The notes below the pieces were generated by a model. The model did no database searches, had not been told where the DNA came from, and worked only from the letters and a program-made list of their open reading frames with translations. Positions 1 to 64,000 of a DNA stretch of 64,000 nucleotides are shown piece after piece. This DNA is from a virus. Its lineage: Duplodnaviria; Caudoviricetes. Each line of letters begins with the position of its first letter. The first letter of the stretch is position 1. Both the position numbers and the translations under genes were made by a program. The stretch is from the IMG/VR virus record IMGVR_UViG_3300015214_000032, positions 6,280 to 70,279 of that record; one strand, given 5' to 3'.

Positions 1-513
1 CCCAATGCCAATACCTACAACTCGCTTGAGATGGCGGATGAGTACCACAGGCAGTCGGGCAACGATGCGTGGTTCAATGGTACGGACAGCCCGTCGGATG
101 ACAAGCGCGCCAGTGCGCTCATTCGCGCTGCCATCATCCTGGACGGGACTTACAAGTCGCGCTGGCCGGGGCGCCGCACCCATGGTCGCAACCAGGGGCT
201 CGATTGGCCCCGCACGGGCGCTGCCGACGTGGATGGCAACGAGATCGCGGACGATGAGATTCCGCGGGAGATTCTTCAAGCGCAGAACGAGATGGCTCTG
301 CGGGAGTACACGAATCCCGGATCCCTCAATCCAGACGTGATTGAGACGTCCCGCGTGCTACGCGAGAAGGTGGGTGACCTTGAAGTGCAGTACGCGGATG
401 TTACCAAGATCGGTGGCAGCATCCCTCAACTGACGTTCGTCGACAACATCCTCGCTGGTCTGCTGTCCCCTGGGTCCACGAGCACTAGCACGTCGTTCTT
501 TTTGAGGGCATGA
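1..513 (+). CDS. Head-tail adaptor/connector (DnaT-like family), 5'-truncated by window edge
   Basis: Frame is open from base 1 (PNANTYNSLEMADEYH). W-x-G-x-R...Q-x-L-x-WPR and EKVG-x-LEV-x-Y motifs are typical of phage DnaT-like adaptors; precedes head-closure gene. Confidence 0.8.
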   Translation, partial: PNANTYNSLEMADEYHRQSGNDAWFNGTDSPSDDKRASALIRAAIILDGTYKSRWPGRRTHGRNQGLDWPRTGAADVDGNEIADDEIPREILQAQNEMALREYTNPGSLNPDVIETSRVLREKVGDLEVQYADVTKIGGSIPQLTFVDNILAGLLSPGSTSTSTSFFLRA

Positions 514-929
514 TGGCTGGATTTGATTATCAGAAGTCGCAGCGCACGGCGGAGAGGTTGATCCTCAAGTTCGGGCAGCCCCGTGTCATCCAGCTTGCGC
601 GATTCATCCCCGCCAGTGGGCCCGCAAGCAATCCGACGCCCCAAGGGCATGCGGCGCCCATTGATGTCAACGCCGTGGTGCTACCCGCGAGCAAGGGCAC
701 GATCGAGGCGTTCGACAACAGGCTTGAGGGGGGCACGCTGATCGATGAGAAGCTGCGCTATGTGATCATCTCACCCCTTGATCCGCATACGGGTGCAACC
801 ATTGCGCCGGATCCCAAGTCCCTGGACCATCTCCTGTTTGATGGCCACAAATGGGTGATCCTTGGTTGCACGCCGCTCAACCCGGGCGGGATCCCCGTGT
901 ACTTTCCCGTTGGCTGCAAGAGGGCGTAA
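510..929 (+). CDS. Head closure (head-tail joining) protein
   Basis: 139 aa, overlaps adaptor stop; A-x-RLI-x-KFG start and position in neck module. Confidence 0.65.
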   Translation: MMAGFDYQKSQRTAERLILKFGQPRVIQLARFIPASGPASNPTPQGHAAPIDVNAVVLPASKGTIEAFDNRLEGGTLIDEKLRYVIISPLDPHTGATIAPDPKSLDHLLFDGHKWVILGCTPLNPGGIPVYFPVGCKRA

Positions 930-1972
930 TGGCACGAACTCCGCGTCGAGTACAGCAGCGCAGGCGCATCAACGATCTTCTGGCGCCCTATAGCGATGCG
1001 TTCCAGAGCGCGTTCATGCGCGCGGTGGACGATCTGCGGGAGGGCGCCAACTACACGCAGATTCTGGCAGCGCTGGAAGCAGGGGACGTGGAAGCTGCTG
1101 TCGCGGCCGTGGGCATTGAACCTGCGGCCTTCACGGAACTGGACCTTACAGCACGTACGGCTTATAACGCAGGCGGTCAGCAAAGCGCCGCGGCCATGCG
1201 GGGTATCGAGGGCAATGTGCGCTTCGATGGCCGCGCGCCCCTTGCTGAAGCATGGATCACCCAGTACAGCAGTGAGCTGATCCAGGGCATTGTCCAGGAC
1301 CAGATCGAAATGGTGCGTCAACACATCACGGAGGGTCTGGCAGCGGGTAGGAATCCGCGGAGCATTGCCCTGGACCTCACTGGGCGCCTCAACCGAGCAA
1401 CGGGGCAGCGCGAGGGGGGCGTGCTGGGCCTGACGACCCAGCAGGATCAATGGCTGCTCAACATGCGCCGTGAACTGGAGTCCGGGGACCCAGCAGCGCT
1501 CAAGCATTACCTGACGCGCGAGTCGAGGAACAAGCGTTACGACAGGCAGATCCGCCGCTCCATGCAGGAGGGGCAACGCCTGAGTGATGAGCGCATCAGC
1601 ATCATGCTCCGTGATGCTGAGAATAAGATGCTGCGCCAGCGCGGGGAAACGATCGCGCGTACAGAGGTTATGAAGGCGCTTCACAAAGCGCAGGATGACC
1701 AGTTGCATCAGATGGTCGAGAAGGGTCTCGTGCGTCCTGAGCAGGTTCGACGTATCTGGCGTACGGCGCAGGATAACGATGTACGCCATTCACACGACGC
1801 GATGGAAGGGCAGTCCGTTGGTCTCAACGAGCCCTTCACTTCGGGCAACGGCAACCAGTTGATGTATCCGGGTGATCCCAATGCACCTGCGGAGGACGTG
1901 ATTAACTGCCGTTGTGACGTTGAAGTGCGTATCGACTTCCTGGCCAACATCCAGGGTGTGCGCCCCCGTTAA
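929..1972 (+). CDS. Head morphogenesis/minor head protein (SPP1 gp7 / Mu F-like)
   Basis: IARTE motif, W-x-TA-x-D-x-x-VR-x-SH, and C-terminal YPGDP...INCRC signature; ATG at 929 overlaps upstream TAA. Confidence 0.85.
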   Translation: MARTPRRVQQRRRINDLLAPYSDAFQSAFMRAVDDLREGANYTQILAALEAGDVEAAVAAVGIEPAAFTELDLTARTAYNAGGQQSAAAMRGIEGNVRFDGRAPLAEAWITQYSSELIQGIVQDQIEMVRQHITEGLAAGRNPRSIALDLTGRLNRATGQREGGVLGLTTQQDQWLLNMRRELESGDPAALKHYLTRESRNKRYDRQIRRSMQEGQRLSDERISIMLRDAENKMLRQRGETIARTEVMKALHKAQDDQLHQMVEKGLVRPEQVRRIWRTAQDNDVRHSHDAMEGQSVGLNEPFTSGNGNQLMYPGDPNAPAEDVINCRCDVEVRIDFLANIQGVRPR

Positions 1973-2032
1973 GATTAACAATTGCTTTATCAGATTCCCG
2001 GTCGTATTGTACGCCCAAGAAGAGGGTCTGAC

Positions 2033-2581
2033 ATGGCAAGCCGCTCATTCCGAATCAAGCAGTTGTGGACGCTGTCGCAGCAGCACAGGCGCCGCAAGCC
2101 CTCCCCCACCCCACCCTCTCCCCCGGATCCTGACGCACAGGAGCTGACGTTCACGGCGGGGTTGTCGGAATCGGGCACCATCGGTTACGTGTTCCATGAC
2201 CTTGGTACGTTGATCAGCAACTTCGAAGACACGCCCGCGCTGATTTGCATCAACAACGTGACTGCGCCCCATACGCAGAAGATCGGTTTCAATGGCATCG
2301 GCAACCTGCCCCAGCTCGTTGATGCGGAGTTCGAGATTCCGGGTCTTGGTACGCTTCGCGCACAGGACGCGAACCTGTACACGGAATCGAACTACTTCGA
2401 GTTCCAATGGGGCGTGGGTAGCAATCCCTTTGCGGACGGGGAAACAATCACTGTTCTCATGCGTACCGATGAACCGTTCATGGCGCATGCACTCAACCTG
2501 TCCGGCGACGGCTTCCCCGATGTGGAGGGCTTGTCTGGAGAAGTCGGATACATCGCTCTTTCAGGAGACGCAAGGACATGA
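2033..2581 (+). CDS. Putative virion-associated protein
   Basis: ATG after GAGGG; Pro-rich linker then beta-rich domain; coupled to collagen-like gene. Confidence 0.5.
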   Translation: MASRSFRIKQLWTLSQQHRRRKPSPTPPSPPDPDAQELTFTAGLSESGTIGYVFHDLGTLISNFEDTPALICINNVTAPHTQKIGFNGIGNLPQLVDAEFEIPGLGTLRAQDANLYTESNYFEFQWGVGSNPFADGETITVLMRTDEPFMAHALNLSGDGFPDVEGLSGEVGYIALSGDART

Positions 2582-3327
2582 GCACTCCCAAGGAAATCCC
2601 CGCCCTCACCGAAGCTGATGCACTGACGGGGAGCGAGCAGTTCCATGTCGTGCAGGGGGGTAACTCACGCCGCGTGACGCTTGGCGAGTTTGCCGGACTC
2701 GTGCCCGAGGGACCAGAGGGCCCGGAAGGTCCTCAGGGACAGCAAGGCCCGAAAGGTGACAAGGGCGACAAGGGCGACAAGGGCGACAAGGGCGATCAAG
2801 GAGATCCCGGCGCACAGGGTGTTCGTGGGCCGCAGGGAGCCGGCCTGATTCCCGACGCTTACGGCATCCTCGACGAGGCCAAGGTCACGGCAGTCGAGAC
2901 GGCGGCGGTCGATTACGTCTACGTTGTCGATCCTTCCGGCGACCAGCGCGTGGACCAGAACATGCCTGCCGGCATCGCTGGCGATATGTCGCTGCATATC
3001 ATCCGATACGACGCCACCCTCGACGAGTGGCGTGATTTCGGTCAGTTCACCGGTGTTCAAGGCCCGGAAGGCGCGCAGGGTATTCAGGGTCCGCGCGGCG
3101 AGAAGGGGGACAAGGGTGATCCTGGTGATCCAGGCCCGAAAGGCGATCAGGGAGACGAGGGTCCGCGGGGTCCACAGGGCAACGCGGGGGCGAAAGGCGA
3201 CAAAGGGGACAAGGGTGATCCGGGAATTGCCACCGACGGCATCGATGCCATCAGTCGACTGACGCAAGCGCAGTACGACGCACTGCCCAGCAAGTCGCCC
3301 ACGACCCTTTACCTGATCGTGGGTTGA
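2578..3327 (+). CDS. Collagen-like (Gly-X-Y) fibre protein
   Basis: Two GXY tracts (GPEGPQGQQGPKGDKGDKGDK...; GPRGEKGDKGDPGDPG...) and C-terminal TQAQYDAL...TLYLI motif of phage minor tail/fibre proteins. Confidence 0.85.
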   Translation: MSTPKEIPALTEADALTGSEQFHVVQGGNSRRVTLGEFAGLVPEGPEGPEGPQGQQGPKGDKGDKGDKGDKGDQGDPGAQGVRGPQGAGLIPDAYGILDEAKVTAVETAAVDYVYVVDPSGDQRVDQNMPAGIAGDMSLHIIRYDATLDEWRDFGQFTGVQGPEGAQGIQGPRGEKGDKGDPGDPGPKGDQGDEGPRGPQGNAGAKGDKGDKGDPGIATDGIDAISRLTQAQYDALPSKSPTTLYLIVG

Positions 3328-3331
3328 TCAA

Positions 3332-4420
3332 ATGGCTTCCTTCGTTCGTCGATCCAACCCTGCGTCATTGCCCGGCAGCACTGTGCTTGCCGTGAGTGCC
3401 ACCGCTAACTTGTTTGCTACGGCTAACCAAAACATCCCATACTTCTCGGTATATCGCAAGGCGGGATCTGTTCAGTTTGCCAACAATCCGTCAGCTGGTG
3501 CAAACCCTGGTACCGCCGTTGCCATTCACCCTAATGAGAAGTTGCTTTTCCTCGGACAATCAGGCAATCCGGGGCAAGTGGTTCATCGTATCAACGAGAA
3601 CGAGACATTCACCCAACTTGCCAATCTGCCGAGCTTCGATGGACGAACCGTCGCGGCGGCGTTTTCGGCGGATGGTACGATGCTGGCGATTGCGCACGAG
3701 CGTTCGCCGTTCCTGACGTGCTATTCTGTGGATGCCGAGAATGAGACGTTCACCCGCATTCCGAACCCGGCGACGCTGCCAACAGCGTTGGCGCGAGGGG
3801 TGGCGGTTTCTGATGACGGAAGTCTTGTCGCCATCGCGTTCAACGCTTCGCCTTTCTTCGCCGTCTACTCATTCGACGGGTCCACGCTGACGAAGCTGCC
3901 GAACCCTGCGGTTCTCCCGCCGAACATTGCCTTCGGGGTGGACATTTCGCCGGATGACAAATTTGTTGCAGTTGCTAACATTTCGACTGCGCCATATTTC
4001 TCCCTCTACGAGATCGACAACGGAACTTTGGTTAAGGTTTCTGATACCCCGGCTTTTTCTGGCAATGGTTTTTCTGCTCGGTTCGATCCTGTCGAAGACG
4101 GGATAGTCACGGCGCACAACACGGTAGGGGTTTATCGTCACTGGCTCGTCGGCGAAGATGGGGCAATGACAGAGCAGGACCCGCTGCCCAATCAACCTTC
4201 CATCGCCACGACAAGCGGCGCAATGCAATTTTCATTCGATGGCGACTTGCTCGTTATCGGATTTTCGACCTCGCCTTTTGTCGCTATCTATGACGTGATC
4301 CGGGATGTGCCGGGCGAGACGAAGACGTTTATGGGCGAGGACGCCGTCGACGCAATCTATCATGGGTCTGATGAAGTGACGCGCGCCTATGTGGGCAGTG
4401 CGCTCATCCTTGGCGACTAG
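3332..4420 (+). CDS. Beta-propeller (WD40/lactonase-like) protein, candidate receptor-binding/adhesion protein
   Basis: About 45-aa repeats of the form FT-x-LPNP-x-x-LP...VAFS-x-DG-x-x-LA-x-x-x-x-x-SPF-x-x-x-Y. Confidence 0.7.
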   Translation: MASFVRRSNPASLPGSTVLAVSATANLFATANQNIPYFSVYRKAGSVQFANNPSAGANPGTAVAIHPNEKLLFLGQSGNPGQVVHRINENETFTQLANLPSFDGRTVAAAFSADGTMLAIAHERSPFLTCYSVDAENETFTRIPNPATLPTALARGVAVSDDGSLVAIAFNASPFFAVYSFDGSTLTKLPNPAVLPPNIAFGVDISPDDKFVAVANISTAPYFSLYEIDNGTLVKVSDTPAFSGNGFSARFDPVEDGIVTAHNTVGVYRHWLVGEDGAMTEQDPLPNQPSIATTSGAMQFSFDGDLLVIGFSTSPFVAIYDVIRDVPGETKTFMGEDAVDAIYHGSDEVTRAYVGSALILGD

Positions 4421-4428
4421 GTCATCAG

Positions 4429-4929
4429 ATGGCGAAGAAGTATGAGAAGGGTCGCTTCTTCGCTCAGGTAGACGAGTGGTGCACGCAAGCAGAGGATCGA
4501 CTCCTCTGGATCTTCATGGAAGCCGTGCAACGCGTCATTTCCAAGATGCAGGAAGTGGGTCCCTCCAAAGCGCGAGGAGGACAGGGCACGGGGCACATGC
4601 CCGTTGATACAGGCTATTTGCGCTCCTCCCTTGTCGTGCAGCTCAACAACTTGTCAGCAACCAAGACCGTGAAGCCAAAGGACGTGCAAGCCTTCGCGTA
4701 CGATGATTCACAAGTATCTATGGTAATAGTGGCTGCGAAGCTTGGAGATTCCATTTACGCCGCATATACTGCGGCCTATGCCAGACGATTGGAATACGGA
4801 TTTTCCGGAACAGATTCAGCTGGCAGAACAGTCAATCAGGAGGGATATGCATTCGTCCGACTGGCTGTACAGCAGTGGCAGAGCATCGTGAATGAGGTAG
4901 TGGCGGAAGCCAAGTCGAGATCAGCATGA
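4429..4929 (+). CDS. Neck/tail-completion protein (HK97 gp10-like)
   Basis: PVDTGYLRSS and YA-x-RLEYG motifs. Confidence 0.8.
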   Translation: MAKKYEKGRFFAQVDEWCTQAEDRLLWIFMEAVQRVISKMQEVGPSKARGGQGTGHMPVDTGYLRSSLVVQLNNLSATKTVKPKDVQAFAYDDSQVSMVIVAAKLGDSIYAAYTAAYARRLEYGFSGTDSAGRTVNQEGYAFVRLAVQQWQSIVNEVVAEAKSRSA

Positions 4930-5351
4930 GCAACGTGGAAATCGAAAAAGCACTGATCAAGCACCTGGAGGAGCGTCAGCCGTTCTCTCCGCGCTTGACT
5001 GTGGTTGGCCCGTTGCAAGCGTACTCGCCCGCAGACCAGGAAACCTATCTGCGCACTTCCTACTTCCCGAACATGACTCGTACACGCTCCAGCGCCAAAG
5101 GCGGTCCAGTGCAGTACACGGGGGTCTTTCAGGTCCTTGTGGTTGGCCCCGCGACGGGGTCCTCTTTCGAGCTCAAGGAAATTGCCGGAGTGATCGCCGA
5201 AGAGCTCTTTCATCAGGGTGCCGTTGTGATAACGGAATCCGGTAGGAAGGTCAAGATCTACGACGAAGCGTGGGTCGCGGGTTTCCTGTCCGATCCTGTT
5301 TCCCCTGCGGTACCCGTCAGCGTTCCGTACAGTTCGGTTCGCTTGTCTTAA
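4926..5351 (+). CDS. Tail terminator protein
   Basis: Size and position between neck and tail tube; Y-x-GVFQV motif. Confidence 0.7.
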   Translation: MSNVEIEKALIKHLEERQPFSPRLTVVGPLQAYSPADQETYLRTSYFPNMTRTRSSAKGGPVQYTGVFQVLVVGPATGSSFELKEIAGVIAEELFHQGAVVITESGRKVKIYDEAWVAGFLSDPVSPAVPVSVPYSSVRLS

Positions 5352-5372
5352 TTTGGGAGATGGAGATCTACC

Positions 5373-5870
5373 ATGGCTGATACAGTAGCAGGTTCCACGC
5401 TGTGGATCGCGGGCACTGAGCCCATCGATTTCAGCACGGACGAAACGGCTCTCGCGGATTTCGAGGGTCTTTCCTATACCGAGATCAAGGGACTTTCGAA
5501 CATCGGGGAGTTCGGCGCCTCGTCGAACATTCTCACGTTCCCCCTCATTTCGGACGAGTACGTCGACAAGTCCAAGGGCACGCGCAACGCGGGTGACCCG
5601 GCGATCGTCGCTGCTCGCATGCCCCGTGACCCGGGGCAAATCGCCGTTCGCGCGGCCGAGAAGACGAAGTACAAGTTCAACTTCAAGCTCGTCGACGCGG
5701 ACGCGGAATCGGAACTGCACACCAACACGGTGACGTATTTCCGAGCACTGGTTGCGGGTATCCCGAACCAGCGTGGCGGCAATGAAGACTTCGTCACGGA
5801 GACGTATGCCCTGGGCATCTATCCGCGACCGATCATCGTCTTCAGCCACATCCCCTCGTCGGCGCCGTAA
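5373..5870 (+). CDS. Major tail tube protein
   Basis: EIKGLSNIGEFG...K-x-KGTRNAG motif; GGAG RBS; position before chaperone and tape measure. Confidence 0.85.
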   Translation: MADTVAGSTLWIAGTEPIDFSTDETALADFEGLSYTEIKGLSNIGEFGASSNILTFPLISDEYVDKSKGTRNAGDPAIVAARMPRDPGQIAVRAAEKTKYKFNFKLVDADAESELHTNTVTYFRALVAGIPNQRGGNEDFVTETYALGIYPRPIIVFSHIPSSAP

Positions 5871-5879
5871 GGCGCCGAC
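5858..5879 (+). terminator. 9-bp stem-loop with GTAA tetraloop over the tail-tube stop codon (attenuator/stabiliser, no U-tract)
   Basis: GTCGGCGCC-GTAA-GGCGCCGAC seen directly. Confidence 0.5.
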
Positions 5880-5909
5880 TACCCTTAAACCGGAGAAGGA
5901 GTACGAAGG

Positions 5910-6338
5910 ATGGATCTCTCTGAGTTCCAGGTAGTAAGTGACAAGCCGATCTTCTTTCAGCTGACGCACCCGCACACGCGCAAGCTGATGGAAGACGAGA
6001 ACGGTCCCGTGGGCGTAGAGATTTGGGGCCGGGACAGCGAAGCGTTCAAGGCCGTCAACAGGCGTGCGATCAGCGACAGCATCGAGAACGCGATTCAGTC
6101 GGGCGACACGAAGCCTGCCCTGTCGGCAAGCCTGGGATCCGCGGTCGAGGAGAAGGGGTCGGAAATCCTGCGAGCCTGCATCCACAAGTTCGTCAACATC
6201 AAGATTGCGGGTAAGGAGCTCGTCGCGCCCGACGATACCCAGGAATTCCTGGACAAGCTTCCCTGGGCCCGTGATCAGGTGGATGCTGCGATCGCGGATC
6301 GCAAGCGTTTTATGAAGGCCTCGCAGAAGGACTCTTAA
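5910..6338 (+). CDS. Tail assembly chaperone (gpG-like)
   Basis: Between tube and tape measure; ends ...AAIADRKRFMKASQKDS. Confidence 0.8.
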   Translation: MDLSEFQVVSDKPIFFQLTHPHTRKLMEDENGPVGVEIWGRDSEAFKAVNRRAISDSIENAIQSGDTKPALSASLGSAVEEKGSEILRACIHKFVNIKIAGKELVAPDDTQEFLDKLPWARDQVDAAIADRKRFMKASQKDS

Positions 6339-6727
6339 GCTTCAGCGAGGCCATATTCGACGGGGATAAGGTCCCGTTGTCGAAGCTGCCCAGGGCGTTG
6401 CACCACGTCTGGAAATGGTTCTGGGAAGTGTACGACTTCAGGGCGGGGGGCCCCGGCAACCCCGCCTATTTGACGTATCAGGAGATCAACGCGTTCAATG
6501 AGTGCTACGATTTGAATATGAGTCATTGGGAGAAATCCCTTCTTCGACAGATCAGTGTTCGTTTCGTTCGCAGTGTCGAAAAGAAGCGCAAGACTGAGCA
6601 GGACAAGACGGCAAGTATCCCGCCCGGAGTGACTAATCTGAGGCCCATGACAGACTCTGCTGGCATCCGTTCTATCTTTGCCAACAAGGGGATGACAGCA
6701 CCGATAAGGAAGCCCGGCAATGGCTGA
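6306..6727 (+). CDS. Tail assembly chaperone C-terminal extension (gpT-like), -1 frame
   Basis: The -1 frame is open from about 6273 to 6727, has no ATG start (the track uses TTG 6377), and overlaps CGT TTT ATG at 6306-6314. Confidence 0.7.
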
Positions 6728-9128
6728 TATGGCAGAACTTGGTCTTGTCGCATACAGCGAGGGCGTTGTCAGCGCGACAGAGGACCTCAAAGCATTCCGG
6801 GAGGAAGCGCGGGAAGTCGACAATACCGCAGGCGAGATGGTGGATGCGATCCAGGAGATCGATGACGCCCTCGAGAAAGTGGAGACTGCCACCAAGCTCG
6901 CTGCGGAAGAGTTCGAACGCACGTCATCTGAAGTATCTGACTTCGCCAACGAGCTTGACGCTGCTGAGCAGGCGGCGGAGGACACTGCGGACGCGATTGA
7001 CGACGCTGCATCCGCGACTGATGAGTTGGCGGACTCGCTTGCAGGCGCGTCGGGAAAGTTCAAGGACGTCATCGACGATCTGAAGCACGAATACGACCTC
7101 ATTGGCAAGACTGCCAAGGAGAAGCGCGTCATGAACGAACTGCGCAAGGCAGGCGTCCCTGCCGCCAGCGCGGAAGGGGAAGCGATCAAGAAAGCTGTCG
7201 ATGCCATCGAGCGCGAGAACAAGGCGCTTGAGCGTGCGGAAGCGATCAAGAAACGTGTGCGCGTTGCTACGATGGCGCTTGCCGCAGCTATCACCACTGG
7301 GCTCGTCGTGGGTATCGGTGACTCCGTCAATCGACTGGAAAACGAGCGCGTGCTCCTGAACAGGTACACGCAAGCGCTCGCCACGATGGGCTCGGAGACC
7401 GCGTATACGGCCGATAAGTTCAAGAAAATGGCGGATGACATCGAGATGGCAACGGGGCGCCTCTCGACGGAAATCCTGGAGCTGGGCGCCAACGCTGCAT
7501 CGTTTGGTTTCGACGATACAGTGTTTGAGCGTGCCATCCGCCTTGCCAACGATATGGCTGCGGCGTGGGGCGGCGACCTGCGCATGAACTTTGAGGGCCT
7601 TGCGCGTGCCCTGGATGACCCGATTAAGGGCTTCGCGATGCTGCGCATGCGGGGCATTAGCCTCACTGAGACGCAGGCGGACATGGTGAAGAAGCTCGTC
7701 GATACGAATCGAGAGCTTGAGGCGCAGTCCTACATCATGAAGATCCTCGAGCAGCAGGTGGGCGGCGTTGCTGCTGCTGGTTTCGACGGGCTCACTGCTG
7801 CATGGCATCGACTCACCAAAGCGTCACAACTGTTCTTCGACGGCATCGTCCAGGGGACAGGACTGATGACTGGCCTTCAGATTGTTCTGAACGCCGTCAC
7901 TGCTGCTATCACCTGGATGACGGACAACATGGCAGCATCGGTGCCGATCATCACCGCGACGGGTATTGCGCTGGCAGCCGTGTTTGGCCCGTCAATCGTT
8001 GCGGGTATCCAGCTCGTTGCTACGTGGATCGGCACTCAGCTTGTGCGTTCTGTGCTTGCCTTCAACGCTGCATTGCTTGCGAACCCGCTCGCCATCTTTA
8101 CGGCCGCGGTCATTGGCGTAATGGCCTATCTCATTGACTGGCAGGACACGATTGCTGGACTGATCCAGATTTGGGGCGCGTTCACGTACGCATGGTATAA
8201 GTTCTGGGGCGACGAGGAGGGCATGAAGCGATCCGTTGAGATCGTTCTGAACGCCGAGAAAGCTGCTGCCGATCTGCTCAAGGCGGGCGAAGAGCTCAAG
8301 AACAAGATCAATCTTGCTGGTTTGAAGATGGGCGGAGACATCGAGGGCGCTGGCGGTAAGGCTGGCAACTCGATGAAGAATGGTATCGAGCAGGGCGCCA
8401 AGTCTGCTGCTCAAATGCTCCAGGACAGTGCTCAGGCTGCCGTGGCACAGTACGAGGAGATGAACGGAAAGCTGTCTGAGATCATCGTCAAGAGCCACAA
8501 GACGGGTGCTGAGTACATCTACAACGCGTACACGGGCGCCGTGAAGCAGGCCACGACCACTGCGACGCAAACCATTAAGCAGGGTGTGGAGTCCGGCGGT
8601 GAGACGGCAGGCGAATCGATGAAGAGTTCCATCGTCGCAGGCGGTCAAGCTGCTGGCGCCACGATCTACAACTCTGTCGAGAGCGCGTTCGCGTCCCTTG
8701 CCCATTTGAGCGAAGTCTTTGCAGCGTTCTATCGTCGAGAGCGCATGGAGCTCAAGAAGATCCAGGCGGAGACGGCCAAGGAGTTCGCAGACGCGGAGAA
8801 GGCACTCGCGGAAGCTGAGCTTGCACGAAAGCAAGCATCCCGGGGTGATTTCGGTGGGTCCGGTGGGTCCGGAGGTGGTTCCGGTCGAAGTGGTGGGGGC
8901 GGAACGACTGGAGGCAATTTTGACGGATGGAACGATCCATTCTTCAAGCCCACGGATGATAACTCGCAACCGGGTCAGAAGACCACTACCACGACAACGG
9001 AGATCAAGAACGTTGTCGATCCGAATATGATGGTTGACGTTATGGATACCGCGCAGGGCCATAATGCAATCATCAATGTGATCAAGTACAATCGCGAAGA
9101 ACTTCGCGCGCTTCTTGGGAGCACCTGA
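6720..9128 (+). CDS. Tape measure protein
   Basis: 802 aa, Ala-rich helical with central hydrophobic segments, after chaperones. Confidence 0.9.
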   Translation: MADMAELGLVAYSEGVVSATEDLKAFREEAREVDNTAGEMVDAIQEIDDALEKVETATKLAAEEFERTSSEVSDFANELDAAEQAAEDTADAIDDAASATDELADSLAGASGKFKDVIDDLKHEYDLIGKTAKEKRVMNELRKAGVPAASAEGEAIKKAVDAIERENKALERAEAIKKRVRVATMALAAAITTGLVVGIGDSVNRLENERVLLNRYTQALATMGSETAYTADKFKKMADDIEMATGRLSTEILELGANAASFGFDDTVFERAIRLANDMAAAWGGDLRMNFEGLARALDDPIKGFAMLRMRGISLTETQADMVKKLVDTNRELEAQSYIMKILEQQVGGVAAAGFDGLTAAWHRLTKASQLFFDGIVQGTGLMTGLQIVLNAVTAAITWMTDNMAASVPIITATGIALAAVFGPSIVAGIQLVATWIGTQLVRSVLAFNAALLANPLAIFTAAVIGVMAYLIDWQDTIAGLIQIWGAFTYAWYKFWGDEEGMKRSVEIVLNAEKAAADLLKAGEELKNKINLAGLKMGGDIEGAGGKAGNSMKNGIEQGAKSAAQMLQDSAQAAVAQYEEMNGKLSEIIVKSHKTGAEYIYNAYTGAVKQATTTATQTIKQGVESGGETAGESMKSSIVAGGQAAGATIYNSVESAFASLAHLSEVFAAFYRRERMELKKIQAETAKEFADAEKALAEAELARKQASRGDFGGSGGSGGGSGRSGGGGTTGGNFDGWNDPFFKPTDDNSQPGQKTTTTTTEIKNVVDPNMMVDVMDTAQGHNAIINVIKYNREELRALLGST

Positions 9129-9129
9129 C

Positions 9130-10179
9130 ATGGCCCTTCTTTTTGCGGACAGCTTTGAACATTACGGCACGAGCACTGCTGCCCGTGCGAACATGACCGC
9201 GGGTATGTATTCTGCGGTCGCGAGTTCGTCGCAGATCGTCAACAACCCGGCTGTCGCAAGGACGGGCAATCGTTACTACACTGATTATCAGGCAGGTGGA
9301 ACTGTTCTTCGTTATCCTACGGATTCTAACGAGGTGGGTGCAGCGGTTGGTATCTTTCTTCCTCAAATGCCCGGTACCATTGCAGCACGTTGCGGGTTTG
9401 CCATTCTGGATGAGATTCAGGACACGATAATCAACGTGGCTATTCAACCCAATGGGTCGGTGACGATTGAGCGCACCAACAACTCCGCCTCTGTTATCGG
9501 ACAAACGGATTCCGGCTTGATCACCACGGGCGCGTGGCATCATTTCGAAGTGCGGGTGCTCCAGGATAATGTGGTCGGTGAAGTGGAACTCCGCATCAAC
9601 GGCGTGCTGGAGCTCATCGTCAGCAATGTTGATCTCGGTACTGTGTTGCCGCGTTTCTGGCGCACATGGGGAGGGAGCGCGGTCGGGTCCGTGGATCGAC
9701 ATTTCGATGATTTGATCTTGTGGGACACTAAAGGAGATGTCAACAACTCATTCTTCGGTCCTGCCCGGTGTATCCCGAACACCTTGGCGAGCGACGTTGC
9801 CGGCGGCCAATGGAGTGTGGTCGGCGCTGCCTCGGGTGCGGCGGCTGTCACTGAGGGCGCTCCCAATGCGGATACTTCCTATGTGACCGCCGCTGCGCCT
9901 GGCAACATTTCGGATTACAACTTTTCCGAGTTGCCTCCGGAGGCAGAAGCCATCGCTGGCATTTGTGTCATCGGGATGGCGAAGCTCGCGGCGGGGGGCC
10001 TCGGCAATGCTCAGATCTCGATTGTGTCGGATGAAGAAGTCGCGGAGGGAGAAGACAACGTCTTGACATCGGCATATACATACCGCGCTGACATTTTCGA
10101 GAAGGACCCGGCGACAGGACAACTGTGGACGAAATCAGCATTCGAGGCTGCAACGTTGCGCCTCGAGAAGACGGCATAA
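9130..10179 (+). CDS. Tail structural protein (lectin/ConA-like beta-sandwich)
   Basis: MALLFADSFEHYG start, W-H-H-FEV...LRING and DDL-x-x-WD motifs; immediately after tape measure. Confidence 0.65.
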   Translation: MALLFADSFEHYGTSTAARANMTAGMYSAVASSSQIVNNPAVARTGNRYYTDYQAGGTVLRYPTDSNEVGAAVGIFLPQMPGTIAARCGFAILDEIQDTIINVAIQPNGSVTIERTNNSASVIGQTDSGLITTGAWHHFEVRVLQDNVVGEVELRINGVLELIVSNVDLGTVLPRFWRTWGGSAVGSVDRHFDDLILWDTKGDVNNSFFGPARCIPNTLASDVAGGQWSVVGAASGAAAVTEGAPNADTSYVTAAAPGNISDYNFSELPPEAEAIAGICVIGMAKLAAGGLGNAQISIVSDEEVAEGEDNVLTSAYTYRADIFEKDPATGQLWTKSAFEAATLRLEKTA

Positions 10180-10185
10180 GTTGAG

Positions 10186-11955
10186 ATGGCAGCGCATCGG
10201 CACTGGCGGGTTCTTTTCCCGGAAGTCAACTCGAGCATTTATGTTCAGCTCACGGAAGTTGAGTTTCGTCAAGCTGTCGGTGTACCTGAAATTCCAACAG
10301 GGGGCACGGCCTATGCTTCTTCAGTTTATGGTGCCTCATATGCTGCATCGCGTGCTTTTGATGGCAACATAACTACTGCCTGGAGCACTGCGGGCGATCA
10401 AGCAATCAATAGCTGGATCGCTTATGACTATGGCGCAGGCAATGAAAAGGACATTCTGGAAGTCGCTGTTCGTTGCGATAACGGAACATCTTACGCGCCA
10501 AAGTCTATCCAGATTGAGTATTCAGATGATGGGGTCGGGTGGTTCTTTTATGGGTGGTACGGTAATCAAACAGGATGGGCCGCGCGCGAAGAACGCCTGT
10601 TCCTGACCTATGAGCCGGAAAACCAACCTACACGCTTCACGCAGATCCAAGGGTACGTTGTCGAATCTTCTAATAAGTCGGTTCGCTTCACGCAGATCCA
10701 AGGGTACGTTGTTATTCTTCCTGTGCAGCCTGCACGTTTGACACAGGTTCAGAATTATGTGGTGGCAACACCGCGCCCCGTGCCCCCGCCCGGGACCATT
10801 CTCCCCTTGGCGCCCATTACGGAGGAACTCCAGTTCCTTACGTCGGTGAACACAGCACGCTCGTCAATGGAGCAGCGCTCCCGTTTGCGCGCCGTTCCTC
10901 GTCATCGTTACTCACACAACCTTCATCTTCAGGATGATGCGGATTGGCGCGTGGCGTTCGTCGACATGTACAAGAACCAGAACAAGGAGTACACGCATCC
11001 ACTGTACCACTACTGGACGGTCATCGAACAGCCCGCCGACCCTGTCGACACAGAGCTGTTCTTCGACCCTGCGCAGACGGACATGAGGGATGGTGAGACC
11101 CTTGCCATCTTCGACGTGTTCACACGCAAGGTCACGTTCCATGCGATCGATACCGTCACTGCTACAGGGGCGATCCTTGTGGAGCCAGTGGGGCGCGAGC
11201 TAAACGTTGCTCACCGCGTGTGCCCGGCGCTCATGTCGCGTATGCTGGAAGTTCCGTCCATGGAGAAGTTCGAGCGCCTTGGACAGGCGCGCGTCACTAT
11301 GGAAACCACTCGACCGCGTACGTTTCGTCGTGAGACGGATACGACGTTGCTCACGCTTCAGAACATCCCTGTCCTGGTCGATGAGCCCTATGGTAGGTCC
11401 GGCGAGAACGTGAACAAGGGTGGGCAGTGGATCGACTCGGGTCTCTCCGTGCCGGACCACTGGAACACGTGGCGTCATGGCGGGCGCATTTCGGGACGCC
11501 GCGACTACTCGTTTGATCGCTGGGTGGACATGGACCATTGGCGCGCCATCCTTGACCATATGGGTGGGCGCCAGCGCACGATCTACGTGCCCTCGTTCTA
11601 TGATGATTTGCCCCTCGCGCAGCAGCCCGCGCTCAGCGCCACAACGCTCGTGACGACTGAGATTCAGTTGTATGAAATGTTCCAGGCGCGTATGTTTGGC
11701 GCCGTGGCCATCTTCAGAAGCAACGGTACGATCTACAGGTCGGTCCTGAGCACAACGATGAACTACGATGTCAACGGGGACCCTGTATCCGTGAACCTTG
11801 CACTCAATCAGAACATCGGAGCACAGCCCGGTTCAAATGTGATCAGTAAGGTGTCACTGCTGTACAAGATGCGGTCCACTGAAGACACGATTCGAATGGA
11901 GCATTTCCAGAACCATTCCACTATCTCGTTGAACCTGGAATCGGTGTATCAATGA
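10186..11955 (+). CDS. Tail protein with N-terminal F5/8-type-C (discoidin)-like domain and distal-tail-like C-terminal region
   Basis: A-x-x-AFDG-x-x-x-TAW...WI-x-YD motif; three RFTQIQGYVV-like repeats; tail-tip position. Confidence 0.65.
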   Translation: MAAHRHWRVLFPEVNSSIYVQLTEVEFRQAVGVPEIPTGGTAYASSVYGASYAASRAFDGNITTAWSTAGDQAINSWIAYDYGAGNEKDILEVAVRCDNGTSYAPKSIQIEYSDDGVGWFFYGWYGNQTGWAAREERLFLTYEPENQPTRFTQIQGYVVESSNKSVRFTQIQGYVVILPVQPARLTQVQNYVVATPRPVPPPGTILPLAPITEELQFLTSVNTARSSMEQRSRLRAVPRHRYSHNLHLQDDADWRVAFVDMYKNQNKEYTHPLYHYWTVIEQPADPVDTELFFDPAQTDMRDGETLAIFDVFTRKVTFHAIDTVTATGAILVEPVGRELNVAHRVCPALMSRMLEVPSMEKFERLGQARVTMETTRPRTFRRETDTTLLTLQNIPVLVDEPYGRSGENVNKGGQWIDSGLSVPDHWNTWRHGGRISGRRDYSFDRWVDMDHWRAILDHMGGRQRTIYVPSFYDDLPLAQQPALSATTLVTTEIQLYEMFQARMFGAVAIFRSNGTIYRSVLSTTMNYDVNGDPVSVNLALNQNIGAQPGSNVISKVSLLYKMRSTEDTIRMEHFQNHSTISLNLESVYQ

Positions 11956-12839
11956 GCTATGAGCAAAAGGATAACTCCGTCCAGGACGGGGAGCCGGTAG
12001 AGTTCTACAAGTTCTCCAGCCCGCTTGGTACGTTTCGATACACATCGGACAACCAGCCCGGGGTGTGCAACGGGGAGCTCTATCTCGTGTTGCCAGGTGG
12101 CATGGAGCGTACGTCGATCGAGACGGGCTCTGTCGTCGATACCATCATGACGATGGACTTTACGTTCAGAGCGACGGACGATCTTGCACAGCTCTATTGC
12201 TACTCGATCACTCCGGAGCAGCTTGTCGTCGAGGTGCGCCGGGCGCACAGGGGCGATGACTGGAACACGGAATGGGAGATGGAATGGACAGGCATCGGCT
12301 TGGACGTCTCCGGCAACGGGCCTACCATCTCCATTAAGACGGGATCAGTCATCCAGGCGAAGCTCAACGGCAACATCGCAGCGATTTATTATCAGCGCAT
12401 GTGCAATCACATGCTGTTCGACGAGCGCTGCAAGGTCGATAGGGAAGACTGGACGGTCACCACGACCATTACCAAAGTGCAGCGACAGCTCATCACAGTC
12501 GATAATGACCAGTCTGCGGACGGGGAGCTCAAGACGGGTGAGATCGAGCACATGAGGACGGGCGAGAAGCGTTCGATCTACGACAATGTGGGCAACATCG
12601 TTACCATTGGTTATCCGTTTGGTGATGCGCAAGAGGGGGACGAGGTCAAACTGACATTTGGCTGCGATCACAAGCGCCTGGGTCATTGCAAGAATCGTTT
12701 CAACAACGTGGTCAATTTCGGCGGGTTCCCGTTCATCCCCGTGGAGAACCCATTCCAGGATCTGAACTTCGAGGGTAAGACGATCACAAAGATCAAGCAG
12801 GATCTTTACGCATTGATGATTGCTCCTGGCACCAAGTGA
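11952..12839 (+). CDS. Tail hub protein (DUF2163/BR0599, GTA-like)
   Basis: GEPVEFYKF start; YQRMCNHMLFDERC and GCDH...C-x-x-RFNN-x-x-NFGGFPFIP motifs. Confidence 0.85.
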   Translation: MSYEQKDNSVQDGEPVEFYKFSSPLGTFRYTSDNQPGVCNGELYLVLPGGMERTSIETGSVVDTIMTMDFTFRATDDLAQLYCYSITPEQLVVEVRRAHRGDDWNTEWEMEWTGIGLDVSGNGPTISIKTGSVIQAKLNGNIAAIYYQRMCNHMLFDERCKVDREDWTVTTTITKVQRQLITVDNDQSADGELKTGEIEHMRTGEKRSIYDNVGNIVTIGYPFGDAQEGDEVKLTFGCDHKRLGHCKNRFNNVVNFGGFPFIPVENPFQDLNFEGKTITKIKQDLYALMIAPGTK

Positions 12840-12848
12840 GGCACTATA

Positions 12849-15389
12849 ATGGGTTGGAGCTCCACACCCTCTTCTGGTATCTTTCGAGGATTTGGTCACT
12901 CGACTAATACGGTGCAGACGGAAGTTCTGCCGCCCAGTTCCTTGACGGGTAGCGTGCCCATTGCATCGGCGGGCGCGCCAATCCCCTATATCTTGGGTCG
13001 TCGACGTGTTGCTTCCCCGAATGTGATCGGATATGGCGAACCCCGTGCGTTGTACGAGACTAATATCACCACGGAAACGAAGACGTATCGTAAGCCCGGC
13101 AGGTACGTTGGTTCCGTGTGGGAGCCGGCCTACGATGTAGAGGAGACAATTACCACGGAAACGACTGTGGCGATTGGTTTCGTCGCAGATATGGTCGTAG
13201 GGATCTGCCTTGGTCCGGGCGTCGTTCTGCGGGGCATCTATGCGGATAAGGAGGCGTTGTGGACCGGGTCTATCGGTCCCACGCGCACAGTGATTACACT
13301 GCCGGAAAATGAAACAGCGTTCTCCAAGGCTGAGGTTGCGTTTCATGGGGGCAATTTCGATCAACCCGCGGACCCGTGGTTGACGCTGCCTGATACCCCC
13401 GCCTATGTGGGTGTTTCATACATCGTGTTGCGCGGCGTCCGTATGGACGTGTCCCTGGAATCCCTGTCCTTCGAGGTGGAGCGGTTTCCCAATCCTGCTG
13501 GTTTCCCTACCAATCGAAATCGACGCAGTGACGATATCAATTGCGCTACAGCGATGATCGACATCATGTCCAACGCATGGGGCGGTGCGGGAATCCCGGA
13601 AAGCGATCTTGACATTGCAGGGACGTTCACTGCGGCGTCAATCGTATATGGTAACGAGAACAACTTCTGTTCCGTTATCGTTCAGAACGAGACAGAAGCA
13701 ACTGCTGTTCTCAAAGCACTTCAAGCGCAAACATATTCAATCGTGTACCAAAACCCGCGCACGGGTAAGATTGAGGTTCGTCCTATTCGGCAAACTGCCG
13801 TATCGGGATCTGCAAAAAGCTTCACTAGCGAGAGCATAATCTCGATACAGAACTACCAGAAAAGTTCCTGGGCTGCGACACTGGAGATCCTTCGTGGGAC
13901 ATATGTGGATCGTTCAAACCATTATGAACCCACGCCCATGTTGATGCAGAACATCACCAGTTTTACGATGTCTGGCAGAAGCAGGAGGTCCGCGGACATC
14001 GCATATCCCTATGTGACGAATGATGACCTTGCAGTGTTCCTCACGAGCAGGGACCTTGCACACGTCTCCGTGCCCCGCTTCCTCGCGTCTGTTCTCTCCA
14101 CGCGCTATGGCGCAACTTGCCTGCCGGGCGACGTGGTGCGCTTGACGAATCCGGACTATGGATTTTGGGGTGTTCCCGTGGTCGTCGAGAAGGTGCGCAA
14201 GGCGCCCCTCAAGGAGAACACTGTTCTGCTCACGGTGTCGGAGTACACGCTCCCCGACACGTCACCCCTGTTCGACACGCCGGAGGCGCCATACGACCCA
14301 GGGATCGACTATAGCCCGCAGGCGCCTACCGGTGTGTTGGGCATTACGGCGCCGTACTGGGTTGCCGCACGCGCGGGCCGAGTTACTCCGGACACATCGC
14401 AGAATGTCGTCTATCCGATGCTGTTCCCCACCCCTGCGAACGACATTCAATTGTCGTACGATGTGTACATCGCAAACGTTCCAGGGGTCAGCGGCCATAC
14501 GCTGACGCAGGTTGGCGGCGTCTACACTACGTACGCCCAGCTCAGTGTTGCCATCAGCAAGTGGGATGGGCTTCAGGACGGTCAGCTTGCATCCATTGTC
14601 ATCGATGGAGTGATCAACGGCGTCAACCTAAAGACGTACTCCGCAGCTGATCAACGTCAAGGGCGCCCCCTTGTGTTCATCGGCAGCGAGATCTTCACAT
14701 TCGCGTCGTCCGCTCAGATTGGTCCTTCCCAATGGGAGCTGAGTGACGTCAAGCGTGCACTCATTGATACCGTTGCACTGGACCATGCTCCAGGGGTGGG
14801 CGTCTATATTGTCGATGGGGCAGAGAAGAACCTCGTGACACTGGCGTTCGACTATCCACTGTCGTATACACCGCAGTGGCGTTTGATTTCCACGACTATC
14901 AACGGGAAGCAGCGCATACAGGACGCACTGGCATACAGCGGGTGGAACTCCGCGAACATGCCTCGAACCCTGCGCCCCGTGCGTCCTCACGATACGCGAA
15001 TCGAAGGCGTGCGCAGTCAGACGCCGATGACGCTGGTTCAGGGCGACACCTACAATGTGACATGGCGCACGCGAGGACGTGCGAGCACGACCATTCAGTA
15101 CCAGAATGATGCGGCTGAACCCTCGGAGGGAACGACTGACCAGAACGTGACATTCCATCGCGTCTACATCAGGGATAGCACCAACACGCTGCGCCTGTGC
15201 GGCGCGACACAGAATGATGGAAACTACAACGCGTTGGCAGTAACGATTCCTGGTACAGTGGTTGAGGGAGCGGGCACGCTTCTCGTTCGATCCGTCAACC
15301 AGTTTGGTGAGTCCCTGTTCGACGACGCGCTTCCTGTTGAGGTATGGGCGGGCAGCGCACGAACCATTCGTTACGCGATCGAGGCATGA
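12849..15389 (+). CDS. Central tail-tip protein (Phage-tail_3 / GTA-type)
   Basis: 846 aa; G-x-PIPY-x-x-G-x-x-RV, PAY-x-GVSYIV, IG-x-EI-x-x-F motifs. Confidence 0.8.
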   Translation: MGWSSTPSSGIFRGFGHSTNTVQTEVLPPSSLTGSVPIASAGAPIPYILGRRRVASPNVIGYGEPRALYETNITTETKTYRKPGRYVGSVWEPAYDVEETITTETTVAIGFVADMVVGICLGPGVVLRGIYADKEALWTGSIGPTRTVITLPENETAFSKAEVAFHGGNFDQPADPWLTLPDTPAYVGVSYIVLRGVRMDVSLESLSFEVERFPNPAGFPTNRNRRSDDINCATAMIDIMSNAWGGAGIPESDLDIAGTFTAASIVYGNENNFCSVIVQNETEATAVLKALQAQTYSIVYQNPRTGKIEVRPIRQTAVSGSAKSFTSESIISIQNYQKSSWAATLEILRGTYVDRSNHYEPTPMLMQNITSFTMSGRSRRSADIAYPYVTNDDLAVFLTSRDLAHVSVPRFLASVLSTRYGATCLPGDVVRLTNPDYGFWGVPVVVEKVRKAPLKENTVLLTVSEYTLPDTSPLFDTPEAPYDPGIDYSPQAPTGVLGITAPYWVAARAGRVTPDTSQNVVYPMLFPTPANDIQLSYDVYIANVPGVSGHTLTQVGGVYTTYAQLSVAISKWDGLQDGQLASIVIDGVINGVNLKTYSAADQRQGRPLVFIGSEIFTFASSAQIGPSQWELSDVKRALIDTVALDHAPGVGVYIVDGAEKNLVTLAFDYPLSYTPQWRLISTTINGKQRIQDALAYSGWNSANMPRTLRPVRPHDTRIEGVRSQTPMTLVQGDTYNVTWRTRGRASTTIQYQNDAAEPSEGTTDQNVTFHRVYIRDSTNTLRLCGATQNDGNYNALAVTIPGTVVEGAGTLLVRSVNQFGESLFDDALPVEVWAGSARTIRYAIEA

Positions 15390-15390
15390 C

Positions 15391-15906
15391 ATGAAGAGCT
15401 CCGACTTCGTTTGGCTGCTGTCCGGGGGCGCTGGCAACGCGCTGCCCGCCGCTTCGCTTGGCGGAGTGAAGTCCAGCACGGTGCTCAACAACAATGTGCT
15501 GAGCAACCTGTTTGCTGCGGTCACCAGCGGTGAGCGGGCTTCGGGTTCGACGAAGTACAGGTGCCTGTACATCGAGAGCACTGCGGTCGAGAAGCTTGAG
15601 CAAGCTGTGCTCTACATCTCAGCCAACACGACCTCCCCGGGTACCCACATCAGCACCGGCATCGATCCAGCGGGTATGAACGGTACCGCTACGACCATTC
15701 CGAATGAGGATACGGCGCCCAGTGGCGTGACATTCGATCACAGTCCAGAGCCGACGAGCATCGCAACGGGCATCCCGTTGAGCTCGCCCTCCGAGATGGA
15801 GACAGGGGATTTCGTTGCTGTGTGGTTTCGACGCGTCGTCAACCCTGGAACAGCAGCACTTGCAAATGACACCTGCGTCGTCAACCTGTATGGCGACCCC
15901 GCATAA
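15391..15906 (+). CDS. Tail-associated structural protein
   Basis: SGG-x-x-N-x-x-P-x-x-SLGG...NLF-x-x-V...YRC-x-Y...W-x-RR motif pattern; last gene before endolysin. Confidence 0.55.
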   Translation: MKSSDFVWLLSGGAGNALPAASLGGVKSSTVLNNNVLSNLFAAVTSGERASGSTKYRCLYIESTAVEKLEQAVLYISANTTSPGTHISTGIDPAGMNGTATTIPNEDTAPSGVTFDHSPEPTSIATGIPLSSPSEMETGDFVAVWFRRVVNPGTAALANDTCVVNLYGDPA

Positions 15907-15918
15907 AGGAGAACGACG

Positions 15919-16755
15919 ATGGCACTGAGCAAAGCACGCGTAAGGCAGGTCCAGACGCTCCTGTCCGCAGCCGGATATTACAATGGCGGCATCGACGGCG
16001 TCCTGGGCGATAAGAGCTGGAAGGGCATCACAACCCTCCTCAACAGTCGTGGCAAGGAAGCCACGTCTGACGTCACGAAGTGGTCCAGTGACAGGCGAGC
16101 CATTGGTGCCGCGCAGCTGGTGCTCAAGTACGCCGGATACTCGACGATGCAGATCGACGGGTATTGGGGTAACATCACGGAAGGCGCGTTCGTCGAGTGG
16201 AACCATAAGCGTACCACCGGAACGCATCTGGCGCTTCCCACGACGCCCGTTCCAGGATATACGCCCAAGCCCACAGCATTTCCGAAGCAGAGTGCAGTGA
16301 CCAGTTTCTATGGCGCCGCGGGCGTTGGTGGGGCAGCTGAAAAGCAGCTCATCATGGTCGATCTACCCTTCACCATGCGCATCGATTGGAATCTGGACCA
16401 GAAGTCGACGAGGGTGCAGCTCCACAAGAAATGTGCCGACAGCGCCCTTGCGGCATTGCGCGCAATAGTGCAACACTACGGTGAAGCTGAGCTCCGGAGG
16501 CTTGGCTTGGACCGGAATGCCGGTACCTACAATCCGCGCCGTATGCGTGGCGGCTCCAGTTGGTCGATGCATGCATATGGTTGCGCATGGGACTTCTATG
16601 CGTCGCCCAACGGGCTGAACACGCGCTGTCCTGCTGCCCTGTTCTGCAAGCCAGAGTACAAGGCTTTCTTCGATATCTGGGAGGCCCACGGTTGGACCTC
16701 TCTGGGCCGAGCAATCGGACGTGACTGGATGCACGTCCAAGCCGCATCACTCTAG
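15919..16755 (+). CDS. Endolysin: peptidoglycan-binding domain plus M15-family Zn peptidase
   Basis: IDG-x-x-G-x-x-S/T repeats in N-terminal PG-binding region; R...SMHAYG-x-A-x-D and DWMH-x-Q catalytic motifs. Confidence 0.88.
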   Translation: MALSKARVRQVQTLLSAAGYYNGGIDGVLGDKSWKGITTLLNSRGKEATSDVTKWSSDRRAIGAAQLVLKYAGYSTMQIDGYWGNITEGAFVEWNHKRTTGTHLALPTTPVPGYTPKPTAFPKQSAVTSFYGAAGVGGAAEKQLIMVDLPFTMRIDWNLDQKSTRVQLHKKCADSALAALRAIVQHYGEAELRRLGLDRNAGTYNPRRMRGGSSWSMHAYGCAWDFYASPNGLNTRCPAALFCKPEYKAFFDIWEAHGWTSLGRAIGRDWMHVQAASL

Positions 16756-16764
16756 GAGAGCGAC

Positions 16765-17013
16765 ATGAACAGCAATCTCTTCCACAACATTGCCAACATT
16801 CTGATGGTCATCGTCGCCGGCGTCACTGCTGTACTGACGCAGATCGGATGCGTGACGCTGCCGAACGGGGACCTGGAGTGCACGGACATCGTGTTCATCA
16901 GCCCGCAGACGGCAGCGATCATCATCACGGTGCTGGGCGTGCTCAAGCTGGTCGTCAACGTCGTGCGTGACGGCATCACGGGTCTCGCCAAGAAGCAACC
17001 GCCGGTCGAATGA
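16765..17013 (+). CDS. Putative holin
   Basis: 82 aa with two hydrophobic segments and a basic C-terminus, next to endolysin. Confidence 0.6.
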   Translation: MNSNLFHNIANILMVIVAGVTAVLTQIGCVTLPNGDLECTDIVFISPQTAAIIITVLGVLKLVVNVVRDGITGLAKKQPPVE

Positions 17014-17240
17014 ACTGGCTATCCTTCATATGGCTGCTTCTCAAGGTCGCCAATGCACTCCTGGACTTCGCCAAGACCAGGAAGCAGGTATCCGATGCAG
17101 AAGCAGCCATTGTGGCCCGTGCACTGAAGGATTCAATCAATGCGCTGGACAGAGCAAACAAAGCTCGCGCTGATGCTGAGCGCAAGTTTGACGAGTCTGG
17201 CGGGGTGCCAGACGACAACGATCCAAACCTCCGAGACTGA
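17010..17240 (+). CDS. Inner-membrane spanin (Rz-like)
   Basis: N-terminal TM followed by helical periplasmic domain; overlapped by lipoprotein ORF. Confidence 0.75.
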   Translation: MNWLSFIWLLLKVANALLDFAKTRKQVSDAEAAIVARALKDSINALDRANKARADAERKFDESGGVPDDNDPNLRD

Positions 17241-17391
17241 TCTTATCAGTCTCCGCGTTGTCTGCGCAGCGTTGCCCCCCTTGTCGTATTCGCGTCATGA
17301 CACAGAAGAAACTCGACGTGGGATCGTCGGCAACAATGCAGCGCGTCAGGCGTTGTGCAACAATGCAGAGGTGCGCGGGGATGTTCAATAA
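17140..17391 (+). CDS. Outer-membrane lipoprotein spanin (Rz1-like)
   Basis: Lipobox LAG-C (SLTSLAGC) in +1 frame overlapping the i-spanin 3' end. Confidence 0.8.
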   Translation: MRWTEQTKLALMLSASLTSLAGCQTTTIQTSETDLISLRVVCAALPPLSYSRHDTEETRRGIVGNNAARQALCNNAEVRGDVQ

Positions 17392-17686
17392 TATCGATTG
17401 GGGTTTCCTCTTGACAGTCATAGGAGCGACAGTCGTGAAGGTAGCTTCCTCTCCCTTTCATTCCATCACGCGCGCTGCGCTGATGATGTTCGCCGCGGTA
17501 TTCTCCGCTTACGTGTTCACTGATCCTGTGGTTCGCTACTTCGAGATCGGACACGACTATTACTTGGCGGTTGCCGCACTCCTCACCCTCAGTGGCGAAG
17601 GACTCATGCGTATGATCATCACCTTCTCCAGTGACCCCGAAAAGCTCACAGGGTTGATCAAAGCATGGTGGACTGGCGGCAGATAA
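17381..17686 (+). CDS. Multi-pass membrane protein, second holin/antiholin candidate
   Basis: 101 aa with about three hydrophobic segments, within lysis cassette. Confidence 0.55.
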   Translation: MFNNIDWGFLLTVIGATVVKVASSPFHSITRAALMMFAAVFSAYVFTDPVVRYFEIGHDYYLAVAALLTLSGEGLMRMIITFSSDPEKLTGLIKAWWTGGR

Positions 17687-17697
17687 GGAACGATCGA

Positions 17698-17781
17698 ATG
17701 TTCTCCCGGGCGGACTGGGTATGGTTCTGGATCGCGGCGTCGTTCTGGACGCTCATCCTAGTTCGCCGTTTCTTTTTCTAA
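17698..17781 (+). CDS. 27-aa single-TM micropeptide
   Basis: AAGGAA RBS, then MFSRADWVWFWIAASFWTLILVRRFFF*; below ORF-track cutoff. Confidence 0.5.
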   Translation: MFSRADWVWFWIAASFWTLILVRRFFF

Positions 17782-17799
17782 AAAGTCTGATGAAGGGTG

Positions 17800-17835
17800 T
17801 TGACATACGTATCATGATATCGTAGATATAGTGCA
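17800..17835 (+). promoter_or_regulatory. Sigma70-type early promoter
   Basis: TTGACA-N17-TAGATA-N2-GTGCA. Confidence 0.65.
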
Positions 17836-17872
17836 TAGGCGCTGCGGCGCATCTGAGACAGGAGAAAAGAAA

Positions 17873-18073
17873 ATGGCCGTTCGTTTTGATGATTCCAAGT
17901 TTCGTGCTTCGCACATGGTCGCTCCCAAGGGGCGCGGGTCCTGGGCATTCGAGTTCGAAGGGGACGTATTCTTTTCCCCGTCCTGGATGTCCTTCGCTGA
18001 AGCGCGCAAGTGGGCCAAGGATGCTGTCAAGCGTCGCGGATTCCAGGACGCCGTCGTTTTCGTTATGCCGTAA
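17873..18073 (+). CDS. Hypothetical early protein
   Basis: AGACAGGAGA RBS motif; 66 aa. Confidence 0.7.
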   Translation: MAVRFDDSKFRASHMVAPKGRGSWAFEFEGDVFFSPSWMSFAEARKWAKDAVKRRGFQDAVVFVMP

Positions 18074-18096
18074 CCGTATCAGACAGGAGAAAAGAA

Positions 18097-18360
18097 ATGT
18101 TCGTTATCCGTTCCATGTCGACCACTGACGCTGTTCCCGGTCAGCAGGTGAAGCCCTACCACATCTATCTGCGCCGCGAGGAGCTGCGCGCAGGTGCGTG
18201 GTGGGGTGGAGCACATGAAGCAATGAAGTTCGCGACGCATGCGGAAGCACTGGACTACGTCGCAAGGCGCCCGAGCCTTACTTACGCGGAGGTCGCTTCT
18301 GATGACGCGGACGCACGTGGTCTGCCGACGTATTGGGAGAACCGGCGCGCTCACGCGTGA
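18097..18360 (+). CDS. Hypothetical early protein
   Basis: AGACAGGAGA RBS motif; 87 aa. Confidence 0.7.
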   Translation: MFVIRSMSTTDAVPGQQVKPYHIYLRREELRAGAWWGGAHEAMKFATHAEALDYVARRPSLTYAEVASDDADARGLPTYWENRRAHA

Positions 18361-18380
18361 TACAGTACCCTTCGACTTCC

Positions 18381-18410
18381 AGCGCCCCGCAAGGGGCGCT
18401 TTTTGTTTGT
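18381..18410 (+). terminator. Intrinsic terminator
   Basis: AGCGCCCC-GCAA-GGGGCGCT followed by TTTTGTTTGT, between convergent genes. Confidence 0.85.
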
Positions 18411-18529
18411 TCGGCCCATATCTTCGCGCACACGCGCGTCTTCCATTTTCCGGCTAAGCCATACGGGCCACAAGTGCATCGTCGTTGTACGCGAGCGCTC
18501 GTGGCCCGTTTTTACGATATGTTCCCTTG

Positions 18530-19762
18530 CTAGAAGGGAATGTCGTCCAGTTCGCTGACACTCGGCGTATCTACGAGATCCTCGTCAATGAAACGACCCG
18601 TGAGCGCAAGTTCGCTGAGTTGCATCGCAACGGAGCCGCCCTGTTTGATTGCAAGCCCCTGGAGCAGCCAGCGTGCAAGGGATGGTGCCCCCTGTCGAAT
18701 CAGAGCATGGTCCAGGGTGATGGTGCCGCCCGTCGTGGTCAGCTTGTACTGCTCCGTCTTCGACTTAAACTGGATCTTGATGCCGGCGAACCCAGGGCTG
18801 GGCACTTTGGCCGTGACGCGGGAAATGGCGTCTTCGACGATGGCTTGCTCCACAGCCGTCAGTGACACCAGATACGGGCTGACGTAGCCCGGCATGGTGT
18901 CCTGGTAATCCTTGAACAGCTTCAGTGCTGTTGACACCAGTTGCTTTCGATCACGAAGCCCTTCGCACACCTCCATGAACTGAGGGCTGGGCTTCTCGTC
19001 GACGACAGAACTGTAAGGCAGGTGCTTTTCAAACCTGTCCCGGGTGGAATGCTCGTCCCTCAGCACGTCATCCAGAAACTGGATCTGCGTGGCACCGACG
19101 ATGCTGCGCGCGATCGTTCCGCCGATGACGTAAGGGTACAGGAGCGTACGGTCTTCTGTGAGAAACTGGGCGCCCGTCAGATTGTAGGTGTACATCGACT
19201 TCTGCGGCAGCTTGTGTACGCGGATGCCCCTGTAGAACAGGTACTCCGATTCACCCTGGTGCACATCGACGTTCTTGAGGGAGAACAGGGGCGCCGTCAT
19301 CAGAATCGTTTCGTGACGATGCATGTACGCATTCTCGATGACGCGACCCGTGCACACGACGGTCGTCGACTTGGATGAAGGCCCGTACATGGGATCCGCA
19401 AGCTGCCCAGGATCGATGCACATCGACATGCCGCCCTCGTCCTTGGCATTGCAGTACAGCTCACGGAACGCCATCCAGGGTTCCCAATTGAGCCCCAGTC
19501 GATCCGTGAACCCAAGGGGCTTGCCGTTCATGCAGACGATGTTGAACTTCTGCTTGCGGATGGTTTTCTCCGCAAGAGTGAACGCGTAGCGCTTGTTCCC
19601 GCGCCAGATGTCGATCGTACAGTCATTGCGAAGCAGGATCGCAATTGCATACTTGAGCCCCGTACCGAAGATGCCAATGGGATTGGTTCCCTCCTTGGCG
19701 CTCACGCCCGATGTGATCATCGCCACGGGGTCGATGAGTCCTGGGTTCTTAAAAACGATCAT
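18530..19762 (-). CDS. GHKL (HSP90/MORC-like) ATPase-domain protein, circularly permuted
   Basis: IGIFGTGLK (G2 box) at aa 29-37; RELYCNAKDE (N box) at aa 100-109. Confidence 0.75.
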   Translation of the reverse strand: MIVFKNPGLIDPVAMITSGVSAKEGTNPIGIFGTGLKYAIAILLRNDCTIDIWRGNKRYAFTLAEKTIRKQKFNIVCMNGKPLGFTDRLGLNWEPWMAFRELYCNAKDEGGMSMCIDPGQLADPMYGPSSKSTTVVCTGRVIENAYMHRHETILMTAPLFSLKNVDVHQGESEYLFYRGIRVHKLPQKSMYTYNLTGAQFLTEDRTLLYPYVIGGTIARSIVGATQIQFLDDVLRDEHSTRDRFEKHLPYSSVVDEKPSPQFMEVCEGLRDRKQLVSTALKLFKDYQDTMPGYVSPYLVSLTAVEQAIVEDAISRVTAKVPSPGFAGIKIQFKSKTEQYKLTTTGGTITLDHALIRQGAPSLARWLLQGLAIKQGGSVAMQLSELALTGRFIDEDLVDTPSVSELDDIPF

Positions 19763-19852
19763 CCTGTTCTCCTGTCTAGTCGAGCGTGGCTACCATGAGC
19801 CACGCTATGAAAATTGTTGCAGCAAGCACTCCGGCGCAGGCGACGAATGCGT

Positions 19853-20308
19853 TCACCGGTCGTCACCGTCGCCGCGCAGCGTGTCCCGCTCCGTGCGCTC
19901 CGCTAACTGTTGCAGATTGGCAAGTGCCACTTCTGACAGCGTCGTGTTCAGCTCATTGCACAGGGCGGCCATGTACCACAGGAGTCCGCCCAGTTCCTTG
20001 ATGAGTTGGGCACGCCGAAAGACGTTCAACTCGCCGAACTTGACAGCGAACGTTGCATCGGAATAGCTACCACCGATCTGGAGCAGGTCATCGTCGCGAA
20101 ACGCCTTCTTGGCCTTGCCCTGCACTTCCCCCGCTTCCGCAAGGCCCAGCGCCAGATACATGACGCCGAATGGCGTCCCCTTCCCCGGGTACTGTGCATG
20201 ATGGGTGGCGGAGCTTTGGTACTCGCTGAGCAGGTTTGGGCCCACCATCATGTTCCTGAAGTTGTTGACATCATCCCAGGTGATGTGATTGATAGGTGAT
20301 TCGGTCAC
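19853..20308 (-). CDS. MazG-like nucleoside triphosphate pyrophosphohydrolase
   Basis: LGLAEAGEV-x-GK-x-KK-x-x-RD...ELGGLLWY-x-A...N-x-x-x-L-x-x-R...L-x-GDGD-x-R. Confidence 0.8.
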   Translation of the reverse strand: MTESPINHITWDDVNNFRNMMVGPNLLSEYQSSATHHAQYPGKGTPFGVMYLALGLAEAGEVQGKAKKAFRDDDLLQIGGSYSDATFAVKFGELNVFRRAQLIKELGGLLWYMAALCNELNTTLSEVALANLQQLAERTERDTLRGDGDDR

Positions 20309-20565
20309 AGGTGTCCCCTTTCCTTGAGCTTGGTTTGCTTCCGCAAACGCTTTGCTTCTGCGCGCTGGATGTGAGCCGCGTCGTCACGATCGTCCCGCAC
20401 AACCAGCTTCTTGCGCGGGCGCTTCTTGGCAGCGGGTTGCAAGGGTTCCTTCGTTCCCTTGATGGGCTGCTCGCGCACGGACGGTTCCTCCGTGCTTCGC
20501 GCGTAACCGCCCATCGCCATCAGAGCGATAGCGCTGCCCAGACCATAAATGCTACTCTTCCTCAT
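20305..20565 (-). CDS. Hypothetical basic protein
   Basis: Coupled ORF ending AEAKRLRK... Confidence 0.55.
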   Translation of the reverse strand: MRKSSIYGLGSAIALMAMGGYARSTEEPSVREQPIKGTKEPLQPAAKKRPRKKLVVRDDRDDAAHIQRAEAKRLRKQTKLKERGHL

Positions 20566-20950
20566 CGTCAAATCCTTTCTCGATGGCATGCTTGAGAATG
20601 ATAGCGAGCGCGTCCGCATGTGTGAAGTGCCTGCCGTGAGCTTGACTTACATGTTGCTCCTCGACCACTTCTTCGATTGCACCGTCATCCGGATGCACGA
20701 GGAAGGGGATTTGGTTGGGCCAAAGCCACGTGATGGGAAACGTGTGCTCATCCCTCGCACGCATGAAGTCGCTGCCCTGTCGGCACAAGCGCCCTTGCGT
20801 GTCGAAGCAGATGGCAGTGAAGTGGTGCCCGCGCCAACCAGTTTCGTCCCCGTGCTCCGTGTTGCAATATTGACGATGATGTGTCAGCCAGCTCGATGCA
20901 TGGCGCACCCACTGCTCGAAATCGTCAAACGTCTGATTGTGCCGACCCAT
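20552..20950 (-). CDS. Hypothetical protein
   Basis: Overlapping chain of minus-strand ORFs; ATG after GGAGA. Confidence 0.6.
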   Translation of the reverse strand: MGRHNQTFDDFEQWVRHASSWLTHHRQYCNTEHGDETGWRGHHFTAICFDTQGRLCRQGSDFMRARDEHTFPITWLWPNQIPFLVHPDDGAIEEVVEEQHVSQAHGRHFTHADALAIILKHAIEKGFDDEEE

Positions 20951-21125
20951 GGGTCTTTCTCCAGTCCTGGATCCGTTTCTTGAGTTCGGTGAACCCACAT
21001 ATGCGACCATTTCGCCTATGGCGAAATTCCATGACAGGGTGCGCGTCGGTTCCACGAATGTACACGCGCAAGCGCAACCGTTGGCACCACGTCATGAGCT
21101 CCACGACATCATCGTCTTGGGACAA
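20925..21125 (-). CDS. Hypothetical protein
   Basis: Overlapping minus-strand ORF chain. Confidence 0.5.
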   Translation of the reverse strand: MSQDDDVVELMTWCQRLRLRVYIRGTDAHPVMEFRHRRNGRICGFTELKKRIQDWRKTHGSAQSDV

Positions 21126-21357
21126 AGATGACCCCCGAGATGCTGATGCAGGACGTCCGCATCACCCTGTCGATGCCGTTCGGATCGTATTCGACGCGCG
21201 CCTGCATTGCTGCTTCATGAAGCGCTGCACTGGATCGAAGGGCGTGAAACACACCTTGATTGACCTCTACCACGATCTGAACGTCGGATGACCCAGTGAT
21301 TGCGCGCATGCGGGATGTGAGCTCCATGCACATATCGATGACCTCACTCGCCTTCAA
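21109..21357 (-). CDS. Hypothetical protein
   Basis: GGAGG RBS; overlapping chain. Confidence 0.55.
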   Translation of the reverse strand: MKASEVIDMCMELTSRMRAITGSSDVQIVVEVNQGVFHALRSSAALHEAAMQARVEYDPNGIDRVMRTSCISISGVIFVPRR

Positions 21358-21610
21358 TCGTGCCTCCCCACCGTTGCTCAGGGAAGCGCACGAACGACAC
21401 AGCGTGCCAGCCCTCTTTGACGTCTTCCCTGTACAGTTCCACCGTGTCGGCGAAGCTGCGAAACTTTTCCTCCCGGCGCGGGACAGTGATCCATACGCCG
21501 TTGTGATTGGGTTCCGCGTCAGGAACGATCTTGATGTACATATTGCGCGGCGGCTCGGGCGTCATATACTTCTCCTTGAGCATACGTGCCGTGTCATAGG
21601 GCGATGTCAT
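21344..21610 (-). CDS. Hypothetical protein
   Basis: GAGGAGG RBS; overlapping chain. Confidence 0.55.
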   Translation of the reverse strand: MTSPYDTARMLKEKYMTPEPPRNMYIKIVPDAEPNHNGVWITVPRREEKFRSFADTVELYREDVKEGWHAVSFVRFPEQRWGGTIEGE

Positions 21611-21804
21611 GTGCGCCCCTCCTCTTTCATCTTTCGTAGCAGATGGAATGCTCGAGTGGTATCCATTGTGCCGTAATGGATGGGGAACAGCAGCACCTTC
21701 GCGTTATGGCGCAGTTCTTTGTTACCATCATAACGGCCCAGGTGGAAGTCGAGGAACGTGTTCCACAGCGGATGCGTATGGTCGAACACCATCTTCTTAT
21801 TCAT
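21607..21804 (-). CDS. Hypothetical protein
   Basis: GGAGG RBS; coupled to upstream Topo VI-A-like gene. Confidence 0.5.
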   Translation of the reverse strand: MNKKMVFDHTHPLWNTFLDFHLGRYDGNKELRHNAKVLLFPIHYGTMDTTRAFHLLRKMKEEGRT

Positions 21805-22711
21805 CAGGTGCCTCCATCGAAGTGATGAGCTCCTCCAGCTCCTGTTGGTCTTCAAGCTCACGATGCAGCGCAGCATCCCACGCATGCGGGTCGCGTACCT
21901 TGAGGATAGCGTCCTCGATCAGCTTTTCGATGTAGGTGGGTTCAAGTGCATCGAGTTCCCAACATTCATACCCGTACAGGTCGACATAGCTGCTCGCCCG
22001 TGCATCGGACATCTTGGTGGGGTTGGGCGGCGGATTGAATTCCTCAATCTGCGGCATGTTGAGCGCAAGCCGCTGGAGGATGATAGGGACACCCGCGAAC
22101 ATGGACAAGCGCTGCTGATTGTCGCGCGTCATGTCAATGCCGCTCGGGTCATGGTCCCCAAGGTGAAAGACAATCGGCCTTTGGCCCTTCTGTATGTAGC
22201 GTGCGAAGCGTTTGCCCGCGCGCCACTGCTCGCTCTGCGAGTTGTAGCCCTTGCAGGCGAAGAAATCGACGCGAAGCTTGTTGCAGATGGCGCCGATCAC
22301 GCCAACGAGCGCTTCCTTCTCGATCCACACTTCTGGGCGCCACTGCTGATCAGCCCACAGGTCGCGTCGATAGTCGTGCTGCGCAGTGCGCAGCACCTGG
22401 GCGATCGTATCGTAGGTGTTCACACCCCTCAACCCCCTGCCCCTGTCCTCCATCGCGGTCCAGGAGACGAGGCCCTGGAGCCTGCCGGTGTTGAGCGCGT
22501 TGCCGATGCGAGAGTACATCGCTTCGCTGTTCTCACCGTCCGTAAGGCCCCGCGCAACCATCTGGTAGTACAGCTGGCGCAGAGTCATCGTGTGCCCCTT
22601 GCTCTCGTACTCGTCCAGAATCCGGTTCGCAGCACCAATGAGGTCCAGGGTGCTCTTCTGGAGGTTCTTGCGCGGGCCGTATGCACGGTAGGTACCGACT
22701 TCTTTCGACAT
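21797..22711 (-). CDS. Topoisomerase VI subunit A / Spo11-like (WHD+TOPRIM) protein
   Basis: TLRQLYY (catalytic-Tyr helix), VWIEKEAL (TOPRIM Glu), GDHDPSG (DxD), and WELDAL. Confidence 0.8.
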   Translation of the reverse strand: MSKEVGTYRAYGPRKNLQKSTLDLIGAANRILDEYESKGHTMTLRQLYYQMVARGLTDGENSEAMYSRIGNALNTGRLQGLVSWTAMEDRGRGLRGVNTYDTIAQVLRTAQHDYRRDLWADQQWRPEVWIEKEALVGVIGAICNKLRVDFFACKGYNSQSEQWRAGKRFARYIQKGQRPIVFHLGDHDPSGIDMTRDNQQRLSMFAGVPIILQRLALNMPQIEEFNPPPNPTKMSDARASSYVDLYGYECWELDALEPTYIEKLIEDAILKVRDPHAWDAALHRELEDQQELEELITSMEAPDE

Positions 22712-22935
22712 CAGCGTTTTCTCCTGTCTATCTCACGTCGAATCATTGACCCAACGCGCTCAGCAGTATGCACAGCATCTTTCAAATGCGCAAGGTGCTC
22801 TTCCATAGGTGTGTGACAGGACCAGTGACGCGCTTTCTTCGTCTCCGTGTTGGTCGCGATCGAGTACACCGCTTGGTCCATGATAATGGGCTTACCGCAT
22901 TTGTCGCACGTGAAACCCTCCCATGGATCCTTCAT
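22711..22935 (-). CDS. Hypothetical Zn-finger-like protein
   Basis: CDKC...HWSC motif. Confidence 0.55.
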   Translation of the reverse strand: MKDPWEGFTCDKCGKPIIMDQAVYSIATNTETKKARHWSCHTPMEEHLAHLKDAVHTAERVGSMIRREIDRRKR

Positions 22936-23120
22936 AGCTTCACATGCCTCTTCGCAGGAATAGGGGAGCGAGATGCTTTGTTGCGGCCAAGGTGAAACTT
23001 GTCGCAGTGCTCGCATCGATACACCTCCAGCACGTAGGGCGTGTTCTTGATGTGCTTGCGTGCCGCACGCGCCTTGCTCTTGGTGTCATAGGACTTCTTG
23101 CCGGAGAACTCACACCACAT
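22932..23120 (-). CDS. Hypothetical small Zn-binding protein
   Basis: K-x-SY-x-TK-x-x-A...VYRCEHCDKFHL. Confidence 0.6.
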   Translation of the reverse strand: MWCEFSGKKSYDTKSKARAARKHIKNTPYVLEVYRCEHCDKFHLGRNKASRSPIPAKRHVKL

Positions 23121-23454
23121 CCTTACCCTCCAGTAGGTCCTCGAAGCGCAGCGCGTCCAGTTTTAGAACTTCGCATTGCTTGGCAACCTCGATATCGGAT
23201 GGAAGACGATCTCTCTTGCGCCCATCGCAGGGTCGACAGGACGCCACCCTGTTGATGCGCTTGTCGGTGCCTCCCTTGCTCTTGGGCATTAGATGATCGA
23301 GGACGAACCCGTGGCAGAAGTTAAGTTGGGTTTCCCTGTCCCAACTGCGGGCGAAATGGACATCGCAATAGAAGCACCTGTTTCCCTGCTCTGATGCGAT
23401 GCCCCTTCGATACTTCTTCCGCTGGCGCTTCTTGGTTGGCGGCTTACCCAGCAT
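23110..23454 (-). CDS. HNH endonuclease
   Basis: CFYC...DHLMPKSKGG...NRVASCRPCD-x-RK. Confidence 0.85.
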   Translation of the reverse strand: MLGKPPTKKRQRKKYRRGIASEQGNRCFYCDVHFARSWDRETQLNFCHGFVLDHLMPKSKGGTDKRINRVASCRPCDGRKRDRLPSDIEVAKQCEVLKLDALRFEDLLEGKDVV

Positions 23455-23722
23455 TGGAGGACACCCCCGTTTCAAAACCTGCGTCGGGTTGCCCGTTCAG
23501 CATCTTGTGCAGATGTGACAGTGCTGTTCCAAAGGAATCAAATTCCTCCGGAACGCTTGGCGCTTCAGGCGACGCGAATATGTGAAGCTGAAAATACCAT
23601 GTATTCGAATGTCGTGTGCGCTGCATCACTATGCACGCGATAGGCACATTCCCGATACGGAATTCCACGTAAGGGGGCATGCCCGTGCGCCCCCTGTACC
23701 GTTTCGATGTCATGACCCACAT
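23444..23722 (-). CDS. Hypothetical protein
   Basis: ORF filling gap in minus-strand operon. Confidence 0.5.
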   Translation of the reverse strand: MWVMTSKRYRGRTGMPPYVEFRIGNVPIACIVMQRTRHSNTWYFQLHIFASPEAPSVPEEFDSFGTALSHLHKMLNGQPDAGFETGVSSNAG

Positions 23723-23724
23723 GA

Positions 23725-24729
23725 CTAGCGCCGCCCAATACGGAGAGGTGCACCCGCGGGTCGATCATCAACCTGCTGGTCGATGGACACCTTCTCGCCC
23801 AGCTCCCGTCCCTGCCAGTAGCTGCTCTCCCAAGACCGTTTGTCACGCTCGCTAGTGGCATAGGAAACGCGGCGCTTGCGCTTGGTAGCAGACTTCTCCG
23901 CTTCCTTGCGCCGCTTCTCCTCGTCCTTGCGCGCCTCCTCCGGGTTGGCAGCAGCCCAGCGCGTGTATTCTTCCTCTGCCTCCTTGGCGAGGCGTGCGCG
24001 CTCAGCTCGCTGTGCCGCCTGCCGCGCACTCCAGCCCTCGCCATACAGAACATCCATATTGGCATCACGCTCCTGCTCAGCAAGCCCGGCGAGCGTGAGC
24101 GCCTGGCGGGTGCTGCTCCCTGGACGCGCTGCCTCAGCAGCACGCTTGGCGCGCTCCTCTTCCTCCATCTGCTCGCGGCGCGCGTACAGGCGATTGACGA
24201 GCGTGTCGGCGATGCCCTCGCGCAACGCGACTGCTTCACGCATCCAGCGCTGAGACACATCATAGCGCTCACTGACCAGACGCTCGATGCACTGGATCAG
24301 GTATTCCGCCATCATCCTGGAGCTTCGAGTGTTGACCACGCGGCCGACGACATAGTGCTGGAACGTTTTGCCCAGCACCCGCTTGGCGTATTTCTGACCT
24401 GTCCACTGGTCGACCTTGTTGACGGTCTTCCACTTGCGGTCCATCATGTGCCAGTACAGGCAGAAGTTCAGACCGCACACCGCGCGCCATAGGTCGCGCT
24501 GGAACTCGTACATGCCGCCTTGAATCTTCATCTTCTCGCGCACAGCGCTCTTGTCATGGTCAGCGTTGACCATGGACATGTCGAGATTGTACGCCGCCAG
24601 AAGTTCCTGGGCCTTGGCCGCAGCGGCCGCTGCTTCCTCCTCGCTCGGGTTACGAGCAGCGAGGCGCAGGAGCTTCTCTACGCGGTCCAGGATTTTGGTT
24701 TGTTCTTCGTCAAACTGGAATTCCGACAT
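23725..24729 (-). CDS. DUF2786-domain protein
   Basis: KILDRVEKLLRLAA...EEEAAAAAAKAQELL-x-x-YNL signature. Confidence 0.85.
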   Translation of the reverse strand: MSEFQFDEEQTKILDRVEKLLRLAARNPSEEEAAAAAAKAQELLAAYNLDMSMVNADHDKSAVREKMKIQGGMYEFQRDLWRAVCGLNFCLYWHMMDRKWKTVNKVDQWTGQKYAKRVLGKTFQHYVVGRVVNTRSSRMMAEYLIQCIERLVSERYDVSQRWMREAVALREGIADTLVNRLYARREQMEEEERAKRAAEAARPGSSTRQALTLAGLAEQERDANMDVLYGEGWSARQAAQRAERARLAKEAEEEYTRWAAANPEEARKDEEKRRKEAEKSATKRKRRVSYATSERDKRSWESSYWQGRELGEKVSIDQQVDDRPAGAPLRIGRR

Positions 24730-24734
24730 GGTGC

Positions 24735-25037
24735 TTAACCCTCGCGGTAGACGGACACACCGTCATAACCATAGTTGTGGCAGCGGCGTGCGATGATTGT
24801 CCACGGCTGCTTGAATGGAGGCTTGGTTGTGGGGCGATCGAAATCGTGTTCGATTTCATGGATGGAGAAGTGCATCACGTCCTGCATCGGGCGATGATCA
24901 GTGCCCGAAATACGGAAGAAATGGACAACGTCCCATGCGTTGTCGATTCGCACGCGCATAGCGTAGGCATCACCTCGTGCCCACAATCCGTACTCGTGCA
25001 GGAACACGTGGCAACCTGTCTTAATGCATTCTGACAT
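24735..25037 (-). CDS. Hypothetical protein
   Basis: GAGGAGG RBS. Confidence 0.6.
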   Translation of the reverse strand: MSECIKTGCHVFLHEYGLWARGDAYAMRVRIDNAWDVVHFFRISGTDHRPMQDVMHFSIHEIEHDFDRPTTKPPFKQPWTIIARRCHNYGYDGVSVYREG

Positions 25038-25060
25038 TGAACGTCCTCCTCGGATTGGGT

Positions 25061-25095
25061 GCCGGGAGCAGCAGGGGGTGATTGCTGCTCCCGGC
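25061..25095. terminator. 13-bp perfect intergenic stem-loop (no U-tract)
   Basis: GCCGGGAGCAGCA-N9-TGCTGCTCCCGGC. Confidence 0.55.
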
Positions 25096-25121
25096 TATTC
25101 CTGACATGACGGGGGCGGGGG

Positions 25122-25619
25122 TTAGCCGTACATGCCAGGAAATTCGCAACTCTCCAGGTTGCCGATGCGCTCGTCGAGCGTGTTGATGACTTCCTCCGCG
25201 TTGGACAGCGCTTCCTCGCGCTCATCCAGCTCCTCCCGCGTGCCGATGGCATCTTCGAGGGGGTTGTCATCCATCCACGTCTGAGCAGCATCCCGCGCCG
25301 CGTTAAGAGCGGCGAGAGCATTGTCCATGCGTCCCTGCCGAGTGCTGCTCTCCCGCCTGCGCTGATCCTCCGTGTATGTGCACGGTACGTCGGCGAGCAG
25401 GTCGTGCACGTCGAAAGCGTCGTAATTGTCTTCCAGCGTGCTCTTGGTTTCATCGAGCGTCGCGTAGCGCGACGTCTGGCTCAGTCCTTCGGACTGCTCC
25501 ATGTTGCTGACGACTTCTTCGATCTCGTCCTTCAGCTCCTCGATGATGGAAAGTCCCTGTTCGATAGCACCGCCAATGGTGCTGTTGATGGGAACGGCTC
25601 GTTTGCTGATCTTCGCCAT
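25122..25619 (-). CDS. Hypothetical acidic helical protein
   Basis: AGACAGGAGA RBS; 165 aa. Confidence 0.7.
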   Translation of the reverse strand: MAKISKRAVPINSTIGGAIEQGLSIIEELKDEIEEVVSNMEQSEGLSQTSRYATLDETKSTLEDNYDAFDVHDLLADVPCTYTEDQRRRESSTRQGRMDNALAALNAARDAAQTWMDDNPLEDAIGTREELDEREEALSNAEEVINTLDERIGNLESCEFPGMYG

Positions 25620-25645
25620 GTGCGTTTCTCCTGTCTAGATGCGCG

Positions 25646-25674
25646 ACATTACTGGAGCCAGTTTCTTATGTCAA
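25646..25674 (-). promoter_or_regulatory. Sigma70-type promoter embedded in helicase 3' end
   Basis: Minus strand TTGACA-N17-TAATGT, followed by AGACAGGAGA. Confidence 0.7.
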
Positions 25675-27355
25675 GCGCCATTGTTGCGATGTCCTGCCGG
25701 TTCTTCAGCGCACTCAGAATCTTGACATCGATCGTTCCTCGCGCAATAAGATCGAAGATGCCCACAGTGCCCATCTGCCCATCCCGGAACAGGCGCGCTT
25801 CCGATTGCCAACGCTCGGAGGCTTTGAACGTGTTGCTGTAGTAGATCATTGAGTGGCAGCGCTTCTGCAACCCATCGACGCCCGTGCCCGCGGATCCTGG
25901 GTTCGCAATGAACGCACCGCAGCTATTGTCGCTGATGAAGCGATCCTTGGCGGCCTTCCTGTCCTCGATCGACGTGCGCCCATCCCACGTCACGGGGTTC
26001 CAGGATGCAAATGCACTCTTTAACAGGTCGATGTCATGATGGAAGCGCGCCCACACAATCACCTTGTCGCCAATCTGATTGGCAATAGCGAGCGCTTCCG
26101 TGTGTCGGTTCGTGGGAATGCTGTGAATGTTGCCATCGTCGTCCTTCGCGTGCCCACAGACGATCTGCTGGAGTCTAAGGATCTTGGTCACAGCTTGCTC
26201 GGCGGTGATCGTTGCGCCGCTGTCAAGCTGAGTGATCAGATCTTCCTTCATCTCGTCGTACAGCTTGCGCTGGACAGGGGTGAGCTCCACGTAATGGTTC
26301 GCATACGTGCGCTCAGGCAGGTCGAGACAGTCGGCGCTCCGCAGGCGCAGCGACCAGGCATCCATGCGTTTCTGGAGCTCCTCGACGTTCTTGTACCCAA
26401 CGATCTGCGTCACGCCCGTTGGCGCACCCGGCACCGGCTTCTCGATGCAGTACCTGTTCCGATAGGTGTAAAATGAGCTGTAGCCGTGCACGTCATCAGA
26501 CAGGAAGCGCAAGGGCGTATAGAGGTCCTCGATGCCCTTGGTGATGGGCGTGCCGTCAAGCTCCCGCCTGTATGGCGCGAGGTCCCGCATCTTCATTGTG
26601 TTCTTGGCGCGCACAGCTTGCGCGTTCTTGATCTTGCGCGACGACTCGTCGATGCACCACAAGACGCGACCGCTGCTGAGGACTCGAAGCGCAAACTTGA
26701 CGCCCTTCTCCGTGGTGAATGCGTCGTGGTGCATCGCAAAGATGCGGAGCCCGTCCTGGAACGCGAACACGTCCTCAAACTGGCGCTTGAGCCATTGGGG
26801 CTGCTCGCTCTTGTACACGGTCGCCTTGTAGGGCACCCAATCGGGCAGGTGGATGGGGAGCTGCTCCTCGATCCACTGGATATGAACGCCGTTTGGCGCG
26901 TCGATCAACAGAGTATCGATCTTGCCGATGGACCACAGATAGGCAGCATTGTCAATGATGATCTTGGTCTTGCCCAGTCCCTGCTCAAGCCACAAGCCAT
27001 ACGCGACGCGATCCTTGCTGAGGTGGAATGCTCGAAGCTGATGGTCACGGGGCGCCGTTTTGAAACGGAAGTGCAGCGCCTCCGGGGGCGCGGGCCGTTG
27101 CTTGGCGTTGCGTGCATCCTCCTCCAGTTGAAGCAGGCGCTGGATCTGGGCACCCTTATCGATCTCCCATTGAGCATCAGGAAAGTGCTCATGCAGATAC
27201 TCGATGTTGGCGCGTGTGGTCTCGAACAGGAGATTTCCCCCGTCCCATTTCTTGCGCCCAGGCATGTCCCGAACGATGTCGAACGCTGCGGCATTATACG
27301 CGCCAGACAGAACCGCAGTGTCCTTGCGCCTCGATTGGCTGATGACGAGTCCCAT
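25649..27355 (-). CDS. SNF2-family (SF2) DNA helicase
   Basis: EQGLGKT Walker A, IDES Walker B, L-x-GTP, G-x-G-x-DGLQ and Q-x-x-x-R-x-x-R-x-GQ motifs. Confidence 0.9.
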   Translation of the reverse strand: MGLVISQSRRKDTAVLSGAYNAAAFDIVRDMPGRKKWDGGNLLFETTRANIEYLHEHFPDAQWEIDKGAQIQRLLQLEEDARNAKQRPAPPEALHFRFKTAPRDHQLRAFHLSKDRVAYGLWLEQGLGKTKIIIDNAAYLWSIGKIDTLLIDAPNGVHIQWIEEQLPIHLPDWVPYKATVYKSEQPQWLKRQFEDVFAFQDGLRIFAMHHDAFTTEKGVKFALRVLSSGRVLWCIDESSRKIKNAQAVRAKNTMKMRDLAPYRRELDGTPITKGIEDLYTPLRFLSDDVHGYSSFYTYRNRYCIEKPVPGAPTGVTQIVGYKNVEELQKRMDAWSLRLRSADCLDLPERTYANHYVELTPVQRKLYDEMKEDLITQLDSGATITAEQAVTKILRLQQIVCGHAKDDDGNIHSIPTNRHTEALAIANQIGDKVIVWARFHHDIDLLKSAFASWNPVTWDGRTSIEDRKAAKDRFISDNSCGAFIANPGSAGTGVDGLQKRCHSMIYYSNTFKASERWQSEARLFRDGQMGTVGIFDLIARGTIDVKILSALKNRQDIATMALDIRNWLQ

Positions 27356-27483
27356 GTGTCTCAAGTGCTCCTGTATTCCAAGCACTATCGCGAATCCAGG
27401 ATGTTATCACAAGTGCTGTATTGCACACGGGCGTCCCTGACATAACGATAGTTTTGGATGCCACACGCGGCGACAGAGCGTAG

Positions 27484-27730
27484 GGTAACCCCGGTAGCCC
27501 ATGGGTAACCCACGATCGAGACCCTGGGTACCGGTGAAAATGTCAATGTTAACAGAAACTTATAAGTGACGGTAACCTGTAACCCACGGCTACAGCTACA
27601 AATTTTTTATTTTTTTGCGAGGCCTCCGCGCCCGTAGGGTGTGGGTTACCGACGGTGAGCAACCCCTTGTTTTTGCAAAGGATTTGTCGGGTACCCAGGG
27701 TGGGTGTGGGGTGGGTTACCGGGGTTACCT
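27484..27730. repeat. Non-coding iteron-like element, copy A: convergent GGTAACC/GGTTACC arrays around a T-tract
   Basis: Multiple GG(G)TAACC units on the left, GGGTTACC units on the right, AATTTTTTATTTTTTT core at 27601-27616. Confidence 0.85.
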
Positions 27731-27975
27731 GTCAGCTGATTTTCAGTCGAGATCCCGGTGTTTTGATCGCTGTACATATTGCACGAGCTTTCCCCTGTCC
27801 CTGTAAAGCGGTATCAAGACGCCACCCCTTACGCGGGCGGGCCCGTGCTATACCTGGATTCAAGAAAAGTGCGATGAGCTCGCGTTTTCACTTGCATGGG
27901 ACTGCGCCAGTCGCATAGCGTTAAGCCCGTAACAGCGTCCCATAGCGTTAATCCGACTAATACAGGAACACAGCA

Positions 27976-28491
27976 ATGAATCCTCTCAACGATGCAGCTC
28001 GCCTCAAGGCGCTCGCGAAGCGCGCCAAGGAGAATCCGGACTCCTTCAAGTCCCGACCCAAGACTCGACGGTCAAGAACACCGATCGGGGATCCTTTTCA
28101 GGATCGAACGCTACGCTACCGCATGCCTGGCGAGCGCACAAGGGACATCACGGCATGCGCAGGTGCAGGGCTGGTTCAGGAGTGGAAGAAGAACTCCTGG
28201 GTCCTGTCCAATGTGCCCGGCGCACGTATCAGACTTCACGTGGAAGGGGACCTGTGCATCCTCACGCCCTACGATCCGCGCGACGTGCCTGCTGAGGAGG
28301 CGAAGAAGTATCACAATTATGCTTTGTCGCAGGTCAACGAGCGGCGTCAGGGCACCATCAGCATGACGTGGAATGCGCTGGGCCGCAAGCCCTCCCGTGC
28401 TCACACGGGGCTTCTCGACTTCAAACTGGTCGACGAGTGCCTCATGTTCTCCCTCAGCCAATTCGAGGAGATCGAAAATGGAGAAGAATAA
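27976..28491 (+). CDS. Hypothetical protein
   Basis: ACAGGAA RBS; first gene of rightward arm. Confidence 0.65.
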   Translation: MNPLNDAARLKALAKRAKENPDSFKSRPKTRRSRTPIGDPFQDRTLRYRMPGERTRDITACAGAGLVQEWKKNSWVLSNVPGARIRLHVEGDLCILTPYDPRDVPAEEAKKYHNYALSQVNERRQGTISMTWNALGRKPSRAHTGLLDFKLVDECLMFSLSQFEEIENGEE

Positions 28492-28897
28492 GTCGACGGA
28501 GTGGATCACCTACCGCTCCAAGGGTCCCGATGGTGCACGAACGATGTGCGCGCTCATGTTCAGCGTGCCCTTGCTTCAGATGATCGGCAATCCTGAGCGC
28601 TGTTCCATCGAGATCGATGCGCGGCAAGGGTCCCCCTGGAACATGTATATCAGACCCACGCCGTCCGGGTACAAGATCAACTTCAAACGACCGGGGTCCA
28701 TGGGCGAGCTCAATGTCTCCTGGAGCATCTTGGACGCGGCGCCCCGCGACGCAACGGGCAAGGGGCGCCTGCCCGTACGCGTGCAGCGAACGGACGACTT
28801 CGTGCAGTTGGTCGTCGACATCTCAACCTGGCGCGATAAACCGAAGCAGCAGGAGACGCTCTTCGGCGTCCAGGGTCGAGAATTGAAGCCCTCGTAA
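28478..28897 (+). CDS. Hypothetical protein
   Basis: GAGGAG RBS; coupled. Confidence 0.6.
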   Translation: MEKNKSTEWITYRSKGPDGARTMCALMFSVPLLQMIGNPERCSIEIDARQGSPWNMYIRPTPSGYKINFKRPGSMGELNVSWSILDAAPRDATGKGRLPVRVQRTDDFVQLVVDISTWRDKPKQQETLFGVQGRELKPS

Positions 28898-28924
28898 GGG
28901 GCTTCCTATACAGGAGAAAAAGGA

Positions 28925-29191
28925 ATGACGAAACACACGTGGTCGAAAGACCGTCCCCGCAAACCCGACATTGATCCAATGCTGGAGGATCTGTTGCCCC
29001 TGCTCAAGACGGATGGCAGATCAACCTATGCCAAGGCCAACGTGTCGGGGCTCAGTCCATCCACGCTCAAGAATTGGGAAATGGGACGCGTGCGCCGGCC
29101 CCAGTCCGTGAGCATTCAGATGGCCTACCGCATGCTGGGCTACGAGCTCAAGCCCGTGCCCGTTTCTGCACCGCTGCGCAAGAGCGCGTAA
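28925..29191 (+). CDS. XRE-type helix-turn-helix regulator
   Basis: A-x-x-SGLS-x-STLKNWE-x-G...RP...I...LGY pattern. Confidence 0.75.
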   Translation: MTKHTWSKDRPRKPDIDPMLEDLLPLLKTDGRSTYAKANVSGLSPSTLKNWEMGRVRRPQSVSIQMAYRMLGYELKPVPVSAPLRKSA

Positions 29192-29209
29192 ATTCGTATC
29201 CTGGCTCTG

Positions 29210-29245
29210 TTGACAACGGGGCCAGGATACCCTAGAACGGGTGCA
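29210..29245 (+). promoter_or_regulatory. Sigma70-type promoter
   Basis: TTGACA-N17-TAGAAC-N2-GTGCA, then AGACAGGAGA. Confidence 0.65.
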
Positions 29246-29264
29246 GAGACAGGAGAAAAGCCCA

Positions 29265-30800
29265 ATGCAACCTACCAATCAGCAAGTCGCCTTCCTCGAC
29301 GCCCTTGTCGACAGCACCGACAACCTCGCACTCGTTGCCCGTGCGGGCTGCGGTAAGACCAGCACCATCCTCCTGGGTGTCGATGCACTGGTCAAACGTC
29401 ATCCGAATATCGAGATCGGTATCTGCGCCTTCAACAAGGCGATTGCTGATGAGATCGGCACCAAGCTCAAGCAGCGCGGGCACACGAACTGGAAACAGGT
29501 CAGCGCGTCCACGCTCCATTCGCTGGGCTACGGTTTGATCAAGTGGATGTTCAAGCCGCGCATTGAGGACAGCAAGGTGCGCGACCTCATTCAAGCGCAT
29601 TGCCCTGAGGGTCGCAACTGGAACCAGGAACCGACGGTGTGGGAAAAGTACGGCACACAGATCGCGCATCTGGTGGGTGTTGCTAAGGGTGCCGGCGTTG
29701 GCTTCTTCAGCGACCTGCCAATCGAGTCTGCTCACATTTGGTATCAGCTTGCTGATCACTACGACATCAACGGGCTTGACGACATGCGGGAGATGCAGGA
29801 CGTCGTTCAAGCGGCACAGCAGATCTATGTCGAGTCGCTCAATCAGACGGACGTCATCGACTTCGATGACATGATCCTCTGGCCCCTCATCAAGAACCTG
29901 TCGACCAAGTTCGGCAAGGACGTCCTGTTCGTCGACGAGGCGCAGGACCTGTCCCGTGCCAAGCAAGCACTGGCGCGCAAGTTCGTCCGCGCGCGTACCG
30001 GGCGTATGGTTGTCGTAGGTGATGATCGGCAGGCCATCTACGGCTTCGCAGGAGCTGATGCCGCTGCCCTGCCCAATCTGATCCAGATGCTGCATGCACG
30101 CGTCATGCCGCTGACCGTCACGTGGCGTTGCCCCAAGAGCGTGGTCAAGCTCGCCCAGGGTCTCGTTCCCGATATCGAGTACGCGCCCACTGCTGCGGAG
30201 GGCTCGGTGTCGATGGTGACTGCTCTGCCCGATCTCAAGACGACCGACGCCATCCTGTGCCGGAACACTGCGCCGCTCATCAGCATCGCCTATTCGCTCA
30301 TCCGCAAGGGTGTCCCCTGCAAGGTCGAGGGGCGCGCCATTGGCGACGGCATGATCAAGCTCGCACAACGCTGGAAGGTCGCGGACATCGACGGGCTGCT
30401 CGAGCGGTTGGAGCAGTACCGGGAACGCGAAGTGCAGAAGGCGCAAGCCAAGGGCAACGAGGCAAAGGTCGATGAGGTGAATGACCGCGTCGATACGCTG
30501 GTCGAGATCTGCAATGCATGCATTTTGCAGGGTCAGCAGTCGATCCAGGACGTGGTGAATTTCATCAACAGGCTGTTCGCAGACAGCGCCAAGGGCGTTG
30601 TGACGCTCGCGACGTACCATCGGTCCAAGGGCCGGGAATGGCCCCGCGTGTTCCTCTGGGAGCATTATCAGCGTTGCCCGGCGCGAGGCGCCCGGCAGCC
30701 CTGGCAGATCCAGCAAGAGAACAATCTTGCCTATGTTGCGTGGACGCGCGCCCAGGAGCAGCTGGTGTTCATCGATCCGAGCTATGAAGGGGAGGATTGA
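29265..30800 (+). CDS. UvrD/Rep-like SF1 helicase (I)
   Basis: ARAGCGKT, FVDEAQD, VGDDRQAIYGFAGA, T-x-H-x-SKG-x-EW, YVA-x-TRA. Confidence 0.92.
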   Translation: MQPTNQQVAFLDALVDSTDNLALVARAGCGKTSTILLGVDALVKRHPNIEIGICAFNKAIADEIGTKLKQRGHTNWKQVSASTLHSLGYGLIKWMFKPRIEDSKVRDLIQAHCPEGRNWNQEPTVWEKYGTQIAHLVGVAKGAGVGFFSDLPIESAHIWYQLADHYDINGLDDMREMQDVVQAAQQIYVESLNQTDVIDFDDMILWPLIKNLSTKFGKDVLFVDEAQDLSRAKQALARKFVRARTGRMVVVGDDRQAIYGFAGADAAALPNLIQMLHARVMPLTVTWRCPKSVVKLAQGLVPDIEYAPTAAEGSVSMVTALPDLKTTDAILCRNTAPLISIAYSLIRKGVPCKVEGRAIGDGMIKLAQRWKVADIDGLLERLEQYREREVQKAQAKGNEAKVDEVNDRVDTLVEICNACILQGQQSIQDVVNFINRLFADSAKGVVTLATYHRSKGREWPRVFLWEHYQRCPARGARQPWQIQQENNLAYVAWTRAQEQLVFIDPSYEGED

Positions 30801-31106
30801 ATGCTCAACATTTCCCAGATGACCCGGGAGCAGAAGGTTATGCTCATCCGCGCCGCTGCATCCTACCGAAGCGGGGAAGACCGAGTCAACACCGTGTACA
30901 TGGGCAGCCTAGCAACAGCCAAGTTGCACCAGCTGCTTGGCGGTTCATATGTGTACGACTCGCTGACCGGCCTGCTTGCGAAAGCGTCAAGCGATCAGCT
31001 TGACGATGCACTGCTCCACTGTGAACGGTACATCATTCACATGCAAGAGCACCCGACGGAACGTTGCCCGTGCTGTGGGCAGATTCGACCGAAGGAAGGG
31101 GTCTGA
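30801..31106 (+). CDS. Hypothetical protein
   Basis: GGAGG RBS; C-terminal CPCC. Confidence 0.6.
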   Translation: MLNISQMTREQKVMLIRAAASYRSGEDRVNTVYMGSLATAKLHQLLGGSYVYDSLTGLLAKASSDQLDDALLHCERYIIHMQEHPTERCPCCGQIRPKEGV

Positions 31107-31107
31107 A

Positions 31108-31530
31108 ATGGTTATGGATATGGAGCATGCGTCGACACCCGCAACGCGCGTGATTGAAACGATGCGAAGAATAGCATATCGACTTCGAAAGGGTTTACCC
31201 CTCAAGGAGGATATGGATCAACCCGCATGGTTCGAACATGCAGCGGCCGAATTTGAACGTATCAATAAGGAGATGCAACGTCGACACTACATGGGCCATG
31301 CGGGGGCTTATACAGGCCTTGTTGACAGGAATGGGGATTCGATCTACATCGGGGACACATTGCGCTTCGACCCGCAGGAATGGGGTGGGGAATGCGTGTT
31401 TCAGCTCACTTTTCAACAGGGGCAGCTACAGCACCCGGGCACAATCGAGGACCTGACTGAATTTTGCGAACTCGTGGAACCACGAGGTGCACCCATGGAG
31501 CCAACAGTAGAAGCAGGGGGTCTGACATGA
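31108..31530 (+). CDS. YopX-like protein
   Basis: YTGLVDRNG-x-x-IY-x-GD motif. Confidence 0.7.
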   Translation: MVMDMEHASTPATRVIETMRRIAYRLRKGLPLKEDMDQPAWFEHAAAEFERINKEMQRRHYMGHAGAYTGLVDRNGDSIYIGDTLRFDPQEWGGECVFQLTFQQGQLQHPGTIEDLTEFCELVEPRGAPMEPTVEAGGLT

Positions 31531-31871
31531 TAGACTATGACCAAATCGCCCGCGCCACCGGCGTAGCACGCAACGACGTCAAGAAAGTGCTGCATGCGGC
31601 GGGGTTCTGTACGGCCGACGAGCGCGATCTGCAGGAGGAGAACAAGCATCTCCGCGCACGCTTGTTCCCGTATGCGGATGAGCCCAGCACGCTCTGCGGT
31701 CGCTCCTGGAACGGGTTCTATCTGATTGCTGATGAGAAAAGCATCAAGGAGGTCGAGCGTCTCGAGTTCCAGGCGTCTGTGACAGAGGCGCTTCGTCAGC
31801 GTGTATCCGGTCTTCAGTATCAGATCGAAACTGCGATAGGAGTGCTCAATGGCAGTTCGAATTTGCCCTAA
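31527..31871 (+). CDS. Hypothetical protein
   Basis: Coupled ORF. Confidence 0.55.
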   Translation: MIDYDQIARATGVARNDVKKVLHAAGFCTADERDLQEENKHLRARLFPYADEPSTLCGRSWNGFYLIADEKSIKEVERLEFQASVTEALRQRVSGLQYQIETAIGVLNGSSNLP

Positions 31872-32064
31872 GTGCGGTTCTGCGAGTGTTCGTGCGCTCG
31901 AACAGGGCGGACCCATGTGGAAATGCGGCAGGTGCAACTATACCGCCAAGGGTCGTTCCTTCCTGGGCAATGGTCCGGATCCCCGATGGGGTAAGGACGA
32001 TTTCCAAGACATTGGCAAGGGCGCGCGTAGGCGCGATGCTCATATCGACGAGGACGAACAATGA
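31849..32064 (+). CDS. Zinc-ribbon protein
   Basis: CPKC...WKCGRC. Confidence 0.6.
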   Translation: MAVRICPKCGSASVRALEQGGPMWKCGRCNYTAKGRSFLGNGPDPRWGKDDFQDIGKGARRRDAHIDEDEQ

Positions 32065-32468
32065 AGCTGCATACGATGAACCTGGGCGGGAACCTGCACA
32101 TCGCATCACGATACCTCAACAAGCACGGTCTCGCCAAGTATGTGGTGTCAATGGACTGCTTGACGGGGAGCAATGTGATCGTCGTTCTGCGTGCCAGCGC
32201 CGCGCAAGTCAACAAGTGGCGCGAGGAGCAGAACCACATGCCCGAAACCATCCACGAGGATGACCCGCCCAAGACGAAGAAGCAGAAGGAACGTGCATCG
32301 CCCGCGCCCAAGGATGGCGCTGATGCGTTCCTTCAAGGGTGGGGGCCGGAGAGCAACCCGTGGAGCTCCACGATGCACCCTGTCGAGTACAAGCGGTGGC
32401 TGTACCAGTGGTACAGGGAAGACTTCATCGCGTTCAGTGATCATGTTGGCATCGAGGATCCCCTGTGA
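32061..32468 (+). CDS. Hypothetical protein
   Basis: ATGA coupling. Confidence 0.55.
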   Translation: MKLHTMNLGGNLHIASRYLNKHGLAKYVVSMDCLTGSNVIVVLRASAAQVNKWREEQNHMPETIHEDDPPKTKKQKERASPAPKDGADAFLQGWGPESNPWSSTMHPVEYKRWLYQWYREDFIAFSDHVGIEDPL

Positions 32469-32731
32469 CTGCACGGCGCCTCAAAACGTTCAAGGATGCA
32501 CCAACGCCCTACGTTGAGACGCCCCAATGCAGCCACAACGTGTCGGTGCAGAACTCCCGCGAAGCACGATGGCGGCGTGATCGTTATGGGCTGAACGACG
32601 ACAACCTCTTTAGATGCACACGCCCTTCGGTGGTGGAGATACAGGGGAAGCCCTATTGCCGATTGCACGGCGGGCATGTAGCTCTGGACATGCTCCTCGC
32701 GGGGAAGCTGATTGAGATATCTGATGACTGA
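32465..32731 (+). CDS. Hypothetical Cys/His protein
   Basis: QC...RC...YC-x-x-H pattern. Confidence 0.55.
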   Translation: MTARRLKTFKDAPTPYVETPQCSHNVSVQNSREARWRRDRYGLNDDNLFRCTRPSVVEIQGKPYCRLHGGHVALDMLLAGKLIEISDD

Positions 32732-33095
32732 CACAGCGTATCGATACGAGGACAAGCTGTACAGCATCGCTGATGAGTACGGCGAGCACATGTACTCGAG
32801 AACGGATGTGATACTGCTCAAGTTCGATATTCTTCGACGAACGCCGTGCGGGATTTGGATCCGAGAATATTTCCGGGACCGATTCATCAATCAGAAGCGA
32901 ACGAAGCAGTTCGCACATGAAACTTTGGAAGAGGCGATGAAATCGTTCATCGCTCGCAAGGAAAAGCAAGCCAGCATCTATCGCGCTCGTGCTGATGCTG
33001 CGCTATATGCGGTCAAGCTTGCTCGTTCCCGTCACGCTGACGTGTATCGCGTCGCTTACCCTATTTCGAATCCCGAGCATGAAGGATTACCATGA
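32724..33095 (+). CDS. Hypothetical protein
   Basis: Coupled ORF; RTP-x-G-x-W...KQFAHET pattern. Confidence 0.6.
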   Translation: MTDTAYRYEDKLYSIADEYGEHMYSRTDVILLKFDILRRTPCGIWIREYFRDRFINQKRTKQFAHETLEEAMKSFIARKEKQASIYRARADAALYAVKLARSRHADVYRVAYPISNPEHEGLP

Positions 33096-33316
33096 CACCT
33101 GACGTAAAGATTTTCATTCGCGGGCTGGAGAGTGATCTCACCTACAACGTCATCAAGGACAAGAAGCTGTTCCTCTATTGGAAGATGGCAAACGACCCAT
33201 TCATGCGCTTTACCAGGGAGGGCGGGGAATGGGTCCTCGAGTCGACTGGTAACAGGTTCAGAACGCTGAAAGGAGCCATCCTGTACGGTCAGCGGTGGGC
33301 AAAGCTGCATCTGTGA
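33092..33316 (+). CDS. Hypothetical protein
   Basis: ATGA coupling. Confidence 0.55.
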   Translation: MTPDVKIFIRGLESDLTYNVIKDKKLFLYWKMANDPFMRFTREGGEWVLESTGNRFRTLKGAILYGQRWAKLHL

Positions 33317-33323
33317 ATAGCGC

Positions 33324-33351
33324 TTGTGGTTCGCATGCGCGCTGCTATGCT
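33324..33351 (+). promoter_or_regulatory. Putative sigma70 promoter
   Basis: TTGTGG-N16-TATGCT in intergenic gap before AGACAGGATG. Confidence 0.45.
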
Positions 33352-33379
33352 TTTCGCGCAATACGAGACAGGATGAGTC

Positions 33380-33763
33380 ATGCAAGAGAGCACTGTTTAC
33401 CTGGTACAAATACCCCCCGTCACGCGCAAAAATGACGGGAGTCTCCTTACCAAGGACCTGTCCAGCGCTCAGCGTTACGGCAAGATCCATCCCCTTCTCC
33501 AGCGGGGCGAGCAACCCAGCCTCACGCCGGGACCCGTGCTGCACCTCTTCCTTCGGGAAATGAAGAATTTCGATCCCACGATCGATTCCCTGTGCTTTGC
33601 GGGTGGCGATCCGATGGGCCTTGCACTTGCGCTCGTCGCGCTCAAGGAAATGAACTTCAAGGAAGTTACCGTGCTCCGATGGGAGCGAGAGCGTGCAACG
33701 GATGGGCGCCGTGACGCGAGTGGTGGCTTCTATGTACCCGTGCTGACACCACTTCGACTGTAG
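33380..33763 (+). CDS. Conserved-type hypothetical phage protein
   Basis: S-x-A-x-RYG...GDP...L-x-WER...Y-x-PV pattern. Confidence 0.65.
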   Translation: MQESTVYLVQIPPVTRKNDGSLLTKDLSSAQRYGKIHPLLQRGEQPSLTPGPVLHLFLREMKNFDPTIDSLCFAGGDPMGLALALVALKEMNFKEVTVLRWERERATDGRRDASGGFYVPVLTPLRL

Positions 33764-33776
33764 ACAGGAGAACAGG

Positions 33777-34325
33777 ATGAGTATCGACAAGCTTTGGGAA
33801 GACTCTCAAGTCACCACTGCGAGCTCGGAGCAGCTCCAGGACATCGGCTTCCTCGCTGATAAAGCAATCAGCATCAAGGAGGAGATGACGGCTCTGGAGG
33901 AAATGCTCAAGAAGCTGGGCGAGCAGTACAGGCAGATCACGGAGAAGGATCTGCCGGAGGCTATGGACGCCGTCAACCACGCGGAGTTCAAGACCAAGGA
34001 CGGGCGCAAGGTAACGGTGAAGGACGACGTGCAGGCGTCCATCAGCAAGGACAATCGTCCCGCCGCGCACACGTGGTTACGTGAGCATAACCACGAGGAG
34101 CTCATCAAGAATCAGATCACCGTTCCGCTGGGCAAGGGGCTGGACAACGTCGCCACTGAAATCATCAGTGAGCTCAAGGAACGATACGGAATCGAAGCGT
34201 CGCGTGAGGAAAGCGTGCATGCTTCGACGCTCAAGGCTTTTTGCCGCGAGCAGTTGGCAGCCGGCGTTGAGCTGCCAGCGGGCCTGTTGGGCCTCTATGT
34301 TCGGCGTGTCGCTGTGATCAAGTAG
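33777..34325 (+). CDS. Replication-module protein (coiled coil plus VH-x-STLKAF motif)
   Basis: AGACAGGAGA RBS; typically adjacent to SSB in phage replication modules. Confidence 0.65.
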   Translation: MSIDKLWEDSQVTTASSEQLQDIGFLADKAISIKEEMTALEEMLKKLGEQYRQITEKDLPEAMDAVNHAEFKTKDGRKVTVKDDVQASISKDNRPAAHTWLREHNHEELIKNQITVPLGKGLDNVATEIISELKERYGIEASREESVHASTLKAFCREQLAAGVELPAGLLGLYVRRVAVIK

Positions 34326-34385
34326 GGTCCATACCTACCACAGTGAGAACCAAAGTCAATCGTTGATCAAACAAGGAACGAAGCA

Positions 34386-35219
34386 ATGAGCAAGAAAGAA
34401 GTCGCCAAGGCGGGAAACACGCTTCCTGCGGAATTCATGCAGCAGGTCGCCTTGGACGCGGGAATGGGCGGGCAGCACGCCACCAGCGAGGACATGACGA
34501 TCCCGTTTATCAAGGTGGCGCAGGCGCTGAGCCCCGAGGTGGACGAGCGGGATGCCGCGTACATCGACGGCCTCAAGCAGGGCATGTTCTTCAACACGGC
34601 GACCCAGAACACGTACGACGGCCTCAAGGGCTTCCTCGCGATCCCCGTGCTCTACGTGCGCGAGTACCTGGAGTGGACGCCCCGCGATGCGGGCGGCGGC
34701 TTCAACGGCAAGCATGGTCCCGAGATCATGGACAAGGTCAAGACGGATGACAGGGGCGGCGCGTTCCTGCCCAACGGCAACGAGATCGTTACCACGGGCA
34801 CGTGGTACTTCCTTGTCTATGACGAGGAGACGAAGACGATCGACCAGGCCGTGGTGTCCCTTTCCAAGACCCAGTTCAAGAAGAGCCGGCAGCTGGTGAC
34901 CAAGCTCAAGACGATCCAGCTCAAGGGTCCGAACAACAAGACGTTCAACCCGCCGTTCTTCTACAACGTGCTCCGCGTTACCACGGTGCCGGAAAGCAAC
35001 GACCAGGGCAAGTGGTTCGGATGGAAGTTCGATCTCGCGGGCAACGTGTTCGACATCGACCCGTCGGGCGAGCTCTACGATCAAGCCAAGGTGCTGCTCG
35101 AAGCCGTCAACAGCGGCGAAGTCAAGGCCGCAACTCCGGGCTCGCAGGCGGATGAGCCCGCGGGCAATGGGCAGACGATCGATAACGGCGTCGGCAGCGA
35201 CGAGGAAATGCCCTTCTAA
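34386..35219 (+). CDS. Putative single-stranded DNA-binding protein
   Basis: Strong codon bias, IPFIK-x-x-Q-x-x-SP motif, N-x-x-G-x-W-x-G, and acidic tail ending DEEMPF. Confidence 0.7.
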   Translation: MSKKEVAKAGNTLPAEFMQQVALDAGMGGQHATSEDMTIPFIKVAQALSPEVDERDAAYIDGLKQGMFFNTATQNTYDGLKGFLAIPVLYVREYLEWTPRDAGGGFNGKHGPEIMDKVKTDDRGGAFLPNGNEIVTTGTWYFLVYDEETKTIDQAVVSLSKTQFKKSRQLVTKLKTIQLKGPNNKTFNPPFFYNVLRVTTVPESNDQGKWFGWKFDLAGNVFDIDPSGELYDQAKVLLEAVNSGEVKAATPGSQADEPAGNGQTIDNGVGSDEEMPF

Positions 35220-35235
35220 GCCCCTATCGTCGGCG

Positions 35236-35264
35236 TACACGGGCTGCCTTGCGCAGCCCGTGTA
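35236..35264 (+). terminator. 12-bp stem-loop after SSB gene
   Basis: TACACGGGCTGC-CTTGC-GCAGCCCGTGTA. Confidence 0.55.
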
Positions 35265-35307
35265 ACGTTGCACAATACGCGCGCACGCTAAGGCAGGGGC
35301 TTACCTC

Positions 35308-36858
35308 ATGGAAATGCGAGAACTGTTCGAAGGGTACGAATTCGCCCATGGGAGCTATGTGGTTCGGGGCGCGAACGATCGTGGTAAGATGGAAGGAAAA
35401 GCGCTAACCCTGAAGGGCGGCGCAACCGAACAGGACTGGCATGCGCATCTGTCCGGCACGGGCCCAGGACTTGGCATCGTTCCTCTTCTGTCTGATGACA
35501 CTGTCGTATGGGGCTGCATCGATATCGACGTCATCGGGATCGACCTCAAGGAGTTGGAAGTCAAATGCCGTAAGTTCAGTTTCCCCCTCGTTATATGCCG
35601 ATCCAAGTCAGGGGGCGCACATGCATACCTCTTCTTCTCCGAACGCGTCCCTGCCGTCAAGGCTATCAACGCACTGACCACATGGGCATCGGTACTCGGC
35701 TACGGGGGATGCGAAGTGTTCCCGAAGCAGAGCACACGGTACAACGAGGAGGACATCGGCAACTGGCTCAACATGCCATACTTCTATGCCGATCGAACCA
35801 ATCGATACTGTCTGCATGAGGGGGAGGAGCTGGGCTTGGACCAGTTCCTTGAGTTCGCTTACAGCATGCGACAGACTGAAGATTTCCTGGACAACCTACC
35901 GCAGGGCGACAAGCTTGAGGGCAAGGACCTCAATGAAGGGTTGTTCGAGGAAGGGCCCCCGTGCTTGCAGATCATTCATGCACAAGGGGGCTTGCCCGAC
36001 GGGACGCGGAACGAGGGCATGTACAACGTCGCCGTGTACCTGCGAAAACGATTTCCTGACAAGTGGAAGGATCACCTGCAAGAGTACAATCTTGCCATGT
36101 GCGATCCGCCCCTGTCACTGAGCGACATTAACACCATCGCCAAGAGCGTGGACAAGAAGGCGTACGATTATCGATGCCGAAAGCCCCCTATCCAGGCGCA
36201 CTGCAATCGCAAGCTGTGCTATAAGCGTGAATGTGGTGTGGGCGAGGGTGCCAACTCACCTGGACGACCCGAAGTTCTAGAGATGAAGAAAATCATTGGG
36301 GACCCGACGATCGTCTATGTCACGATCAATGGGACGCGGGTCAAGTTCCAGCATGATGAGTTCATCACGCAAAGCGCGTTCCAGCGCAAGGTTCACGAAG
36401 CAGTGAACATCATGCCGCCAACCCTTCCAGGAGACAGGTGGGTGCGCTTCATCAACGATATCTCGCAGAACGCTGAGGTCGAGGAGGCGCCGCGCGACGT
36501 GACGGAGGCAGGGCACTTTGAAACACTGTTCTTCGCGTACGTGACGGGACTAGCCAAGAACCAGACAGTAGAAACATTCGTGACGAGCATGTATCCGCTG
36601 CGCACGGATGACGGGGAAATATGGTTCCGCTACGATGGGCTTGTCAAGTTTCTGGGCCAGCAGAACTACAAGATCAAGAGCAATACGGGGATTGCCGAGC
36701 TTCTGAAATCTGATCCGATCAACGCTGCGCCGGGCACCACTGAAGTGAAGGGCAAGCGCCATCGCATCTGGAGAATGAAGGCGCCATCCCACATTGATAT
36801 CGACACGCGCGCTGTGAAGATCAACGTCGAGGAAGATTTCGACATCACAGCATTCTAG
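35308..36858 (+). CDS. AEP-superfamily primase/replication protein with PriCT-like domain
   Basis: IDID (motif I), SKSGGAH (motif II), G-x-RN...Y-x-C C-terminal region. Confidence 0.85.
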   Translation: MEMRELFEGYEFAHGSYVVRGANDRGKMEGKALTLKGGATEQDWHAHLSGTGPGLGIVPLLSDDTVVWGCIDIDVIGIDLKELEVKCRKFSFPLVICRSKSGGAHAYLFFSERVPAVKAINALTTWASVLGYGGCEVFPKQSTRYNEEDIGNWLNMPYFYADRTNRYCLHEGEELGLDQFLEFAYSMRQTEDFLDNLPQGDKLEGKDLNEGLFEEGPPCLQIIHAQGGLPDGTRNEGMYNVAVYLRKRFPDKWKDHLQEYNLAMCDPPLSLSDINTIAKSVDKKAYDYRCRKPPIQAHCNRKLCYKRECGVGEGANSPGRPEVLEMKKIIGDPTIVYVTINGTRVKFQHDEFITQSAFQRKVHEAVNIMPPTLPGDRWVRFINDISQNAEVEEAPRDVTEAGHFETLFFAYVTGLAKNQTVETFVTSMYPLRTDDGEIWFRYDGLVKFLGQQNYKIKSNTGIAELLKSDPINAAPGTTEVKGKRHRIWRMKAPSHIDIDTRAVKINVEEDFDITAF

Positions 36859-36871
36859 ACAGGAGAGAATC

Positions 36872-37561
36872 GTGCGTAACGTGAAGTGGAAAGAGTTCGA
36901 GCTTGAGCTCCAGGAGCTGATCAAGAAACACGAGATCGACAGGTGGTGTCTGACGACTGATTTCCAGCTCGCGTCGCACCTCAAGAATACGCTCACTCAC
37001 ACCATCTACTTTATTCAGAACCGAGAGGAGTGGCACGGGCGCTCCCTGCCCTATCGCATGGACGATGGGTATCGATGGTACGCAGGCAATAACGACGAAG
37101 TGTTCCAAGTGGGCCCATGCGAGTCGAGGCAGGAAGCGTTCGATGAAGCGAAGGGCATGGACTGGGAAATTATCTACCTCGTCAACGCGACGAAAGTGGA
37201 AATGACCGCGCCCATGCTGGATGATTTCGCGGAGCGTATCCTCGAGGACGTGATCGAGTCCAATATGGAAGCGTGGGGTGAGGATGGGTGCGATGACGGC
37301 TGGACGCTTGAACAGCATGCGCAGCTCGCGGGCATGCTTCGTCAGGTGCTCGCTACGTTCCTTGAACGTAATCCCCTCAAGACGTGGACGTTCGCTCATC
37401 AGCGTTGGGCGGAGACGTGGGTTATTACGGATGAGTCCAAGGCCGAAATCAACGCCGCGTGGGAACAGTACACGGATGCGTTTAGGACGGATTCCGCAAC
37501 GGCGAAGTTGCCCGAGCGCATCGTCGCCAAGTATGAGAAGGTGAAGAAAGATGGCCAGTAA
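36872..37561 (+). CDS. Hypothetical protein
   Basis: AGACAGGAGA RBS, GTG start. Confidence 0.6.
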   Translation: MRNVKWKEFELELQELIKKHEIDRWCLTTDFQLASHLKNTLTHTIYFIQNREEWHGRSLPYRMDDGYRWYAGNNDEVFQVGPCESRQEAFDEAKGMDWEIIYLVNATKVEMTAPMLDDFAERILEDVIESNMEAWGEDGCDDGWTLEQHAQLAGMLRQVLATFLERNPLKTWTFAHQRWAETWVITDESKAEINAAWEQYTDAFRTDSATAKLPERIVAKYEKVKKDGQ

Positions 37562-37718
37562 GCTTTCGATCGAGGAATACGCGCACCAGTCTACCAACCT
37601 GTGCAACCAGGACCGGTACCTCCTGTCCGTTGCCATCAGCCTCAAGCGCATCGCGGACATGATGGAGGTCATCCTCAAGAAGGCCGAGCAAGAGGATAAG
37701 CGCGATGGGATGGGGTGA
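37551..37718 (+). CDS. Hypothetical 55-aa protein
   Basis: MASKLSIEEY...SLKRIAD...; not in the ORF track; fills gap with overlaps at both ends. Confidence 0.55.
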   Translation: MASKLSIEEYAHQSTNLCNQDRYLLSVAISLKRIADMMEVILKKAEQEDKRDGMG

Positions 37719-37947
37719 TTGGGACTTAGGTTCTGACGAGCACACCAGTAAGCAGACACCCGATTCACAAGTCGAGGTCGAGTGCTACTATGTGCACGAA
37801 ACGGCCAACGCACTCTGCGTGACGGACGATCTTGATGGCGGCGAGGACATGTGGTTCCCGAAAGCTGCTATCGCATTCGAGCGCAAGGGTACCAAAGTCA
37901 CGCTATGGGCGCCGGAGAAGCTGCTCCTGGACAGGGGACTGATCTGA
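37705..37947 (+). CDS. Hypothetical protein
   Basis: ET-x-x-A...W-x-PK-x-x-I pattern common in phage small proteins. Confidence 0.6.
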   Translation: MGWGDWDLGSDEHTSKQTPDSQVEVECYYVHETANALCVTDDLDGGEDMWFPKAAIAFERKGTKVTLWAPEKLLLDRGLI

Positions 37948-38597
37948 TGGCTGAAGCTGGTGCAACGATGAACGACGACGGCACCTGGTGGGTGCCCATG
38001 CCCTCCGGCATTCGGTTTCAGCCGGAGAGCCCAAATCCGGAACACGTTTTGATAACAGACATCGCACGCAAGCTTGCCCAGCAGTGCCGCTATGGGGGCG
38101 GCACAGTCGACTTCTACAGCGTGGCGGAGCATTGCGTGCACATGTCTTACATCACGCCTACAGCCAACGAGCTGGAGGGCTACGCCGAAGATTTCGCGCT
38201 TGAGTCCTCTTGGGAAGCGATCCGTCACTTCCAGAGGGAAGCGCTGATGCATGATCGAGCGGAATGGGCACTTCAGGATTTCATCCGTCCGTTGAAGCGC
38301 AAGGCGGGGTCGTGGTACTTTGCGCTTGAGCAGCACCTGGAAGTGGTCAGCGCTCGAAAGTTCAACTTGGAGTACCATCCGCCCCTGCTGGTCATGCAGT
38401 ATGACAATCGAATATGCCAGGATGAGAAACTTCAGGCGCTCACTTACTCCCTGGACGAAGTGATGTCACGTTTCGATTCGGTGCCGGCCATTGGTATTGA
38501 GATCAAGTTCTGGAAGCCCAGGAAGGCTGAGCGCAAGTTCCTGAAACGCTTCTTTGAGCTGTTCCCTGAAGCAGATGAGAAAGGATGGATGCCATGA
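37947..38597 (+). CDS. HD-domain phosphohydrolase (YfbR-like 5'-deoxynucleotidase)
   Basis: I-x-DIA-x-x-LA-x-x-CRY-x-G...YSVAEH...ALMHD-x-x-E...D-x-x-RPLK. Confidence 0.85.
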   Translation: MAEAGATMNDDGTWWVPMPSGIRFQPESPNPEHVLITDIARKLAQQCRYGGGTVDFYSVAEHCVHMSYITPTANELEGYAEDFALESSWEAIRHFQREALMHDRAEWALQDFIRPLKRKAGSWYFALEQHLEVVSARKFNLEYHPPLLVMQYDNRICQDEKLQALTYSLDEVMSRFDSVPAIGIEIKFWKPRKAERKFLKRFFELFPEADEKGWMP

Positions 38598-38866
38598 GCA
38601 GAAGCGAAAAGACCAAGTTATGGGAGAACTTCAGCAATCACGTGATTGCCCACATCGAGGAGTATGTCGTCCCTCAGTATGGCGACGAGGGCGATGATCC
38701 TGCGGCGACGTATTCGTTCGAAGACTGCATCAAGCAGGCGCAGCGCTACTTGGCGCGAGCCATGACCAACGCACGTCCGGAGGGCCTTGAACGCGACATG
38801 CGCAAGGTGGCTCACTGGACCCAGATGGCGTGGGATCGAATCCCGAAAGTCACCATTACCACCTAA
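38594..38866 (+). CDS. Hypothetical protein
   Basis: ATGA-coupled between HD and thyX. Confidence 0.6.
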   Translation: MSRSEKTKLWENFSNHVIAHIEEYVVPQYGDEGDDPAATYSFEDCIKQAQRYLARAMTNARPEGLERDMRKVAHWTQMAWDRIPKVTITT

Positions 38867-38875
38867 GGAGTGATC

Positions 38876-39541
38876 ATGACACCGAAAGCAACGATTGTCG
38901 CTGCCACTGTTGGTTTCCTCGGTGGAACCGTAGAGGGCATGGATGCGGAGGGCTTCGTCGCGTATGCGGCACGCGTCAGCAATCCGTCCAATCAGATGAA
39001 CGCGGAGACGTACGATCGTCTTCTCGCATATCTCCAGCGCGCCAAGCACTGGTCGCCCTTCGAGATGTCGAACGTGGTGATGGAAATTGTCACCACGCGG
39101 GACATCGCGCATCAGATCTTGCGACACCACTCGTTCCGCTTCCAAGAGTTCAGCCAGCGATATGCGGAAGCTACGGGGTTCCACATGTTCGAGGCACGTC
39201 GTCAGGACACGAAGAATCGTCAGAATTCCATTGACGACCTCGACGACGAGACCAAGGAATGGTGGTGGCGTCAACAAGAGCAGATCCTTGCGCAAGCGAC
39301 ATACACCTACAAGCGTGCTCTTGAGCGGGGCATCGCCAAGGAGTGCGCGCGCAAGGTGCTGCCCGAGGGGCTCACGGGGACAACGCTCTACATGAACGGC
39401 TACCTGCGGTCTTGGATTCACTACCTCGCGCAGCGACTCGATCCTTCGACGCAGAAGGAGCACCGTGACGTGGCGCTTGCCTGCAACAGGGCGCTGAGTG
39501 AACGTTACCCGAACATCTTTAAGATGGAGGATGCGCAGTGA
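38876..39541 (+). CDS. thyX: Flavin-dependent thymidylate synthase
   Basis: AARVS, HWSPFE, LRHHSF-x-FQEFSQRY, E-x-AR-x-VLP, Q-x-EHR motifs. Confidence 0.93.
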   Translation: MTPKATIVAATVGFLGGTVEGMDAEGFVAYAARVSNPSNQMNAETYDRLLAYLQRAKHWSPFEMSNVVMEIVTTRDIAHQILRHHSFRFQEFSQRYAEATGFHMFEARRQDTKNRQNSIDDLDDETKEWWWRQQEQILAQATYTYKRALERGIAKECARKVLPEGLTGTTLYMNGYLRSWIHYLAQRLDPSTQKEHRDVALACNRALSERYPNIFKMEDAQ

Positions 39542-40281
39542 GCATCGAGATCGCACGGGTCCTTGACCTTGAGACGACGGACTTCCCGCCCGAGGGCCGA
39601 ATCCTGGAAGCTGGATTCACCGATGTTCTGATCGAGGATGTAGCGGCGGAGGGTACGCAACCCTTATGGCAGGTCAAGGACCCGTGCTATCAGATGAAGC
39701 GGAGCTTCTTCGATCCTGAGCGCCAGAGCACGCTTCAAGCGCTTGCCATCCATCACATTATAGACAGCGATGTGATTGGGTCGCCACATTATACTACCGC
39801 CCCCGATTGGTTAAAACAGGCAGACGAGCAGCACGGGGCGCCCCGCCTCTTCATCGCTCACAACACGGACTTCGAGCGCCAGTTTATTCCCCTGGACGAA
39901 GGGCAGTTCTGGATCTGCACGTATCGCGTGGCGCTGCGACTGCTCCCGGACTTCGAGAAGCACAGCAACCAGTTCCTTCGCTATGCTCTGAACGTTCCCC
40001 TGGACAGGGATAAAGCTGAGCCCCCGCATCGTGCTCTCCCTGACTCCTACGTCACGTCCTTCCTCTTCATGCACTTCTTAACTATGGCAAGCATTCGGGA
40101 CATGATCAAGTGGACGGCCGACCTGCCCTACTTGACAAAGATCGACTTTGGCGAGCATTATGGGAAGCGGTATGACGAGGCGCCGCGCAGTTACCTGCAA
40201 TGGATGGTCGGCAAGGGTTTCGAGCCAGCCAAGGATGCAGCGGCTCGTCGTGTCCTGGGCCTCCCGCCCAAGGTGTATTAG
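39538..40281 (+). CDS. DEDDh 3'-5' exonuclease (ExoX-like)
   Basis: LDLETT, AHN-x-x-FE, WICT, HRAL-x-D; C-terminal FG-x-H-x-G...P-x-x-YL-x-W. Confidence 0.9.
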   Translation: MSIEIARVLDLETTDFPPEGRILEAGFTDVLIEDVAAEGTQPLWQVKDPCYQMKRSFFDPERQSTLQALAIHHIIDSDVIGSPHYTTAPDWLKQADEQHGAPRLFIAHNTDFERQFIPLDEGQFWICTYRVALRLLPDFEKHSNQFLRYALNVPLDRDKAEPPHRALPDSYVTSFLFMHFLTMASIRDMIKWTADLPYLTKIDFGEHYGKRYDEAPRSYLQWMVGKGFEPAKDAAARRVLGLPPKVY

Positions 40282-40294
40282 ACAGGAGAAACAC

Positions 40295-40735
40295 ATGACT
40301 TGGATTAAGCGACTCATTCGATCCGTGGATCACTACGACAACCAGGAAGGGTTCGACGCGCCCGTTCTGATGCCAGCTGACCAGGAAAGTCAGCAGATCA
40401 AGGGTATGTCCGTGAAGCGCATTCTGCAGACCCAGCGCGTGGGGCTTGAAGCTGCACAGGGGCGCCTTGTGCAGCTCAACGAGCACATGTCGATCTACAC
40501 GGCGGATATGGAATCCCGCATCGCAGCGCTTCAGGCGGAACTCCGTGCGGAGACCATCCGACTGAAGGAGGAACAGCGTCAGACGACTGTAGTCATCGAC
40601 ACGTTCCAGGACAGCATCCGCGCCCTGGAAGCTGATCCGAGCATCAACGAACGCGTCCATGAAGCTGAGGACACGCTGCTCCCGCCGTCTGTTGAGGAGG
40701 AGCTGGAAAAGGAACTTCATTTCTCACCCATCTGA
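40295..40735 (+). CDS. Hypothetical coiled-coil protein
   Basis: AGACAGGAGA RBS. Confidence 0.65.
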   Translation: MTWIKRLIRSVDHYDNQEGFDAPVLMPADQESQQIKGMSVKRILQTQRVGLEAAQGRLVQLNEHMSIYTADMESRIAALQAELRAETIRLKEEQRQTTVVIDTFQDSIRALEADPSINERVHEAEDTLLPPSVEEELEKELHFSPI

Positions 40736-40736
40736 C

Positions 40737-42221
40737 ATGCGAACAACTATCCTCTTTGGCCCACCAGGGACGGGGAAGACGACGGCACTGCTCAACGAGG
40801 TAGACGAAGCGCTACGAGCGGGGGTTGAGCCAAACAAGATCGCCTTCTTCGCTTTCACCAGAAAAGCGGCGCGGGAAGCAATTCACCGCGCCGCTTCGCG
40901 TTTCTCCATGCAGGAGGATGACCTGCCCTGGTTTCGAACGCTGCATAGCGCCGCGTTCAAGATCATTGGACTATCGTCCAGTGACGTCATGCAGCAGGAC
41001 GATTACACGAACATAGGCGTGGCGCTGGGCCGCTTCACGTTCGCTCACAGCTACAGCGAGGAGACGGAGCGCGTTCCGCTAGGGGGCGCGCTGGGCGACA
41101 GGGCGCTGGGCATCTATACGCGGGCGCGCTCGCGCTGCATAAGCGTTGAGCAGGAGTGGCACGAGTACCCCGACAACTTCGAATTCGCGGAGTTGACGCT
41201 TCCCGCCGTGCAGCAGTTCGTGAACACGCTTGAAGCGTACAAGGCCGAACGCCACCTCCTGGACTTCAGCGACTTCCTGGACGAGGCTCATGAGGAACTG
41301 GACCTGGAACTCCTGATTATCGACGAGGCCCAGGACCTTACGCGACAGCAATGGAACTTTGTTCGACGCATAGGCCGACGAGCAAAGCGAGTCATCATTG
41401 CGGGTGATGACGATCAAGCAATCTTCCAGTGGGCTGGAGCCGACCTTGACCAGTTCCTACGCATCCGCGCAAACATGAAGGTGCTACCTATCAGCTATCG
41501 CTTGCCAAAGAACGTCTGGTTGGAAGCACGTCGCATCGTGAATAAGATTCGCGGGGGCTTCCACAAGGAATGGACACACAGGGAAGGGGACGCGGGGCGC
41601 ATGATCAGCATTCCGTATCTTGACAGTGTCGATATGCTTGACGGCAACACGTGGCTGCTGCTCACGCGCATGAAGCACCAGCTTGACCAGGTTGAGATGT
41701 CATGCCGCGAGAAGGGCGTCGTCTACCAGAAGGATGGCATCTGGAGTAACGACACGCGTGAGATTCGCGCTGTGGTGCTGTACGAGAAGCTTCGACGTGG
41801 TGATGCGATTGCTGCTCAACGTGCAGAAATCATCAGATCCTTCATCCCCGGGATGCAGGAGATCCTGCACAAGGGTCAAATCACATGGGACGAGATCAAA
41901 TGGCCGTTCGACGGCAGGCCCAACTGGATGCAGACCATTGAACCGAACATGGGACAATGGCATGTCCAGTACATCAAGGAGCTACGGCGCACGGGGCAGA
42001 GCTTGACACAACCGGGCAACATCGTTCTCTCGACCATCCATGGGCAGAAGGGCGGGGAAGCCGATAACGTCGTGCTGTACCCTGGGATCTCGCGACGCAT
42101 CCAGGACAGCATGCGGGTCGACGAAGACGCAGAGCACCGCGTATGGTACGTTGGTGTATCCCGTGCGATCCACAACCTGTATCTGGTTGAGCCCAACGGT
42201 CGACGGAACTATGAGTTTTGA
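40737..42221 (+). CDS. UvrD-like SF1 helicase (II)
   Basis: GPPGTGKT, IIDEAQD, AGDDDQAIFQWAGA, STIHGQKGGEAD, YVG-x-SRA. Confidence 0.92.
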   Translation: MRTTILFGPPGTGKTTALLNEVDEALRAGVEPNKIAFFAFTRKAAREAIHRAASRFSMQEDDLPWFRTLHSAAFKIIGLSSSDVMQQDDYTNIGVALGRFTFAHSYSEETERVPLGGALGDRALGIYTRARSRCISVEQEWHEYPDNFEFAELTLPAVQQFVNTLEAYKAERHLLDFSDFLDEAHEELDLELLIIDEAQDLTRQQWNFVRRIGRRAKRVIIAGDDDQAIFQWAGADLDQFLRIRANMKVLPISYRLPKNVWLEARRIVNKIRGGFHKEWTHREGDAGRMISIPYLDSVDMLDGNTWLLLTRMKHQLDQVEMSCREKGVVYQKDGIWSNDTREIRAVVLYEKLRRGDAIAAQRAEIIRSFIPGMQEILHKGQITWDEIKWPFDGRPNWMQTIEPNMGQWHVQYIKELRRTGQSLTQPGNIVLSTIHGQKGGEADNVVLYPGISRRIQDSMRVDEDAEHRVWYVGVSRAIHNLYLVEPNGRRNYEF

Positions 42222-42258
42222 CGTTTGCGATTTGTTAATCATAGTGTAATCATCCGAC

Positions 42259-42295
42259 TTGTATCTTGATGAAGTCTATCATAGACATTTGTGCA
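42259..42295 (+). promoter_or_regulatory. Putative promoter
   Basis: TTGTAT-N17-TAGACA-N3-GTGCATAGG; shares TATC-R-TAGA-Y-AT and GTGCATAGG with the 17800 promoter. Confidence 0.6.
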
Positions 42296-42337
42296 TAGGG
42301 CGCTGCTGCCCCGCACAGATTCTGAAGGAGATACACA

Positions 42338-42781
42338 ATGTCGCATGTCAACCTCGAGAAGCTCAACAAGTTCCGCGCCGCCGAGGGCAAGGCCCCAATC
42401 ACCGCTTGGAAGAAGTCGCGCCACGAGCCGATGCTGGCGGAGTACGAGTCCCGCGCTAAGGCGTTCGCCCTCATCATGGACCCGGAATTCATGCGCCCCG
42501 CCAACGAGGAGCTGGGCCGCGAGATCCGCAACACCCGCGAGCTGTGGAGGGCTTCGGGCGCCAACATGACCAAGAAGGACTTCGCCCTGGGCCTGATGAC
42601 CGAGCTGGGCGGTGCGTCGATCCACGACCTCGTCACCAAGATGGGCATCACGGACACTGCCGCTCGCAGCCTGGTGGGCGACATCCGCCGCATGTCGGGC
42701 GTCGATGTCCAGCTGGTCGATGGCTACTACGTCGCCACCCTGATCGAAGATGAGGAGGAGAACGAAGACGGGGAGGAGTAA
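42338..42781 (+). CDS. Hypothetical protein with C-terminal winged-HTH-like region
   Basis: GAAGGAG RBS; GASIHDLVTKMG...ARSLV...Y pattern. Confidence 0.65.
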   Translation: MSHVNLEKLNKFRAAEGKAPITAWKKSRHEPMLAEYESRAKAFALIMDPEFMRPANEELGREIRNTRELWRASGANMTKKDFALGLMTELGGASIHDLVTKMGITDTAARSLVGDIRRMSGVDVQLVDGYYVATLIEDEEENEDGEE

Positions 42782-42802
42782 TCCTCACTACCATTCGAGT
42801 TC

Positions 42803-42821
42803 AGGGCCTACGGGCCCTTTA
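42803..42821 (+). terminator. Intrinsic terminator
   Basis: AGGGCC-TACG-GGCCCT-TTA (C-UACG-G tetraloop). Confidence 0.6.
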
Positions 42822-42916
42822 CTCGTCAGCCGGGCAACGCATGCCAGAAACTCAGCCCCTGGGCCCAGTCAAGGTCTGCCCTGCTCGGCGACCGATTCAG
42901 TCAGGAGACAGGGTGA

Positions 42917-43306
42917 ATGCCCAAGCACTTTTTCTATGGCCTTCGCGCCGCCCACGGCGTGGACCACCTCCAGGGCATGCGTGCCTGGTCGAGGCTCTTC
43001 GCATGGGATAATCGTGACCTCAACACGGGGCGCACCCGTGCGCGCCTCGATGCCCAACGCTTCGGCATCGCCCTGGAGGACATCCAGTCGATCGAGTACA
43101 CGGGCAACTCGTCCGTCACGACGCACAAGGCGTTCGCGAAGAGCCTGGCGACCTTCACTCTGCCTTCCGCCGTCGTGGACCACTTCACACCCAGCGACGT
43201 GCTGACGGTTATCTTTCACCCCGAATGGGTGGAGGGCACCGAGTACGAGTTCTTCCACAACGGCGTCAAGATCGACGAGGATCGTGCAAGGGAACTCATC
43301 GGATGA
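42917..43306 (+). CDS. Hypothetical protein
   Basis: AGACAGGGTG RBS variant. Confidence 0.65.
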   Translation: MPKHFFYGLRAAHGVDHLQGMRAWSRLFAWDNRDLNTGRTRARLDAQRFGIALEDIQSIEYTGNSSVTTHKAFAKSLATFTLPSAVVDHFTPSDVLTVIFHPEWVEGTEYEFFHNGVKIDEDRARELIG

Positions 43307-43497
43307 AAAGCGGGCTCACCAAGACTCAGCTCATCAAGCGATACAACGCGCTGGTGCAGGATGACTCCTTGAAGCTGTCTCTGGTGAGCCCGATCAAGAA
43401 GGAGCATGTTCAGATGCTGATCATGCAGGCGGAGCAGTGGCAGAAAGGAGCGCCTGACACAACAAAGACCATTGACTCTAGTTCAATCAAATCCTAA
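43303..43497 (+). CDS. Hypothetical protein
   Basis: ATGA coupling. Confidence 0.5.
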   Translation: MKSGLTKTQLIKRYNALVQDDSLKLSLVSPIKKEHVQMLIMQAEQWQKGAPDTTKTIDSSSIKS

Positions 43498-43500
43498 CGT
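43472..43500 (+). promoter_or_regulatory. Sigma70-type promoter
   Basis: TTGACT-N17-TAACGT, followed by AGACAGGAGA at 43509. Confidence 0.65.
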
Positions 43501-43523
43501 GTTTTCGCAGACAGGAGACCAGG

Positions 43524-44174
43524 GTGGCCCGTATCAGCTTCAAGCCCTTCAATCAGGAAGGGGAACTCGTTCAGCGGGGCGTAACGTCCATGCGCGCGCC
43601 CGCGACGAGGGAACAGGTGATCGAGAAAGTCAAGTACACGGTCAGCCGACCGGGCATTGGGCTTATCGTTCACGTTGAAGTGATCAACCCGGATGGTTCT
43701 CTTGCCAGCTCATGGGACGCCCGTTATGGCTGCATTGTGCAGTGTGACGGAGCTGGTTCTGAAGACTTCGCGACGGCTCGAGTCCCGGCCGAAACGAACA
43801 TCCCGAAACCCAAGGAGACCGAAATGACGGACAAGAACGCGGCTGCGGCCGATAAGACCAAGGAAGCGAAGACCAAGACCGAGAAGGCCCCCGAGACCCC
43901 GCGTGCCACGCGCAACGGCGTCACCGAACCCAAGCACGGCGGCCGCATGCAGCAGGCCTGGGCCCTGCTCGACACCCTGGACCTTTCGCAGAACCTCACC
44001 TGGGACGACGTCGCCGAGCGCGCCGCCAAGGTCGGCCTCACGGTCGGCGGCGTGCGTGCCGAATACCCGAACTGGCGCAAGTTCCACGGCAAGACCGGCA
44101 CCATCAGCGCCAAGCGCAAGGAAGCCAAGCCGGCCAAGGCCGACGACAAGAAGAAGGAGACCAAGGCGGCCTGA
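43524..44174 (+). CDS. Hypothetical protein with Lys/Ala-rich C-terminal part; probable second in-frame start at 43824
   Basis: GTG after AGACAGGAGA; internal AAGGAG-N6-ATG. Confidence 0.65.
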   Translation: MARISFKPFNQEGELVQRGVTSMRAPATREQVIEKVKYTVSRPGIGLIVHVEVINPDGSLASSWDARYGCIVQCDGAGSEDFATARVPAETNIPKPKETEMTDKNAAAADKTKEAKTKTEKAPETPRATRNGVTEPKHGGRMQQAWALLDTLDLSQNLTWDDVAERAAKVGLTVGGVRAEYPNWRKFHGKTGTISAKRKEAKPAKADDKKKETKAA

Positions 44175-44216
44175 GTCGGCGCCGACTGACTGACGCTCCT
44201 GGCTGGAGCAAGACTG

Positions 44217-44250
44217 AGGGAGTACCTGAGTTCGACAGGTACTCCCTTTT
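44217..44250 (+). terminator. Intrinsic terminator
   Basis: AGGGAGTACCTG-N7-CAGGTACTCCCT-TTT. Confidence 0.85.
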
Positions 44251-44277
44251 CGATTTCACTCAAAGGGATTCAGATCC

Positions 44278-45717
44278 ATGTGCGGCATCTTTGGTATTCT
44301 GACTGCGGGCATTGGCTCAAGAACAACACGGCTGGTCCACGAAGCGCTTGTCGCCAATTCGGCGCGCGGTCGTGACGCACACGGCTTCACCCTGGACAAT
44401 GCGATCATGCGCACCGCGGGTCCGTACACGGGACAGGTCAAAGCTGCTGTGCTCAAGGGTTCGTACAGCGTGTCGATCGGCAACCTGCGCGCTGAACCAA
44501 CCACGGAGTACGTGGAAGGGGGCATGAGCATAGCGGATGTGCAGCCCTACGCCGTGGGCAAGTACATCGTCGTCCACAACGGCACGATCGCCAACGATAA
44601 GGAACTGATCAAGTCCTACAACCTGGATCGTTTCAAACCGGAAACGAAAATCGATTCTTGGGTGCTCCCCGCGCTCATGCAGCACTTCGGATTCCTTCCC
44701 TTCCGTGAGTTGGTGGGAAGCTATGCGATTATCGTGCAGGAGGCGGGCAAGAAGCAGCTCACGTTCTTCACCAATTATCGTCCCCTGTACAAGCACGTCG
44801 TCGACAACCTGACTATCGTTCTGACGAGCGAGCCCCTGAGCCCGCAGGACATGCTTCTGCCCCCGTACTCATGGGGCACCTATGAAGTGATCGATGACCA
44901 GATTGTCGAGTCGATCAACGAAGGAGCTGTCTACCCAGGGTTGCTTGGCAAGCGCAAGGAGAAGGCGCTCGTCGTGTTCAGCGGCGGCTTGGACAGCACC
45001 GTCGCAGCGAGTGACCTTGTGCACAGGGGCTTCGACGTCACGCTGCTGCACTTCGATTATGGTTGCCGTGCTACGGGACCCGAGCGGGCCGCTGTGGAGG
45101 CGATCGCTGCGCACCTGGACGTGCCCCTGCGAATCGTCAGTACCGACGTCTTTACCGCGGTAATCGGGGGCAGCCCGTTGACCAATACGTCGGACTCGAT
45201 CGCGGAGGGGGAGGCAGGGGCCGAGTACGCGCACGAGTGGGTGCCCGCTCGCAATCTGATCCTGACGAGCATTGCGCTGGGCATTGCGGAAGCGGACGGT
45301 TTCGACGTGCTCGCGCTGGGCGCCAACATGGAGGAGGCAGGCGCGTACCCGGACAATGAGCCAGAGTTCCTGCGCATGTTCCAGAGGATGATCCCGTTCG
45401 CGGTTTCCGACGGGAAACGCATCAGGATCGAGACACCCGTGGGCAATCTGATGAAGAAAGAGATCGTCAAGCGTGGGCTTGAGATCGACGCGCCCATGCA
45501 CCTGTCCTGGAGCTGCTACAACGCGGAGTATGAAACAGTCATCCCCGACGAGCATCGATCGTTCACGACAGGGGTGGATGGGCAGCCCGTAGAGACCACG
45601 GGGATGGAAATCCTGTCTGCGGGCAAACGACGGTACAAGCACTGCGGGCATTGCGGGCCCTGCTACATGCGGAAAAAGGCGTTTGAGATCAACGGCGAGA
45701 AAGATCCCGTCTTTTAA
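44278..45717 (+). CDS. queC: Gat-QueC fusion (class II glutamine amidotransferase plus 7-cyano-7-deazaguanine synthase)
   Basis: N-terminal MCGIFG (Ntn Cys), RG-x-D, HNG-x-I-x-N; then SGGLDS PP-loop, VPARN, YPD, SCY...HCG-x-C-x-x-C. Confidence 0.95.
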   Translation: MCGIFGILTAGIGSRTTRLVHEALVANSARGRDAHGFTLDNAIMRTAGPYTGQVKAAVLKGSYSVSIGNLRAEPTTEYVEGGMSIADVQPYAVGKYIVVHNGTIANDKELIKSYNLDRFKPETKIDSWVLPALMQHFGFLPFRELVGSYAIIVQEAGKKQLTFFTNYRPLYKHVVDNLTIVLTSEPLSPQDMLLPPYSWGTYEVIDDQIVESINEGAVYPGLLGKRKEKALVVFSGGLDSTVAASDLVHRGFDVTLLHFDYGCRATGPERAAVEAIAAHLDVPLRIVSTDVFTAVIGGSPLTNTSDSIAEGEAGAEYAHEWVPARNLILTSIALGIAEADGFDVLALGANMEEAGAYPDNEPEFLRMFQRMIPFAVSDGKRIRIETPVGNLMKKEIVKRGLEIDAPMHLSWSCYNAEYETVIPDEHRSFTTGVDGQPVETTGMEILSAGKRRYKHCGHCGPCYMRKKAFEINGEKDPVF

Positions 45718-45726
45718 CGGGTTGTT

Positions 45727-45767
45727 AACTCCTTCGTCGTAGGTTGTTTCCATCAGACGAAGGAGTT
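45727..45767 (+). promoter_or_regulatory. 12-bp stem-loop sequestering the RBS of the next ORF
   Basis: AACTCCTTCGTC-N17-GACGAAGGAGTT; AAGGAG lies in the 3' arm, ATG at 45774. Confidence 0.6.
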
Positions 45768-45773
45768 CCGCAC

Positions 45774-45917
45774 ATGACCACGTACCTCGTTCACATTAAG
45801 CTCGGCGATAAGTCTCGTGACCTGTACGTTGAGGCTCACAACGAGTCGGAAGCGATTCACATCGCGCGTCAGCTGTCCTCCGCGTATGAGCGGCGTTGGG
45901 CCGCCTACGTGGTATAG
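45774..45917 (+). CDS. Hypothetical 47-aa protein
   Basis: AAGGAG RBS; MTTYLVHIKLGDKSRDLYVEAHNESEAIHIARQ... Confidence 0.6.
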   Translation: MTTYLVHIKLGDKSRDLYVEAHNESEAIHIARQLSSAYERRWAAYVV

Positions 45918-45921
45918 TCAG

Positions 45922-46050
45922 ATGCACCCACTTACGTCGGACTATCTGATAGAACTGGCACTCCTCGAAGCCTCCCGCATCCAAAGGGAAGCAATCGAGG
46001 CCAAGGAACTGCCAGACGAACTGCCACCCCATCCTGAAGAGGAAGACTGA
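45922..46050 (+). CDS. Hypothetical 42-aa protein
   Basis: Fills gap; acidic. Confidence 0.4.
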   Translation: MHPLTSDYLIELALLEASRIQREAIEAKELPDELPPHPEEED

Positions 46051-46051
46051 C

Positions 46052-46336
46052 ATGCTCAAGACCCTTGCCGCTCTCACCCTGATCCCCGCCGCGCTGTTCG
46101 TCGGCTGGCACGCAGATGTCGTCATCAACCCCGCGCTCAACGCCGCCCATTCCATCGTCGACAGCGCCTCCGGGTACTTCGCTGCCTACGATCCGGAAGC
46201 TGCGACCATGGAGTGCTTCGAGCGCATGGGCTTCCTCGCGCTCCAGGATGCAACCTGCTCGGAGCACGCTAAGGCCTGGCGCGCGATCAACCCCGATGCG
46301 CCCAAGCTGGTTCTTCAGCGACTCGCCGCCAAGTAA
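46052..46336 (+). CDS. Putative membrane-anchored/exported small protein
   Basis: Hydrophobic N-terminus, GAGGA RBS. Confidence 0.6.
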   Translation: MLKTLAALTLIPAALFVGWHADVVINPALNAAHSIVDSASGYFAAYDPEAATMECFERMGFLALQDATCSEHAKAWRAINPDAPKLVLQRLAAK

Positions 46337-46358
46337 CGCATCCTTATCCGATGGTGTA

Positions 46359-46380
46359 TAGCGCCCCGCAAGGGGCGCTA
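46359..46380. terminator. Stem-loop identical to the 18381 terminator stem
   Basis: TAGCGCCCC-GCAA-GGGGCGCTA. Confidence 0.7.
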
Positions 46381-46507
46381 TTCGTGACTCATATCGCCAA
46401 ACAAAGCACTTGTGGTATTTGTTTGCCACCCTAATATGCAGCCTAAGACAGGACGACAGCTTTCCGCTGACACCCGCGAAGTTTCGCGTCACTCGAAGGA
46501 GCACAAT

Positions 46508-46975
46508 ATGACCTACCGTTCCACGAAGACCTTTACTCATGAGTTGGGTCTGAGTGCAGCTTTTCGTCAGTGGCGCGCGGAATCGCACTGTCGCTATATC
46601 CACGGTTACGCCCTCAGCTTCAAGTTGACGTTCGAGGCGGATGAACTTGACGTGCGCAACTGGGTCGTCGACTTCGGTTCCCTCAAATCGTTCAAGAACA
46701 CGCTCGAATTCACGTTCGACCACAAGCTGTTGATCGCCGAGGACGACCCGGAGGTCGAACGTCTGATGGATCTGGACTATCACGGCCTTGCCCAGGTGCG
46801 CGTCCTGCCCAAGGTGGGATGCGAAGCGTTCGCCGAGTACGTGGCGGGCGCCCTGGACGTCTGGCTGCTGGATAATGGCTACGCGCCCCGCGTGCGCGTC
46901 GTGAGCGTGGAGTGCATGGAGCATGGAGCGAATTCCGCAATCTATGTGGTACCCACCGGAATTCAAGCGCTGTGA
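46508..46975 (+). CDS. queD: 6-carboxy-5,6,7,8-tetrahydropterin synthase
   Basis: SHC-x-x-IHGY, WVVDFG-x-LK, FDHK, E...NSA motifs. Confidence 0.92.
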   Translation: MTYRSTKTFTHELGLSAAFRQWRAESHCRYIHGYALSFKLTFEADELDVRNWVVDFGSLKSFKNTLEFTFDHKLLIAEDDPEVERLMDLDYHGLAQVRVLPKVGCEAFAEYVAGALDVWLLDNGYAPRVRVVSVECMEHGANSAIYVVPTGIQAL

Positions 46976-47111
46976 AGCGTGCGAGGGGAAAGACATCGAA
47001 ATCGGGATCCTTTGTGAAGGATGCGATTGCTGCCAGTCATGCTGCAATTGCTCATCAACTGACTGCGACTGTGCAGCGTGCATCGAAAGAAGAGAGAATG
47101 AAGCGCATTGA
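46923..47111 (+). CDS. Cys-rich (12 Cys) micro-protein
   Basis: CEAC...CEGCDCCQSCCNC...CDCAAC; spans the queD-folE gap. Confidence 0.6.
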   Translation: MERIPQSMWYPPEFKRCEACEGKDIEIGILCEGCDCCQSCCNCSSTDCDCAACIERRENEAH

Positions 47112-47685
47112 CAAGGACGGTGTCAAGTCAGCAATCCAGGTGCTCCTGGACAGCATCGGAGAGGACAGTGGACGAGAAGGACTTCAAGAAACCCCTGCCA
47201 GGGTTGCCAAGGCGTGGTGCGAATGGGCAAGCGGTTACGGCATCGATCCCGGGGACATCCTCAAAGTCTTTGAAGATGGCGCTGAAGGGGCGAACGAGCT
47301 TGTCATCGTTCACAACATCCCGGTTCATTCCAAGTGCGAACACCACCTCGCCGATATTACCGGCGTGGCTCACGTGGGATACATTCCGAACGGAAGGATC
47401 GTCGGTCTCAGCAAGTTGGCTCGCCTTGTGGAGGTGTTCAGTAGACGACTTCAAGTCCAGGAGCGCATGACGAACCAGATCGCTGACGCGCTTCAGGAGC
47501 ATCTGAAGCCCCTGGGTGTTGGCGTCCTCGTTCGAGCGTCGCATGGCTGCATGAGCACACGCGGCGTCAAGATCCACGGAAGCACGACCACCACAAGTGC
47601 GATGCGCGGCGCCCTACTCAAGGAAGCGAGCGCTCGAAACGAGTTCCTGACCCTGTGTCAGATGGCCGAGCGGGATGGAACATGA
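47098..47685 (+). CDS. folE: GTP cyclohydrolase I
   Basis: GL-x-ETP-x-RV, CEHHL, GLSKLAR, RRLQVQER, H-x-CM-x-x-RG. Confidence 0.96.
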   Translation: MKRIDKDGVKSAIQVLLDSIGEDSGREGLQETPARVAKAWCEWASGYGIDPGDILKVFEDGAEGANELVIVHNIPVHSKCEHHLADITGVAHVGYIPNGRIVGLSKLARLVEVFSRRLQVQERMTNQIADALQEHLKPLGVGVLVRASHGCMSTRGVKIHGSTTTTSAMRGALLKEASARNEFLTLCQMAERDGT

Positions 47686-47879
47686 GAGACTTCGCAACCA
47701 AGCTGGCACGATTGCGCATCGCCGCTGAGGGGCGTGGGAATCTTGAAAACAAGGGACGCATGCTCACAGACACATCGAACGGGGGTGTTGACCTTGTGTT
47801 CGTGAGGGTTGCAGACCTGCGCCAGCTCCTGTACCATTTCGATAGGCTTGACACGGAATCGAGGGACGGCCATGTATAG
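47682..47879 (+). CDS. Hypothetical protein
   Basis: ATGA coupling to folE. Confidence 0.5.
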   Translation: MRDFATKLARLRIAAEGRGNLENKGRMLTDTSNGGVDLVFVRVADLRQLLYHFDRLDTESRDGHV

Positions 47880-48174
47880 GCCACTGCGAGCTGAAACGAT
47901 CCAGGCGATGAACGAGGGACTCGTGCTCCTGTTCCGCTGGCTTCGTCCGGGAGGGATGAACCGATACGCTGCGCGAACGCACCCTTGCGATCCGTTTATG
48001 GACCAGCAGTATGTGCCCATCTCGAAGAAACCCGGCGTATGGGCCGTGCTCGTTCGCCTGTTCACGCTTGGGGCATACGGCCGAACATGGGCGTGGGTGG
48101 ACCTACCGCCGGGCACATGGATCCCCGAGCATGTCAATTGTCGATGCACGATTATCGAGAAGGATAAGGGATGA
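47872..48174 (+). CDS. Hypothetical protein
   Basis: Coupled; ends PEHVNCRCTII. Confidence 0.5.
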   Translation: MYRPLRAETIQAMNEGLVLLFRWLRPGGMNRYAARTHPCDPFMDQQYVPISKKPGVWAVLVRLFTLGAYGRTWAWVDLPPGTWIPEHVNCRCTIIEKDKG

Positions 48175-49091
48175 AGGTCTACCTGGCGGGCGAGACGCCC
48201 ATGAGCAAGGATGAGGGATGGGGCCGGGATGTCGAAGGATGGCAGACGGGCGCGCTCGCAGGAGTGATCAAGCGCCGACTGTACTCGTTCTACTACCACA
48301 ACAAGATCGACAGGGAAGTGCAGGCATCGCTGGACAGTGGCCACGAGCTGTTCCTCGACTCAGGTGCTTTCTCCGCACACACCCAGGGGAAGACGATCAC
48401 CATCGACGACTATGCCAAGTTCATCCACGCGAATGGCATGCACTTTTCGGTCAAAGCGAACCTCGATGATATCGGTGACACGGGACCCAAGTCGTGGGAG
48501 AACTGGCAAGAGCTCAAGCGCCAGGGTTGCGACGTCTTCCCTGTCCATCACGCGGCTGACGAGGATCGATTCTTGCTCAAGATCCTGGACGAGCTGGAAC
48601 CCGATACTGGCTTCATGGCGCTGGGCGGTCTTGTTGGCGCCAGCCGATCCGTGCTCCGTTCCTGGCTTGACTACATCTGGGCCAAGTTTCTCGTCAAGGA
48701 GGACGGGACGCCCCGCGTGCGCGTCCACGGCTTTGGCTTGACGGACACGGAGCTCATGCTCCGGTACCCGTGGTACAGTGTCGACTCCTCGTCCTGGGTC
48801 ATGACGGGCATCTTCGGTGGCTGCATCTTCCGGGAAGGGGGTACCTTCTACAAGGTGCAGTTCAGCGACGAGAGCCCCGACAAGTACAACGTGAACAGTT
48901 GGCACTATGACCGCCTTACGCCGCCGCAGCGTGCACGCGTGGACCAGTGGCTTGCGCGCATGGGCGTAACCGCCGAGCAATTGGCAAGCCACTACAGCTT
49001 TCGGCATCTCGTCAACGCGCGCACCTTCACGGAGATCGAGGAAATGGAGACGGTGCCCACGTTCAAGCTGGTACAGGAGACTTTGTTCTGA
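48171..49091 (+). CDS. dpdA: DNA 7-deazaguanine transglycosylase (phage DpdA, TGT-fold)
   Basis: FLDSGAFS, ANLD-x-IGD, PV-x-H, ALGGLV, VHGFG, SVDSSSW motifs, in que/folE context. Confidence 0.88.
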   Translation: MKVYLAGETPMSKDEGWGRDVEGWQTGALAGVIKRRLYSFYYHNKIDREVQASLDSGHELFLDSGAFSAHTQGKTITIDDYAKFIHANGMHFSVKANLDDIGDTGPKSWENWQELKRQGCDVFPVHHAADEDRFLLKILDELEPDTGFMALGGLVGASRSVLRSWLDYIWAKFLVKEDGTPRVRVHGFGLTDTELMLRYPWYSVDSSSWVMTGIFGGCIFREGGTFYKVQFSDESPDKYNVNSWHYDRLTPPQRARVDQWLARMGVTAEQLASHYSFRHLVNARTFTEIEEMETVPTFKLVQETLF

Positions 49092-49279
49092 TGAGCAAAG
49101 TGGATAGGCTGACGCGCTACTTCATTCGGGGCTTCACCCTGGGTGCCCTTGGTGGTGCAATTGTGATGATCCCTTACCTCCTGTTCGTCGGTAGCATCCA
49201 CTTCAGCAGCTTCCTTGTGGGCATCGTGTTCGTTGCTGTCATCAAAGGGATCGAGGAGGGGTTGGGATGGAAGTCCTGA
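49091..49279 (+). CDS. Small two-TM membrane protein
   Basis: Hydrophobicity pattern. Confidence 0.55.
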   Translation: MSKVDRLTRYFIRGFTLGALGGAIVMIPYLLFVGSIHFSSFLVGIVFVAVIKGIEEGLGWKS

Positions 49280-49500
49280 CGACCAAAGAACGGCGAGCCG
49301 ACATTATCCAGCGTCTTGAGAGCGGTGGCTATTACGGCGGATACATCCTCGCGCGCTTCTACGGCGTGAGTGAGCGCACCATTCGCCGCGACATGGCGCT
49401 GCTGCGCAAGAAGGGTCATCCAATCAGACTTGGTACGTCCAGCGGATATGTGATGCGCCCCAAGCCTCGCAGCGAGCATGAGAGGGACAAACTCAGATGA
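49267..49500 (+). CDS. HTH (DeoR/HTH_11-type) DNA-binding protein
   Basis: LARFYGVSERTIRRDM-x-x-L-x-x-x-G-x-PI. Confidence 0.8.
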   Translation: MEVLTTKERRADIIQRLESGGYYGGYILARFYGVSERTIRRDMALLRKKGHPIRLGTSSGYVMRPKPRSEHERDKLR

Positions 49501-49760
49501 ACGATATCTCAAAGAGCTACCCGTATCTGAGCATCTCGAAGAAGTACGATGCGGATTATAGTGACGTGCTGCTCGCCGTGCAGCGCGTTACGCGGGGCCT
49601 TGCGTCGCAATGGCAGGACGCGCCCAAGGATGACGAGGCACATGCGATCATGCGCCTTGTTGACTTCCACCCACAGGCGGCAGCAATTGAGAGGGACATA
49701 ATGGCGGCTGCGGAACGCTTCTTGCGCATCCAAAATGGGGACCTTGACTGGAATGAGTAA
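49497..49760 (+). CDS. Hypothetical protein
   Basis: ATGA coupling. Confidence 0.55.
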   Translation: MNDISKSYPYLSISKKYDADYSDVLLAVQRVTRGLASQWQDAPKDDEAHAIMRLVDFHPQAAAIERDIMAAAERFLRIQNGDLDWNE

Positions 49761-50190
49761 CGCGCGTACATACGAGGATGCATTCAACCTCCTGTGCGGG
49801 AGGAAGATTGGCGCGGGTATCCATCGTGACGTGTTTGAGTGCTCCCTGGATCCAACGCTCGTCGTCAAGGTGGAGATCGACGATGATCGCATGCGCAACT
49901 TCGCCAACGTCAAGGAATATGGAAACTGGACCGTGTGGCGTGATGTTGAGCCCATCGCGCGCTGGCTTGCCCCCTGCGATCGATTGTCCTTTGATGGTCG
50001 CATCCTGCTCCAGAAGCGTGTCGAGCCCATCAAGAAGTCGGAAGCACCGACAGCGCTGCCGACCTTTCTGACCGACGTCAAGTATGACAATTATGGTTGG
50101 TATGACGGGCGCATCGTGTGCATTGACTATGCGTTCCTCGTCACAGATGCTTCAGCCAAGAAGCGCAGCGTCAAGGAGTTGTGGTGGTGA
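49753..50190 (+). CDS. Minimal protein-kinase-like protein
   Basis: IG-x-G-x-x-R-x-VF, VVK, N-x-x-E, D-x-K-x-x-N-x-G and IDY motifs. Confidence 0.7.
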   Translation: MSNARTYEDAFNLLCGRKIGAGIHRDVFECSLDPTLVVKVEIDDDRMRNFANVKEYGNWTVWRDVEPIARWLAPCDRLSFDGRILLQKRVEPIKKSEAPTALPTFLTDVKYDNYGWYDGRIVCIDYAFLVTDASAKKRSVKELWW

Positions 50191-50708
50191 CAAAGCTGCC
50201 TGAGAAATGGAGCTTCGGTCCCTTGCGCTTCCGCCGTTTCTATGGCAGCAATGCCAATGGGGACTGGACGCCCTACCTGAGCAAGATGACATTACGTATT
50301 GGGCGCTGGAGCATCGGCGTTCACAAGTTTCATCGGGGCGATGCAGATCCTGATTGCCACGACCACCCCTTTGACTTCTGGACTCTACCTCTGACGACAT
50401 ACGTTGAGGAAGTCCTGGACTGGCAGGGGCTCGCTCACGGTGGAACGCACCTGTATCCATCCTACACCAAGCGCCTGAACGTGGTCAAAGCGTTCCGCGT
50501 GCACTATCGACCTGCTTCCTACGCTCACAGGGTGCTCTACCGCAAAGGTTACCCGCCTATCGCGAAGCGCTGCATCTGGACCATCGTGCTCAAGCGCAGC
50601 ATTGAGCGGGAATGGGGCTTCCTCAAGCAACGGGATGGTCGCTGGTGCTGGCAGGCATGGGACGACTACATCAATCAAGGAGGCAAGGATGTCGGTTGTA
50701 ACGAATAG
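50181..50708 (+). CDS. Cupin-like metal-binding protein
   Basis: H-x-F-x-x-x-D-x-D-x-x-x-HDHPF-x-F...Y-x-E...R-x-A-x-x-x-HRV...WTIV. Confidence 0.6.
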   Translation: MVVTKLPEKWSFGPLRFRRFYGSNANGDWTPYLSKMTLRIGRWSIGVHKFHRGDADPDCHDHPFDFWTLPLTTYVEEVLDWQGLAHGGTHLYPSYTKRLNVVKAFRVHYRPASYAHRVLYRKGYPPIAKRCIWTIVLKRSIEREWGFLKQRDGRWCWQAWDDYINQGGKDVGCNE

Positions 50709-50931
50709 GCGCCAATTCCCCGTTCTCCAGAAGCTGGAGGAAACTGTCGCGGGACGATGGCGACACGTCAAGCGGGGTACGACATACACCGTCCGAGGTG
50801 TGGTGCAGCTCCAGTGCGCCGTTCCTGAGCTTGACGGCGTCTACGCCGTGCTCTATGTCAGTGAGGGAGATGGGCGCGAATGGGTTCGCCCCGTGGAAGA
50901 GTTCCTTGACGGACGCTTTGAGAGGATATAA
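50689..50931 (+). CDS. DUF1653-like protein
   Basis: G-x-WRH-x-K-x-G-x-x-Y-x-V...V-x-Y...WVRP-x-x-EF-x-x-x-RF. Confidence 0.7.
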   Translation: MSVVTNRRQFPVLQKLEETVAGRWRHVKRGTTYTVRGVVQLQCAVPELDGVYAVLYVSEGDGREWVRPVEEFLDGRFERI

Positions 50932-51911
50932 TGAAGAAAGAAATCGATTGGCTGACCGACGCGCTCAGCACCAAGAACATCGCGCGGGAAATGACTCACT
51001 ATCGCGTGGGCGGCAGGGAGATCAAAGCCACGGATGGGCGCATCACAGCAGGGCACCCGTGGCCCACGGAAGACCAGTATCTGGTACCGGGCACGGAATT
51101 CGAGAAGATCGTCCGCAGGATGCCCGGCGACCCGCGCGTGGAAGTTGAGAAGGACCACATTAAGGTCGTGAGCGGCCGGTCCAGGGGCGCAATCCGCACT
51201 ATGCCTCTTGAGCAATGGGATTACCCTGGCGTCGACACAAACGCCTGGACGGACCTCCCCGAAGGGCTTATCGGCGCACTGCGGGCCCTGCGCCCCTTTG
51301 TCAGCGATAACGCCACACACGCATGGTCGCTTGGCGTAGCGCTCGATGATGGGTGGGCCTACGCCACCAACAACATCGTGCTGGCGGGCGTGCGCTTGCC
51401 CTCGCTTGACGGCAGGGAATCGCAGTCCATTGTCCCCGTCTGGGCGATCGACTTCATCGTGGACAGGGCGGAGGACCTTGTCGAGTGGGCCTGGACGGAA
51501 TACTACATCGGGTTTCGATGGAAGAATGGCGCTTGGATGCGCAGCCAGCTTATCGAGGGTACGTTCCATGAGCGTGCGTCGGAGATGATCCGGAACGTGG
51601 ACGCCATGGAACTGCCCCAACCCATCACGAAAGAGTTCAAGAGCACGTTCGCACGTGCCGCCCCCCTTGTGCCAGCTGGCAGTGCGATCAAGATCGCCCG
51701 CACATGGTTGCGTGGCGCGTTCGGCGAGGCACAGTTCGAGGAAGGGGTGGAGGTGGAGACGCTCGACGATGCAGCACCCACCTCCTGGACCGCAAACCGC
51801 CTCGCTCCTGTGATCGAAATCGCTTCCGCGTGGGAACCAGCAACCTGGCCCAAGCCCACACCCTTCCAGGGTGAAGGGATCTGCGGCATCGTCCTTGGGA
51901 GGAACGAATGA
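50931..51911 (+). CDS. DNA polymerase III beta-clamp (DnaN)-like protein
   Basis: 326 aa with repeated clamp-like elements (ATDGR-x-x-A, I-x-V-x-SG-x-S, GV-x-L...ATN). Confidence 0.7.
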   Translation: MKKEIDWLTDALSTKNIAREMTHYRVGGREIKATDGRITAGHPWPTEDQYLVPGTEFEKIVRRMPGDPRVEVEKDHIKVVSGRSRGAIRTMPLEQWDYPGVDTNAWTDLPEGLIGALRALRPFVSDNATHAWSLGVALDDGWAYATNNIVLAGVRLPSLDGRESQSIVPVWAIDFIVDRAEDLVEWAWTEYYIGFRWKNGAWMRSQLIEGTFHERASEMIRNVDAMELPQPITKEFKSTFARAAPLVPAGSAIKIARTWLRGAFGEAQFEEGVEVETLDDAAPTSWTANRLAPVIEIASAWEPATWPKPTPFQGEGICGIVLGRNE

Positions 51912-52177
51912 AGGACAAGGAAATTACTATCAGCATCATCGACAAGCGCGGCGCGCTGCCACTGTTCCGCAACACGTTGTCGGTCATGATTATGTGCCTA
52001 CCGATCTACATCGGTGTTGTGGTTGGTAGTTCTGCGATGCAGTGGGCGGGGTTTGTGCTTGGCATCCTTTTGTTCTTCGTCATGATCATGGAGTTCAACA
52101 GGAACTTGCCCCGCTTCCATGACATCGATGGCGCGATCCAGTACCTGAAGCACATGAAGGAAGACGAGTCACACTGA
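51908..52177 (+). CDS. Two-TM membrane protein
   Basis: Hydrophobic segments. Confidence 0.6.
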   Translation: MKDKEITISIIDKRGALPLFRNTLSVMIMCLPIYIGVVVGSSAMQWAGFVLGILLFFVMIMEFNRNLPRFHDIDGAIQYLKHMKEDESH

Positions 52178-52178
52178 C

Positions 52179-52430
52179 ATGGAACACGGCGTCATTCTCC
52201 ACACCACCAGAACTCTTGGCAAGAGCCAAGGGTACTTTGGTCTGAGCATCAGGGACGTGCTGCTGCCCGACGACAACGGCAAGCCAACCTATCAAGCGAT
52301 GCAGAGCGCGTGGTTTCCTACCCCGAAGGAGATCGAAGCGCTGATCAGCGGCGCGCCCATCATTCTCACGGTGCTTGGCACTGCGCATCCGCCCGTGCGC
52401 ATGGAAGTTGGTGCGGAGCCCAAGGAATGA
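52179..52430 (+). CDS. Hypothetical protein
   Basis: W-x-PTP-x-E-x-x-x-L-x-x-G...HPPV motif common in phage proteins. Confidence 0.65.
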   Translation: MEHGVILHTTRTLGKSQGYFGLSIRDVLLPDDNGKPTYQAMQSAWFPTPKEIEALISGAPIILTVLGTAHPPVRMEVGAEPKE

Positions 52431-52603
52431 TCACCTGGGCGAAGAGAGTGCACAATCTGACGCAAGCGCTGGGCCGAAGGCCCACGCTTGAGGAGTTGCT
52501 ACTCCTCGCGCCCTTGCATAATATGACGGAGGAGGAGCTCAAAGCGCAGCAGGAATCCTTCGTCCGAGCGATGAAACCCACTGGCGACCCGAGGTTCGAT
52601 TAA
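52427..52603 (+). CDS. Hypothetical protein
   Basis: ATGA coupling; MT-x-EE-x-x-AQ-x-ESF. Confidence 0.55.
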   Translation: MITWAKRVHNLTQALGRRPTLEELLLLAPLHNMTEEELKAQQESFVRAMKPTGDPRFD

Positions 52604-52607
52604 TATC

Positions 52608-53348
52608 ATGTTCGGCAAAAATCCCGTACTCAAGCAGGACCTATCGACCTCCCGCGAACTCAAGGTCGTCAAGGGATCCCCGTTCTTTACCATCCAGGGG
52701 GAAGGGCCCTACATTGGGCATCCCGCCGTGTTCGTGCGCCTGCATGGCTGCAATCTTCGTTGCTGGTTCTGTGACACTGAATTCAGCAACCCGGACGATC
52801 CCGTGATGCACATCGTTGAGCTTGCGCGCAAGGTCTACGATATGAAAGCGATCGACGGGCACAAGTTCAACCTCGTTGTCATCACGGGTGGCGAGCCCTT
52901 GCGGCAGAACATTCTGCCTTTCTGCAAGCTGCTCCTGGACCAAGGATTCACAGTGCAGATCGAAACTGCGGGCAGCCTGTGGGTCGAGGGGCTGGATGAG
53001 CTGCTGGGCCCCCGTTACGGGCACCGCTTTGCAATCATCTGTTCGCCCAAGACGCCTACGATCCATGAGAAGATCTATCGTCATGCGACCGCGTTCAAGT
53101 ACGTGATTGGCAGTGAGACGCGGGTCGATGAGAACGGTATGGTGCTGGGCAACACGCAGAAGGAGGACGGACCCATTCGTCCCCTTGCTGCGCCGCGCGT
53201 TGGCGCGCCCGTCTACCTGTCCCCGATGGATGAATATGATGACAAGCGCAACGAATCGAATCGTCAGCGCGTTGCGAGCCTATGTCTGACGCATGGGTAT
53301 ATCGCAGGTGTTCAGATGCACAAGCTGATGCAGATACAGGAGCCATAA
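52608..53348 (+). CDS. queE: 7-carboxy-7-deazaguanine synthase (radical SAM)
   Basis: F-x-TIQGEG-x-x-x-G-x-PAVFVRL-x-GCNLRC-x-FCDT, VITGGEP, ET-x-G, CSPK, Q-x-HK. Confidence 0.95.
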   Translation: MFGKNPVLKQDLSTSRELKVVKGSPFFTIQGEGPYIGHPAVFVRLHGCNLRCWFCDTEFSNPDDPVMHIVELARKVYDMKAIDGHKFNLVVITGGEPLRQNILPFCKLLLDQGFTVQIETAGSLWVEGLDELLGPRYGHRFAIICSPKTPTIHEKIYRHATAFKYVIGSETRVDENGMVLGNTQKEDGPIRPLAAPRVGAPVYLSPMDEYDDKRNESNRQRVASLCLTHGYIAGVQMHKLMQIQEP

Positions 53349-53350
53349 AC

Positions 53351-53572
53351 GTGAGCGTGGTTTGGATGCACAGCGTCATCTTCGATCACATCTGCATGCA
53401 GGGGCAGGTCGTTCAGAACATCAAGACGCGTCAATACCATTTTGTCACGAAGGGCCTGCCTTTGATCCAGGTGCATGATCGCATGCCCACCGATAAGATA
53501 TACAGCCAGCCCACGCCGAGTATTGCTGCTGAAATGCGTGCGCTGGCGTCCATGACGGGAGTGCAGATATGA
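53351..53572 (+). CDS. Hypothetical protein
   Basis: Fills gap after queE. Confidence 0.4.
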   Translation: MSVVWMHSVIFDHICMQGQVVQNIKTRQYHFVTKGLPLIQVHDRMPTDKIYSQPTPSIAAEMRALASMTGVQI

Positions 53573-53793
53573 GCGACATTCACAAGCTGCAAGAGTACAT
53601 CCGTACGGGGAGCAGGGCATCCGCCATGTTCACCGAAGCTCTCGCCGCACACACGAACGCATGCGCGCTTCTTAATGCTGCCGCCAGCGAAGCAGCGCGC
53701 CTCACTGCGCATGAAGCTCTCGACGCGCTCATGGATACTACGTGGCACATCCACATCCTGCGGAAGCAACATGCTGACCGCGAGGAGAAGTAA
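53569..53793 (+). CDS. Hypothetical protein
   Basis: GGAG RBS; coupled to polymerase. Confidence 0.55.
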   Translation: MSDIHKLQEYIRTGSRASAMFTEALAAHTNACALLNAAASEAARLTAHEALDALMDTTWHIHILRKQHADREEK

Positions 53794-55880
53794 TGGCTCG
53801 TGACGACTTCTATGGCATGTTCTGGCAGGATGCGCAGCGACAACGCGCGACAAAGGGGCCCAGCGGCCCACGCGCCCTCCCTCCTACACCGGACACGGGT
53901 TGGTTCCTCCCCGAGGGGCCGGAACTCTACCCCGACCTAAGCGGACAGGGGATGATCTCCTTCGACGTTGAGTCGAATGACCCATACCTGACGTCGAAAG
54001 GTCCTGGATATGTGCGTGGCGACGCATATGTCTGCGGTGTCGCTATCGGAACTGAAGCAGGGTTTCGACGCTACTACCCTGTGGCGCACGAGAACTCCGG
54101 ACGCAACTTGAGCAAGCGAGCCGTGTTCGGTTGGCTCAAGGAAGTTCTCGACCTACCCGTGCCCAAGGTTGGTGCCAACCTTCTGTACGACTTGGAGGCG
54201 CTCCACTTCTCCGGCGTCCCCGTGCGCGGCCCCTTCTATGATGTCCAGAATGCGGAGGCGCTGCTGGACGAAACGCGCTTCACCTACTCACTTGAGTCAA
54301 TCGCTCAGGATCGCTTGCGGGAAGGCAAGGAACAAAGCGTGATGCTCAAGTGGCTTGAGCAAGCGTTCGGGAAGGGCGAGACCAACATCAAGAAGAACAT
54401 CTGGCGCGCTCCGCCTGAAGTGGTTGGCCCGTACGCTGAGAGCGACGTTGACCTGCCCCTGCGCCTGCTTGCTCTTCAACGTAAGCAGCTCGAGCAGGAA
54501 AATCTATGGGAGTTGTTCGAGCTTGAGAGCAAGCTCGTTCCCATGCTCCTCGCAATGCGGATCCGCGGCGTTCCCGTTGACATCAAGCACACGGAGAAGC
54601 TCCTCGCGCGCCTGGATCAGACGTACAACGATTCGATCGATCACATCACCCAGCAAGTTGGTATTAAGCCTGACATCTGGGCAGCTGACTCGCTCGCCAA
54701 GATCTTCGACAGCGTGGGTATTGAATATCCGCGCACGCCCAAGACCGGCGCGCCCAGCTTCAGGAAGGAATGGCTTGAGCACCAGAACCATCCTGTAGCG
54801 AACATGATCAAAGAAGCGCGGAACATGGACAAGTTCCGCGGTACGTTCGTCAAGGGATATATCCTTGAGGGCCACGTTAACGGCCGCATCCACACCCAGT
54901 TCCACCAACTTCGTTCTGACAAGGGTGGAACGGTGAGCGGGCGTTTCAGCTCGTCGTCCCCCAATCTCCAGAACATTCCGACGCGCACGGCGGAAGGAAA
55001 ACTGATTCGCGAAGCGTTCATCGCGGAGAAGGATCAGACGTGGTGGTCGCTTGACTGGTCGCAGATCGAGTACCGCTTGATTGTGCACTATGCGGCATTG
55101 TTGAGGCTGGAGGGCATCCAGCCCATTGTTGACTCCTACTGGAACGACCCGAATGTCGATTACCACATGGAGGTCGCGAAGCTCACGGGGCTGAGCAGAA
55201 GCGATGCCAAGAACTTGAACTTCGGCCTTGCCTATGGGCAGGGCGTGGACCTCCTGTGTGCCAACCTAGGAGTCGACAGGGAGACGGGTGAGCGCATTAT
55301 GGCGGAGTACCACGCCAAAGCGCCCTTCATCCGCTTGTTGGCCAACGCTGCGAGCAGCAGGGCAGATCAAAACGGGTTCATCACGACACTCCTAGGTCGT
55401 CGCCGCCGCTTCAACACCTGGGAGAAGTCCAGGGGCAGCGAGTTCCTCAGTGAAACCAATCTTGGGATGTTTAAGCACGCGCTTGACGGCACCAACAATT
55501 CGCGCACGCTGCGCATTCTACGGGAAGTGCCAGAGGACGAGCGGACGCCCGACAATCCCGATTACCTGCGCGCGCTGCGCACGGATGGATATCGACGGTA
55601 CAAGCTGCACAAGGCGCTCAACGCGCTGATCCAGGGGTCCGCCGCTGACATCATGAAGAAAGCGATGGTGATGATTTGGGAGAGTGGCGTCTGCGACGTG
55701 ATCGGCGCCCCTCACCTGACGGTGCACGATGAGCTTGATGGCAGTTATATTGAAGGTGACCCGAGACATGAGGAAGCGCTTGCGGAAGTGAAGCACATCA
55801 TGGAGAATTGCCATACGTTCAAGATCCCTATCCGAGCGGATGGCGAGACGGGGGCGAATTGGGGGGCAGCCAAGGGATGA
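53793..55880 (+). CDS. polA: Family A DNA polymerase with 3'-5' exonuclease
   Basis: FDVES (exo I), GRFSSSSPNLQNIP, D-x-SQIEYR (A), AK-x-x-NFG-x-x-YG (B), N-x-x-IQGSAAD and TVHDEL (C). Confidence 0.96.
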   Translation: MARDDFYGMFWQDAQRQRATKGPSGPRALPPTPDTGWFLPEGPELYPDLSGQGMISFDVESNDPYLTSKGPGYVRGDAYVCGVAIGTEAGFRRYYPVAHENSGRNLSKRAVFGWLKEVLDLPVPKVGANLLYDLEALHFSGVPVRGPFYDVQNAEALLDETRFTYSLESIAQDRLREGKEQSVMLKWLEQAFGKGETNIKKNIWRAPPEVVGPYAESDVDLPLRLLALQRKQLEQENLWELFELESKLVPMLLAMRIRGVPVDIKHTEKLLARLDQTYNDSIDHITQQVGIKPDIWAADSLAKIFDSVGIEYPRTPKTGAPSFRKEWLEHQNHPVANMIKEARNMDKFRGTFVKGYILEGHVNGRIHTQFHQLRSDKGGTVSGRFSSSSPNLQNIPTRTAEGKLIREAFIAEKDQTWWSLDWSQIEYRLIVHYAALLRLEGIQPIVDSYWNDPNVDYHMEVAKLTGLSRSDAKNLNFGLAYGQGVDLLCANLGVDRETGERIMAEYHAKAPFIRLLANAASSRADQNGFITTLLGRRRRFNTWEKSRGSEFLSETNLGMFKHALDGTNNSRTLRILREVPEDERTPDNPDYLRALRTDGYRRYKLHKALNALIQGSAADIMKKAMVMIWESGVCDVIGAPHLTVHDELDGSYIEGDPRHEEALAEVKHIMENCHTFKIPIRADGETGANWGAAKG

Positions 55881-56011
55881 GCAAAATCTTTCCATCGATC
55901 ATGATCCTGATGTCGCTTGGCGCTGCTACCATGTATCTGTACGAGGGCGATTGGCGGCGGGTGACATACTGGCTTGCTGCATCCATCCTCACAGCATCCG
56001 TGACTTTCTGA
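55877..56011 (+). CDS. Small membrane protein
   Basis: 44 aa hydrophobic, ATGA-coupled. Confidence 0.55.
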   Translation: MSKIFPSIMILMSLGAATMYLYEGDWRRVTYWLAASILTASVTF

Positions 56012-56025
56012 GGGGAAACAATCAG

Positions 56026-56226
56026 ATGATGGACCACACTTACAGGGGCATCCCCGTGAGCCAGATGCCCATGGAAGCCATCTACTCCTGTCTAAACGTA
56101 GGGTTCGAACTCACAGAGAACGGAAACGGCCTGCCCCATGTCAGCGATCCTGAATACTGGATCCGCATGCGTCTCGAAATTGAGCTCGTTCGAAGGAGTC
56201 TTGGAATACCCGTGCGAATGGATTGA
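56026..56226 (+). CDS. Hypothetical protein
   Basis: GAGGGG RBS. Confidence 0.5.
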   Translation: MMDHTYRGIPVSQMPMEAIYSCLNVGFELTENGNGLPHVSDPEYWIRMRLEIELVRRSLGIPVRMD

Positions 56227-56274
56227 TTTACGCGGGCGCTCGTGCAACAGTACGAGCTTAGACAGGAGAGACAG

Positions 56275-56583
56275 ATGACAGTCGTGGGGCGCGATAAGTA
56301 TGGCGAGGACATGCTCCCCTGCTATCGATACAGGTACAGCGCCTGCCCACGCTGCAAGGCACGGACGGAAGAGCAAGCAGGTGTGATGTGCCGCCCCGTG
56401 CAGACACCATGTGGTGAGTATGAGTGTCCTGGTGACACGGGATGCTTAAACCCATTTGGCGTGAAATGGACATCAGATGGACGTGCTTGCGAATTGACGA
56501 ACGCGAGCGCACAACAGGAAGCAAGGAAGTTTGACGAATGGGTACGGGAACAGATTCAATCCCAAGAAATGAAGCGTGGCTGA
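56275..56583 (+). CDS. Hypothetical Cys-rich protein
   Basis: AGACAGGAGA RBS; CPRC...C...C...C. Confidence 0.6.
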   Translation: MTVVGRDKYGEDMLPCYRYRYSACPRCKARTEEQAGVMCRPVQTPCGEYECPGDTGCLNPFGVKWTSDGRACELTNASAQQEARKFDEWVREQIQSQEMKRG

Positions 56584-56879
56584 TCAAGAAGGACAACTAT
56601 TTCTACCGTCCCGATTGCTCAGGGTACACGCGCTATGTGTTCGCGGCGGGTCGATACACAGAACAGTTCGCGAAGTCCCTTGAGACGCGTTCTGATGCCA
56701 GCCACAGTATCCGCGCCATCAGGCTGACTGACATCAAGCTGAGCGAGATGGATGAGGCGGACAGATACGTGCACAAGCTGACCAGCGAGCTTGAAGTAGC
56801 GTTGAACACGATCGCTATGCAGGAGCGGAACATACAGAGCTTGCGTCTCCTGTTCGCCGGCAATGGAGCGCGCAAATGA
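56538..56879 (+). CDS. Hypothetical protein
   Basis: WLIKK-x-x-YFYRP-x-x-x-GYT...AGRYT pattern. Confidence 0.6.
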   Translation: MGTGTDSIPRNEAWLIKKDNYFYRPDCSGYTRYVFAAGRYTEQFAKSLETRSDASHSIRAIRLTDIKLSEMDEADRYVHKLTSELEVALNTIAMQERNIQSLRLLFAGNGARK

Positions 56880-57358
56880 AGCGTCGATCATTCCTTGGGT
56901 TCCTTGGAGGAGCGGCCGTTGCAGGCCCGAGCGCCGCGAAGCAATCGCTAGGGGACGCGCAACTGAAGCACATGGGCTTTCCGCACGGTACGGGGGCGCT
57001 CGTAAGCTCCAAAGCGGAGACCGATTCAGCAGCAATGGCGCTGGAAGTAGCAACCAGCAAACCCACCATGGGCAGGCTGAAGAGCTTCGTGGCTTGGATC
57101 CGCAAGCGCGGGGTGCCCGACTTCCAGATGGGTGAGATACAAGCGGTGATGCAGCAGATGAAGTCGGATGGTCTCGATGCCGACCTTGCCGTGCTTGTGA
57201 GCATGTCCCCTGTCAACAAGGCGCGCATCCAGCGCGCTCGCAATTATGATAGGGCGCTCGACAGGATGCTGATGCGCGTTGTGTCATCAAAAGCGAGGGA
57301 AGAGTTCAACGCTGAGGTACAGAAGAAGTTCGGGTTTGAGCCCAACTGGTGGTACTGA
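56876..57358 (+). CDS. Hypothetical protein with twin-arginine-like N-terminus
   Basis: MKRRSFLGFLGGAAVAGPSAA. Confidence 0.6.
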   Translation: MKRRSFLGFLGGAAVAGPSAAKQSLGDAQLKHMGFPHGTGALVSSKAETDSAAMALEVATSKPTMGRLKSFVAWIRKRGVPDFQMGEIQAVMQQMKSDGLDADLAVLVSMSPVNKARIQRARNYDRALDRMLMRVVSSKAREEFNAEVQKKFGFEPNWWY

Positions 57359-57377
57359 AATAAGGTGGAGAAGTGCT

Positions 57378-57716
57378 ATGACTGATGGAATGGTTGAAGC
57401 TGTTGTTGACAAGCGTGGGCCGATCGAGCGCATGTCCAGTGAGTACGATGATCTCTCTGCTGCGCTCAAGTTCGTGCGCAACGCTGAGGGGCGGGAGATC
57501 AGCGCGCGCGTTGCGCTCGTGACGCTGAGCAAGAAGGACAGCTCGGGCCGCAACGACGACGTGCCCTACGAGGCCGACAACATGTTCCGGGACATGATAC
57601 AGGGTGACATTGACCAGCATCTAGCGACGCTGGAGAAGCGTATCCTGGCACAGATGGGTGCCGTTCGGCGTGAAATCGTTCGTCTGATGGAGAAGGAGGA
57701 GGGTGAAAAGCGATGA
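57378..57716 (+). CDS. Hypothetical protein
   Basis: GGAGA RBS. Confidence 0.55.
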   Translation: MTDGMVEAVVDKRGPIERMSSEYDDLSAALKFVRNAEGREISARVALVTLSKKDSSGRNDDVPYEADNMFRDMIQGDIDQHLATLEKRILAQMGAVRREIVRLMEKEEGEKR

Positions 57717-58039
57717 AAATCTCGTATCGTGACGTCCCATATAGGCGTGTTGATCGCGTTTTCAAGGCTGCCGGGGGCTACACTGTCTCAGCTTTCGGGA
57801 CGAGTATCTCGAAAGATTCGGTGTCCGTCCAGGGGTGGCAACGCATGATGGAGCGAATTGCACCCGCGATGCAGGACGGCAAGCATATCGTGAATGTCAC
57901 GTTGAGGCGGGTTCCTTTGAATGGAAATGTCGCGAAGACGGGAGACATTTATGATGTGCTTGATGTCGATGTTCGGGAGTGCGAGGGGGATGAGGGAACG
58001 AAAGTTATTGTGCCACCCGACGTGCTTGCTAAGCTGTAA
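57713..58039 (+). CDS. Hypothetical protein
   Basis: GGAGG RBS; ATGA-coupled; last gene before repeat copy B. Confidence 0.55.
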   Translation: MKISYRDVPYRRVDRVFKAAGGYTVSAFGTSISKDSVSVQGWQRMMERIAPAMQDGKHIVNVTLRRVPLNGNVAKTGDIYDVLDVDVRECEGDEGTKVIVPPDVLAKL

Positions 58040-58073
58040 GTATAGAGAAAAAGCAGCAATTTCAGCAGCTTAT

Positions 58074-58422
58074 GTAACCCCGGTAACCCACGGCCGCTTT
58101 CGTGGGCTACCCAAAATCCTTAACAAAAACAAGCACTTATCACCCGCGGTAGCCCCGGGTAACCCATGCTTTTTGCTATGGGTGCGGGAGATTTTTCGCC
58201 GTGAATTTCGCTTTTGTTCCAATGGGTTAAGTGAACTTGCACGGTTCTTGCTACGCGCGGGCGCGTTATACCCCTGCGCCCGTGTCGAAATTAAAAAAAA
58301 AAATTTGTAGCTGTAGCCGTGGGTGTGGGGTTACCGTCGCTTGTAAGTTGTTGAATATATGGGCATTTTCACCGGTACCCACGGTCCCTTTCGTGGGCTA
58401 CCCATGGGTTACCGGGGTTACC
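58074..58422. repeat. Non-coding iteron-like element, copy B (inverted homologue of 27484-27730)
   Basis: GTAACCCCGGTAACCCAC on the left, A11 tract at 58293-58303, GGGTTACCGGGGTTACC on the right. Confidence 0.85.
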
Positions 58423-58564
58423 GTGAGGTTTTTCATGACAGTGCGAAAGTTGTTGGTGACAGGGAGTTTGACAGTTGTGACAGGTGCTCTGTCGCCGCGT
58501 GTGGCCAATATTATGGTAGGTGATCCCTACGCGGGCGCGTGCGTAAAGGGAAGGATTTGATACC

Positions 58565-58966
58565 ATGGGACGACCGGAGAGTGGATTCTGGAATTCGATC
58601 AAGGGACGTGTTCCTGGATTCTGGCAGCGCATTGAGAGCCCGACGACGGACGGGATCCCGGACTGTTGCTGTATCGTGAACGGCTCAACTCACTGGGTGG
58701 AGTTGAAGAGCTCGAGAACGTTTGTGAGTGGGCTTGGCACTGAGCCCATGCAGCGCTATTGGATGAACAGGTGGCACACGTATGGCGGGCACGCATGGGT
58801 GCTTGCACGCGTGGGCGGGCACGTCATCTTCATCCATGCTTGGTTCCTTCCCTGGAAGCTCGACCCGCTGGAGGATACCCTGGAGCACTACCTGTCGAAG
58901 GCGCGTCTGCACGCGCCCATGCGCGAATTCCCGTGGGACGAAATGGAAGTAGCGATGTCGCGTTAA
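58565..58966 (+). CDS. VRR-NUC / PD-(D/E)xK Holliday-junction-resolvase-like nuclease
   Basis: RIES...GIPD...W-x-ELK...Q-x-x-W...GG. Confidence 0.8.
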   Translation: MGRPESGFWNSIKGRVPGFWQRIESPTTDGIPDCCCIVNGSTHWVELKSSRTFVSGLGTEPMQRYWMNRWHTYGGHAWVLARVGGHVIFIHAWFLPWKLDPLEDTLEHYLSKARLHAPMREFPWDEMEVAMSR

Positions 58967-59004
58967 CGCTTGCGTTCACGGCAGCGCGCCCGCATATTGC
59001 GCGC

Positions 59005-59685
59005 ATGACGGATCAGGATCAGACGACACCGGAGCAGGATCGGAAGTCAGATGCCGCGGCCCTTCAGCCGCTCTCGCATCGTGAGTTCAAGTTTGTCGAA
59101 TCATTCACGTATCCTGATTCCCCTACCGTAGGAAATGCGTCGCGCTCCGCCATGCGAGCGGGATATGCGGAGGGCACAGCGTACACGGACGCCTATGCCT
59201 GGGTCCTACCCGATAAGAGAAATCCGAAGCCCCACGTCTACGCCGCCATCCTCGCCCGCCGCGAGTCGATCGAGCGTGCTGCTCAAGTCACTGTCGAAGA
59301 CATCGTGCGGCGCATGAACGCCATGAGCAAGGGCTCACTGCGCAATGTCACCAACGATACGGACAGCGGTGCCACGTACGTTGACCTGAGCGGCTTGACG
59401 GAAGAAGAGTGGTACGCGATCAACGAGATCGAGATCACTGAGTATTCCGAGGGACGAGGTGAGGAAGCACGGGACGTCATTAAGACCAAGGTCAAGCTTG
59501 CCGACCGAAAGGGCGCAACGGAGATCCTGGGCAAGGCGATGGGCGTGTTCAGCGAGAAGCGCGTTCTGAGCAACGATCCAGACAATCCGATGCCCGGCAC
59601 CAATGTCGACCTCGACCTGTCCCGTCTGACGGAAGACGAGATCATGGAACTGCGGCGTTTGCAGATGAAGGCGATGGGCAAATGA
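59005..59685 (+). CDS. terS: Terminase small subunit
   Basis: NA-x-x-SA-x-x-AGY HTH start, K-x-KL-x-D-x-x-x-A-x-E-x-LG, upstream of terL. Confidence 0.85.
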   Translation: MTDQDQTTPEQDRKSDAAALQPLSHREFKFVESFTYPDSPTVGNASRSAMRAGYAEGTAYTDAYAWVLPDKRNPKPHVYAAILARRESIERAAQVTVEDIVRRMNAMSKGSLRNVTNDTDSGATYVDLSGLTEEEWYAINEIEITEYSEGRGEEARDVIKTKVKLADRKGATEILGKAMGVFSEKRVLSNDPDNPMPGTNVDLDLSRLTEDEIMELRRLQMKAMGK

Positions 59686-59771
59686 TCATTAAGGACATCC
59701 TGTTCTGGGCTTTCATCGCAGGACTCACGCTCATCGGTTATGCCCTGCTGTCCGGTCAAGTGGTCATATGA
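59682..59771 (+). CDS. 29-aa single-TM micropeptide between terS and terL
   Basis: MIIKDILFWAFIAGLTLIGYALLSGQVVI*; ATGA overlaps at both ends. Confidence 0.6.
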   Translation: MIIKDILFWAFIAGLTLIGYALLSGQVVI

Positions 59772-61249
59772 ACGCGCACGCCGACTTCAAGTATTTCGTG
59801 CTGCCCGATGCGATGTTCGATATCGCATTGGACAGGCAGGCGAGCGCTCGCTCCCTGTCTGAATTCGTGAAGCGCGCATGGCACGTCATTGAACCAGCGA
59901 CGGAGCTCAAATGGGGCTGGGCGCTGGATGCGATGTGCGCGCATCTTGAAGCCGTGACGGAAGGCGAGTTCCTCAAGTTGCTGATGAACGTGCCCCCGGG
60001 CACGATGAAGTCGAAACTCGTATCAGTCTTCTGGCCCGCGTGGGAATGGGGGCCTTGCAAGCTGCCCCACCATCGCTATATTGCGACGTCGCATAAGCAG
60101 GACTTGGCCGTGCGCGATAACCTGCTGTGCCGAAGGCTCATCCAGAGCCGCTGGTATCAACAGCGCTGGCCGGAAGTGACGCTCACCACGGACCAGAACG
60201 AGAAGAAGAAGTTCGAGAACACGCATACGGGCTTCCGCGAGTCCATGGCGTTTACGTCCATGACGGGTTCGCGCGGCTCGCGTGTCATTCTGGATGATCC
60301 GCATTCCGTGGATGGCGCCAACAGCACGACAGAGCTTCTGAACGTGCGCACCACGTTCAAGGAAGCGCTTCCCACACGCGTGAACGATGACGATTCTGCG
60401 ATCGTGATCATCATGCAGCGACTGCATCAGCTTGATGTGTCGGGCATCGTGCTGGAGGAGCTCAAGGGCTTGGGGTGGGTGCATCTGTGCCTGCCCATGC
60501 GCTTCGAAGCCAATCGCCGTTGCCGCACGCCCATCTTCAAGGACCCGCGCAAGGCGGACGGTGAGCTCCTGTTCCCCGAACGGTTCAGCGAGAAGAAGGT
60601 CAAGGAGCTTGAGTCGACGCTTGGCAGCTACGCCGTGGCAGGGCAGCTTCAGCAGCGTCCAGCGGCGCGCGAGGGCGCCATGTTCAAGCGCGAATGGTTC
60701 AAAGAGAAGATCATTGAGCTGGATGACATCCCGCCCTTGCGCCAGATCGTTCGCCATTGGGACCTTGCTGCAACCAAGAGCAAGGATGCCGCGCGCACTG
60801 CGGGCGTGAAGATGGCTGTGACGGAGCAGGGCGAGTATATCGTCCTCCATGTGCATGCCATGCAGCAGGAAGGGCCCCGCGTCAAGCGCAAGGTCGTGGA
60901 GTACGCGGCGCTCGATGGCATGGGCACAGTGGTCAGCTTGCCACAGGACCCTGGGCAGGCAGGCAAGGTGCAGAAGGCCGACTATGCGGCGGCATTGGCA
61001 GGCTATGACTTCTCCATTGAGGTGGAGACGGGCGACAAGGAAGCGCGTGCACAGCCATTCGCAGCGCAGTGTGAAGCGGGGAACGTGTATCTGGTGCGCG
61101 GGTCATGGAACGATCTGTACCTGGATGAGCTGTGCATGTTTCCGGCGGGCAAGTTCAAGGACATGGTGGATGCGTCGTCTGGCGCGTTCGGTAGACTCGT
61201 GCGGCGACCCAAAGGGAAGACGACCGCCAAGATGACGGAGAACTGGTGA
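59768..61249 (+). CDS. terL: Terminase large subunit
   Basis: PPGTMKS Walker A, ILDDP Walker B, MQRLH, W-D-x-A, QDPGQAGK, FP-x-G-x-x-x-D-x-VDA nuclease motifs. Confidence 0.95.
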   Translation: MNAHADFKYFVLPDAMFDIALDRQASARSLSEFVKRAWHVIEPATELKWGWALDAMCAHLEAVTEGEFLKLLMNVPPGTMKSKLVSVFWPAWEWGPCKLPHHRYIATSHKQDLAVRDNLLCRRLIQSRWYQQRWPEVTLTTDQNEKKKFENTHTGFRESMAFTSMTGSRGSRVILDDPHSVDGANSTTELLNVRTTFKEALPTRVNDDDSAIVIIMQRLHQLDVSGIVLEELKGLGWVHLCLPMRFEANRRCRTPIFKDPRKADGELLFPERFSEKKVKELESTLGSYAVAGQLQQRPAAREGAMFKREWFKEKIIELDDIPPLRQIVRHWDLAATKSKDAARTAGVKMAVTEQGEYIVLHVHAMQQEGPRVKRKVVEYAALDGMGTVVSLPQDPGQAGKVQKADYAAALAGYDFSIEVETGDKEARAQPFAAQCEAGNVYLVRGSWNDLYLDELCMFPAGKFKDMVDASSGAFGRLVRRPKGKTTAKMTENW

Positions 61250-62754
61250 TGGCTACCCAGGACAATGGTGTGTACGCCAAGCATCCGGAGTATGTGGATC
61301 GCGAGGACGAATGGCGCCTCATGCGGGATGCGACGCGGGGCGAGACTGCGGTCAAGGCGGCGGGTATTGAGTACCTGCCCATGCCCGCGGGCTTCCTCAA
61401 GACGCCTGACAAGGGCGTTGCCGCCTATGCCGCATACAAGGAACGAGCGCAGTTCCCGGAGATCGTGCAGCCCACGAGCAGCGGCATGGTGGGCATCATC
61501 CATCGTACGGAAGCGCAGATCACGATGCCCGATGCCATGCAGACGCTATGGGAGAAGGCTACCAAGGACGGGCTGCCCCTGGAAGCGTTCCATCGTCGCA
61601 TCACGACGGAACTTCTGACGACGGGCCGTTTCTCCATCTTGGTGGATGCGCTCCCTGAGTCCGAGGGCGGTTCCGAAGTTCCCTATCTGGCAGGCTACAA
61701 GGCGGAAGCGCTCATCAATTGGGATGACAACCAGAGCTTCTACGTGCTGGACGAATCCGGACTCGTGCGTGACGGCTTCGAGTGGAGGGAAGAGGACAGG
61801 GCGCGCGTTCTGGAGCTTTCCGAAACGGGCGTCTACACGCAGACCCTGTACAACGGTACGACGCCCGAAGAAGCAACGATGCCCGTTGCGCGCGGGGGTG
61901 TCCCTCTGCGTGAGATCCCATTCGTGATCATGGGCACCACGGATCTGAGCATCGATCCGGACGACCCGCCGCTGCTCGGCGTTGCACGCTCGGCCAAGAC
62001 CATCTACCAGCTGTCTGCGGACTATCGCTACCAGCTGTTCCAGACGGGCCAGGAAACGCTCGTCGTCATCAATGCGGACGAGCCCGAGCTCGTTGGTGCA
62101 GGTGTCATCATCTCCTTGAAGGCTGACGGGGGCGCTGATGCACCTCAGCCCGATGCCAAGTATGTCAGCCCGTCGGGTTCGGGCATCAATGCTCATAGGG
62201 AAGCGATTAAGGACGAGCGCGAGGTAGCGTCGCAAGCAGGCGCGCGCCTGTTCAGTTCCGGGGGCCAAGGGCAGGAGTCGGGCGAGGCGTTGCGCATCCG
62301 CTACGCCGCCGAAACAGCGACCCTTACCAGCATTTCCCAGGTCAGCGCACAGGGGCTTGAGCGCGCGCTCAAGTTCGTCGCGCAGATGATGGGGATGCCG
62401 CAGGGCGAGATCGATAAGATCGTTGTCAAGCCCAACTTGCGGTTCGTCGAGAGCACGCTCACTCCGAGTGAAGCGGTGCAGCTTGTCAAGCTGTGGCAGG
62501 ATGAGGCCATCAGCTATGAGACGCTCTACGAGAACCTTCAGCGTGGGGAGATCGCATCGTCTGAACGGGACTTCGAGGAGGAGCTCGAGCTCATCGATGA
62601 AGAGGTCGAGGAGGAAATGAAGCGACGCGAGGAGCAGATCAAAGCAGGGCTGTTGCCCAATCCTGCTGGTGCAACGCCACCCAACAATGAGCAGGAGACC
62701 CAGGATCCGCCTCTTCCTGGTCAGCAACCCACTGACGTGACTGAGCGCCAGTGA
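61249..62754 (+). CDS. Portal protein (DUF4055-like)
   Basis: HP-x-Y...YLP...Y-x-x-Y-x-x-RA, IPFV, SA-x-Y, SGEA motifs; follows terL. Confidence 0.9.
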   Translation: MATQDNGVYAKHPEYVDREDEWRLMRDATRGETAVKAAGIEYLPMPAGFLKTPDKGVAAYAAYKERAQFPEIVQPTSSGMVGIIHRTEAQITMPDAMQTLWEKATKDGLPLEAFHRRITTELLTTGRFSILVDALPESEGGSEVPYLAGYKAEALINWDDNQSFYVLDESGLVRDGFEWREEDRARVLELSETGVYTQTLYNGTTPEEATMPVARGGVPLREIPFVIMGTTDLSIDPDDPPLLGVARSAKTIYQLSADYRYQLFQTGQETLVVINADEPELVGAGVIISLKADGGADAPQPDAKYVSPSGSGINAHREAIKDEREVASQAGARLFSSGGQGQESGEALRIRYAAETATLTSISQVSAQGLERALKFVAQMMGMPQGEIDKIVVKPNLRFVESTLTPSEAVQLVKLWQDEAISYETLYENLQRGEIASSERDFEEELELIDEEVEEEMKRREEQIKAGLLPNPAGATPPNNEQETQDPPLPGQQPTDVTERQ

Positions 62755-63302
62755 CTCGAACGTGCTTGATAGTCGGTGGCAGCCGACGGGCGATCGAGGA
62801 AGCGCAGCTTGCTCACAAGTTGCTGCTGATCGATGCTGTCATCGCTGTCAAGCGCGTCGGTGCAGTGTGGCCCGGTAACCTCCTTGCCTGGGTCACACTG
62901 CACCCCGACACGTTCCATGAGCTGTGGCGCAAGCGCCAGGAAGCGGGCTTCCCCACGGTGGAAGACGTGTGGTGCAGCACGCCCGGCATCCCTGGATTCA
63001 GATGGTTCCCCGAAAAGGGTGGGACGTCAGGTCTTCTTGCCGTACACATTGCGAAGGAGGTCTACGGCTTTGATCGTATCGTACTTGCAGGCACGCCCAT
63101 AGATGAATCCGGTTACTTCGATCGACCTGGTTCTCTTGCTGGTCTGCATCGTTACCGAGACGCATGGACGCGCTGCAAACCATACTTGGCGCCCTACGTT
63201 CGATCAATGTCGGGATGGACACAGGAAGAATTTGGGAGTCCCGAGTGCTGGTATAAGGATACGGCGCCGGGCACCCAGCAAGCGTTGAGCAAATCAGCTT
63301 AA
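62751..63302 (+). CDS. Rossmann-like putative transferase inserted in head module
   Basis: CLIVGG start, IAV-x-x-VG, GGTSGL-x-A...GF-x-x-IVL-x-G-x-P. Confidence 0.5.
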   Translation: MTRTCLIVGGSRRAIEEAQLAHKLLLIDAVIAVKRVGAVWPGNLLAWVTLHPDTFHELWRKRQEAGFPTVEDVWCSTPGIPGFRWFPEKGGTSGLLAVHIAKEVYGFDRIVLAGTPIDESGYFDRPGSLAGLHRYRDAWTRCKPYLAPYVRSMSGWTQEEFGSPECWYKDTAPGTQQALSKSA

Positions 63303-63348
63303 CCCAGTACCAAGATGTGCTGGCAACCCCAAGGAAGGAACGAGACCA

Positions 63349-64000
63349 ATGGCTCTCAAGACAGTGCTGGAATCCATCGACGAGCTCGCGGAGGACATCA
63401 AGTCCGAGTACGTCGAGAAGGACATCGACGGCAAGAAAGTGTTCGTCCTGGACCTCGTCGACGCACCCGCGCATCCGAGCGTCAAGGCGCTGAAGAACGC
63501 TCTGGATCGCCAGAAGGAGGACAACAAGAAGCTCAAGACGGAGAAGGGCGAGCTGGAGACCAAGCTCAAGGACTTCCCCGACGACTTCACCCTGGACGAG
63601 TGGCACCGTCTCCAGGAGCTGGACGACGTGGATCCCAACGATCCCGACAAGGACAAGAAGAAGAAGGAAAAGCAGGACGAGCGTCTCGCGCAGGCCAAGC
63701 GCAACTATGAGCAGCAGATCGCCGCGCTCAAGAAGAAGTACGACGACGACATCGCCGCCAAGGACAGTGTCATCAACCAGGAGCGCGGGGCGCGTGCCGG
63801 CGACAAGAAGGAGCGGGAGCTTTCGGAGGCCATCGCTGCTGCGGGCATCGACACCAAGTACACCAAGGCCGTCAAGGCGCTGCTCAAGGACGTCGTGAAG
63901 CACGAGATCGACGACAACGGCGCCCTCCGTACCTATGTCGAGACGGATCTGGGCGAGGAAGAGGTCGCCAAGTACGTGGCCAATTGGGCCCAGTCGGACG
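63349..64000 (+). CDS. Head scaffolding protein, 3'-truncated by window edge
   Basis: MALK...Y-x-E-x-D...F-x-LD...LK-x-AL start, highly charged coiled coil, after portal. Confidence 0.8.
   Translation, partial: MALKTVLESIDELAEDIKSEYVEKDIDGKKVFVLDLVDAPAHPSVKALKNALDRQKEDNKKLKTEKGELETKLKDFPDDFTLDEWHRLQELDDVDPNDPDKDKKKKEKQDERLAQAKRNYEQQIAALKKKYDDDIAAKDSVINQERGARAGDKKERELSEAIAAAGIDTKYTKAVKALLKDVVKHEIDDNGALRTYVETDLGEEEVAKYVANWAQSD

Follow-up and report, generated by a model that had tools for sequence, protein, structure and literature searches.

Twin inverted non-coding elements at the ends of a 30-kb phage operon: two copies of a putative cis-acting module, possibly an origin of replication and a second binding site

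Two non-coding regions of a tailed-phage genome, 30.7 kb apart and at either end of a 30-kb early/middle operon, resemble each other in inverted orientation. An earlier note on this DNA (a 64,000-nt stretch of a 70,279-bp record, hereafter the window) had proposed that the segment between them might flip, or alternatively that the pair might represent two origins or a link between replication and packaging. What such a pair is for, and why its members face opposite ways, is the question considered here; the support for every reading of the twin elements is computational throughout.

The inverted homology of the two regions is real, as repeat finder, self-BLAST and gapped alignment all indicated. 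The repeat finder paired the arms 27484-27613 and 58293-58422 (130 nt, 84% complementary) and, just outside them, an exact inverted pair (20/20) at 27460-27479 and 58486-58505. Self-BLAST within the genome gave the match with E 3e-33, and gapped alignment stretched the homology to 27445-27743 (element A) against the reverse complement of 58518-58049 (element B). When the A region was compared with the whole 70,279-bp record, it matched only itself and B (E 8e-36). Relative to A, element B has two insertions: one of about 60 nt pushes the 20-mer box and the left arm apart, and the other, of about 100 nt, lies beside the core. No perfect match between the copies exceeds 27 nt, and they differ by indels as well. 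Five matching blocks had been listed before: four were found exactly as described (27/27, 18/18, 30/32 and 18/18), while the fifth agrees at only 11 of 20 positions as then given and seems to be shifted by one base. Misassembly is an unlikely source of the pair, because 620 nt of the A region are identical in three independent samples, with identical flanking genes, and the relative L185 (87% in TerL) has the same B junction. At the level of sequence comparison, A and B can be considered as demonstrated to be two copies of one putative cis-acting module.

Element A separates the divergent SNF2-helicase operon from the 30-kb early/middle operon (evidence for each feature in brackets):

25649..27355, minus strand: SNF2-family helicase, which opens the leftward operon (Pfam SNF2-rel_dom; 568-aa gene call, other assemblies)
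27383..27412, minus strand: sigma-70-like promoter of the SNF2 operon, TTGTGA-N17-GATAGT (six-phage alignment)
27445..27743, no strand: element A, compact copy (gapped alignment with B; repeat pairs)
27460..27479, minus strand: 20-mer box, GCTCTGTCGCCGCGTGTGGC in the direction of SNF2, whose ATG follows after about 105 nt (20/20 identity to 58486-58505)
27484..27590, plus strand: left arm of A, with GGTAACC 27484, GGTAGCC 27493, GGTAACC 27504, GGGTACC 27526 and GGTAACC 27571 (motif map; 18-mer at outer end)
27582..27640, no strand: core of A, in the order 27-nt block identical in B, T6 and T7 runs (27603-27616), GC-rich box (A/T-run search of genome; block check)
27644..27729, minus strand: right arm of A, mirror image of the left arm, with GGTTACC 27644, GGGTACC 27689, GGTTACC 27714 and GGTTACC 27723 (repeat pair, motif map, 18-mer)

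Element B lies at the early/late boundary:

57713..58039, plus strand: final gene of the early/middle operon, immediately ahead of B (ORF; 41% homologue at the same place in L185)
58049..58518, no strand: element B, expanded copy, inverted relative to A (repeat finder, BLAST, alignment)
58073..58165, plus strand: right arm of B, with GTAACC 58074, GGTAACC 58082, GGCTACC 58105, GGTAGCC 58148 and GGTAACC 58158 (motif map; 18-mer)
58166..58245, no strand: B-specific insert, right arm to core (alignment with A; relatives)
58246..58324, no strand: core of B, with a GC-rich inverted repeat, an A11 run at 58293-58303 and the 27-nt block identical to A (A/T-run search; block check; folding)
58329..58422, minus strand: left arm of B, with GGTTACC 58329, GGTACC 58374, GGCTACC 58396, GGTTACC 58407 and GGTTACC 58416 (motif map; 18-mer)
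58423..58485, plus strand: B-specific insert with four TGACAG repeats (alignment with A; partly conserved in L185)
58486..58505, plus strand: 20-mer box, with the nuclease ATG 60 nt downstream
58565..61249, plus strand: outgoing late operon nuclease-terS-terL (PHROGs, TerL matches, TerS alignment)
58565-58966, plus strand: VRR-NUC-like nuclease (PHROGs)
59005-59685, plus strand: terS (TerS alignment)
59768-61249, plus strand: terL (TerL matches)

Each element has two inward-facing arms around a core in which an A/T run adjoins a GC-rich box, and carries 9-11 motif copies, 4-5 per arm (GGTAACC or TGGGTWACC), partly spaced by one helical turn. GGTAACC/GGTTACC occurs 13 times in 70 kb, and 11 of these occurrences are within A and B. 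The 18-mer GGTAACCCCGGTARCCCA is present four times in the window (0.03 expected), facing inwards at both ends of both elements, and the 20-mer box has two matches where 0.01 would be expected by chance. Runs of A/T of at least 6 nt are found in the 70-kb genome only in the two cores, which are also its two most AT-rich 20-mers. The core tract measures 14-17 nt, which is short for an unwinding element, and in windows of 50-100 nt other regions are equally unstable. A cluster of repeated short sites, as expected of an iteron-type origin, is present in both elements; no DnaA-box or IHF consensus was noticed in them on reading by eye. The GC skew showed no shift at B; it does shift at A, but the genes switch strand there too, which confounds the signal.

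The proposal that recombination between A and B flips 27.7-58 kb, so that the genome exists as two isomers, is largely refuted, and we hold it to be extremely unlikely. The copies are indeed inverted, with 130 nt at 84%, an inverted isomer would keep a workable gene layout, and a viable inversion mutant of SPP1 exists (PMC6316719). However, the orientation is constant in all the relatives and independent assemblies examined, one of the outcomes that the earlier note itself had listed as counting against the flip. All five contigs with an identical helicase have the same neighbours (three of them, from three samples, were retrieved and are those with the identical A region), and gene order and strands, compared in five relatives and L185, are the same throughout, with no inverted order. 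No invertase, integrase or recombinase family was present among the about 75 non-structural ORFs scanned, and the 27-nt maximum identity of copies diverged with indels makes frequent exchange unlikely. In cyanophage Pam3 and roseophage R5C, moreover, analogous twins at the same two positions are direct, and exchange between them would split the genome.

The opposite orientation of A and B can be accounted for more simply. Both copies have the same polarity towards their outgoing operon, which is the SNF2 helicase leftward and nuclease-terS-terL rightward, and the same holds in four of the four relatives in which both sites are readable; in Pam3 and R5C, where the copies are direct, the flanking genes are co-directional. 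The inversion thus only follows operon direction, the copies being inverted in the genome because their operons run opposite ways. Since the relatives keep the same layout, the elements resemble a pair of docking sites for a single phage protein rather than a flip-switch.

The same two positions are filled in six related phages, Pam3 and R5C by elements of unrelated sequence. The heptamers of five phages, counted as copies in A + copies in B (copies in the rest of the DNA examined), were the following:

this phage: GGTAACC, 6+5 (2)
relative L175/L180: GGTCTTA, 5+5 (0)
relative L177/L182: GGGACTA, 7+7 (1)
relative L178/L183: CTATCCC, 4+5 (1)
relative L179/L184: AATATCG, 6+3 (0)

Two minor cross-matches aside, a top heptamer is mostly confined to one phage, and GGTAACC is shared only with the closest relative, L185. 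A heptamer shared between two distant sites, as in an SPP1-type dual origin, is therefore found in five phages. Other traits are kept: an A/T run stands beside a GC-rich box in 11 of 11 elements inspected by eye, A is compact in six of six phages, B is interrupted in all five in which it could be read, and a box like the 20-mer was judged by eye to lie at the equivalent position in relatives. Because the private heptamer is common to both copies and nearly absent elsewhere, one phage-encoded, sequence-specific DNA-binding protein very probably occupies both copies and co-evolves with its sites. Rapid switching of specificity is typical of initiator/iteron pairs.

The layout of the relatives also bears on whether the pair might be selfish or relic DNA, either a MITE-like element bounded by 18-bp terminal inverted repeats or a functionless duplication in decay. 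Inward-facing 18-mers do bound each copy, and there are only two copies, which have diverged; but no target-site duplication was seen at the element ends, the homology continues past the inverted ends, the positions are fixed in the six related phages, Pam3 and R5C although the sequences are unrelated, and the motif has changed in parallel in both copies. In addition, the 18-mer is absent from IMG/VR and its metagenome matches are at chance level only. We give this explanation hardly any credence.

Three early proteins encoded beside or near A are candidate readers of the arm motif:

27976-28491, plus strand: early gene, 171 aa (beside A)
28478-28897, plus strand: early gene, 139 aa (homologues beside A in three of five relatives)
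28925-29191, plus strand: XRE-like HTH gene, 88 aa (weak Pfam match, E 0.13; 1.2 kb from A)

No Rep/O/gp38-like initiator family was found among the scanned ORFs. The replication genes comprise an AEP primase, two UvrD-like helicases, the SNF2 helicase and PolA, and a gp38/DnaB-loader system is absent. Candidate initiators are the unannotated early proteins, two small HTH proteins and the C-terminus of the AEP primase.

Our leading, though tentative, reading is that A may be an iteron-type replication origin and B a second initiator-binding site, as in SPP1 oriL/oriR; it takes up the note's alternative of two origins or a packaging link. The motifs of A would act as iterons and the A/T run as the opening site. 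A would be the origin: it is compact in all six phages, has divergent early promoters on either side and adjoins the helicase gene. B, at the early/late boundary, would be a second initiator site comparable to SPP1 oriR or P4 crr, one where binding would count more than geometry, and it may serve as a fork barrier, a looping partner or a secondary origin beside the packaging genes. That A is compact and B interrupted suits a single working origin accompanied by a site that is only bound. No operon leaves on the side of B's right arm here, yet this arm is nearly identical in L185 and is the best-kept part of the element, which would point to selection on the whole module and not only on a promoter-proximal operator. 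The concentration of motifs, the inward-facing arms, the unique A/T cores and the parallel heptamer switching agree with an origin as well. On the other hand, no twin was seen in the distant phages Pan1, HTVC027P, 023Pt and DSL-LC04, which share the SNF2 helicase and other replication genes; and the operon-linked polarity, the placement of the 20-mer box and the gene inside B fit transcription control at least as well.

A close rival is a shared transcription-control platform, in which an early phage DNA-binding protein would sit on both arm sets and coordinate the two outgoing operons, for example by turning the divergent early promoters at A off and the promoter-poor late operon at B on, acting at a distance or by looping; we regard it as somewhat less likely than the origin reading. 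The polarity just mentioned suits it, as does the 20-mer box: it precedes the opening gene of either operon by 60-105 nt, and in L180/L182 it travels with terS and not with the arms. Scanning revealed no sigma-70-like promoter that would serve the late operon, which may therefore need an activator. A small HTH_17/AlpA-like gene, absent here, occupies the position of the right-arm-to-core insert of B in three relatives, and R5C has an XRE-like gene (read from sequence) beside its copy. The leftward operon contains DNA-processing genes (HNH, Topo VI-A-like by the Pam3 annotation, SNF2) that could sensibly share regulation with packaging. Finally, the best fold match of the 139-aa protein is MraZ/B3-like, and MraZ, a small oligomeric beta-barrel DNA-binding protein, binds a series of direct heptamer repeats (PMC8475190); but this match is weak (Z 5.9, 13% identity, model pLDDT 71), lies below the tool's own noise guidance, and Foldseek returned no match. 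Other observations also speak against transcription control. The SNF2 promoter, whose pattern is unique in the window and was matched by the scan in this phage and three of five relatives, is conserved and lies outside the twin homology, about 70 nt from the nearest arm motif, so that the arms neither overlap nor abut it as lambda OL/OR would; this absence of overlap favours an origin. No consensus promoter was found in A and B by pattern scan, nor was one recognised in the conserved core (own copies scanned, relatives by eye), and the conserved right arm of B has no neighbouring promoter in this phage. Moreover, 9-11 sites per element exceed typical operators, and fast specificity switching is unusual among transcription factors of lytic phages.

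The position of B, directly upstream of nuclease-terS-terL, is the usual place of cos/pac, and motif clusters flank a central site in P1 pac and lambda cosB, as they do here. The arms could accordingly be packaging sites read by TerS, with A as a second copy. This is improbable: L180 and L183 have unrelated arm motifs but TerS N-termini that are about 87% identical (counted on the alignment), so that site specificity does not follow the DNA-binding domain of TerS. A second site beside a helicase gene would have no obvious use, and it is A, not B, that is the compact and better-kept copy.

Little can be said for RNA-level elements comparable to lambda nutL/nutR or HK022 put, in which arm palindromes would form leader hairpins of both operons; we think this scarcely credible. 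Polarity tracks the operons, and the arms do contain inverted pairs such as GGTAACCCACG-N8-CGTGGGTACC. However, folding energies are unexceptional (z -0.3 to -1.8, one arm +1.2), many motif copies are direct repeats unable to pair, an Rfam search gave no match, and the arms would not be in the SNF2 transcript, since its promoter is downstream of them.

Several known systems resemble the twin elements in part. Mu G/Gin, P1 C/Cin and Salmonella Hin use 26-34-bp crossover sites with an adjacent serine invertase, and both orientations occur in populations; inverted repeats bracket a segment there as here, but no crossover sites, serine invertase or second orientation were seen in this phage. The short-repeat arrays, together with the weak fold match, recall MraZ, which however works at one promoter. 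Lambda OL/PL and OR/PR (with nutL/nutR) are homologous, inverted for divergent operons and read by one phage-specific protein whose specificity varies among relatives; they consist of three 17-bp palindromes overlapping promoters, 2.4 kb apart, in a temperate phage. The likeness lies in homologous control regions inverted because they serve divergent operons; the difference, in the 9-11 short motifs clear of a recognisable promoter in a phage in which no repressor or lysogeny genes were found. In P1 (incC/incA), F and R6K, two clusters of the same repeats are bound by one Rep and act as origin and control or pairing site; these clusters of 17-22-bp direct repeats share with A and B the use of the same short repeats twice, but flank the rep gene within about 2 kb. 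In P4, ori and crr contain octamer iterons in both orientations at two loci 4.5 kb apart flanking the alpha gene; the alpha primase-helicase binds both, and both are needed in cis. Short repeats in both orientations at two loci are found here too, although 30.7 kb apart at module boundaries and with a primase of AEP type without a demonstrated DNA-binding domain.

No standard feature class had been thought to explain such a pair, but this was wrong. In the lytic siphovirus SPP1, gp38 binds two sites far from each other, oriL and oriR, which share their repeats and each have an AT-rich unwinding element; oriR, in a late-gene intergenic region, has been proposed as a place where forks stall (PMC6316719). 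The SPP1 repeats are direct, oriL is inside the initiator gene and replication uses a gp38/DnaB-loader system, whereas the present phage has inverted arms, two intergenic sites and the replication proteins listed above. What the two phages have in common is a pair of distant, similarly organised sites, the second of them by the late genes, for which binding by one shared protein is predicted in the present case.

The IMG/VR record, of which the window covers bases 6280-70279, is linear, measures 70,279 bp and has no terminal repeat. Its two ends (window 63349-64000 and genome 1-243) split a coiled-coil, scaffold-like gene, whose reading frames do not join. Because this gene is cut by both record ends, the genome is nearly complete and otherwise circularly closed in the assembly, with a short piece seemingly missing at the assembly break. 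The main genes are arranged as follows (window positions).

To about 18.4 kb, rightward: virion and lysis genes
18530-27355, minus strand: leftward operon with SNF2 helicase, DUF2786, HNH nuclease and a Topo VI-A-like gene
27976-58039, plus strand: early/middle operon with two UvrD-like helicases, Pam3 gp32/33/34-like proteins, AEP primase, ThyX, 7-deazaguanine genes and PolA
44278-45717, in the 7-deazaguanine set (44278-53348): Gat-QueC fusion
52608-53348, in the same set: radical-SAM QueE-like gene
After the early/middle operon, rightward: nuclease-terS-terL-portal genes

Element A occupies the divergent gap at 27.4-27.9 kb, and element B the 525 nt that separate the early from the late genes. 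Pfam matches to FolE, QueD and QueF-like families were also present among the ORFs of the early/middle arm, at the level of the arm rather than of individual ORFs. At 2701-3224, a virion gene contains collagen-like Gly-X-Y repeats with a 9-nt period, and is probably a tail fibre gene. A promoter-like element occurs twice, at 17780-17870 and 42250-42337, preceding the genes at 17873 and 42338; it is composed of TTGACA or TTGATG, about 17 nt containing TATCAT, and then GTGCATAGG(G)CGCTGC, and both copies probably represent one class of host-type promoter.

The inverted homology between A and B described in an earlier note was confirmed: 130 nt of A match the reverse complement of B at 84%, an exact 20-mer (the 20-mer box, 27460-27479 in A and 58486-58505 in B) lies immediately outside this stretch, and the two elements are the sole such pair in the genome (BLAST E 8e-36; self-BLAST E 3e-33). 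Four of the five matching blocks listed in that note proved exact, whereas the fifth matches at 11 of 20 positions where it had been placed, and is apparently one base out of register. In a gapped alignment, the homology spans 27445-27743 in A and 58049-58518 in B, with two insertions in B. In B, the left arm is separated from the 20-mer box by a B-specific insert (58423-58485) in which TGACAG occurs four times, once as part of a perfect TTGACA; these repeats are partly kept in L185, a relative with an 87% TerL, and have no counterpart in A.

Each element contains 9-11 GGTAACC-type motifs, arranged in two mirror-image arms that flank a core. The 18-mer GGTAACCCCGGTARCCCA faces inward at the bounds of each element (4 matches against 0.03 expected), and 11 of the 13 copies of GGTAACC/GGTTACC in 70 kb fall inside A and B. 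The outer arm sites begin about 1, 10 and 21 nt from the outer end of the arm, i.e. about one helical turn apart, and some arm sites form inverted pairs over an 8-nt spacer of variable sequence. The cores of A and B hold the only runs of A or T of at least 6 nt in the genome, together with its two most AT-rich 20-mers, and in each core a GC-rich box adjoins the A/T run. No consensus sigma-70 promoter, intrinsic terminator, Rfam family or tRNA was found in the A or B regions. When the arms were considered as single strands, their folding and hairpin stability were not unusual, which favours their interpretation as putative duplex protein-binding sites rather than as RNA or hairpin elements.

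A DNA search with the A region against GenBank phages gave no match, IMG/VR protein-pattern scans (SNF2, PolA and the gp34-like protein) did not find close relatives, and the IMG/VR relatives identified through TerL do not share the replication module. The GGTAACCCCGGTARCCCA 18-mer is absent from IMG/VR; its 54 metagenome matches have nothing else in common with the phage. Near relatives were found in a large protein collection, and a search for homologues of the nuclease returned three proteins only. The layout of a divergent SNF2 gene, a 480-770-nt gap, and small genes with UvrD recurs in five phages whose helicase identity is 62-69% (L175-L179, the A-side loci), and their packaging regions were located via TerL (L180-L184, the B-side loci). 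In one relative, SIS, CTP_transf_3 (KdsB-like) and DAHP_synth_1 (KdsA-like) genes are inserted after SNF2 (L176:4200-6312), and nucleotidyltransferase and phosphomannomutase genes lie between terS and terL (L181:1064-2436). A 320-aa AcrVA2-like protein (Pfam PF26125; L179:194-1156) is encoded by an early gene beside element A of one relative.

The 20-mer-box side of A lies towards the SNF2 operon, and that of B towards nuclease-terS-terL. A and B each hold the same polarity relative to the outgoing operon, and the copies are inverted because the SNF2 and packaging operons run opposite ways. In the three relative records containing both genes, SNF2 is encoded on the minus and TerL on the plus strand, as in the window; when SNF2 and TerL were both set plus, all A-to-B matches were plus/plus in the four readable pairs. 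Therefore, twin layout, polarity and genome orientation are conserved among the relatives. In addition, the neighbours were unchanged in five helicase-identical contigs, and the three of these that were retrieved (from three samples) had the same 620-nt A region as the window. Samples containing the phage are SRR6484323, ERR5005182 and ERZ23499309, besides the IMG/VR source. The earlier note had suggested that the 27.7-58 kb segment might be invertible. The orientation is conserved, a result that the same note regarded as speaking against inversion, no invertase or integrase was found in about 75 scanned non-structural ORFs, and the idea of a flip switch should be dropped.

Twins were also present in two cultured phages. 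Cyanophage Pam3 (ON014755.1), which has in common with our phage SNF2, gp32-34, the Topo VI-A-like gene, HNH and PolA, and whose annotated genes are all on one strand, contains a 225-nt direct repeat (92%) at 21850-22073 and 54201-54423, i.e. about 70 nt upstream of SNF2 and directly ahead of terS. Four TGCAGTTCYCC motifs per copy form inverted pairs around an AT-rich core. In roseophage R5C (KY606587.1), a 71-nt direct repeat (82%) at 5003-5070 and 45053-45121 sits in the gaps before the ThyX-SNF2 genes and before the operon leading to TerL. The direct orientation of these twins supports a polarity tied to the outgoing operons.

The arm motif differs from phage to phage. Each phage has a private arm heptamer, present in similar counts in both elements and nearly absent elsewhere in the DNA examined.

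Arm heptamers of our phage and five-phage set of relatives, where listed (phage or loci; heptamer; copies in A + B; copies in the rest)
Our phage; GGTAACC; 6 + 5; 2 in 68.6 kb
L175/L180; GGTCTTA; 5 + 5; 0
L177/L182; GGGACTA; 7 + 7; 1
L178/L183; CTATCCC; 4 + 5; 1
L179/L184; AATATCG; 6 + 3; 0

There is little sharing of top heptamers between phages: that of our phage recurs in L185, and beyond this there are only two minor cross-matches. In contrast, an A/T run with an adjoining GC-rich box was recognized by eye in 11 of 11 elements, and a box similar to the 20-mer box, again as judged by eye, occupies the equivalent position in the relatives. The simplest reading of private arms around a common core is that a conserved factor would act on the core, while a predicted phage-specific DNA-binding protein, one per phage, very probably reads the arms of both A and B and co-evolves with them.

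As to the identity of this reader, the SNF2 helicase was rejected, its N-terminus being conserved equally with the rest of the protein. TerS is probably not the reader either, considering that the TerS N-termini of L180 and L183 are about 87% identical while their arm motifs are unrelated. In three relatives, a small HTH_17/AlpA-like gene (45-52% mutual identity) is nested in B, where it separates the right arm from the core:

L180:507-755, HTH_17/AlpA-like gene
L182:556-846, HTH_17/AlpA-like gene
L183:916-1167, HTH_17/AlpA-like gene

At the same position, L184 has a 22-codon ORF (near 1370-1440), which may be a remnant of this gene, and our phage and L185 have merely a 100-nt insert. No AlpA-like counterpart was found in our genome, the single weak tblastn match being outside any real ORF, and the brief resemblance near 58225-58245 does not suffice to claim a remnant of the HTH gene in our insert. 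Since the gene is missing from our phage and from L185, its product is not a universal reader. This leaves as candidates the early proteins encoded next to A, among them those of 171 and 139 aa, an 88-aa XRE-like protein, the C-terminus of the AEP primase, and a winged-helix protein of 77 aa (HTH_11/DeoR-like, E 4e-10), encoded midway along the early/middle operon at 49267-49500, which may be a regulator or the reader. Homologues of the 139-aa protein lie beside A in three relatives. Its predicted fold best matched MraZ (Z 5.9) and then plant B3 DNA-binding domains (Z about 3.5), values below the noise guidance of the tool, and Foldseek found no match for the model; the possible MraZ/B3-like fold is thus a lead only. 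In the ESM Atlas, two early proteins gave only viral clusters without names.

Concerning function, a sigma-70-like promoter upstream of SNF2 (TTGYGA-N16/17-TTTACT or GATAGT) is conserved in a six-phage alignment; a scan with its pattern gave a single match in our window and also matched three of the five relatives. This promoter is outside the twin homology, with some 70 nt between it and the closest arm motif, and no repeat of it was found before the late operon, so that the twin is not just a duplicated promoter.

We tentatively consider A and B as a replication origin plus a partner site, a reading in which our confidence is somewhat short of even. It is suggested by the many short sites in both orientations around an A/T run, by the switching of arm specificity between phages, and by the location of A between divergent promoters and next to a helicase gene. 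Moreover, A is compact in all six phages, whereas B is interrupted in five of five, and the right arm of B is conserved even though no operon departs there. A precedent is offered by SPP1, in which oriL and oriR are both bound by gp38, and oriR, located in the late region, has been proposed to stall forks (PMC6316719). That the elements are instead a platform for transcription control is an only slightly less likely alternative, consistent with several observations: the polarity is fixed to the outgoing operons, the box moves with the first gene (terS in L180/L182), the late operon has no recognizable promoter, relatives and R5C have regulator-like genes within the elements or next to them, and in B an entire gene is tolerated between an arm and the core. 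The probability left by these two is shared by packaging, RNA-level, selfish-relic and inversion readings.

A further reading, which is rather unlikely, would make A and B a conserved two-site switch that couples replication to packaging. One fast-evolving protein would fire the compact A beside the helicase gene and, at the expanded B upstream of the nuclease-terminase genes, would stall or redirect forks or pair with A, turning circle replication into the production of concatemers where packaging begins; this design, its polarity fixed to the operons that leave the elements, would be common to an uncultured clade, Pam3 and R5C.

The finding is solid and testable, and of moderate interest. 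Next to nothing is known of replication origins and regulatory circuits in this phage group, which combines PolA, AEP primase and SNF2 helicase and takes in cyanophages, roseophages and phages with 7-deazaguanine genes. The twins provide a precise handle that can be tested, with two sites per genome, a private motif per phage and few candidate readers. That the motif has changed in parallel at both sites amounts to a natural experiment in protein-DNA co-evolution, which could reveal the reader by co-variation alone when complete genomes of the relatives are compared. Because Pam3 and R5C are cultured and have twins at the same two positions, the question of origin versus regulator is accessible at the bench.

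The twin elements are not mentioned in the R5C and Pan1-Pan5 papers. We have not seen described a conserved pair of sites whose polarity is coupled to the helicase and packaging operons, a parallel motif turnover at both sites across an uncultured clade, or the twin design in Pam3 and R5C, and all three are apparently undescribed. In P4, ori and crr are paired iteron-like sites; sites of this kind are already known also from SPP1 and iteron plasmids, as are inverted homologous control regions from lambda. Judged by these precedents, the A/B twin does not represent a new kind of feature.
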